The notes under the pieces are model-generated. The model was not told the origin of the DNA, made no database searches, and saw nothing but the letters and a program-made list of their open reading frames with translations. A program made the position numbers and the translations under genes. Shown here in pieces: positions 1 through 26,230 of a stretch of DNA of 26,230 nucleotides. The stretch comes from a virus, in IMG/VR virus record IMGVR_UViG_3300035542_000215. The stretch is one strand, 5' to 3'. How positions within the stretch are numbered: position 1 is the first letter of the stretch; each line of letters begins with the position of its first letter.

Positions 1-554
1 ATATGAAAAATAAACATTCAATACGAATATATGAATTACTTAAGCAGTATGAAAAAATAGGCAAGAGGAAGTTTGAATACTTTGAATTAAGGAATTTATT
101 AGGTTTAAAAAACGAATACAAAAGAAAACATGATTTTGAAAAAAAAGTAATAGAACCTGCAAAAAAAGAAATTAATGCTCAAACTGACATAACAATTGAT
201 TATACAAAGATAAGAAAAGGTAGGAGTATAATTGGATATAACTTTACAATAGAAAGAACCGTTTTAGAAGATGAAGAATATATAGACTATCTAAATGAAT
301 ACTACGATATAGATGATCTAAAAAAAAGAATGGGTATAGAAGATGAAAACTTTAACTCTAAACAAGTAATGGATATATTTGAAGCTGCTACAGAAAAAGT
401 AAATGAAAATGAGATTGATGTCTTTGAGTACATTAGAATAAACTATAACCATATAAAAGACAAAGCAAGAAATACCTATGCTTATTTATTAAAGGCCATA
501 AAAAATGATTATGCCTGTGCAGCAGATCAGATAAAATTTGATATGGAAATATAG
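1..554 (+). CDS. Rep_3-family plasmid replication initiator, C-terminal part (5'-truncated by window edge)
   Basis: SIRIYELLKQY...FELRNLLGL...Y..KHDFEKKVIEPAKKEIN..TDITIDY..IRKGRSI.GYNF matches the second winged-helix of Rep_3/RepB initiators. DnaA box and iterons follow immediately. The ATG at 3 is probably internal. Confidence 0.9.
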   Translation, partial: MKNKHSIRIYELLKQYEKIGKRKFEYFELRNLLGLKNEYKRKHDFEKKVIEPAKKEINAQTDITIDYTKIRKGRSIIGYNFTIERTVLEDEEYIDYLNEYYDIDDLKKRMGIEDENFNSKQVMDIFEAATEKVNENEIDVFEYIRINYNHIKDKARNTYAYLLKAIKNDYACAADQIKFDMEI

Positions 555-560
555 TTAATC

Positions 561-569
561 TGTGGATAA
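561..569 (-). promoter_or_regulatory. DnaA box (TTATCCACA)
   Basis: TGTGGATAA at 561-569 is a perfect consensus, 6 bp after the rep stop and next to the AT-rich stretch. Confidence 0.85.
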
Positions 570-570
570 C

Positions 571-650
571 TTTTCTTTATTATTTATTTATATAATTTAA
601 CTCTTTAACTAATTATAATACTTGTAACTAGTTTTAACTACTTTTAGGCA
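571..650. other. AT-rich putative DNA-unwinding element of the origin
   Basis: Very AT-rich, between the DnaA box and iterons, with TAACT at 598, 606, 625 and 635. Confidence 0.55.
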
Positions 651-687
651 AGTTGAAAGTGTTTAAAATGCTAGGCTACAGGAGAGA

Positions 688-1283
688 AATAACGACAAAA
701 ACTACTTTTAATGACGAAGGAAACTATGCTTAATAACGATAAAAACTACGTTATTGGCGACAAAAACTACTTTTTATAACGACAAAAACTACTTTTAATA
801 AAAAAAATAGCAAAAAAAATAGTAAAACTAGAAATAAGCAAAAAAATAAATAAAAAAGCAAGATAAATTATGTTTCTTGAAAAAGAAAACATGTTTTTTA
901 CCGTTTAAACCAGTTAATGACGAAGGAAACTACGCCTAATGACGACAAAAACTACGTTAACAACGAAAAAAACTATGTAAAATAGTAAAAATATCTATAT
1001 GCATCAAAAAAAAATATATAAATACAGTTTATTTATGAAAAAAAGCAAATAAAAAAAACAAATAAATACTTAAAATTTAAGGATATAACGACAAAAACTA
1101 CGCCTGATGACGAAAGAAACTACTTTAATAACGACAAAAACTACGTCGCTAAACATATATTTTTAACTTTTTGATCATAAAAAGCTGATAAAAATTAGAT
1201 TTATGTAGAAATTCAGGTGGATATGACGACAAAAACTACGCTAACAACGAAAAAAACTACGTTAATAACGACAAAAACTACGT
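688..1283 (+). repeat. Iteron array: 14 direct repeats of about 21-22 bp, consensus AATRACGACAAAAACTACGYY(T)
   Basis: Clusters at 688-796 (5 units), 916-978 (3), 1084-1147 (3) and 1222-1283 (3). Units are head-to-tail with a period of about two helical turns. Confidence 0.9.
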
Positions 1284-1303
1284 AAAAAAAGAAAGCTATA
1301 TAT

Positions 1304-1693
1304 TTATAACTTTCTTTCATCCCATAATTGGTCCACATATTTTTTTGCAAATTCTGCAATTTCAATTCTACTACTTAGATCTCCTTTGTAGATCTTTGGA
1401 ATTTCATATAAAGCACAAAGTCTATTCATCACTTTTACTCCAACAATAACTGCATCGTGATAAGATTTTCTCATTTTATCAAGATTTTTTATTTTATCAA
1501 GATAATCTTCACGAGACAATCTAAATCGTGATACATTTATGGAGTTTTCCATCTGTGCAACTCTTTTAACATATTCAGCACAGTCTTCCCCAAGCTCCTC
1601 TATAGTTTCTTTTTCCATTTCTCTACTTTCTTTATCATTATTTTTTTCAACAGCTTCTATTAAGCTTTTAATACCTCTTTTTATATCTTCCAT
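1304..1693 (-). CDS. DUF3232-like helical protein
   Basis: YV..V..ME....RFR...EDY.DKI.NLDK.R...HDAVI..V..MNRLC..Y.....Y.GD...R.EIAEF pattern; RBS AGGAGG. Confidence 0.7.
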   Translation of the reverse strand: MEDIKRGIKSLIEAVEKNNDKESREMEKETIEELGEDCAEYVKRVAQMENSINVSRFRLSREDYLDKIKNLDKMRKSYHDAVIVGVKVMNRLCALYEIPKIYKGDLSSRIEIAEFAKKYVDQLWDERKL

Positions 1694-1741
1694 TATTTCC
1701 TCCTATTTTTAACGCATTGCTGCTCCTTATATTCTATATTA

Positions 1742-1772
1742 TATTATATGCTTTTACAAAATATTATATTCC
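1742..1772 (-). promoter_or_regulatory. Recurrent promoter motif copy 1 (DUF3232 gene)
   Basis: GGAATAT-N13-AGCATATAATA on the minus strand. Confidence 0.8.
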
Positions 1773-1790
1773 AAAAAGACAAAAAAAGAT

Positions 1791-1821
1791 GGAATATAAA
1801 AAAATATTAATGCATATAATA
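1791..1821 (+). promoter_or_regulatory. Recurrent promoter motif copy 2 (HD-GYP gene)
   Basis: GGAATAT-N13-TGCATATAATA. Confidence 0.85.
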
Positions 1822-1850
1822 TAAAAATACATCAGATAGAGGGGGCATAA

Positions 1851-2699
1851 ATGGTAATTTCAGCTTATGAAGAAACGAAAAATAAAAATATTGTAAAAAA
1901 CAATATAATTGAATTTAAAAAAGAAAAAATAAATATTGAAGAAAAACTTATAAAAGAGCCTTTGATAGATAAGATAGCAGGTGATTATTCTTATAGATAT
2001 TATATAAAAAAAGAAGATGTAGAAAATGCTAAAAAAATTATTAATTATATAAAAAAAACACATATAGACAAAGAAAAAGCTAGTTGCAATGATTTAAAAA
2101 AAGATAAAGAGATTGAAGACATAATAAAAACAGCGATAAATGATGATAGGATTATAGAAAATTTAGTGTTGATAAAAAGATGCAATAACTATACTTTTTA
2201 TCATTCTTTAAATACTTTCAAATTATCGTTGTTGATAGGGTATGAAATAGGTATTAAACAAAATGATCTTCTAGACCTTGGATATTCAGCTATTTTACAC
2301 GATACAGGTAAAATTTTTGTTGATTGTAAAATGTTGAATAAAAAAAACAAACTAACAAAAGAAGAATTTGAAAATATTAAAAAACATCCATCTAAAGGAT
2401 ACACTTATTTAAAAAATAAATATAATTTTTCTAAAAAAATACTTGAAGGTGTTTTGTATCATCATGAAAGATGGAATGGGGAAGGATATGAGGCTAAAAT
2501 AAGTGGTGATAAAATACCAAATTATGCTTACATAATAGCCGTTGCTGATGTTTTCGACGCATTAACAACTAAGAGAATTTACAGAAATAAATGGAGTATT
2601 AATATTGCCTTGTCATATATTAATAAAAACAGTAGTGTTTTATTTTCTCCAGCAGTAGTTGAAAGCTTAAATAAAATCACAAAACACAAGCCAGGGTAA
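1851..2699 (+). CDS. HD-GYP domain phosphohydrolase (putative cyclic-dinucleotide phosphodiesterase)
   Basis: TFYHS...LHDTGK...LNK..KLT.EEF..IKKHP..GY...HHERWNGEGYE...IIAVADVFDALTTKRIYR; the GYP motif reads GYE. Confidence 0.9.
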   Translation: MVISAYEETKNKNIVKNNIIEFKKEKINIEEKLIKEPLIDKIAGDYSYRYYIKKEDVENAKKIINYIKKTHIDKEKASCNDLKKDKEIEDIIKTAINDDRIIENLVLIKRCNNYTFYHSLNTFKLSLLIGYEIGIKQNDLLDLGYSAILHDTGKIFVDCKMLNKKNKLTKEEFENIKKHPSKGYTYLKNKYNFSKKILEGVLYHHERWNGEGYEAKISGDKIPNYAYIIAVADVFDALTTKRIYRNKWSINIALSYINKNSSVLFSPAVVESLNKITKHKPG

Positions 2700-2867
2700 T
2701 AATAAAATAAGATTTATTAAAATAAAGTTATGGTATAAGAAATTTAATTTTTGATTTACATAATCATTTATGATAATATCATTATTGATAACGTGTTATC
2801 TGACACTATCAAATAACAAAAGAAGGCATTGTAAAAAATAAAAAGTGTTTTGTCAAGGGGGATTAAT

Positions 2868-3227
2868 GTGAGTAGAAAGCATGGAAATTTTCCAGCTCAA
2901 ATTAGCACAACTCAATTCGTTAAGCTGCATATATTTGACTTATTAAACAGAGGAGATAAGTACGGACAAAGTATTATCGATTCAATAGAAGAAAGATTGG
3001 AAGGGAAATGGAAGCCTTCTCCTGGAATGGTATATCCACTTTTAAGGCAGTTTGAAGAAGAGGGGTATATAAGGGGATCATGGCTATCCGAAAGCAAAAG
3101 AACTATAAGGTTATACAGCTTAACACAAGATGGATACAATCACTTTAACAGTGTAAAAAAGACATATATTGAAAAGCTTGAAAACTCAAAAAAAATTATA
3201 GAACTTACCATTAAATATATATACTAA
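2868..3227 (+). CDS. PadR-family transcriptional regulator
   Basis: YGQSIIDSIEERLEGKWKPSPGMVYPLLRQFEEEGYI...KRTIRLYSLTQDG. Start moved to GTG 2868 because RBS AAGGGGGA precedes it. Confidence 0.9.
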   Translation: MSRKHGNFPAQISTTQFVKLHIFDLLNRGDKYGQSIIDSIEERLEGKWKPSPGMVYPLLRQFEEEGYIRGSWLSESKRTIRLYSLTQDGYNHFNSVKKTYIEKLENSKKIIELTIKYIY

Positions 3228-3255
3228 AAAAAGTGTCTGTTAGGACACTTTTTTT
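3226..3255. terminator. Bidirectional intrinsic terminator
   Basis: A7-GTGTC-tgttag-GACAC-T7 between convergent genes. Confidence 0.75.
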
Positions 3256-5024
3256 ATTTTTATCTCTTTTTCTAGTTTTTCATTAACTTTTTTCTTTATT
3301 TTTTTATTTATATCAGAAGTTGAAATATAAATTTCATTTTCTTCACAGTACTTTTGGATATATTTTTGATTTTTTCTTGAAAGCTTACAATTTCCATATC
3401 CTTTAGCTTGAACTAAGCTTTTATTGTCATTACTGTTTAAACTAGTTTCAATCTCTAGACATCCTTCAATTTTCCTGTCTTTTTCTAAAAATGCTATTTG
3501 AGTAGATCCTCTTTTACAGTTGTAGGTATATCCAGTTACACAATTTTTTAGTGCATTTCCTACCATTCCTAATTCTTTTTGACTGTGTGCGTATCTTATG
3601 TAAACACCATTTCCTACTTCAAAATCTTTTAAAGATCTTACATTATTAAACTGCTCTTCGCTTAAATCTAAATTTCTCAAATATTGGGATGATTCGTCGT
3701 GAAGTTTTTGAATACATCCTTTTGTTTTAAAATTGGCACCTTTTTTGCGTATTTCAGAAATATTACATGCTGTATCTACTAATAGGTCAAATCTATGAGA
3801 TCCTAATAATTTTCTATAAATATCTTCTTCGCTAAAAACCTCTTTTAGCGTATCTATTTCAGAATTTGCATCGAATCCATTTATATCATACTTATAGGAG
3901 TCGTAGTGTTTTCCATGTAAAATATGACTTTCAAACCTTGTAAAGTTTTTTTTGTTCTTCCTAAACATTTTTTCTGTATCTTTAATGATATTCCTTCTTC
4001 TGTCTATATTTGTTAAATGGCAATGGTGCTCTTTAACCATTTCTAAAGCATACGGGTATTCCCAATAATATTTAAGAAGATTTTTAGGTATGTAATCTAC
4101 AGTGGTTTTGTTTATTTCTAAAAGATAATTAAATATTTCTTTTTTATTTTTATCCGTCTCTCCTTCTTTTAGGTACTTCCTAAAAATTCTATAAATTTTC
4201 CTTGGATACTTAATTGCCAAAGAATACTCATCAACTCTTCTTTCTATCTCTTTCTTATTGTAAAAAAATTCATCTTCATCGTTGTTTACCCTTTCAAGAT
4301 ACTCTTTATCCCCATCTAAGTCATATTTATACTGATAGTATTTAGATTTTATCATGTGGCATATATACATATCCCTGCGTGCTTTATTTATAGGTTTTCT
4401 TGTTTTATTTAGCCACTGCATATCTTCCCAGGACACCTCATAACCTTCTGGATATTTAACCCCAATTTCCTTACAAAATGTTCTTACAACTTTTTTTGGA
4501 ATAATTATATCTAACCTTGCTTTAGTATTGTTGCAATAAGGCAAAGTTACATTTTCAAACCCCTTAGCTTGGTTTAACGTATTATCTTTGCCTGGAATAT
4601 TGGATATGTAAATTACTGCTGTTCTTTTATCTAAGTCAAATCTTAATTTAAGCCTATAAACAGTATTTCCTACAACAGGATAGACTACTTCATATCCCTT
4701 TTCACTACTAGCTATTGTAAAAGAAAGGGTAAATTTATTGTTTTCCTTTACATCGTTAAACATAATAGTAGAAGCATTGAAGAATAGATCGTTTTGTGCC
4801 TTTCTTTTTACTATTTTTGTGTTTTCTTTTGAAAATACATTTTCACAATGCAAGCACTTAAAATCATTGTTTTTATCAAAATAATCTATTATATTAATAG
4901 AATGGCTTCTTGATATTTCTTTTAGTTTATAGGTTCTTTTGCAGCTATCACACTTTACCATAATGCAAAGCTCTCCATCATAAGTTCTTTCCCATAGCAA
5001 ATTCATTCTCCTAAATTTTTCCAT
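3240..5024 (-). CDS. PcfJ-domain protein with N-terminal CxxC...CxxC zinc-ribbon-like motif
   Basis: C-terminal KLHD...SQKELGMVGNALKNCVTGY...I.FL.....EGCLEI...LVQAKGYGN is the PcfJ-like signature; N-terminal CDSC and CLHC. Confidence 0.8.
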   Translation of the reverse strand: MEKFRRMNLLWERTYDGELCIMVKCDSCKRTYKLKEISRSHSINIIDYFDKNNDFKCLHCENVFSKENTKIVKRKAQNDLFFNASTIMFNDVKENNKFTLSFTIASSEKGYEVVYPVVGNTVYRLKLRFDLDKRTAVIYISNIPGKDNTLNQAKGFENVTLPYCNNTKARLDIIIPKKVVRTFCKEIGVKYPEGYEVSWEDMQWLNKTRKPINKARRDMYICHMIKSKYYQYKYDLDGDKEYLERVNNDEDEFFYNKKEIERRVDEYSLAIKYPRKIYRIFRKYLKEGETDKNKKEIFNYLLEINKTTVDYIPKNLLKYYWEYPYALEMVKEHHCHLTNIDRRRNIIKDTEKMFRKNKKNFTRFESHILHGKHYDSYKYDINGFDANSEIDTLKEVFSEEDIYRKLLGSHRFDLLVDTACNISEIRKKGANFKTKGCIQKLHDESSQYLRNLDLSEEQFNNVRSLKDFEVGNGVYIRYAHSQKELGMVGNALKNCVTGYTYNCKRGSTQIAFLEKDRKIEGCLEIETSLNSNDNKSLVQAKGYGNCKLSRKNQKYIQKYCEENEIYISTSDINKKIKKKVNEKLEKEIKIKKVS

Positions 5025-5074
5025 GTTTTCTCCTCCTTTTTTTGTGTAAAGACACTCCTTCTTTAATTATTCTT

Positions 5075-5105
5075 TATTATATGCAGGGGATATTTTTTAT
5101 ATTCC
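5075..5105 (-). promoter_or_regulatory. Recurrent promoter motif copy 3 (PcfJ-like gene)
   Basis: GGAATAT-N13-TGCATATAATA on the minus strand. Confidence 0.85.
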
Positions 5106-5127
5106 TATAAATTTGAAGGTGTTTAAT

Positions 5128-5156
5128 TTGACAGCTTTTGATTTGTGGGTTATACT
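5128..5156 (+). promoter_or_regulatory. sigmaA-type promoter
   Basis: TTGACA-17 bp-TATACT. Confidence 0.85.
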
Positions 5157-5171
5157 TTAAATAAGTTAATA

Positions 5172-5189
5172 GGTACTTCACTAAGTACC
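5172..5189. promoter_or_regulatory. Inverted repeat, candidate operator
   Basis: GGTACTT-cact-AAGTACC just downstream of the sigmaA promoter of an RHH-like gene. Confidence 0.5.
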
Positions 5190-5272
5190 AAAAAGAACCT
5201 TGGAAATTAAATAGAAAAGAAAAAACCAAAAACTCACTTTTTCATAATATAAGACAAAAAGGAGAAAATTAT

Positions 5273-6277
5273 ATGAAAAACAGTGAAATCAAAAAAAGGA
5301 ATAAATACAGTAAAAAAGCTTATAAAAATTTTTCTACAAAAATAAAGCCGACGCTATCAAGAGATCTAGATGAGATACAAGAAGATTTAGGGCTTTCAAA
5401 GCCTCAGCTTTTAAGAAAGCTTGTAGATGTTTATAAAGAAAACAAAAATATAGTAAAATCAAAAAAACTAAAAGGAGAAGATATTATGAAAAATGAAAGA
5501 ATGATAGATAAAATGAATAGCAAAGAGGGAATGTGGATACTAGGAAGAAATATTTTAGCAGAAAAGGCTTTTGGTGATTTAATCCCAGATAATTTAAGAT
5601 ACCAAGCCTATAAAATAAATAAAAATGGAAAATATTTCTTAATATATAGTGTAACTGACGGGATTCCAAATATTAAAGCATACAAAGAAGAAAAAATTAC
5701 ATTTAACAAAAAAGGATCTAAGCTGGAAATAAGACTAGATGGAGAAGTTGAATTTTCCAATGTATACATTGGAGATACACCAGAAGAAGAAAGGGAATAT
5801 TTAGAAGAATTTTTAGAAGATTGGGATCTTACAAAAGAGGATATAGAAAAATATTCAAAAACATTTGAAAAACAAAAGCTAGAAGAAGTAGATATTTTAG
5901 TTTTACCAGAAGAAAAAGATGATAGAGAAACATCAGAGGAAGCAATGCAGCATCCTTTGATTAAAGAGATGAAAAGTGAAAAAGGAGTTTGGTTTAAAGA
6001 AAACAACTTGGTTGCACAGGCAATATTTGGAAGTAAGACAGATGAAAAGCTTCCTCCACGAGCCGTGAATTTAAAGAAAATTGGAGAAAAAATAATTGCT
6101 AAGTTTTGTGGTCAAGAAACAATTGTAAAAACATATCATGAATCAGATATTGTATTTGAAATAGATGATGATTCAGTTGTTATGATAAGAAAAGAAAAAG
6201 CTTACGATGAAGAAATAGAGGAAAGCAAAAAAATACCTAAAGATACAAAAAATTATCCAACTTTAAAAATTTTATAA
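5273..6277 (+). CDS. Hypothetical protein: N-terminal ribbon-helix-helix-like domain plus two internally repeated domains
   Basis: FSTKIKPTLSRDLDEIQEDLGLSKPQLLRKLVDVY is CopG/RHH-like; MNSKEGMW...AFG and MKSEKGVW...IFG are duplicated segments. Confidence 0.6.
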   Translation: MKNSEIKKRNKYSKKAYKNFSTKIKPTLSRDLDEIQEDLGLSKPQLLRKLVDVYKENKNIVKSKKLKGEDIMKNERMIDKMNSKEGMWILGRNILAEKAFGDLIPDNLRYQAYKINKNGKYFLIYSVTDGIPNIKAYKEEKITFNKKGSKLEIRLDGEVEFSNVYIGDTPEEEREYLEEFLEDWDLTKEDIEKYSKTFEKQKLEEVDILVLPEEKDDRETSEEAMQHPLIKEMKSEKGVWFKENNLVAQAIFGSKTDEKLPPRAVNLKKIGEKIIAKFCGQETIVKTYHESDIVFEIDDDSVVMIRKEKAYDEEIEESKKIPKDTKNYPTLKIL

Positions 6278-6284
6278 GAAAAAC

Positions 6285-6311
6285 AAAGCCCTATTAAAAG
6301 GGGCTTTTTTT
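6285..6311 (+). terminator. Intrinsic terminator
   Basis: AAAGCCC...GGGC followed by T7. Confidence 0.75.
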
Positions 6312-6313
6312 AT

Positions 6314-6344
6314 GGAATATTTAAAGAGGTTAATGCATATAATA
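6314..6344 (+). promoter_or_regulatory. Recurrent promoter motif copy 4 (hpf)
   Basis: GGAATAT-N13-TGCATATAATA. Confidence 0.85.
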
Positions 6345-6381
6345 AATTATGCATAAAAAATAAAAAAAGAGAGGTATTATT

Positions 6382-6909
6382 ATGAAATTAGACATTTTTG
6401 GAAAAAATATTGCTGTTACCGAATCTTTGGAAAAAACATTAGAAGAAAAAATGAAAAAGCTAAATAAGCACTTAGGAAAAGAAACTACAGTGAGAATTGT
6501 TCTAAGAGTTGAAAAATTAAGACACATTGTAGAAATAGTTATTCCAGTATCAAAAAACGTGATAAAAGTAGAAGAATCAGCTGCTGATATGTATGAAACG
6601 ATTGACAAGGCAGTAAGTGTTACAGAAAGACAGTTGAAAAAATACAAAAATAAAATAGATAACAAAAAACATTCAAAAGAAACAATAAGAAAAAACTTTG
6701 ATAGTAAAAATCAAGATGAAAAATCAGAGAGAAAGATTGTAAAGAGAAAAGTATTTTCTTTAAAACCTATGAGTATAGAAGAAGCTATTTTACAAATGGA
6801 AATGCTGGGACATAGTTTTTTTGTTTTTTTAAATGCTGATACTGAAGAAACTAATGTAATATATAATAGAAAAGATCATAACATAGGATTAATAGAAACA
6901 AATTTTTAA
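6382..6909 (+). CDS. hpf: Long-form ribosome hibernation promoting factor (RaiA/HPF family)
   Basis: GKNIAVTESL...KM.KL.K...VEI.IP......EE...DMYETID......ERQLKKYK.K plus C-terminal IVKRKVF.LKPMSIEEAILQMEMLGHSFFVF.N......NVIY.RKD...GLIE. Confidence 0.95.
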   Translation: MKLDIFGKNIAVTESLEKTLEEKMKKLNKHLGKETTVRIVLRVEKLRHIVEIVIPVSKNVIKVEESAADMYETIDKAVSVTERQLKKYKNKIDNKKHSKETIRKNFDSKNQDEKSERKIVKRKVFSLKPMSIEEAILQMEMLGHSFFVFLNADTEETNVIYNRKDHNIGLIETNF

Positions 6910-6916
6910 ATGACAC

Positions 6917-6957
6917 ACAAAAAAAGCCTTTTAGTTTTAGCTAAAGGGCTTTTTTGT
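6917..6957. terminator. Bidirectional intrinsic terminator
   Basis: A-tract-GCCTTTTAG...CTAAAGGGC-T-tract between convergent genes. Confidence 0.8.
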
Positions 6958-6972
6958 TTAGAAAGGTATAAG

Positions 6973-7275
6973 TCATGCTAATCTTTGTTCTAAAGCTTTT
7001 CGATCAACTCTCATATCGAAAAATTTTAATTCATTAACATCTTTTTTTTCAATTTTTATTTCTACTACTCCATTGAATATTATATTTAGAATGTCTCCTG
7101 GTTTTGCCTTGGTAACTCTGCTTATAAAATCTTTTCTTTCTCCTAAAGAATTTACAATCATAGCTGCCGTAGTTTTTCCTTTTCCGTTCATTGTTGTGTT
7201 TACTTCTTCTACAAATTTTCTGCTCAAAGTATACTCTAAGCTTGTCCCCATAATGAAATATGTTCTTTTATACAT
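6973..7275 (-). CDS. Small hypothetical protein (paralogue of 7304-7579)
   Basis: RBS AGGAGG; aligns end to end with its neighbour. Confidence 0.75.
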   Translation of the reverse strand: MYKRTYFIMGTSLEYTLSRKFVEEVNTTMNGKGKTTAAMIVNSLGERKDFISRVTKAKPGDILNIIFNGVVEIKIEKKDVNELKFFDMRVDRKALEQRLA

Positions 7276-7303
7276 TTTTTCCTCCTATGTTTTAGTTCTA
7301 CCA

Positions 7304-7579
7304 CTATTTGTTTATTATTCTCATACTTACAAATTTAACTCTTTCTTCATCAAGCTTTAAGAAATAAAATTTTACTACATTGTATAGGGTTATGTTTAAA
7401 AGGGCCCCTTTACAAGCATTTTTTAACTTAGTATGCAGTTCAAAATTTCTACCTAATGAAGATGCTACTTTTTTAGCAAATTCTTTTCCTTTAGTGTTAG
7501 ATATCTCCCTTGCCTCTTCTATGCATTTTTGAGACAATTCATATTGAATACTAGTTCCATTAATTAATGAACAACTCAT
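7304..7579 (-). CDS. Small hypothetical protein (paralogue of 6973-7275)
   Basis: RBS AGGAGG; preceded by the recurrent motif. Confidence 0.75.
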   Translation of the reverse strand: MSCSLINGTSIQYELSQKCIEEAREISNTKGKEFAKKVASSLGRNFELHTKLKNACKGALLNITLYNVVKFYFLKLDEERVKFVSMRIINK

Positions 7580-7636
7580 GTTGCACCTCCTATGTTTTTT
7601 TGAGACTAAAAAGTCTCTCCTTTAATTTATTATTCT

Positions 7637-7667
7637 TATTATATGCAGAGGGTTAATCTTATATTCC
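7637..7667 (-). promoter_or_regulatory. Recurrent promoter motif copy 5
   Basis: GGAATAT-N13-TGCATATAATA on the minus strand. Confidence 0.85.
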
Positions 7668-7686
7668 TTTTTTTTAAATTTTTTTT

Positions 7687-7717
7687 GGAATATAAAATAT
7701 ATCTTTTGCATACTATA
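7687..7717 (+). promoter_or_regulatory. Recurrent promoter motif copy 6 (NT5C gene)
   Basis: GGAATAT-N13-TGCATACTATA. Confidence 0.8.
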
Positions 7718-7767
7718 GTTTATAATAAATAGGCAGCACTAAGTGCACATAAAACAAGGAGGATCTT

Positions 7768-8310
7768 ATGGATAAAAAAACTATACTTATAGATGTTGAT
7801 GGAGTCATAGCACACACTATGGAGAAAACTATCGATTTATATAATAAGAGAGGTATAAATAAGGTTAAGCTAGAAGACTTACAAGAATATGATTTACATA
7901 AAAACTCTGGAGTAGATAAAAGCATTTACGATATATTTAGAGAAAAGTTCTTTTTTAGAAACTTAAAAATTGACCAAGCAGCTAAAAAGATTATAAAAAA
8001 ACTACATGATGAAGGATATGATATAATATTTTCTACAGCTATCCTAAAAGAAGGATATACCGATAGACACGAATGGTTACAAGAACATTTTCCTTATATA
8101 CCAGATAATAACTATATGTTAGGCTCTAGAAAAGATTTGCTAAAAGGTGATGTTATGATAGATGATTCACCTAAAAACCTATTAAATAGTTCATGTGAGA
8201 TGGTTTTTTGTATGGACAGACCTTGGAACAGAAGTCTTAAAGATAAAAAAATTGTAAGGGTGTTTTCTTTTGATGACATTTACAATTATATCAAAGAAAA
8301 AGACAGCTAA
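7768..8310 (+). CDS. 5'(3')-deoxyribonucleotidase, NT5C/HAD family
   Basis: ILIDVDGVIA (HAD motif I), FFRNL, WLQEHFPYIP, KDLLKGDVMIDDSPKNL, PWNR. Confidence 0.9.
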   Translation: MDKKTILIDVDGVIAHTMEKTIDLYNKRGINKVKLEDLQEYDLHKNSGVDKSIYDIFREKFFFRNLKIDQAAKKIIKKLHDEGYDIIFSTAILKEGYTDRHEWLQEHFPYIPDNNYMLGSRKDLLKGDVMIDDSPKNLLNSSCEMVFCMDRPWNRSLKDKKIVRVFSFDDIYNYIKEKDS

Positions 8311-8323
8311 AACTGTCTTTTTT
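8297..8323. terminator. Bidirectional intrinsic terminator
   Basis: AAAAAGACAG-ctaaaa-CTGTCTTTTTT between convergent genes. Confidence 0.75.
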
Positions 8324-10889
8324 ATGTTTTTTCTATTTTCTTTTTGTAGTGTTCATACCTAATTATGTAAGGACAATCATTTTTACTGCAATCTAAAATG
8401 TAATATTTATTGAAGAAATTCTCCTGTTTTATATGGAAGAAAATATGTTGGTTTAAAAATATTTCAAGATCTTGCACCTTAACATATGCTTCTGGAAATC
8501 TTCTTTCTATCATCTCTTTTACTGAAACGTATGGTTCAAATTTTAATTTTTCATTTAAATACTCATCAATTTTACGAATTAAAGATTTCTTAATTTTTAG
8601 ATCTTCCTTCAAGCAATAACCGCTCTTATTAACTTTAACTAAAATCTTTTTATATATTGAAAAAAATGAGTTAGTTGTTTCTATAGGTAGCATGTATTTA
8701 TCAGTGAAAATTTTCTTGGCATATTTTTCAGATAATATAATTTCTTTTTTAAAAAGATTCTTAAATAACTTGTAAAAATTAACATGTTCATTATCTGTTC
8801 TTTTTTTTGAGATATGAACTCCCCTAGCAAATTCATACTCCTCTTTAAAGAAGTGGTTTACTATGTTATATAAAGACCTATCATCTTCTATTCCTATTTT
8901 TTTCAACTTATCTTTACCGTTGTTAAATAAAATGTATCTATTAGTATATTGGTTGATCAGGCTGTCTTCTATTAACTTTTTAATGAATTTTATATCTTCA
9001 GCTCCCAAATCTATCATGTCTACATATGTTAATATTTGGTTATTATCCCAAAAGATAACCTTGTTACTTTCACTTACAACAGAGTGAAACTTTTTAATAC
9101 TCCAATTTAAAATATATTGACCATATTCCAAGGTTATAATCTTTCCCTCATCTTTAACAAAGGCATCCAATATTTCAACATCGGTTCTTACCGGTTGATC
9201 ATTATAGACGATTTTCTTATTTTTAAATGAAAATTTGTTTTTTAAATATACTTTTAGATAATTAAAAAGTAAGTCTTCACTATCTACGTTTGATTCTTCT
9301 AATTCAAGATCTTTTTCTATGTAGTTATAAACATCCTTTGCTGTAATATATCCAAAAGTATAATCACGGTTGTTTTTTTCCAATAATTCATTAATAAAAT
9401 TTTCTATTTTTTCTTTAGTTTTCTTATTTATATAAATATTGTTTTTATGAATTAAAGAATTATCTTTCCATGAAACAATATTTTCTACATCCTTAAGAAT
9501 AGTTTTCCATGTAGTATCGATTTTTTCATCCACAACGTTTTCGACAATTATTGAATACAAATACTTCAGTCTTTCAAGGTCGTTTCTTTGATTTTTTATA
9601 CCAAACATAAAACATTTTTCAACAAGAAAAGAATACATTTGATGTTTTAATACCTTATCTTTATAAAATACATTCATCCCTTCTTTATATCCATTTTTCA
9701 AAAGAAATTCCCTTAAACACTCCTTGTCAAAATTTGTAAAAGAAATTTTTTCATATAAATAACTTAAATAATCTTCTTCAATCTCTATGTCAAATATATC
9801 ATCCAAATTTCTCAATAAATCTTCAAACTCTTTTTCGTATTTATTTGGATTCGGTCCGTAAGCGAATACCTTGTAATTTTCTAACCAGTGAAAATTTTTA
9901 ATACTAAAATTTTTCAAAACATCTTGAAATATCTTTATCAAGTTTTTATCCTTCAGTACGTTAAAAAAAATATCTTCTTTTACAAATAAAGGTTTTTCTA
10001 GATTTTTAGTTTCCAAATAATCTTCATGTAATTTTAGGAAGTTATAAAGCTTTAACATAACTTCTTCTTTTTTTCTTCTTATTGATTCACGGCTTTTAAA
10101 TTTTTCGTTAGCTATATCAATAAGTGGTTTTTCATTCACAAGATTATCATAGTATATTTTGAAACCATCACTTTCAATCAACTTCTTCATTCTTTTTTTT
10201 ATATAAAAATGTAGAGGTGCTGACATGTAGTTTATTACTTGAAAAAAATCATCAGGATTTCTAATTTGTTCAAAAAAATTAATATAATCAAACCTTACAT
10301 TAAGTTTTTTTTCCAAATCTTTTCCCGTCGCTATATTGTAACTTCTTAAAACTTTTGAAATGTTTTTATTAAATATATGCTCTACTTTGATGTCATAAAA
10401 ATCTTCGTTTATCTTGTTTTCTAAAAAGCTATATTTTCTATGTTCTAATAACTTGTCATTGTTGAACAAGCTAAAATACTTTTCTATGAAAATTTCCTTC
10501 TTTTTCTTTCCTACTCATGGAATCTCATCTAAATTATTTAAGTCTATTTTCGAAATTTCATATAGAGAGTAGCAATTTAAATTTTTATTTAAATGCTCTA
10601 TAATTTTAAGGTATTTATTTTCATTAAAAACTATCCTTAAAGGTAAGTATTCATGACTATGCTTTATATTCTCCATACTTGAATATAAGTAAGCCTCTAC
10701 GTCTTTGCTTAATTCTTTATACAATCTTTTTTTTATATTTTTAACAAAAGGTTTAAGTTTTTTATCCTTTTCATAAGTAGAAAACTTTATGTTAATAATA
10801 TCTTTTAATTTTTTATAATTTCTTGCTTTACAGTATTCTATAAAAGGTTTAAAGTATGGTTCACAAAAAACACTTTTTATTTCATTCAT
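8322..10889 (-). pseudogene. About 855-codon protein with RNAP alphaCTD-like/HhH repeats and a sigma region-4-like HTH, interrupted by one in-frame TGA (10515-10517)
   Basis: ORFs 10515-10889 and 8322-10469 share a frame and read LDEIP*VGKKKKEIFIEKYFSLFNNDK across the junction. PLIDIANEKFKSRESIRRKKEEVMLKL resembles a sigma4 HTH. RBS AGGGGG lies before 10889. Confidence 0.65.
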
Positions 10890-11067
10890 AAATACAACCC
10901 CCTATTGTTACATATTATATTTCACCCAACTTTTTTTATGATATCATGCATATTATAAATTAACAATACAAAAGTGATTTACATTTCACCACTGATTAAT
11001 GAATAAACTCTCAATTGCTTTTATTTATAGCATCTTAAATATTTCTAACAATTTATTAATATTTTAA

Positions 11068-11098
11068 GGAATATAAGATTTTACACTTGCATATAATA
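11068..11098 (+). promoter_or_regulatory. Recurrent promoter motif copy 7
   Basis: GGAATAT-N13-TGCATATAATA. Confidence 0.85.
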
Positions 11099-11156
11099 AA
11101 CCATAATAAAAAAGGAGCGTATTTATTTACGCAAATAAAAAAAATAGGAGGATATT

Positions 11157-11624
11157 ATGCACGGTAATATTTATCAAGTTTCAGAGGATAAAAACTTAGA
11201 TGGTTTGTCGGCATGGAAAATTGAGGAACAAATGCCTTTTGCAGACTATGTATGTGAAACAGGAGAAAAAGAGAAACTACTAAGACATAAAAGAGAAGTA
11301 GTTTCACTAAAAGAAAGAGTGGGAAAATACGGGGTAAAAGTTGATGAGAAGGAAAGTACTATAGTTTTTAAAAAGGGATTTAAGGAAAGATATTTTAAAA
11401 ACAAGTTTAAATCTTTTAAAAAACTTACAAATGATTTAACTTTAGAAGCTTTTAGCGGCGAAACATCGTCAAATGGTAGCATTCACTTAATAGAAACAGC
11501 TCTAGAGGATAAATTTAGTGCTTACATATATGATGAGTATCCTAAAACCCTTGATGATTTTGTGAGAGAGCTAAAAGAAGAAAAGACGTATTATTTAGGA
11601 GAAATTTTTGGTTATAAATGGTAA
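11157..11624 (+). CDS. Hypothetical protein
   Basis: 155-aa ORF with RBS AGGAGG; first gene of a 4-gene run. Confidence 0.8.
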   Translation: MHGNIYQVSEDKNLDGLSAWKIEEQMPFADYVCETGEKEKLLRHKREVVSLKERVGKYGVKVDEKESTIVFKKGFKERYFKNKFKSFKKLTNDLTLEAFSGETSSNGSIHLIETALEDKFSAYIYDEYPKTLDDFVRELKEEKTYYLGEIFGYKW

Positions 11625-11639
11625 ACAAAGGAGATAATT

Positions 11640-12284
11640 ATGGGACAATATTATGAAAGTCTAATAATTGACGAAAAAACAATAGAAGATCAACCAGGAA
11701 AAGCAATTATAAAAAAAGAAATATTTTTAAAATACGAACTTGAATCAAGGAAATTAACGGAACATTCTTGGGTGAATAATTCAGAAGTTAACAACGTACT
11801 TCTTTATATTTTAAATAATCCCTGTAAAATAGCATGGGTAGGTGATTATGCAGATGAAACATATGATGCATATGAAAAAGCAAAAAAAAGCAAGCCATTA
11901 TCTGAAGATGAATATTTTGATATTTACAATGCTGTTTATAGTGATAATGCAGGAGCAAAAAAATTAAATAATCCTTGCAATGAAAAATATAACAAGGAGA
12001 AGCTTCAAAAGTTACTCCTTGGTAAAAAGAAAAAATACTTGATCAACCATACCATAAATGAATATTTTGAGATTGGTAAATATATAGAAAAAAATGATAG
12101 AAATGGTTGGTGCTTACATCCACTACCTATATTAACTGCTTGTGGAAATGGACAAGGCGGAGGAGACTATATATCACCAGTAGGACAAGAAGATGTTGGA
12201 AAATGGGCTTACGATTTAATTGAGTTTTCTTATGACTTACCAGGGGATAACTATCAAGAAGTGGTGTATTTCTTTGTAGATTAA
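11640..12284 (+). CDS. Hypothetical protein of a phage/MGE-type family (MGQYY...EHSW...WVGDYAD...HPLPILTA.GNG.GGGDY...VG.WA.D)
   Basis: RBS AAGGAG; motif-rich, enzyme-like sequence; function not recognised. Confidence 0.75.
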   Translation: MGQYYESLIIDEKTIEDQPGKAIIKKEIFLKYELESRKLTEHSWVNNSEVNNVLLYILNNPCKIAWVGDYADETYDAYEKAKKSKPLSEDEYFDIYNAVYSDNAGAKKLNNPCNEKYNKEKLQKLLLGKKKKYLINHTINEYFEIGKYIEKNDRNGWCLHPLPILTACGNGQGGGDYISPVGQEDVGKWAYDLIEFSYDLPGDNYQEVVYFFVD

Positions 12285-12347
12285 TACAAAAAATAAATGT
12301 ATAGGGAGGATTTTTTCCTTTCTATACATTAAGTAAAGGAGATAAGA

Positions 12348-12671
12348 ATGAAAATATTTTTAGAAACAAAAGAAGATAGAGAAAATTTTGAAAAATTTTG
12401 TGAAAAATATGATGGATTAGAAGAAGATCTAAAGCTAAACTCTATTATATCTAATGAAGAAGAAAGCTTTGCTGTTGTGTCTTGGGCTTTGGAAGATTTT
12501 GACGATAAATTTCCGGAACATGCTAGTAAAGAAGCTAAAATCAAAGGAATAAGAAAAATTGAAAAGATTCTAAGAGAAGGTATGATACAAGATGGGTGGA
12601 ACACCATTGAAGAGGTAAGGTGTTTAGGTCTGCATGATTTCATAGAAGAAAATGATTGTAACCTACAATAA
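12348..12671 (+). CDS. Acidic hypothetical protein
   Basis: 107-aa ORF with RBS AAGGAG. Confidence 0.75.
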   Translation: MKIFLETKEDRENFEKFCEKYDGLEEDLKLNSIISNEEESFAVVSWALEDFDDKFPEHASKEAKIKGIRKIEKILREGMIQDGWNTIEEVRCLGLHDFIEENDCNLQ

Positions 12672-12683
12672 AAAGGAGGAAAC

Positions 12684-13196
12684 ATGGTTATATTAATAGG
12701 ACCAAGTGGTTGCGGAAAAACAACTATAGAAAGAAAACTTGAGGAAAAAGGTCTTTTTAGAATTATATCTTATACAACCAGAAAAAAAAGGGCTGGAGAA
12801 GTTAATGGTGTTACTTATCACTATATTAGCAAGGAAAAATTTGAAAGACTAGAAAAAGAAGGTTTTTTCCTAGAGAAAACTTTTTACAATGAAAATTACT
12901 ACGGAGCAGCAAAAGAAGATTTCAAAGAAAATGCTGTAGGCGTTTTTGAAGTAGAAGGATTGGAAATGATAAAGGATAAAGATATTAAGTTTACATCTTT
13001 TTATATAAATGTCCCTAGACATAAAAGAGAGGATAGGATGAAAAAAAGAGGAGATAACTTAGATGATGTTAAGAAGAGATTAAAATCTGATGATGAAATT
13101 TTTAAAGTAGAAAAAATAAACCCAGATTTCATTATAGATAATGATAATTTAGAAAATACAGTAAACTTTATTTATGAAATCCAGAAAACCCTTTAA
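12684..13196 (+). CDS. gmk: Guanylate kinase
   Basis: GPSGCGKTT P-loop, ISYTTRKKRAGEVNGVTYHYIS, FLE...Y..NYYG, R..RMKKRGD. Confidence 0.9.
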   Translation: MVILIGPSGCGKTTIERKLEEKGLFRIISYTTRKKRAGEVNGVTYHYISKEKFERLEKEGFFLEKTFYNENYYGAAKEDFKENAVGVFEVEGLEMIKDKDIKFTSFYINVPRHKREDRMKKRGDNLDDVKKRLKSDDEIFKVEKINPDFIIDNDNLENTVNFIYEIQKTL

Positions 13197-13209
13197 ACAA
13201 GGGTTTTTT
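13185..13209 (+). terminator. Intrinsic terminator
   Basis: AAAACCCTT-taaac-AAGGGTTTTTT. Confidence 0.7.
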
Positions 13210-13214
13210 ATTTT

Positions 13215-13245
13215 GGAATATTTTAATAGACAACTGCATATAATA
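13215..13245 (+). promoter_or_regulatory. Recurrent promoter motif copy 8
   Basis: GGAATAT-N13-TGCATATAATA. Confidence 0.85.
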
Positions 13246-13272
13246 AATAGAGATAAAAGAGGAGGTTTTTTC

Positions 13273-14028
13273 ATGAAGAAAAAAATAATAAAGATTGCAG
13301 CTACATTAACTATTTCAGCCCTTATTTTTATAGCAGGAGCTTCGGTTCAAGTTGCTACAGGTAAAATAGTGAACATAAACAATTTATCTAAAATTGAAAC
13401 ACTAGAACAGGATTTCACAGATAATAGCTTACCTAATTTGTTAAATGAAATATATTTAGAAGCCCAGTATTTTAACGAAATTGCCCCATCTTTAAGTTAT
13501 GAAATAAAAAAATATTATATTGAGGATGATAAGGACTTTGAAAATTATTCTAATACATTTCACGGTTTTAAAGAAGATCTTGATAAGAATCATTTGAAAA
13601 TAGTAGATGATAAGCTAAGAGGAATAATAGTAACAGCTGATTTGCAGTACTTTCTAAATAATTACAAGGAAGATTTGAGTTATGATAGCAAAGATTACTT
13701 ATCTTTCAGGTTATATGAAGAAAAAAACCATCTTTACAATAAAAACTTCGACACTATTGACATGGACGAAGTAGTTAAAAGGATAAATTTGATTAACGAA
13801 AGATTACGCACAGACACAATGTATTTCAATGAATACAAAATATTAAAAAAATATTACATCGACGTTTTTACAGGGGAAAGTCATGATTATTATTTTGATT
13901 TTTCGAAAAATCAGCTTAGACCGTATGCTGTTAAAATGTATGAAAAATATTCGGCAAGAAAAGATGAAATCGGTGAGATATCCAAGGAAATATTAGAAAA
14001 TGGACCATGGCAGCTATCTATTAATTAA
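13273..14028 (+). CDS. Exported or membrane-anchored hypothetical protein
   Basis: Start moved to ATG 13273 (RBS GGAGG, downstream of terminator and motif); N-terminus MKKKIIKIAATLTISALIFIAGA is signal-peptide-like. Confidence 0.75.
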   Translation: MKKKIIKIAATLTISALIFIAGASVQVATGKIVNINNLSKIETLEQDFTDNSLPNLLNEIYLEAQYFNEIAPSLSYEIKKYYIEDDKDFENYSNTFHGFKEDLDKNHLKIVDDKLRGIIVTADLQYFLNNYKEDLSYDSKDYLSFRLYEEKNHLYNKNFDTIDMDEVVKRINLINERLRTDTMYFNEYKILKKYYIDVFTGESHDYYFDFSKNQLRPYAVKMYEKYSARKDEIGEISKEILENGPWQLSIN

Positions 14029-14043
14029 AAGAGGTGTTTTTTT

Positions 14044-16533
14044 ATGGAAAATGGATACAGGTATGATGTAAAAATTGATAAAAAAAGTCATTTGGACGAA
14101 TACAAGCTTAACAGTATTCTATCTTTTGATGCGTACTTATATTCTAAGGTATATTTTAATGAAGAGAATGGATATGGAATATACACCGTTAAGGTTGAGG
14201 ATGATAAATATTTTAAAATATCAGGTTTTTTTATATCTGATTTAATTATTGGAAACAAATATAAGATTAAAGGAAAAGTTTCCACATACAAGGGAGAAAA
14301 ACAGTTGTATATAAAAGAGTACGAAAGAACCCTTCCTAAAAATGAAAAAGAAATTATGAAGTACCTTAGCGACTTTAAAAAAATAGAATACCATAAAGAA
14401 GACCTTTATGAAGCTTTTGGCATGGAAACTTTAGAAATCATAAAAGATTCTCCCGAAATAATTCCTTCTAAAATAGATAGCATTTCAATTAACCTAGCCT
14501 TAGATTGGCAAGAAAAATTAAATAACAAGGAACAGGTTGAATTTGCAGCAGAAATGCTTTTAGGTTTAGGGCTAAACAATTATGAAGCAAGATCAGTATT
14601 ATATAAGTTTGGAGAAAGAGTTGTTTTTCAAATAAAAGAAGATCCGTATTTTCTAGTAGGTAAAACAAAATATTTTGATTTTAAAAAAACAGATGCCATG
14701 GCTCTAGAAAGAGGAGAAAAATTAGACAGCAAGAATAGAATAAGAGAAGCCTTCAAGTATATATTAAGCAAAGCTGAAGAAAAAGGACATTGTTTTCTTG
14801 ACGATGGTTTGCTAATAAAAACAACTGCAAAACTTTTAGCCTATATAATTCCTACTAAAAAAGCAAGTAGCTTACTTAAAAAAGAAACTTTTGAATATAA
14901 AAATAAGAAAATGATAATTGAGATAGATAAAGATTTTCTTAAAAAAAGTCTAAAAAAATCTAAAGAAAAGAAATTATCTTATTGCTATATATACGTACCG
15001 TCAAAAGACAACTTAAAAGAAACTCTTTTTGAACTTGAAAAAGACAACCACTTTAAAATATTTGAAAAAAAAGTTTACCTGAAAGAAATTTATGATGCTG
15101 AATTTTATATAGCAAAAAAACTAAGAAAAATAAAAGAAGAAGAAAAGAATATCGATGTGGATTACAAAAGAATGATTGATAAATATCTGCAAAATAAAAA
15201 AATCAACCTTGAAGAAAAACAAAGAGAAGCACTTGAAAAAGCAATTTCAAAAAAAGGTGGAGTTTTAATAATAAATGGAGGTCCAGGATGTGGAAAAACA
15301 TTTATTACTAAAATTATTATTGATCTTTTAAAGCAAGTTTCCCAAATGGAAAACTTTCCATTCACCATAAGACTTTTAGCTCCAACTGGTAAAGCTGCAA
15401 AAGTATTAAGTGAAGCTACCAGTTACGAAGCTACTACTATTCATAGAGGTTTAAAATATCAAGACGATGGTTTTTTTATGGTTAATGAGGAAAATCCATT
15501 TAGAGAAAATTTAATAATTGTAGATGAGGCTTCAATGCTTGATGTTAAAATAGCAGCATCTTTATTTAAAGCAGTATTAAACCATTCAAAACTAATAATA
15601 ATTGGAGATTCCAACCAATTACCTCCAATAGGACCAGGGTTGGTGTTAAAAGATATTGTTAGAAGCGACATTATTGATACTGTAACACTGAATGCTCCTA
15701 AAAGACAGCTTGAAAACTCAGGGATCGTATACAATACAAGAAAAATAATCGAAAAAGAAATGATCCATTCGCAAAGAGAAAAAGAAGATTTTTTTGTTCT
15801 TAAAAAAGATACGGAGTTAGAATGCTTAACAAGTGTATTAACAGCAGTTAGCGAAATATCTATTAAGAAGAAAATAAGTTTTGATAAAATACAAATACTT
15901 TCTCCACAGAAAAATGGACTTCTTGGAGTAGACTCTTTAAACTATCATATTCAAAAAATATTGAATGGTAAAAATAAAGGAGAAAAAATTTACAATAAAA
16001 GAGTTAAGGCTCTAAAAGATGGGAAGATAATTGATAAAAGCTTGTTTTTTAAAAAAGGGGACAAGGTTATCCATACTAAAAATAACTACAACAAAGAATG
16101 GTATTTTAAACACAAGCATTTAAAATATCAAATCGACTATTCTATAAAAGGAATAGCAAATGGTGAAACAGGCGTTATAGATGACATAGAAATCATAAAT
16201 GAGTACGGGGTTGAGAGGAAGAGAGTTGTTGTTAAGTATGATGATGGATACGTTTTTTATGAGGATAATTTTAAAGAGCTAGAACATGCTTACGCTTTAA
16301 CTATACATAAAAGCCAGGGAAGTCAATGGGAGGGAGTTATTATCCCCATAATATCAAGTACAATTTTTAACAAAAAGTTGTATACAAACAATTTGCTTTA
16401 TACTGCATGTTCAAGAGCAAAAGATATTGTCGTAGTTACTGGAGATCCAGAAGATATAAAAAGAACTATTTTAAACAATACTCAAATAAGTAGAAACACA
16501 ACATTAAAAGAATTTCTAACTTCCTTAACATAG
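14044..16533 (+). CDS. recD2: RecD2-like SF1B ATP-dependent DNA helicase
   Basis: N-terminal OB-like region, IKEDPY, GGPGCGKT, LAPTGKAAK.L, TIHR, IVDEASM, IGDSNQLPPIGPG, GDKVI..KNNY, AYALTIHKSQGSQW, LLYTACSRAK. Confidence 0.92.
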   Translation: MENGYRYDVKIDKKSHLDEYKLNSILSFDAYLYSKVYFNEENGYGIYTVKVEDDKYFKISGFFISDLIIGNKYKIKGKVSTYKGEKQLYIKEYERTLPKNEKEIMKYLSDFKKIEYHKEDLYEAFGMETLEIIKDSPEIIPSKIDSISINLALDWQEKLNNKEQVEFAAEMLLGLGLNNYEARSVLYKFGERVVFQIKEDPYFLVGKTKYFDFKKTDAMALERGEKLDSKNRIREAFKYILSKAEEKGHCFLDDGLLIKTTAKLLAYIIPTKKASSLLKKETFEYKNKKMIIEIDKDFLKKSLKKSKEKKLSYCYIYVPSKDNLKETLFELEKDNHFKIFEKKVYLKEIYDAEFYIAKKLRKIKEEEKNIDVDYKRMIDKYLQNKKINLEEKQREALEKAISKKGGVLIINGGPGCGKTFITKIIIDLLKQVSQMENFPFTIRLLAPTGKAAKVLSEATSYEATTIHRGLKYQDDGFFMVNEENPFRENLIIVDEASMLDVKIAASLFKAVLNHSKLIIIGDSNQLPPIGPGLVLKDIVRSDIIDTVTLNAPKRQLENSGIVYNTRKIIEKEMIHSQREKEDFFVLKKDTELECLTSVLTAVSEISIKKKISFDKIQILSPQKNGLLGVDSLNYHIQKILNGKNKGEKIYNKRVKALKDGKIIDKSLFFKKGDKVIHTKNNYNKEWYFKHKHLKYQIDYSIKGIANGETGVIDDIEIINEYGVERKRVVVKYDDGYVFYEDNFKELEHAYALTIHKSQGSQWEGVIIPIISSTIFNKKLYTNNLLYTACSRAKDIVVVTGDPEDIKRTILNNTQISRNTTLKEFLTSLT

Positions 16534-16535
16534 GT

Positions 16536-16566
16536 GGAATATTATTTGTGCAAAGTGCATATAATA
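16536..16566 (+). promoter_or_regulatory. Recurrent promoter motif copy 9 (spoVG-virD4)
   Basis: GGAATAT-N13-TGCATATAATA, starting just after the recD2 stop. Confidence 0.85.
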
Positions 16567-16597
16567 CTCTAAGAAATAAAAAAAGAGAGGTAATATT

Positions 16598-16876
16598 ATG
16601 AGTGAAAAAAAAGTATCTAATATTAAAATTTTTAAAAGAAGAGATGAAAAAAAGTCTGAAGATGATTATTTTTTAGGAACTGTAAGTTTTTTACTATTTG
16701 ATTCATTTTTAGTGCATGGGGCAAGATTATTTGATAAAGAGGGAAATAGGTATGTTTTAATGCCTAGTAGAAAATTAAAGGACAAGTGGTTGGATATTTG
16801 CCATCCTACTACTCAAGAATTAAGAAAAGAAATAGAAAAAGAGATTTTTGAAATTTATGACAAAATAACTGATTAA
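16598..16876 (+). CDS. spoVG: SpoVG-family nucleic-acid-binding protein
   Basis: SF.L.DSFLVHG.RL....G..YV.MPSRK.....DICHP.TQELR..I. Confidence 0.88.
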   Translation: MSEKKVSNIKIFKRRDEKKSEDDYFLGTVSFLLFDSFLVHGARLFDKEGNRYVLMPSRKLKDKWLDICHPTTQELRKEIEKEIFEIYDKITD

Positions 16877-16887
16877 GGGATGATTTT

Positions 16888-19002
16888 ATGAGAAATAAAA
16901 ATGTAGGGGCAGTAATTGCCCCTTATTTCAATATTTTATTCGCATTTATGGTTGCATTTTTTGCTTTTATAACAATTGGAACTATTTTTTTAGATATAAA
17001 CTACTATAAATTAAACATAGCTACATTTTTGATTATTACTGTTTTCTTTTTAATTTTTAAAGGGATTTCGGCTGATGAAAATTTGCCTCAGGCAATTTTT
17101 CTATATAAAATTGCTGTAATTTTAGTTTTTGTAACTATATTTAACATTCCTTACATATTGTTAAAAACTAAGGTAGATGATGTTCCCAAACCGTTGTTTT
17201 TCATGTTGAATACTACAGGTTTATTCATTGGAATATTTTTAGTAAATAAAAAGAATTTCTATTCATCAAAAGATGAAATGGATAATAAGAAAAGTAGAAA
17301 AGGATTTTTCTGGAAAAATCAAAACAAAAAACCTGGTGACATTGAAATATGTAAGGATATAAAAACAAACGAACCTATAATATTACCATCTAAAGATAGG
17401 TTTTTACATATGTTAATTCTTGGACCAACAGGTTCTGGTAAGACTTCTCAAGTGATAATACCTATGCTAAATCAAGATTTGAAAAATAAAGAAATGGGGA
17501 TAACTGTTATTGAACCTAAATCTGATCTTGCCGAAAATGTCTATGCCTTAGCTAAAATTAATGGCAGAGATTGTATTTATTTTAACCCAACTTTTGATGA
17601 TTGTCCTAAATTTAATCCGTTATACGGAGAAGAAGATATAGTTATTGAAAATATGGCTACAACTTTTAAAATGTTAAACTTAGATTCACCCCAATTTTTC
17701 TCCGATATGAATGAGCAATTAATAAGAAACTCTTTAAAAGTTTTAAAAAGACTTTATGGTAATAAAGCTACATTAGTTCATCTGTCTAGACTTATTCAAA
17801 ATAATGGTGGAGCTGGAAAAGAGATAATCAATAGATTTATGAAAATAACTTCTGAAACAGCAGAAATTGCAAAAGAAAATTCTGATATAGCAGCCTGGTT
17901 TATTAACGATTATTTAACAGAAAAAAGTAAAACTTATGAGCACTGTTCAGGGTTAAGGTCCCAAGTTGCAAAGATTGTTTCAAACAAGTATTTGAGAAAT
18001 GTTTTAAATCCAGTTGATGGTGAAAATGATATTGACTTTGCTAAACACTTAAAAGAAGGAGGAGTATTGGCTATTACTACTGCTCAAGGTGCTTTAAGAC
18101 AATTAGGTGGATATTTGGGTTATTTCATTATTTTACAATTTCAGTCCGCAGTCTTTAATAGGCCTGGAAATGAAAATACCAGAAGGAGTCATGCTTTATA
18201 TATAGATGAATTTCAAACTTATTCGAATCCTGGTTTTTCAGATATGCTAACTCAGGGTAGAAGTTATAGGGTTGCATCTCACTTGGCAACTCAAAATAGA
18301 GCTCTTATGGGAATGGGTGCTGGTAGAGATGGTAAAAATTTCGTTGATCTAGTTTCTACAAATGCTAGAAATATAATTCTTTTTCCCGGTGCTAACGCAG
18401 CTGATGCTGAGTTTTATGCTAAACAATTTGGAAAGATAAAAGTTACTAAAAAGTCTATTAGTACTTCTAGAAAAAAATTCAATCCCCTCTATGGTTTTGA
18501 TAAACTTGGAAATCCTTCAGAAAGCATAAGTGAAAGAGAAGATATGGAAGATAGGATTTCACCTACTGATATTATTTATAGGAAGTTCGGAGAGATAACT
18601 TATTGCATAGTAAAAAATAATACTCTACAGTATCCAGATGTCGGAAAGGTTTCTTTTGTGAGTAAGGAAACTAAAAGAGCCATGGATGATATAGTTGAAG
18701 AGTATAACGAATCAAAATCTAAAATTAATGAAAAATATGCAGATCCAGTTGTTGGAGATTCTCAAAGAGATGCGGATTTAGAGGATGACATAGAAATTAA
18801 TTTTGAAGAAGATTTTACAATAGAAAAAGAAATAAAAGATGGAAATAAACAAGAAGAAACAGAAGATAGGACCGATCCTATTTTGAAAAAACAAAAAAAA
18901 GAGGATGTTAAGGATAATCAAGAAAATAATTCTGAAAATAAAGAAGAGAAACAAGAAGAAAAAGAAATATTGTTTGAGGAAGAAGAGGATAACCTTATTT
19001 AG
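16888..19002 (+). CDS. VirD4/TraG/TraD-like type IV coupling protein
   Basis: About four N-terminal TM segments, DRFLHMLILGPTGSGKT (Walker A), VIEPKSD, LYIDEFQ (Walker B), QGRSY....LATQ, acidic C-terminal tail. Confidence 0.88.
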   Translation: MRNKNVGAVIAPYFNILFAFMVAFFAFITIGTIFLDINYYKLNIATFLIITVFFLIFKGISADENLPQAIFLYKIAVILVFVTIFNIPYILLKTKVDDVPKPLFFMLNTTGLFIGIFLVNKKNFYSSKDEMDNKKSRKGFFWKNQNKKPGDIEICKDIKTNEPIILPSKDRFLHMLILGPTGSGKTSQVIIPMLNQDLKNKEMGITVIEPKSDLAENVYALAKINGRDCIYFNPTFDDCPKFNPLYGEEDIVIENMATTFKMLNLDSPQFFSDMNEQLIRNSLKVLKRLYGNKATLVHLSRLIQNNGGAGKEIINRFMKITSETAEIAKENSDIAAWFINDYLTEKSKTYEHCSGLRSQVAKIVSNKYLRNVLNPVDGENDIDFAKHLKEGGVLAITTAQGALRQLGGYLGYFIILQFQSAVFNRPGNENTRRSHALYIDEFQTYSNPGFSDMLTQGRSYRVASHLATQNRALMGMGAGRDGKNFVDLVSTNARNIILFPGANAADAEFYAKQFGKIKVTKKSISTSRKKFNPLYGFDKLGNPSESISEREDMEDRISPTDIIYRKFGEITYCIVKNNTLQYPDVGKVSFVSKETKRAMDDIVEEYNESKSKINEKYADPVVGDSQRDADLEDDIEINFEEDFTIEKEIKDGNKQEETEDRTDPILKKQKKEDVKDNQENNSENKEEKQEEKEILFEEEEDNLI

Positions 19003-19020
19003 GAATTAGACCTCCTGATT

Positions 19021-19048
19021 TTGACAGATATTCTATATGTGTTATTCT
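19021..19048 (+). promoter_or_regulatory. sigmaA-type promoter with extended -10
   Basis: TTGACA-16 bp-TATTCT, with TGn before the -10. Confidence 0.65.
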
Positions 19049-19130
19049 TAAATTAACAAAGAAATATTAAAAATCAAAATATCTTACACAAAAGGAGGTT
19101 TATGCAACCTATTTAGGTTGTAAAAATCAT

Positions 19131-19955
19131 ATGATAAAGAAAAAAGAAATATTATTAATCTCTCTCATTTTTATATTCATAATAGCATTGTTTGTATTCT
19201 TTATAAAAATTATGCCCTCTATTAACAATGGTAAAGAATTAACCTTAGAGGAAAATTATGATGAATACTTGGAGGAAAAAAATAAAGAAGAAAATTCAGA
19301 AAAAAAAGACAATGAAAAACCTAAGGAAGATACAGAAAATATTGAAGTTGAAAAAGAAGATTATATAGCACTGTCGGTTAAAGAAGAAGTCGTTCCTCTA
19401 ATAGCTACTGCAAGGTGGGAAGAGGCTTTAGAAATTCTAAATGTTTACTTTGAAGAAAATTATCAAGAAGCTGAAAGTTATTATGAAGATGATCCACAAC
19501 TAAATAAAACTGTAGAGCTATTGAAGAACTACCAGAAAGACTTAAGTTTATTAGTTCAAATGGCTTATGTAGATCAAGAGCAATACAGAAATATTTTCAC
19601 TTCATTTAACGCTCCTGAAACTTTTTTATCTGCCATGATATATTATCCTTTTTCAGTTAAAATAAGTGGTTTTACTGATTATGAAAGCTTAGTTGTTACC
19701 ACAGAAACTAATAATGTAGCTTTTTACAATATTGAAAAAATAGAAAATGATGAATACTTAGAAGAAATAAACAGTAATAATAACAGTACCTTTACCAGTA
19801 TTTACTCTCAAGATTTTGAGGTAGATGGATATGATTTAACTATTGAATACATAAAAACGAAAGATGAAAGCTGGATGGTTCACAAGATAATATCTGAAGA
19901 TGAAGACCATTACTACATGGATGTAAATATGTGGAGAGAAAGGTTGAATATATGA
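19131..19955 (+). CDS. Acidic hypothetical protein with N-terminal membrane anchor
   Basis: KKKEILLISLIFIFIIALFVFF TM segment followed by an acidic region. Confidence 0.75.
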   Translation: MIKKKEILLISLIFIFIIALFVFFIKIMPSINNGKELTLEENYDEYLEEKNKEENSEKKDNEKPKEDTENIEVEKEDYIALSVKEEVVPLIATARWEEALEILNVYFEENYQEAESYYEDDPQLNKTVELLKNYQKDLSLLVQMAYVDQEQYRNIFTSFNAPETFLSAMIYYPFSVKISGFTDYESLVVTTETNNVAFYNIEKIENDEYLEEINSNNNSTFTSIYSQDFEVDGYDLTIEYIKTKDESWMVHKIISEDEDHYYMDVNMWRERLNI

Positions 19956-20392
19956 TGACTAAATTTAGGGATATCTTAAATGTTCAAAATTTATACTTTC
20001 AAGTTCAAAAAATATCAATAACTTTAATAGGAACATATATTATATATATATTTGCTAACATTCTTTTTATAGATTCGGAAGCTTTATTTTATACTAAATT
20101 GTTTTTTGCCAGTAGTTATATTTTTGCAGATGGGATTATTTTTAAACTAAGATACGTTATAAAATCAAGGAAAATTTTTGAATCTTATGTTAAAACTGAA
20201 AAATATTTGCTGAAAGAAGGTTTTGATGAAATAAGAGTAAATTTTGACGCAGATAATTTTATTGCAGAAATTGAAGTGAAAAATGCAACCAATGCAGAAA
20301 AAAAACAGCTCATAGATCAACTGGTCGATAGGCTAAGTTTTAACGATGAACTCAAATACTACATGAAAATTAAAATTTCAGACTTAAAATAG
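19952..20392 (+). CDS. Two-TM membrane hypothetical protein
   Basis: Probable start ATG 19952 or 19955, overlapping the upstream TGA (ATGATG); two hydrophobic segments. Confidence 0.7.
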   Translation: MMTKFRDILNVQNLYFQVQKISITLIGTYIIYIFANILFIDSEALFYTKLFFASSYIFADGIIFKLRYVIKSRKIFESYVKTEKYLLKEGFDEIRVNFDADNFIAEIEVKNATNAEKKQLIDQLVDRLSFNDELKYYMKIKISDLK

Positions 20393-20417
20393 AGGTTTTT
20401 TATACTTCTATTTTTTT
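20386..20417 (+). terminator. Intrinsic terminator
   Basis: AAAATAGAGGT...ACTTCTA followed by T7. Confidence 0.65.
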
Positions 20418-20452
20418 GTTTTACAGTGAAGAAGCTGTTAGACCTTCTGGTT

Positions 20453-20480
20453 TTGACAGCTTTTTTAGCTGTGTTAAAAT
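20453..20480 (+). promoter_or_regulatory. sigmaA-type promoter with extended -10
   Basis: TTGACA-16 bp-TAAAAT, with TGn before the -10. Confidence 0.7.
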
Positions 20481-20508
20481 TAAACTAGATAAAGAAATTT
20501 TCTTAGCA

Positions 20509-20539
20509 GGAATAATTTAAGTTATTAATGCATACTATA
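20509..20539 (+). promoter_or_regulatory. Recurrent promoter motif copy 10 (exonuclease-recG)
   Basis: GGAATAA-N13-TGCATACTATA. Confidence 0.75.
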
Positions 20540-20573
20540 AAAATAGTCAATAAATTGAGGAGGGAGTAGTTTT

Positions 20574-21431
20574 ATGCGGATATCAGGAGAAAAAATGGAA
20601 AAAGCTTTAGTAAACTCAAAAACATATATAAGCATTGATATAGAAACTACTGGTTTTTCAATTAAAAAAGGTGCAGAAATAATAGAAATTGCAGCCGTAA
20701 AAATAGATACAGTTAATAAAAAGAGAACAGGCGTTTTTCAAACCTTCGTGAAGCCAGTAAAAAGAAAAACTATACCCAAAAAAATTGTAGAATTAACAAA
20801 TATAAACCAAGACATGGTTAAAGATGCCCCATTTATAGAATCAGCTTTAAGAAGCTTAAATAATTTTATCAAAAATTATCCACTGGTTTTTCACAATGCA
20901 AGTTTTGACTGGGATAGGTTTTTAGATCCTTTATTTAGAAAACAGGGGATAGTAAAAAATAACTTAATAATAGATACCCTTCCAATCGCCAAAGTGTGCT
21001 TTCCAAATATAAAAAGTAGAAAGCTTCAAAGTGTATGCAACCACTTAGGTTATAACACTAGCTTTCATAGGGCTATAACAGATGCAAGAGCTACTGCTAC
21101 GGTAGCTTATCATTGCAAGAAGATATTGGAAAAAAAATATGAAATTAAACCTGAAGAAAATAAAGAAATTCAAATGTCAATATCAACAGAAGATAAAACT
21201 TTACCCGATTTAAGAATCAAGAGTTTTAACTACTGGGAGAAAGCAAAATATAAAAGAGTTTATGTCCTAACTACATGGGGGAATGTCTTTTATGACTTTA
21301 AAACAAAAGAATGGTCCGTTAAAAATGCTACGGTTGAAAAAACTATAGATTTTAAAAAAATAGAAGACAAGTTTTTAAAGGCTTCAAGACTTAAGTCTTT
21401 AAAAGAAGCTGAACAAAAATTTGTATCATAA
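20574..21431 (+). CDS. DEDDh 3'-5' exonuclease (DnaQ/PolC-exonuclease-like)
   Basis: SIDIETTG, EIIEIAAVK, LVFHNASFD, IDTL, HRAITDA. Confidence 0.9.
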   Translation: MRISGEKMEKALVNSKTYISIDIETTGFSIKKGAEIIEIAAVKIDTVNKKRTGVFQTFVKPVKRKTIPKKIVELTNINQDMVKDAPFIESALRSLNNFIKNYPLVFHNASFDWDRFLDPLFRKQGIVKNNLIIDTLPIAKVCFPNIKSRKLQSVCNHLGYNTSFHRAITDARATATVAYHCKKILEKKYEIKPEENKEIQMSISTEDKTLPDLRIKSFNYWEKAKYKRVYVLTTWGNVFYDFKTKEWSVKNATVEKTIDFKKIEDKFLKASRLKSLKEAEQKFVS

Positions 21432-21443
21432 CAGGAGGAAAAT

Positions 21444-23363
21444 ATGAGTATACCACTTTCAGAGCTTGGAGTTACCGAAAGAAAAGTAAAACAATTTTAT
21501 AGAAAAGATATAGAAGATGTAGAAGACCTTCTTAATTTTTTCCCTATCAATTATAGAAACTATCAAAAACTTACCAGTATAAGCGATCTCAAAGAAGGCA
21601 CTTATGCTGCTGTATCAGGATTAGTTATAGATAAAGAACAGCCAAATTCGAAAATGTTTAGTGTTTTTATTCAAGATAATAACAATAGACAATTTAGGAT
21701 AAATTGGTTTGGTGGAGATTACTACTTTAACAGAGTACAACTTGGAGAAGAGTATATATTTTGTGGAAAGATAACTTCTTTTAGGTATTCTCTTTGTATG
21801 AATTCTCCAGAGTTATTTACTAAAAATATAAAGGAACTTTCAATATATCCTAGATACTCTAAAATAAGAGGAATGTCTAGGGACTACCTTGTAGATAAGA
21901 TAGAAAAAGCCTTAAAATATCCAGTGAAATTTAACGAAGATAAAAAACAGATAGAACTAGCCGATAAGTTTAAGTTGATGCCTAAAAAACAAGCCTATAA
22001 AGAAATTCATAATCCAACTTCTATTAATTTGTATAGAAAAGCTAAGCTAAGATTTGCCTTCGATATAATATATGATTTTTATAATAGCATGAAAAAAAGA
22101 AGCACGGTATCTAACTTCGTTCCTCCAGAAATTAAAGTAGTTGAAAAAGGGGAAGAGTTCATATATAACCTTCCTTTTAAATTAACGAAAGACCAAGCTG
22201 CAACGATTGAAAAATTAAAGAATAAAATGCTTTCTAAGCAAAAAATACAAGGACTGATACTAGGAGATGTTGGTAGTGGAAAAACAGTTGTGGCAGCTTA
22301 TCTGTGCACTGTAATGGCTGAAAATAGATACCAATCAGCCGTCCTTAATCCCACTCAAGTTTTAGCGAATCAAAACTATGAAGTTATTAAAGACTACCTA
22401 GAGCCTTTTGGATATAAAGTTGAAATCTTAACTTCTTCAACAAAAGCAAAAAAAAGAAGGAAAATTTTAGAAGAATTAAAAAGTGGAGACATTGATGTTT
22501 TAGTAGGAACCCATTCTTTAATAAATGAAAGAGTTGCTTTTAAAAATATCGGCCTTTCCTTAATAGATGAAGAGCATAGATTTGGGGTGAAGCAAAAGGA
22601 AAAACTAAGAAAAACTTATCAGGAAAATATTCATTCTGTATCTATGAGTGCAACTCCAATTCCAAGAAGTTTGGCTTTATCAATTTTTGGGAAAAATATT
22701 GAGATTTACAACATTAAAACTAAACCAAAAGGAAGAAAGCCTGTTGAAACAACTCAAGTCTATAATTTAGATAAAATATTTGAAAAAATTCAAGAAGAGG
22801 TAAAAAAAGGAAGACAAGCCTATATTGTTTGTCCTTTGATAGAAGATTCCGAATCAGAAGCTTTTAAAAATGTATTGAGTGTAAAGAAAATATATGAAGA
22901 AGTCAATAAAAAGTTTAAACATGATTCAGATATAAATATATGCAGAATATCAGGAGATATGAAGGATAAAAAAATTGACAAAACTATAAGAGATTTTGCT
23001 AAGAAAAAATACCAGGTTTTAATATCAACTACAATTATAGAAGTTGGAATTAATGTGCCGAATGCATCACTTATGGCAATTTGTTCTGCTGAAAGATTTG
23101 GGTTGTCACAACTTCATCAGTTAAGAGGTAGGGTAGGAAGAGCTAAACATGATTCTTATTGCTTACTTATGAGCCATCACAAAAATGAAAGACTTAAAAC
23201 TTTAGAAAAAACAACTGATGGTTTTGAAATTGCTGAAAAGGATTTAGAATTAAGAGGCGGAGGATCTTTAACTGGTTTAGTGCAAACAGGATATTCTGAA
23301 GAAATTGAAAGTATTTTGCAGTATGCAAAACTATCAAAAGCTGTTCAAGCTGAGGTATGTTAA
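21444..23363 (+). CDS. recG: RecG-family SF2 helicase
   Basis: LPFKLT.DQ, LILGDVGSGKTVVA, PTQVLA.Q, IDEEHRFGV.Q, MSATPIPRSLAL, TTIIEVGINVPNA, AERFGLSQLHQLRGRVGR, DGFEIAEKDLELRG.G. Confidence 0.95.
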   Translation: MSIPLSELGVTERKVKQFYRKDIEDVEDLLNFFPINYRNYQKLTSISDLKEGTYAAVSGLVIDKEQPNSKMFSVFIQDNNNRQFRINWFGGDYYFNRVQLGEEYIFCGKITSFRYSLCMNSPELFTKNIKELSIYPRYSKIRGMSRDYLVDKIEKALKYPVKFNEDKKQIELADKFKLMPKKQAYKEIHNPTSINLYRKAKLRFAFDIIYDFYNSMKKRSTVSNFVPPEIKVVEKGEEFIYNLPFKLTKDQAATIEKLKNKMLSKQKIQGLILGDVGSGKTVVAAYLCTVMAENRYQSAVLNPTQVLANQNYEVIKDYLEPFGYKVEILTSSTKAKKRRKILEELKSGDIDVLVGTHSLINERVAFKNIGLSLIDEEHRFGVKQKEKLRKTYQENIHSVSMSATPIPRSLALSIFGKNIEIYNIKTKPKGRKPVETTQVYNLDKIFEKIQEEVKKGRQAYIVCPLIEDSESEAFKNVLSVKKIYEEVNKKFKHDSDINICRISGDMKDKKIDKTIRDFAKKKYQVLISTTIIEVGINVPNASLMAICSAERFGLSQLHQLRGRVGRAKHDSYCLLMSHHKNERLKTLEKTTDGFEIAEKDLELRGGGSLTGLVQTGYSEEIESILQYAKLSKAVQAEVC

Positions 23364-23434
23364 TAACTCCCCCTATCTAAATATTAACGTAGTTTGAGGA
23401 AAGAGACTTTTTACCAAAAAATGTTAAATAAATG

Positions 23435-23468
23435 ATAAACAGCAAGATTGTTTCTTGCTGTTTATTTT
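23435..23468 (+). terminator. Intrinsic terminator
   Basis: ATAAACAGCAAGA-ttgtt-TCTTGCTGTTTAT followed by TTT. Confidence 0.8.
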
Positions 23469-23470
23469 AT

Positions 23471-23501
23471 GGAATATTTAGGCTGGTAAATGCATATAAT
23501 A
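23471..23501 (+). promoter_or_regulatory. Recurrent promoter motif copy 11 (surface-protein gene)
   Basis: GGAATAT-N13-TGCATATAATA. Confidence 0.85.
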
Positions 23502-23562
23502 TAATGAATTTGTTTTCAAGCTATATTTAAATAGCTAGAAAAATAAAACTTAGGAGGTAAAG

Positions 23563-26230
23563 ATGAAAACAGATTACTTTAACTCAAGAAAGGTTTTAGC
23601 AATTTTACTTGTCATATCAATAATTGTTTCGATGATCCCTGGCTTACTAGTTGCGAATGCTAAAAACTTACAAATTAAAACTTTAGAAAAATTGGAAAAT
23701 TCACCAGATTTACACGAAAACACCTTGATTTCAAACAGAAGTGATATATCAGAGATTAAAATAAAAGAAAATTCTAAAAAAATAATAAAGGAAACTATTA
23801 GTGAATTTTTCATTAAAGAAGCTTTTGCTTCTGAAACTTTTATTCTTGGAGATAATGTTACTGGCGTTCTAGATGGAACAACTTTAACTATTAGTGGTAC
23901 TGGAGATATGTTCGATTTTACTTCATCCGAAGCACCTCTAATAAGTAACTCCAGCATAGAAAATGTAATAATAGAAGATGGAGTTACAAGTATTGGTAAA
24001 TATGTCTTTAAAAGATCAAGCTTAAGTTCTATTACTATACCCCAATCTGTTACTAAAATTGAAAGTTACGCTTTTGAAGGATCTTCAATTACTTATATTA
24101 ACATACCTGATAGTGTAACCTATTTGGGAGAAGGAGCCTTTTTTGGTTGTATATCTCTTACACAAGTAGATATAGGTAACGGATTAGCAGATATAGGGAA
24201 AATAGCTTTTCAAAATTGTAATGCTCTTGATACAATTAATATTGGTTCAAATGTTTCAAATATTTATTTAAACAGATTTCATGGTTCTTTTAAAGATTCA
24301 GGTTTGAAAACTATCAATGTAGATTTAGACAACAATACATATAAGAGTATAGACGGGGTATTGTTTACCAAAGATGAGACTAAACTTTTAAAAATAGGAA
24401 TAGGAAGAACAGGAAACTATACTGTTCCAAATGGGGTAGAAACAATTGGAGAGTATGCATTTTTTAAATCTAAAATTAACAATGTTGTTCTCCCAGAAGG
24501 TTTAACAACTATTGAAACTTATGGATTTGGACTTGCTTTCAACTTAGAAAGTATTAATTTGCCTGAAAGTTTAACAAGTATTGGAGTAAGCGGTTTTCAA
24601 TCTTGCGAAAGTTTAACTTCCCTAACAATTCCTTTAAATATATCGAGAATAGAAAAATCAACTTTTGATAATTTATGGGGAATCACTGAAATAGTAATAC
24701 CAGATAACATAACTTATCTTGATTGGTGGTCTTTTTTTTACGCTAAAAACCTTACAACCTTAACAATTGGTTCAAATGTAAGTTATATCGGATATGCATC
24801 TTTTTCAAGCAATGAAAAATTAACAGAAATTATTAACAATTATGATGGAAACCAAACAATTGATGATGAAATTTTTGCAAATATCCCAGAAACAGGAACA
24901 GCTTATGTTTATCAAGCAAATACTAATTTTGTAAATGCCTTGCCTGCTGGATGGGATGTTGTTTACTTAGATGAATCAACTCAAACCTACACTGTAACCT
25001 TTAAGGATTACGATGATTCAGTTATCGACACTCAGGAAGTAGAAGAAGGTCAAGATGCTACCGCTCCATCAGATCCTACAAGAGAAGGATACTCATTTAC
25101 TGGTTGGGATGTTGACTTTACAGGTATTACTGGAGACTTAACAGTTACAGCTACCTATACAATGGATACAGTTGCTACCTACACAGTAGAATTTAGAGAT
25201 TACGATGATTCAGTTATAGACACTCAGGAAGTAGAGGAAGGTCAAGATGCTACCGCTCCAACAGATCCTACTAGAACTGGTTACACTTTTACTGGTTGGG
25301 ATACAGACTTTACAGGCATTACTAAAGATATAGTAGTTACGGCTATTTATGAATTAAATGAACCTACTCCTGATGAAGAGTATCAGTTGGGAGATAGTGT
25401 TGTAGGAAAGCTATATGGAACAGAACTTGTTGTAACTGGAACGGGAAGTACGTATGACTTCACAATGGGAGATTGTTTGTTTTACAATGATGAAACAATT
25501 CAAAACATAGTTATTAACGATGGGGTTACAAATATTGGAGATTACTTATTTGCCTTCATATTAAACCTTTCTAATGTTGAGATGCCTAACAGTATAACTG
25601 CTATCGGAGAAGGATCTTTTGGAAATGTCACAGCCTTAACTTCCATAACAATACCTGATAGTGTAATGGAAATAGAAACTTTTGCTTTTCCCGCAAATGC
25701 AAATTTAACTGAAATAATAAACAATTATAATGGGAATCAAACAGTTGGAGTAGATATTTTATCTTATAGCTCTGAAACGGGAACAGCTTATGTTTATCAA
25801 GCAAATACTAATTTTGTAAATGCCTTGCCTGTTGGATGGGATGTTGTTTACTTAGATGAATCAACTCAAACCTACACTGTAACCTTTAAGGATTACGATG
25901 ATTCAGTTATTGACACTCAGGAAGTAGAAGAAGGTCAAGATGCTACCGCTCCAACAGATCCTACAAGAGAAGGATACTCATTTACTGGTTGGGATGTTGA
26001 CTTTACAGGTATTACTGGAGACTTAACAGTTACAGCTACCTATACAATGGATACAGTTGTTACCTATACAGTAGAATTTAGAGATTACGATGATTCAGTT
26101 ATCGACACTCAGGAAGTAGAGGAAGGTCAAGATGCTACCGCTCCAACAGATCCTACTAGAACTGGTTACACTTTTACTGGTTGGGATACAGACTTTACAG
26201 GCATTACTAAAGATATAGTAGTTACGGCTA
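23563..26230 (+). CDS. Large secreted/surface protein with BspA-type (LRR_5) repeats and InlB B-repeat (Listeria-Bacteroides repeat)-like domains; 3'-truncated and absent from the ORF track
   Basis: RBS AGGAGG, then ATG 23563 MKTDYFNSRKVLAILLVISIIVSMIPGLLVANA (signal peptide). Contains GTTLTISGTGDM, IEDGVTSIGKYVF, IPDSVTYLGEGAF and YTVTFKDYD...TQEVEEGQDATAP.DPTREGYSFTGWD. Open to the window end. Confidence 0.92.
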   Translation, partial: MKTDYFNSRKVLAILLVISIIVSMIPGLLVANAKNLQIKTLEKLENSPDLHENTLISNRSDISEIKIKENSKKIIKETISEFFIKEAFASETFILGDNVTGVLDGTTLTISGTGDMFDFTSSEAPLISNSSIENVIIEDGVTSIGKYVFKRSSLSSITIPQSVTKIESYAFEGSSITYINIPDSVTYLGEGAFFGCISLTQVDIGNGLADIGKIAFQNCNALDTINIGSNVSNIYLNRFHGSFKDSGLKTINVDLDNNTYKSIDGVLFTKDETKLLKIGIGRTGNYTVPNGVETIGEYAFFKSKINNVVLPEGLTTIETYGFGLAFNLESINLPESLTSIGVSGFQSCESLTSLTIPLNISRIEKSTFDNLWGITEIVIPDNITYLDWWSFFYAKNLTTLTIGSNVSYIGYASFSSNEKLTEIINNYDGNQTIDDEIFANIPETGTAYVYQANTNFVNALPAGWDVVYLDESTQTYTVTFKDYDDSVIDTQEVEEGQDATAPSDPTREGYSFTGWDVDFTGITGDLTVTATYTMDTVATYTVEFRDYDDSVIDTQEVEEGQDATAPTDPTRTGYTFTGWDTDFTGITKDIVVTAIYELNEPTPDEEYQLGDSVVGKLYGTELVVTGTGSTYDFTMGDCLFYNDETIQNIVINDGVTNIGDYLFAFILNLSNVEMPNSITAIGEGSFGNVTALTSITIPDSVMEIETFAFPANANLTEIINNYNGNQTVGVDILSYSSETGTAYVYQANTNFVNALPVGWDVVYLDESTQTYTVTFKDYDDSVIDTQEVEEGQDATAPTDPTREGYSFTGWDVDFTGITGDLTVTATYTMDTVVTYTVEFRDYDDSVIDTQEVEEGQDATAPTDPTRTGYTFTGWDTDFTGITKDIVVTA
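24889..26230 (+). repeat. Intragenic near-identical direct repeat (24889-25345 vs 25774-26230, offset 885 bp), each copy with a nested 192-bp tandem
   Basis: At least 457 bp aligned by eye with about 7 substitutions. Confidence 0.92.

What the first reader, a model, noticed from the sequence alone, without database searches (positions are those of the whole stretch)
1694..11156. Covarying 5'-leader RNA motif: AAGGA + hairpin + A-tract + true RBS behind the recurrent promoter
Seen on the transcribed strand: AAGGA-GCA(gcaa)TGC before 1693(-); AAGGA-GTGT(cttt)ACAC before 5024(-); AAGGA-GAGACT(tttt)AGTCTC before 7579(-); AAGGA-GCGTA(tttatt)TACGC before 11157(+); and a variant AGGCA-GCAC(taa)GTGC before 7768(+). 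Each stem starts at the G after AAGGA, differs in sequence yet keeps pairing, and is followed by an A-rich tract and the real AGGAGG RBS. A hairpin without AAGGA (AGCTAT...ATAGCT) lies in the equivalent position before 23563. Known: start-less SD sequences (STAB-SD of B. thuringiensis cry3A) stabilise mRNA in Firmicutes, and ANGGA is a CsrA-type recognition word. Inference: a possibly undescribed post-transcriptional element (stabiliser, ribosome standby site or protein-binding site) layered on the regulon. Stems are short, so the case rests on recurrence.
Basis: partly seen in the sequence, partly recalled or inferred. Interest (0 to 1): 0.75.

Follow-up and report, generated by a model that had tools for sequence, protein, structure and literature searches.

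The report
Decoy ribosome-site hairpin mRNA leader
Behind four of the eleven look-alike promoters in this plasmid stretch (two more carry degraded copies) sits the same small RNA module: a ribosome-site look-alike with no usable start codon, clamped by a short hairpin, then an A-rich spacer and the real ribosome site. The module is real and is conserved in a distant relative; it most likely docks ribosomes at the mRNA's 5' end, but its function is untested.

Summary
All six sites read as described. Four leaders (genes starting at 1693-, 5024-, 7579-, 11157+) have AAGGA, then a stem that starts at the next G, an A-rich linker and AGGAGG. Two leaders (7768+, 23563+) keep the hairpin but have no intact AAGGA.

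Two window stems are only 3-4 bp and are not convincing alone. Position and recurrence make the case:
- Window stems sum to 18 bp against 4.4 in shuffles (0 of 50,000 reach it).
- On the whole plasmid, AAGGAG behind the promoter has a stem of at least 4 bp in 18/23 cases, against 2/109 elsewhere.
- Stem pairs covary (97.5% paired, 0/500 shuffles).
- The same architecture occurs on contigs of a Tissierellia MAG whose proteins are only 41-52% identical to the plasmid's.

There is no Rfam match. This scan had already reported the leader on the adjoining stretch of the same plasmid (e1-5346785); I re-derived it independently.

Best reading (0.4): a 5'-proximal, start-less Shine-Dalgarno site of the STAB-SD kind that docks 30S subunits as a roadblock or standby site, with the hairpin blocking initiation there. 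Rivals are a two-box target for an anti-SD small RNA (which I could not reach), a CsrA-type protein site, and a hairpin-only role. It is a new variant of a known kind.

The parts
1691..1772 (-). Leader 1 (DUF3232 gene 1304-1693). Promoter 1772-1743; decoy AAGGA 1728-1724; stem GCA 1723-1721 / TGC 1716-1714; loop GCAA; linker 1713-1705; true SD AGGAGG 1704-1699; ATG 1693-1691. A 2-codon ATG-CGT-TAA lies inside the hairpin.
   Evidence: (MFE -2.5 kcal/mol, hairpin as claimed); not found by model R1
5022..5105 (-). Leader 2 (PcfJ-like gene 3240-5024). Promoter 5105-5076; AAGGA 5060-5056; stem GTGT 5055-5052 / ACAC 5047-5044; loop CTTT; linker 5043-5038; AGGAGG 5037-5032; ATG 5024-5022.
   Evidence: used as a seed of model R1
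7577..7667 (-). Leader 3 (91-aa gene 7304-7579). Promoter 7667-7638; AAGGA 7622-7618; stem GAGACT 7617-7612 / AGTCTC 7607-7602; loop TTTT; linker 7601-7592; AGGAGG 7591-7586; ATG 7579-7577.
   Evidence: (z -2.4); R1 hit 22.8 bits, E 0.016 in the window
11068..11159 (+). Leader 4 (155-aa gene 11157-11624, first gene of a run of same-strand genes). Promoter 11068-11097; AAGGA 11112-11116; stem GCGTA 11117-11121 / TACGC 11128-11132; loop TTTATT; linker 11133-11145; AGGAGG 11146-11151; ATG 11157-11159.
   Evidence: (-6.6 kcal/mol); R1 hit 30.2 bits, E 5e-4 (not a seed)
7687..7770 (+). Variant leader (NT5C gene 7768-8310). Promoter 7687-7716 (-10 GCATACTAT); degenerate box AGGCA 7731-7735; stem GCAC 7736-7739 / GTGC 7743-7746; loop TAA; linker 7747-7756; AGGAGG 7757-7762.
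   Evidence: hairpin at the standard position but no GGA-A box; not recognised by R1
23471..23565 (+). Variant leader (BspA-type LRR gene 23563-...). Promoter 23471-23500; no purine box (TTTCA); stem AGCTAT 23519-23524 / ATAGCT 23531-23536; linker 23537-23551; AGGAGG 23552-23557.
   Evidence: (z -2.0)
1791..1853 (+). Comparator: short leader (HD-domain gene 1851). The same promoter leads straight to the real SD (GAGGGGG), with no hairpin.
6314..6384 (+). Comparator: short leader (hibernation factor HPF gene 6382); -35 variant GGAATATTT.
13215..13275 (+). Comparator: short leader. The real SD GAGGAGG sits 14 nt after the -10 element, the position the decoy occupies in long leaders.
16536..16600 (+). 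Comparator: short leader (SpoVG gene 16598).
20509..20576 (+). Comparator: short leader (RNase T-like gene 20574); -35 variant GGAATAATT.

Best explanation
The element is a modular 5' leader used by one subclass of the plasmid's recurrent (sigma-E-like) promoters.

Anatomy. The transcript is inferred to begin about 7 nt after the -10 element. It then carries:
- an A-rich single-stranded tail of about 8-10 nt;
- a start-less Shine-Dalgarno box AAGGA(G);
- a 3-7 bp hairpin that begins at that last G and closes with G-C;
- a linker of 7-18 nt, mostly 10-13, that is 78% A;
- the real RBS (mostly AGGAGG) and the start codon.

Proposed mechanism. The 5' box pairs with the 16S anti-SD, so a 30S subunit docks within about 10 nt of the 5' end. 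Established knowledge from Bacillus (STAB-SD of cry3A, the SP82 polypurine element, the aprE, hbs and gsiB leaders) says such a bound subunit blocks 5'-to-3' decay by RNase J1-type enzymes. Here it could also be held one ribosome footprint (median 26 nt) upstream of the real RBS, as a standby subunit. The hairpin fills the place where a start codon would have to sit, so it prevents initiation at the decoy and insulates it from the linker.

Shown: the anatomy, its non-randomness, covariation of the stem, absence or masking of start codons, unpaired state of both boxes, and conservation in a distant related element.

Inferred: the transcription start, 30S binding, and the effect on stability or translation.
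For: (1) Fixed anatomy in 26 distinct two-box leaders: 4 in the window, 19 elsewhere on the same plasmid and 3 in relatives. The decoy starts 13-17 nt after the -10 element. The stem starts exactly at the next base in 25/26. The distance from decoy GGA to true GGAG is 22-35 nt, median 26.

(2) Non-randomness against shuffles, against shifted stem starts, and against 109 other AAGGAG sites on the plasmid.

(3) Covariation. 97.5% of cells are paired. Pair 2 is UA 11 / CG 7 / AU 2; pair 3 is GC 14 / AU 5; pair 4 is CG 7 / UA 5 / AU 4. The score is 0.69 against 0.24 in shuffles (0/500), and slid controls reach at most 0.16. The joint set with the MAG element gives 97.8% paired and 0/500.

(4) The decoy has no usable start. 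18/26 leaders have no ATG, GTG or TTG 4-12 nt downstream. In the other 8 every such codon is inside the hairpin.

(5) Both boxes are single-stranded in the MFE fold of all window leaders.

(6) In short leaders of the same promoter class the real SD occupies the position the decoy has in long leaders. An SD close to the 5' end is therefore the invariant of the regulon.

(7) The architecture survives in a Tissierellia MAG element whose proteins are 41-52% identical to the plasmid's and whose leader sequences are otherwise different. This argues for selection rather than relic status.

(8) Precedent. A start-less SD stabilises mRNA through 30S binding and blocks RNase J1 (PMC4113751). A STAB-SD lies directly after the TSS of Listeria inlA (PMC5449094). 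[quoted passage not shown]
Against: - There are no transcript, half-life or toeprint data, and the TSS is inferred from the promoter alone.
- The decoy lies only 22-35 nt from the real RBS, against about 100 nt in cry3A, so a docked 30S might compete with initiation rather than help it.
- A pure roadblock does not explain why the linker length is constrained, or why the decoy is more uniform (AAGGAG + Y, never AAGGAGG) than the true SDs.
- Three plasmid leaders, two of them in the window, keep the hairpin without an intact decoy, so the hairpin may have a role of its own.
- From my memory of Sharp and Bechhofer's work, a hairpin about 14 nt from the 5' end is too far in to act as a classical 5'-terminal protective stem-loop.
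- The leaders are paralogous copies, so covariation cells are not independent events, and alignments A3 and A4 were fitted to the model.
Confidence: 0.4

Rival explanations
1. Two-box address for a trans-acting anti-SD small RNA. The decoy and the real SD, held at a fixed distance by the hairpin and linker, would be paired together by an element-encoded sRNA. That would let one RNA throttle the whole regulon while sparing host mRNAs, which have a single SD. This does not exclude ribosome docking.
For: - Earlier notes of this scan report twin ~125-nt sRNA genes with two anti-SD boxes 52.8 and 56.3 kb before the window on the same plasmid (e1-5346782, e1-5346783). I did not verify them.
- The constrained geometry and the unusually uniform decoy fit recognition by a specific partner.
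- The related MAG element carries a unit of about 148 nt (L191:2245-2392) that is driven by the same promoter type, ends in a terminator and has no obvious coding frame downstream of the promoter (not formally tested). It is rich in UUCCUC and CCUCC boxes, one set displayed in a hairpin loop.
Against: - I could not reach the plasmid's sRNA. Every accessible contig ends at a repeat just before it.
- Nothing of the kind lies in the window.
- No homologue of the MAG candidate is present in the plasmid DNA I held.
- Predicted duplex energies of the MAG candidate with its own leaders are no better than with shuffled versions of it.
- Any pyrimidine-rich RNA pairs with SD boxes, so complementarity alone carries little weight.
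Confidence: 0.25
2. Hairpin-centred element, with the AAGGA box secondary or a retained by-product of a duplicated promoter+RBS cassette. In this reading the hairpin is the functional part. It could be a processing or anchor point that becomes a protective 5' stem-loop after trimming of the A-rich tail, or an insulator that keeps the real RBS unstructured.
For: - Hairpins occur at the standard position without an intact decoy in 7768(+), 23563(+) and L151:2422.
- A decoy almost never occurs without a hairpin (25/26).
- Promoter and leader look like a copied cassette: the initial transcribed bases are semi-conserved, and the -35 subtype GGAATATAA is linked to long leaders (20/22 against 4/12, p = 9e-4).
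- The cassette is even used ahead of the tmRNA gene.
Against: - AAGGA(G) is the most conserved part of the leader (23 of 26 exact).
- It is retained in the distant MAG element although the flanking leader sequence has changed. A neutral relic should have decayed.
- Stems of 3-4 bp (-2.4 kcal/mol) are weak barriers to nucleases.
Confidence: 0.15
3. Dual-site target of a GGA-binding protein of the CsrA type, or another RNA-binding protein such as the plasmid's SpoVG. One dimer would bridge the decoy GGA and the GGA of the real SD and repress translation.
For: - The two GGA motifs lie 22-35 nt apart. This is inside the 10-63 nt window, optimum >18, for CsrA bridging.
- B. subtilis hag is repressed through two sites, one of which overlaps the SD (PMC7652899).
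- The Tissierellia MAG encodes CsrA.
- The window encodes SpoVG.
Against: - CsrA sites typically show GGA in a hairpin loop and have an ACA...GGA...GU consensus. Here GGA is 5' of the stem and never in the loop, and the loops are U/A-rich.
- No CsrA-like signature was found in about 100 kb of held plasmid DNA, though the regex search was crude.
- Some variants lack GGA altogether (AAGAGG, AAAGAG, AGGCA).
Confidence: 0.1
4. Chance, or a by-product of base composition, with no function.
For: Two of the four window stems are only 3-4 bp, with folding energies indistinguishable from shuffles. In A/T-rich sequence a stem of >=3 bp at a fixed position is not rare (about 0.2 if G-U pairs are allowed).
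Against:: strong positional enrichment, covariation, and conservation in a diverged element.
Confidence: 0.02

Closest known systems
STAB-SD of Bacillus thuringiensis cry3A (Agaisse & Lereclus 1996; RNase J1 block, Mathy et al. 2007), as reviewed in PMC4113751; also the proposed STAB-SD just after the TSS of Listeria inlA (PMC5449094)
   Same: An SD-like purine box in the 5' UTR that directs no initiation, lies at or near the 5' end of the stable transcript, sits upstream of the real RBS, and occurs in a low-GC Gram-positive setting.
   Different: - Here the box is always followed at once by a covarying hairpin.
- It lies only 22-35 nt from the real RBS, against about 100 nt in cry3A.
- It is shared by about 25-30 transcripts of one promoter class on one replicon.
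- Stabilisation is untested.
Other Bacillus 5' stabilisers: the aprE leader (5' stem-loop plus ribosome binding; Hambraeus 2002), the SP82 polypurine element (Hue 1995), and strong-RBS protection of hbs and gsiB. References are listed in PMC3997798; principle quoted.
   Same: A combination of a 5'-proximal structure and ribosome binding, without any need for translation of the body of the mRNA.
   Different: - In aprE the stem-loop is at the very 5' end and the ribosome site is the real RBS.
- Here the order is tail, decoy SD, hairpin, real RBS.
- The hairpin is small and internal.
CsrA dual-site leaders (B. subtilis hag, E. coli glgC; PMC7652899)
   Same: Two GGA-containing boxes at a bridging distance, with the downstream one overlapping the SD.
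   Different: The upstream GGA is not in a hairpin loop. There is no ACA/GU context. No cognate protein has been shown.
Ribosome standby sites (de Smit & van Duin model; tisB). Cited from my own knowledge, not checked in the library.
   Same: An unstructured upstream site that captures a 30S subunit before it reaches the real RBS.
   Different: - Classical standby sites serve a structured RBS and are not SD look-alikes.
- Here the real RBS is already unstructured.
Multi-target anti-SD small RNAs (streptococcal csRNAs; c4 RNA of P1/P7), named as closest known by the earlier follow-ups e1-5346782 and e1-5346783
   Same: One small RNA with pyrimidine boxes could pair with the purine boxes of many leaders.
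   Different: No such partner could be examined here. The leader itself is not a member of any Rfam family.

Membership tests
STAB-SD / start-less SD 5' stabiliser | Purine box complementary to the 3' end of 16S rRNA | tested here: inconclusive
   AAGGAG is complementary to the canonical CUCCUU. The element's own real RBSs are (A/T)AGGAGG in 22/26 leaders, which implies a canonical anti-SD. However, the 16S 3' end could not be found in the only linked genome, and the plasmid's host is unknown.
STAB-SD / start-less SD 5' stabiliser | The box does not direct translation initiation (no usable start codon) | tested here: met
   18/26 leaders have no ATG, GTG or TTG 4-12 nt downstream. In the other 8 all such codons are inside the hairpin. 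Only leader 1693 has a 2-codon frame.
STAB-SD / start-less SD 5' stabiliser | Located at or near the 5' end of the stable transcript, upstream of the real RBS | tested here: inconclusive
   The box starts 13-17 nt after the -10 element, so it is inferred at about +7 to +10. No TSS data exist.
STAB-SD / start-less SD 5' stabiliser | Increases mRNA half-life through 30S binding and an RNase J1 block | not testable with these tools
   Needs half-life, toeprint and RNase J1-depletion experiments.
CsrA/RsmA binding site | GGA presented in the loop of a short hairpin (A(N)GGA; SELEX RUACARGGAUGU) | tested here: not met
   GGA lies immediately 5' of the stem. The loops are 51% U, 38% A and only 4% G; criterion from PMC7652899.
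CsrA/RsmA binding site | Two sites 10-63 nt apart, one overlapping the SD | tested here: met
   GGA-to-GGA distance is 22-35 nt and the second GGA is the real SD.
Intrinsic terminator / attenuator | G+C-rich hairpin followed by a U run on the transcribed strand | tested here: not met
   The hairpins are followed by an A-rich tract (78% A). On the opposite strand the T run precedes the hairpin.
SD-sequestering switch (RNA thermometer or riboswitch expression platform) | The structure pairs with the real SD or start codon | tested here: not met
   In the MFE and centroid folds of all four canonical and the 7768 leaders both purine boxes are unpaired. The only exceptions are weak long-range alternatives in the MFE folds of the two variants, absent from their centroids.
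Any curated RNA family (Rfam 15) | Covariance-model match | tested here: not met
   Permissive cmscan of the whole window gave one chance-level hit, E 0.82, unrelated to the leaders.

The most novel reading that the evidence does not exclude
The decoy-hairpin-linker-SD module is an address tag that marks the element's own roughly 40-transcript, sigma-E-like regulon for separate translational treatment. Its fixed two-box geometry, about one ribosome footprint long, would be read by an element-encoded partner. Candidates are the twin anti-SD sRNAs reported upstream, or the plasmid's own translation factors (HPF, SpoVG, tmRNA). The plasmid could then favour or throttle all its mRNAs together in a host short of ribosomes, for example a sporulating one, without touching host mRNAs that have a single SD.
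Probability: 0.2. Interest if true: 0.8.

Novelty: new variant of a known kind. Interest (0 to 1): 0.55.

Why it matters
Start-less SD stabilisers are known from a handful of single genes (cry3A, inlA, a phage RNA). Here the same idea is standardised: decoy SD, clamp hairpin, A-linker and real RBS form one part. It is wired to one promoter subclass, reused about 25-30 times on a ~100 kb plasmid, and kept in a distant relative.

If it docks ribosomes, it is a natural, portable "expression cassette" for low-GC Firmicutes. It would also give a clean system for separating roadblock, standby and sRNA-target functions of 5' SD boxes, with dozens of natural compensatory stem variants as built-in controls.

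It also bears on how a mobile element with its own HPF, tmRNA and SpoVG manages translation of its genes.

Tried and rejected
- Megablast of window 1-12000 against PLSDB plasmids and INPHARED phages: no match.
- Scan of genome contigs with the promoter alone: all listed loci carried a single match, apparently chance ones, apart from L054, which led to the Tissierellia MAG.
- Viral contigs: none.
- Rfam: nothing.
- Plasmid's twin sRNA: I walked about 53 kb upstream with the look-up of encoding contigs to reach it. Every accessible contig ends at the repeat ...TTGACAGATTTTTTAGCTG just short of it, so that lead is untested here.
- Promoter-driven units without an ORF in relatives L123 and L129: no convincing anti-SD RNA. 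The L129 fold is not better than shuffles.
- Candidate sRNA of the MAG (L191:2245-2392): duplex energies with its leaders are no better than with shuffles of it, and it has no homologue in the held plasmid DNA.
- Free anti-SD boxes in non-coding parts of the window: none that look like an sRNA gene.
- Leader-peptide reading: only leader 1693 has a mini-frame (M-R-stop), so this is not general.
- Terminator, SD-sequestering switch and DNA operator readings: rejected. The hairpin is followed by an A run, both SD boxes are unpaired, and the stems differ in sequence while keeping their pairing.
- Model R1 does not recover the 3-bp leader of gene 1693.
- CsrA signature on the plasmid: none, by a crude regex.
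- 16S 3' end in the MAG: not found.
- spoIID upstream region in the MAG: no clear promoter match.

Full report
CONTEXT. The window has 27% G+C. It is the end of a plasmid contig of about 101 kb (JGI Ga0376494_000041). Other assemblies of the same replicon overlap it without a mismatch (8364 nt). They show Rep_3, ParA/ParB, a type IV coupling protein, helicases, ribonucleotide reductase, ligase, HPF, SpoVG and a tmRNA.

The window holds 11 copies of one promoter-like site, GGAATAT-N14-GCATATAAT: 9 exact matches against 0 expected, and 11 with a relaxed pattern. The finding concerns what follows that site.

OBSERVATION.
- Four leaders (genes starting at 1693-, 5024-, 7579-, 11157+) read as follows: an A-rich tail; AAGGA; a stem beginning at the next G (3, 4, 6 and 5 bp); a loop of 4-6 nt; a stem closing with C; an A-rich linker; AGGAGG; 5-7 nt; ATG.
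- Two leaders (7768+, 23563+) have a hairpin at the same place but no intact AAGGA.
- The other five promoters run straight into the real RBS. Leader lengths are bimodal, about 24-41 nt or 52-67 nt.

IS IT MORE THAN CHANCE? Thermodynamics alone does not show it. ViennaRNA returns exactly the claimed hairpins as MFE, with both purine boxes unpaired. But the 1693 and 5024 stems are worth only -2.5 and -2.4 kcal/mol, with z -1.0 and -0.1.

Position and recurrence do show it. I collected every promoter-driven leader I could reach. I walked the same plasmid about 53 kb upstream through overlapping public contigs and ran one metagenome scan. This gave 26 distinct leaders with two SD-like boxes, a class defined without reference to any stem.
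- A Watson-Crick stem starting exactly at the base after AAGGA is >=3 bp in 25/26 (shuffle mean 3.4) and >=4 bp in 21/26 (shuffle mean 0.95, maximum 6 in 5000).
- For the window's four alone, the summed stem length is 18 against 4.4, and 0 of 50,000 shuffles reach it.
- Shifting the assumed stem start gives a sharp peak at offset 0.
- As a real-sequence control, AAGGAG elsewhere on the plasmid is followed by such a stem (>=4 bp) in 2/109 cases, against 18/23 behind the promoter; p = 8.5e-16.

COVARIATION. I built a covariance model from seven equal-geometry leaders, six of them outside the window.
- In the window it finds the non-seed leaders of 11157 (E 5e-4) and 7579 (E 0.016). It does not find the 3-bp leader of 1693.
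- In 551 kb of unrelated control loci it gives three weak hits, two of which turned out to be true relatives.
- On the model-made alignment, 97.5% of cells pair. Pairs 2-4 each switch between three or more Watson-Crick types. The covariation score is 0.69 against 0.24 in shuffles (0/500), and slid controls reach at most 0.16.
- Adding the relatives gives 97.8% paired and 0/500.
- Caveats: the leaders are paralogous copies, so cells are not independent events, and the alignments were fitted to the structure.

FINER ANATOMY.
- The decoy is AAGGAG followed by U, C or A, never G. True SDs are (A/U)AGGAGG in 22/26.
- The decoy starts 13-17 nt after the -10 element.
- The linker is 7-18 nt, mostly 10-13, and 78% A.
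- Decoy GGA to true GGAG is 22-35 nt, median 26.
- 18/26 leaders have no start-like codon 4-12 nt after the decoy. In the other eight every such codon lies inside the hairpin.
- Long leaders go with the -35 subtype GGAATATAA (20/22, against 4/12 for short leaders; p = 9e-4).
- In short leaders the real SD occupies the position the decoy has in long ones.

BEYOND THIS PLASMID. The control hit L054 is a contig of a Tissierellia MAG. That genome (G001) carries the same promoter class, mostly as GGAATAT-N14-TGCGTATTAT. About ten leaders there have the same architecture, for example AAGGA-GTGTT...AACAC-A-rich-GGAGG, on several contigs of 34-35% G+C. Proteins on those contigs are 41-52% identical to plasmid proteins. 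The tail and linker sequences differ from the plasmid's, but the box, the position of the stem and the spacings are kept. That is hard to reconcile with a neutral relic. Two further copies lie on a 39% G+C contig carrying a GyrB/ParE-type topoisomerase and SLH-domain genes.

WHAT IT IS NOT. It matches no Rfam family. It is not a terminator, because an A run rather than a U run follows the hairpin. It is not an SD-sequestering switch, because both boxes are unpaired. It is not a common DNA operator, because the stems differ in sequence. It is not a leader-peptide system, because only 1693 has a 2-codon frame.

MECHANISM. The best-supported reading is a 5'-proximal, start-less SD that docks a 30S subunit.

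[quoted passage not shown] The cry3A STAB-SD works by 30S binding that blocks RNase J1 (PMC4113751). A STAB-SD directly after the TSS is proposed for Listeria inlA (PMC5449094).

The hairpin sits where a P-site codon would be, which explains why a decoy almost never occurs without one. The spacing to the real RBS, about one ribosome footprint, and the unstructured A linker suggest an added standby or hand-over role. That part is my inference.

Points against a pure roadblock: the short distance to the real RBS, the constrained linker, the unusually uniform decoy, and the three leaders with a hairpin but no decoy.

RIVALS.
(a) Two-box target of an anti-SD sRNA. Earlier follow-ups of this scan report twin sRNA genes 52.8 and 56.3 kb upstream. 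I could not reach them, because all accessible contigs end at a repeat just before. A candidate RNA of about 148 nt in the MAG element (L191:2245-2392) is promoter-driven and terminator-ended, has no obvious coding frame (not formally tested), and is rich in pyrimidine boxes. Its predicted pairing to the leaders is no better than that of shuffled versions.
(b) A CsrA-type dual-site target. The spacing fits, and the MAG encodes CsrA. But GGA is not in a loop, and some variants lack GGA.
(c) A hairpin-centred function with a secondary decoy.
(d) Chance, which is effectively excluded.

KNOWN OR NEW. This scan had already found the leader on the adjoining 55 kb of the same plasmid (e1-5346785). 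I re-derived those copies independently and agree.

New in this report:
- the window's four canonical and two degenerate copies;
- real-sequence and offset controls;
- the link to a promoter subtype;
- use of the module ahead of the tmRNA gene;
- conservation in a Tissierellia-associated relative.

Against the literature this is a new variant of the STAB-SD / 5'-stabiliser kind: standardised, clamped by a hairpin and used regulon-wide. Its function is untested.

Noticed in passing
window, 11 sites (e.g. 11068-11097 +); L175:1421-1450: The recurrent promoter looks like a mother-cell sporulation (sigma-E-type) promoter. Its -10 is CATATAAT and its -35 contains ATA. In C. difficile, sigma-E and sigma-K share the -10, with ATA at -35 for sigma-E (PMC3789822). 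In the Tissierellia MAG a near-identical site (GGAATAA-N13-GCATATAAAT) lies about 60 nt upstream of spoIVA. It is open whether a host sporulation sigma or an element-encoded one reads about 40 plasmid promoters.
   Followed up: partly
window promoters; plasmid loci L134-L161: There are two promoter subclasses. -35 GGAATATAA goes with decoy-hairpin leaders (20/22), while GGAATA(A/T)TT goes mostly with short leaders (8/12); Fisher p = 9e-4. These may be temporal or strength classes, or two cassette lineages.
   Followed up: partly
L138:18750-19215 (same plasmid, about 17 kb before the window start): The same promoter and decoy-hairpin leader (AAGGA-GCAC-ttat-GTGT), followed by a real SD and a 3-codon frame (ATG AAA AGA TGA), sits directly upstream of the plasmid's tmRNA gene. 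The cassette is therefore also used for a non-coding RNA.
   Followed up: partly
L191:2209-2392 (Tissierellia MAG contig C218): A unit driven by the same promoter type, ending in a strong intrinsic terminator, with no obvious coding frame downstream of the promoter (not formally tested). It carries repeated UUUAAUUCCUC boxes, one set in the loop of a CCGGA/UCCGG hairpin. Fold z = -4.4. It is a candidate anti-SD small RNA, but no specific pairing was shown.
   Followed up: partly
window 19011-19060 (+); L157:9880-9915; L154:7185-7215; L161:10555-10597: A second repeated promoter-like element of sigma-A type (CCT(C/T)CTGA(A/T)(A/T)TTGACAGAT...). It sometimes lies about 50 nt upstream of a GGAATAT promoter. 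Public contigs of the plasmid break at one copy, just before the reported sRNA locus.
   Followed up: no
window 1714-1723 (-): In the leader of gene 1693, the hairpin encloses ATG-CGT-TAA 5 nt after the decoy SD. This is a possible 'start-stop' mini-frame and is unique among the leaders.
   Followed up: no
L193:18457-18641 (MAG contig C139): Three tandem copies, about 78 nt apart, of the promoter plus a conserved ~48-nt downstream segment, ahead of one small gene.
   Followed up: no
L157:6465-6679 = L161:2690-2890: A non-coding stretch of about 200 nt with mutually complementary GGGGAGGG / CCCTC / CCCCTC blocks, flanked by two AATAATGTYGATAWCAAC repeats. The same repeat follows promoters in relatives L123 and L131. 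Possibly related to the IscB-derived mini-elements noted earlier in this scan; unexplained.
   Followed up: no

Follow-up and report, generated by a model that had tools for sequence, protein, structure and literature searches.

A uniform set of putative sigmaE-class promoters across a large plasmid from uncultured oil-field Firmicutes

The DNA analyzed here (the window; 26,230 nt, IMG/VR record IMGVR_UViG_3300035542_000215) is part of a large plasmid from uncultured oil-field Firmicutes. Exact-protein walking yielded a composite of 80,991 bp (window coordinates −52,868 to +27,238) that covers 81 of the 101 kb of the plasmid contig; the leftward walk reached −52.9 kb (far end, −74 kb), and on the right every assembly breaks inside a BspA-type LRR gene (23563 onward). 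Megablast of the window against PLSDB returned no match. The plasmid carries Rep3 and ParAB, and its gene content covers nucleotide metabolism, repair, ribosome hibernation, tmRNA and a type IV coupling protein (T4CP), including ribonucleotide reductase, ligase and helicases as well as SpoVG and a transglutaminase-like gene. By T4CP, its relatives are plasmids from the spore-forming genera Bacillus, Paenibacillus, Clostridium and Clostridioides. The DNA 22.6 kb upstream of the window encodes a stand-alone, alpha-CTD-like protein of 144 aa (Pfam match, RNA_pol_A_CTD), and an 855-aa ORFan lies at 8325-10889(−) within the window.

Scanning the window for the 31-nt motif GGAATAT-N13-TGCATATAATA with up to three mismatches recovered exactly 11 sites (Table 1), eight of them exact and the others with one, two and three mismatches, against a chance expectation of 0.08 sites (100 dinucleotide shuffles; largest count, 2). 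A sequence-only reading of the same DNA had proposed 11 fixed-geometry copies, all of which were recovered at the same coordinates and on the same strands. It had further described every copy as intergenic, which was borne out against the ORF list, and as aimed at a gene and ending 27 to 61 nt before its start codon, which was confirmed for 11 of 11. ORF 13174-14028 appears to cover the site at 13215 but is certainly over-extended, the real start being the RBS-preceded ATG at 13273.

Table 1. Sites in the window, with the genes that they face and adjoining features.
Site	Strand	Match to motif	Distance to start	Genes faced	Adjoining features
1742..1772	(−)	1 mismatch	48 nt to start	DUF3232 gene 1693-1304	Divergent partner of 1791; AAGGAG-hairpin leader between site and start
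1791..1821	(+)	exact	29 nt to ATG	HD-domain gene 1851-2699, then PadR gene	Divergent partner of 1742
5075..5105	(−)	exact	50 nt to ATG	PcfJ-like gene 5024-3240	
6314..6344	(+)	exact	37 nt to ATG	HPF ribosome-hibernation gene 6382-6909	Terminator hairpin 6285-6307 directly 5′
7637..7667	(−)	exact	57 nt to ATG	ORFans 7579-7304 and 7275-6973	Divergent partner of 7687
7687..7717	(+)	2 mismatches; −10 CATACTATA	50 nt to ATG	NT5C 5′-nucleotidase gene 7768-8310	Divergent partner of 7637
11068..11098	(+)	exact	58 nt to ATG	Four-gene unit 11157-13196 (three ORFans and a guanylate-kinase-like gene)	
13215..13245	(+)	exact	27 nt to ATG 13273	251-aa ORF, then RecD2-like helicase gene 14044-16533	Preceded by terminator-like hairpin
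16536..16566	(+)	exact	31 nt to ATG	SpoVG gene 16598-16876, T4CP gene 16888-19002	
20509..20539	(+)	3 mismatches (weakest); GGAATAA, CATACTATA		DEDDh exonuclease gene 20574-21431, RecG-like helicase gene	SigmaA-like TTGACA-16-TAAAAT begins close upstream, at 20453
23471..23501	(+)	exact	61 nt to ATG	BspA-type LRR surface-protein gene (23563 onward)	Preceded by terminator-like hairpin

Across the 81-kb composite we found 38 sites, and uniform promoter-like sites thus stand before most transcription units. Although 77% of this DNA is coding (ORF mask), 36 of the 38 are intergenic (binomial p ~2e-21). Besides the site at 13215, only that at −51539 falls within an ORF, which we assume to be over-extended likewise. 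At least 36 of the 38 sites face a gene start 20 to 92 nt away (one at 221 nt), mostly 27 to 63 nt; the start-finding heuristic gave no start for two. These results support an element-wide regulon spanning unrelated genes, as had been proposed. The accompanying statement that transfer genes fall under the motif holds for one T4CP gene, and no T4SS genes were seen.

The sites share a layout of T-tract, GGAATAT, A-rich spacer, TGCATATAATA and conserved A. GGAATAT is near-invariant (T at position 5 and ATA in 38 of 38), as is TGCATATaATA on the −10 side (CATA and the final AT invariant), an apparent invariance that is inflated because all 38 sites were picked by the motif itself. An A lies six bases after TATAAT, at the expected +1, in 31 of the 38. 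The spacer, previously described as free, is so only in part: its first five bases are A in 55–76% of the 38 sites and the remainder is variable, as are the flanks, leaving two boxes at fixed spacing as the conserved parts. From position, orientation, fixed geometry and the conserved A at the expected +1, we infer that the sites are likely promoters.

In C. difficile and B. subtilis, the sigmaE −35 contains ATA (kmATATT) and that of sigmaK contains AC, while both sigmas have a CATA-type −10 in common; Gln or Arg at the position of sigmaE residue 217 decides between T and C, and the sigK P2 promoter of C. difficile has CATATAAT as its −10 (PMC3789822). All plasmid sites carry GAATAT[A/T], and the −10 is of the sigmaE type (CATAcAnT / CATATnAT), being CATATAAT in nine window sites and CATACTAT in the remaining two. 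The −35 7-mer and the −10 8-mer are 14 nt apart in every site, a distance fixed by motif construction and equal to that in the Helmann-Moran sigmaE consensus, ZHATAXX-14-CATACAHT. The sigmaK −35 (AC, 17 nt before CATA) is absent, the discriminating base being T, not C, in all 38. The resemblance to sigmaE/sigmaK-class promoters noted earlier is therefore supported. Six TTGACA-N16-18-TATAAT promoters (11 of 12 bases matching), all intergenic, also lie on the plasmid, and because canonical TTGACA-17-TATAAT promoters share the same DNA, the sites appear to be a promoter class separate from sigmaA. Judged by their boxes, they fit the mother-cell sigmaE class and not the housekeeping sigma. The consensus sequences of sigmaH, sigmaF, sigmaG, sigmaB, sigmaD and TcdR-type sigmas were set aside because their boxes or their spacing do not fit.

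Pfam searches of the window gave no sigma-70-family ORF, and no sigma-70-family gene was found in the 81-kb composite (HMMER, 128-sequence sigma profile), where the best sigma probability by hhalign was only 14%; the proposed private programme with an element-encoded sigma is thus not supported by the 81 of 101 kb covered. Each of four megaplasmids with T4CP-HPF synteny encodes a sigma that is sigmaE/K-like and lacks a pro-sequence. These sigmas score 117–148 bits against SigK/SigE models, below the cut-offs, and carry 'MSQAN', i.e., Gln, which specifies T, at the discriminating position; the pro-less family has at least 596 members. The full motif is absent from all four megaplasmids. On the 300-kb plasmid of C. 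difficile BI1 we found no plasmid-wide CATA regulon, and dyad and k-mer discovery turned up no plasmid-wide promoter, nothing beyond CRISPR arrays, coding repeats and one local iteron-like array of 15 copies. The Bt407 megaplasmid BTB_502p carries 10 gene-proximal GCATATAAT promoters, eight with a common AACAGGT(A) leader; dyad discovery missed them, and a k-mer orientation test found the AACAGGTA leader and about 10 GCATATAAT sites. The plasmid's own sigma was also sought among 120 megaplasmid-sigma homologues, and the candidates picked belonged to other elements.

A sister motif was found on phage contig IMGVR_UViG_3300028242_000061, which is unrelated to the plasmid and has 13 one-strand GGAACAT-N13-TGCATATAATA sites (control, 0). 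GGAACAT puts AC exactly 17 nt before CATA, and directly behind one such site the phage encodes its own SigK-like sigma, whose discriminating residue is Lys where sigmaK has Arg. Searching for relatives of this sigma recovered the query alone in IMG/VR and matches no more than 33% identical in cultured phages. The exact plasmid motif gave 12 single matches in IMG/VR, only one of which proved to lie on a multi-site element, and 48 single matches in GTDB species genomes, which is about chance level; most of the latter had no gene behind them, and no lineage among these genomes used the motif genome-wide. Exact matches with a gene behind them were all on mobile elements (GC 24–60%, unrelated flanks), the genes being those for ParM, Fic, a phage O-type replication protein and, on a mobile contig, a flotillin-like protein. 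Across 596 Gb of genomes, the exact motif never preceded a sporulation gene.

We consider that the 11 window sites, together with at least 27 elsewhere on the plasmid, are probably promoters of one class, read by a sigmaE-type (T-reading) sigma and not by sigmaA. Their reader would be bacterial RNA polymerase with a sigmaE/sigmaK-family sigma of the sigmaE type: by the known rules for sigmaE and sigmaK, a region 4.2 that has Gln where B. subtilis sigmaE has residue 217 would read ATA within GGAATAT, and region 2.4 would recognize CATATAAT. Transcription would start at the conserved A six bases past TATAAT, and an AAGGAG-hairpin leader would then be common to most transcripts. The cassettes would follow a common plan (terminator/T-tract, promoter, leader, gene or genes), and a single sigma would therefore turn on ~40 cassettes together, with replication, partition and a few other genes staying under ordinary sigmaA promoters. 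As to the source of the sigma, we are almost evenly divided and slightly favor a mobile-element sigmaE/K paralogue without a pro-sequence, which would come from plasmid DNA not yet sequenced or from a megaplasmid in the same cell, over the mother-cell sigmaE of the host.

The host-sigma half of this explanation, set against the mobile-sigma half, amounts to an alternative in its own right: host sigmaE (and some sigmaK) would read all sites, confining the cargo and DNA-metabolism programme to the sporulating mother cell, which is terminal. We regard this as a sizeable minority possibility. It would account for the near-perfect sigmaE consensus, T-type −35 included, and for 81 kb without a sigma gene, and it is in keeping with T4CP relatives that are plasmids of spore formers and with the SpoVG and transglutaminase-like genes. 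An established precedent exists in plasmid-borne cry genes controlled by sigmaE/sigmaK. Against it stand the lack of sporulation genes behind the exact motif across 596 Gb of genomes, the phage with the sister motif, which supplies its own sigma, and a gene content that suits a replication or transfer burst more than spore building; such genes as ribonucleotide reductase, ligase, helicases and a coupling protein would be unexpected in a programme confined to the mother cell. In the sole bin with same-motif contigs, neither Spo0A nor sigmaE passes the cut-off, a weak point, as this bin is fragmented and its binning uncertain.

An improbable alternative is that these are sigmaA promoters (perfect −10, TATAAT at 17 bp) in which GGAATAT is the site of an element-encoded class II activator or appropriator. 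The GAATAT-17-TATAAT arithmetic behind this reading, already noted from the sequence, is correct for sigmaA, T-tracts lie upstream of the sites, and the plasmid offers two candidate activators, the alpha-CTD-like protein and the 855-aa ORFan, whose upstream region lacks any recurrent motif and which has, by eye only, a sigma-region-4.2-like stretch. The reading is weakened by the co-resident TTGACA promoters and by a −35 that matches TTGACA at 0 of 6 positions (GAATAT, 17 nt) or 2 of 6 (GGAATA, 18 nt). It also leaves the invariant TGCA unexplained, with TG two bases before the hexamer and not one, too far upstream for an extended −10. The bipartite motif recurs, moreover, on unrelated elements without the candidate proteins, and the ORFan has a TGA in frame and no PDB, Pfam, homologue or profile support for any DNA-binding domain. 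Less probable still is a non-promoter origin, as cassette-boundary or recombination sites or as a dispersed repeat from duplicated cassette ends. The sites do lie at cassette junctions, often right behind terminator-like hairpins, and their uniformity is high (8 of 11 exact in the window), but only the two boxes at fixed spacing are kept while spacers and flanks vary, and at least 36 of 38 sites face a gene start. Back-to-back divergent pairs (1742/1791 and 7637/7687), the recurrence of the boxes on elements of 24% to 60% GC with unrelated flanks, and the lack of a recombinase associated with the sites likewise speak against it.

If a sporulation-class sigma reads the sites, the whole plasmid would be wired to one developmental or helper-supplied switch, giving a clean natural example of a mobile element that standardizes promoter, leader and terminator around one non-housekeeping sigma. 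The T (plasmid) versus C (phage) difference between the motifs, set against Gln versus Lys/Arg in region 4.2, offers a testable specificity rule. For the pro-less sigmaE/K-like sigmas in the transfer backbone of Firmicute megaplasmids we found no assigned promoter, and the motif is a candidate target. It is possible, although on the whole unlikely, that the plasmid lacks a sigma gene altogether and that all of its ~40 cassettes depend on a sigmaE-type sigma provided in trans, either the mother-cell sigmaE of the host or the pro-less sigmaE/K paralogue of a helper megaplasmid. With the host sigma, plasmid replication, repair and surface-protein expression would surge along with sporulation in a mother cell that is about to die; with a helper, the plasmid would be a sigma-keyed satellite, waking only during the transfer programme of the helper megaplasmid. 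The promoter 'standard' would be common to unrelated mobile elements across Clostridia (24–60% GC).

We regard the sites as a real regulon of the predicted sigmaE class. As in B. subtilis and C. difficile sigmaE promoters, GAATATW fits kmATATT, with T at the position read by Gln217 (PMC3789822), and a CATA-type −10 (CATATAAT or CATACTAT) follows with 14 nt between 7-mer and 8-mer; unlike them, the plasmid has ~40 near-identical consensus copies before non-sporulation genes and adds two invariant dinucleotides, GG on the 5′ side of the −35 and TG on that of CATA. Compared with sigmaK promoters (AC-17-CATANNNTA), the −10 CATATAATA agrees perfectly with that of sigmaK and is the same as in sigK P2, whereas the discriminating −35 base is that of sigmaE. 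Phage SPO1 gp2.21 is a sporulation-like sigma, and sigmaK-like promoters occur in the SPO1 genome, a link that has been hypothesized (PMC9429907). Like this phage, and like phages with sporulation-type sigmas in general, the present case joins a mobile element that carries promoters of the predicted mother-cell class with a sporulation-like sigma gene, here in relatives; it differs in being a Rep3 and ParAB plasmid, in that the 81 kb covered yielded no sigma gene, and in promoters that cover most cassettes and not a few. In the mother cell of Bacillus thuringiensis, host sigmaE and sigmaK read the BtI/BtII promoters of plasmid-borne cry1A. They, too, place plasmid cargo under sigmaE/sigmaK-class promoters (here a predicted class), but for single toxin genes, whereas a standard whole-plasmid promoter here precedes genes for nucleic-acid metabolism, hibernation and the cell surface. 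On B. subtilis plasmid pBS32 and in phage SPO1, the element-encoded sigmas SigN (ZpdN) and gp28 (middle promoters), respectively, each switch on an element-wide set of uniform promoters; the plasmid shares such a promoter set, but its promoter sequences differ, and the sigma gene that those elements carry was not found in the 81 kb covered here.

A search of the window for GGAATAT-N13-TGCATATAATA, allowing up to three mismatches, returned 11 sites (8 exact), against a chance expectation of 0.08 from dinucleotide shuffles; this is precisely the list of sites given by the sequence-only reading. When flanks were compared with the ORF list, the intergenic, gene-facing placement that it had described also held, with all 11 sites intergenic and an RBS-preceded start 27–61 nt past each. 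Terminator-like hairpins precede several of these sites, and some sites form back-to-back divergent pairs (see the table). The window belongs to JGI metagenome contig Ga0376494_000041 (101,412 bp), and the same plasmid is present in several JGI and Logan assemblies; walking upstream with exact-protein look-ups gave an 80,991-bp composite spanning window positions −52,868 to +27,238, on which we found 38 sites. Specifically, 36 of the 38 are intergenic in DNA that is 77% coding by ORF mask (p ~2e-21), and the two exceptions are site 13215, which lies in an over-extended ORF, and site −51539, for which we assume the same. Our gene-start heuristic placed a same-strand, RBS-preceded start 20–92 nt downstream of 36 sites (one at 221 nt) and none behind the other 2, and a shared AAGGAG-hairpin leader lies between most sites and their gene starts. 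The logo of the 38 sites comprises a T-tract, GGAATAT, an A-rich proximal spacer, a variable stretch and TGCATATaATA; position 5 of GGAATAT is T in 38/38, an invariance of the boxes that is partly built in, since the motif itself was used to gather the sites. Six bases past TATAAT, where transcription would be expected to start at a sigma-70-family promoter, 31 of the 38 sites have an A.

The window (25–30% GC) encodes a Rep3 initiator, DUF3232, an HD-domain protein, PadR, PcfJ, HPF, an NT5C nucleotidase, a guanylate-kinase-like protein, a RecD2-like helicase, SpoVG, a type IV coupling protein, a DEDDh exonuclease, a RecG-like helicase and a BspA-type LRR surface protein, inside whose gene all assemblies of the plasmid end. 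Beyond the window, the composite carries ParAB, a class II ribonucleotide reductase, an NAD-dependent ligase, a YoeB/YefM pair, YopX proteins, IscB and a transglutaminase-like gene. Another of its predicted products, 144 aa long, matches Pfam RNA_pol_A_CTD, and a copy of the recurrent promoter at −21453 opens the five-gene unit that encodes it.

In Clostridioides difficile and Bacillus subtilis, sigmaE and sigmaK share a CATA-type −10 and differ at the −35 (ATA for sigmaE, AC for sigmaK); the −10 of C. difficile sigK P2 is CATATAAT, and the choice of T versus C is set by Gln217 of sigmaE versus Arg in sigmaK (Saujet et al., PMC3789822). In sigmaE terms the window motif is GAATATW-14-CATATAAT and therefore fits these rules, so that the sigmaE resemblance noted from sequence alone extends to both boxes, the spacing and the discriminating T. 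The alternative sigmaA geometry offered by the same reading fits poorly at the −35, with 0/6 matches at 17 nt, and the TG does not stand in the register of an extended −10. The same element also carries six canonical TTGACA-16/18-TATAAT promoters, all intergenic, and their coexistence with the sigmaA misfit argues that the recurrent motif is a second promoter class rather than the host housekeeping type. The canonical promoter that starts at 20453 closely precedes the weakest of the motif sites, and the exonuclease/RecG unit may thus have two promoters. Taken as sequence, the sites are probably promoters of the sigmaE/sigmaK class, specifically of sigmaE type, a well-supported reading; that they are sigmaA promoters served by an activator is unlikely, and that they are a repeat other than a promoter is more improbable still.

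The proposal that the element encodes its own sigma was not borne out, as the suggested search of the replicon for a sigma70-family gene found none in the 81-kb composite. No ORF of the window matched a sigma-70 domain; a HMMER profile of 128 sigma sequences gave a best E-value of 0.06 in the 81-kb composite of the 101,412-bp contig; and hhalign of every ORF against the 128-sequence profile reached a highest probability of 14%. An 855-codon frame interrupted by one TGA contains, by eye, a sigma-4.2-like stretch, SRESIRRKKEEVMLKL. This frame is an ORFan with no support from Pfam, PDB or homologues, its protein matched only itself among 5.8 billion proteins, and the recurrent motif is absent upstream; its 715-aa ORF is also found on a 110-kb contig.

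A metagenome scan with rescored matches yielded three contig groups (A, B and C). Group A has in common with the window only the 334-aa protein of window 5273–6277 (44–54% identity). The group C motif, with two more contigs (31–33% GC) included on the motif alone, precedes a flotillin-like gene, ORFans and a DEDDh exonuclease 30–32% identical to that of the window. Group B, comprising a phage contig and two further contigs, encodes a 197-aa sigma (best specific model SigK, E 1.2e-11) with a motif site immediately upstream; a further contig has a 55%-identical copy, likewise with a site directly before it. The discriminating residue of this sigma is Lys and its promoters have C, a pairing in the direction expected from the Gln/T, Arg/C rule, although the rule names Arg, not Lys. 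A scan of 596 Gb of species genomes gave 48 exact matches to the motif, about chance level; few of these have a gene behind them, and those genes, which include ParM and Fic, belong to mobile elements, with no sporulation gene among them. A Fic-family ("mobile mystery protein B"-like) gene has the exact 18-base motif 33 nt upstream on a 2-kb, 60%-GC contig of an Oscillospiraceae MAG (L022, CAZUSM010000264.1), where a chance AT-rich match that long is very unlikely. Neither Spo0A nor sigmaE scored above cut-off in the MAG holding two group A contigs; this MAG is fragmented, and the two contigs measure just 1.1 and 1.4 kb.

The coupling protein is 50–65% identical to those of 300–700-kb plasmids of Paenibacillus, Bacillus, Clostridium and Clostridioides, and the HPF gene adjoins the coupling-protein gene in 4/4 plasmids examined, as in the window. 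The full motif is absent from all four of these megaplasmids; each encodes a 216–256-aa sigma with SigK and SigE as top models (117–148 bits, under the family cut-offs), and these sigmas are mutually 44–48% identical. CDBI1_RS20030 and BTB_RS31560 are examples of megaplasmid sigmas, the latter on the Bt407 plasmid. Because their alignment to the models begins at about residue 41–63, the sigmas of the four megaplasmids lack the pro-sequence, and their region 4.2, MSQAN(I/V)SK, places Gln at the T-specifying position. The five elements examined share the order thioredoxin, hypothetical, sigma and type IV secretion genes, with PrgI present in records that extend far enough; in 2/5 the sigma is followed by a ClpX-like gene. 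The family has at least 596 relatives at E-values up to 1e-20, and these pro-less sigmaE/K-like sigmas are conserved in Firmicute megaplasmids, inside the backbone for type IV secretion and pili; we found no promoter assigned to the family. On the Bt407 plasmid, GCATATAAT occurs 19 times versus 8.4 expected (11 intergenic, 10 before genes), and 8 of the 10 gene-preceding copies have a shared AACAGGT(A) leader at a fixed distance downstream. The leader ataaAACAGGTAttt is found in ~40 transcription units of this plasmid (BTB_502p), ~25–45 nt before the RBS, and in 8 of these units a GCATATAAT −10 precedes the leader at constant spacing. Enrichment of GCATATAAT like that on the Bt407 plasmid was not seen on the C. 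difficile plasmid. The 300-kb plasmid of C. difficile BI1 holds many short CRISPR arrays (30-nt repeat ×65) and a 15-copy iteron-like array, AAACTACAATAATATTTGCATACTTT.

Locations and properties of promoters, genes, motif-bearing contigs and related plasmids
Feature	Location	Strand	Remarks
Divergent promoter pair	window 1742/1791		back-to-back
Divergent promoter pair	window 7637/7687		back-to-back
SigmaA-type promoter	window 5128-5156	+	11/12 matches
SigmaA-type promoter	window 2856-2828	-	11/12 matches
SigmaA-type promoter	window 20453-20480	+	11/12 matches
SigmaA-type promoter	composite -2454	-	11/12 matches
SigmaA-type promoter	composite -7850	+	11/12 matches
SigmaA-type promoter	composite -34556	+	11/12 matches
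855-codon frame	window, about 8322-10889	-	124-aa + 715-aa ORFs split by TGA (IP*VGKKK)
RNA_pol_A_CTD protein	L227:3470-3904	+	~22.6 kb before window start
BspA-LRR/Listeria-Bacteroides-repeat surface protein	window 23563 to contig end (L001:16676-20350)		1225+ aa
Group A			GC 24-30%; motif identical to window's
Group B	46-kb IMG/VR contig (IMGVR_UViG_3300028242_000061)	one strand	13 GGAACAT-N13-TGCATATAATA sites; control 0
Group C			GC 47-50%; GGAATAg-N13-yGCATATnATA
Four megaplasmids	L211, L213, L214, L215 = NC_017177, NC_018878, NZ_CP013615, NC_014628		sigma alignment A1
Leader examples	NC_018878.1: 197646, 228729, 423766, 425549
Bt407 plasmid units			carrying GCATATAAT/AACAGGTA
CRISPR/iteron-like array regions	NC_017177.1: 113,000-129,000 and 269,100-270,600

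As for the sigma that reads these promoters, we give a slight preference, over host sigmaE, to a pro-less paralogue borne by a mobile element and acting in trans. The phage precedent, the Gln-bearing megaplasmid sigma family, the confinement of the motif to mobile elements and the vegetative-type gene content all point to such a paralogue. Two points keep host sigmaE a strong competitor: its consensus is matched very closely, and the plasmid sequence searched yielded no sigma gene.

We found no description in the literature of a plasmid-wide sigmaE-consensus promoter standard of the kind suggested here. One of the nearest published ideas is that of plasmid cry genes under sigmaE/sigmaK. The other is phage SPO1 gp2.21, with its sigmaK-like promoters (PMC9429907).
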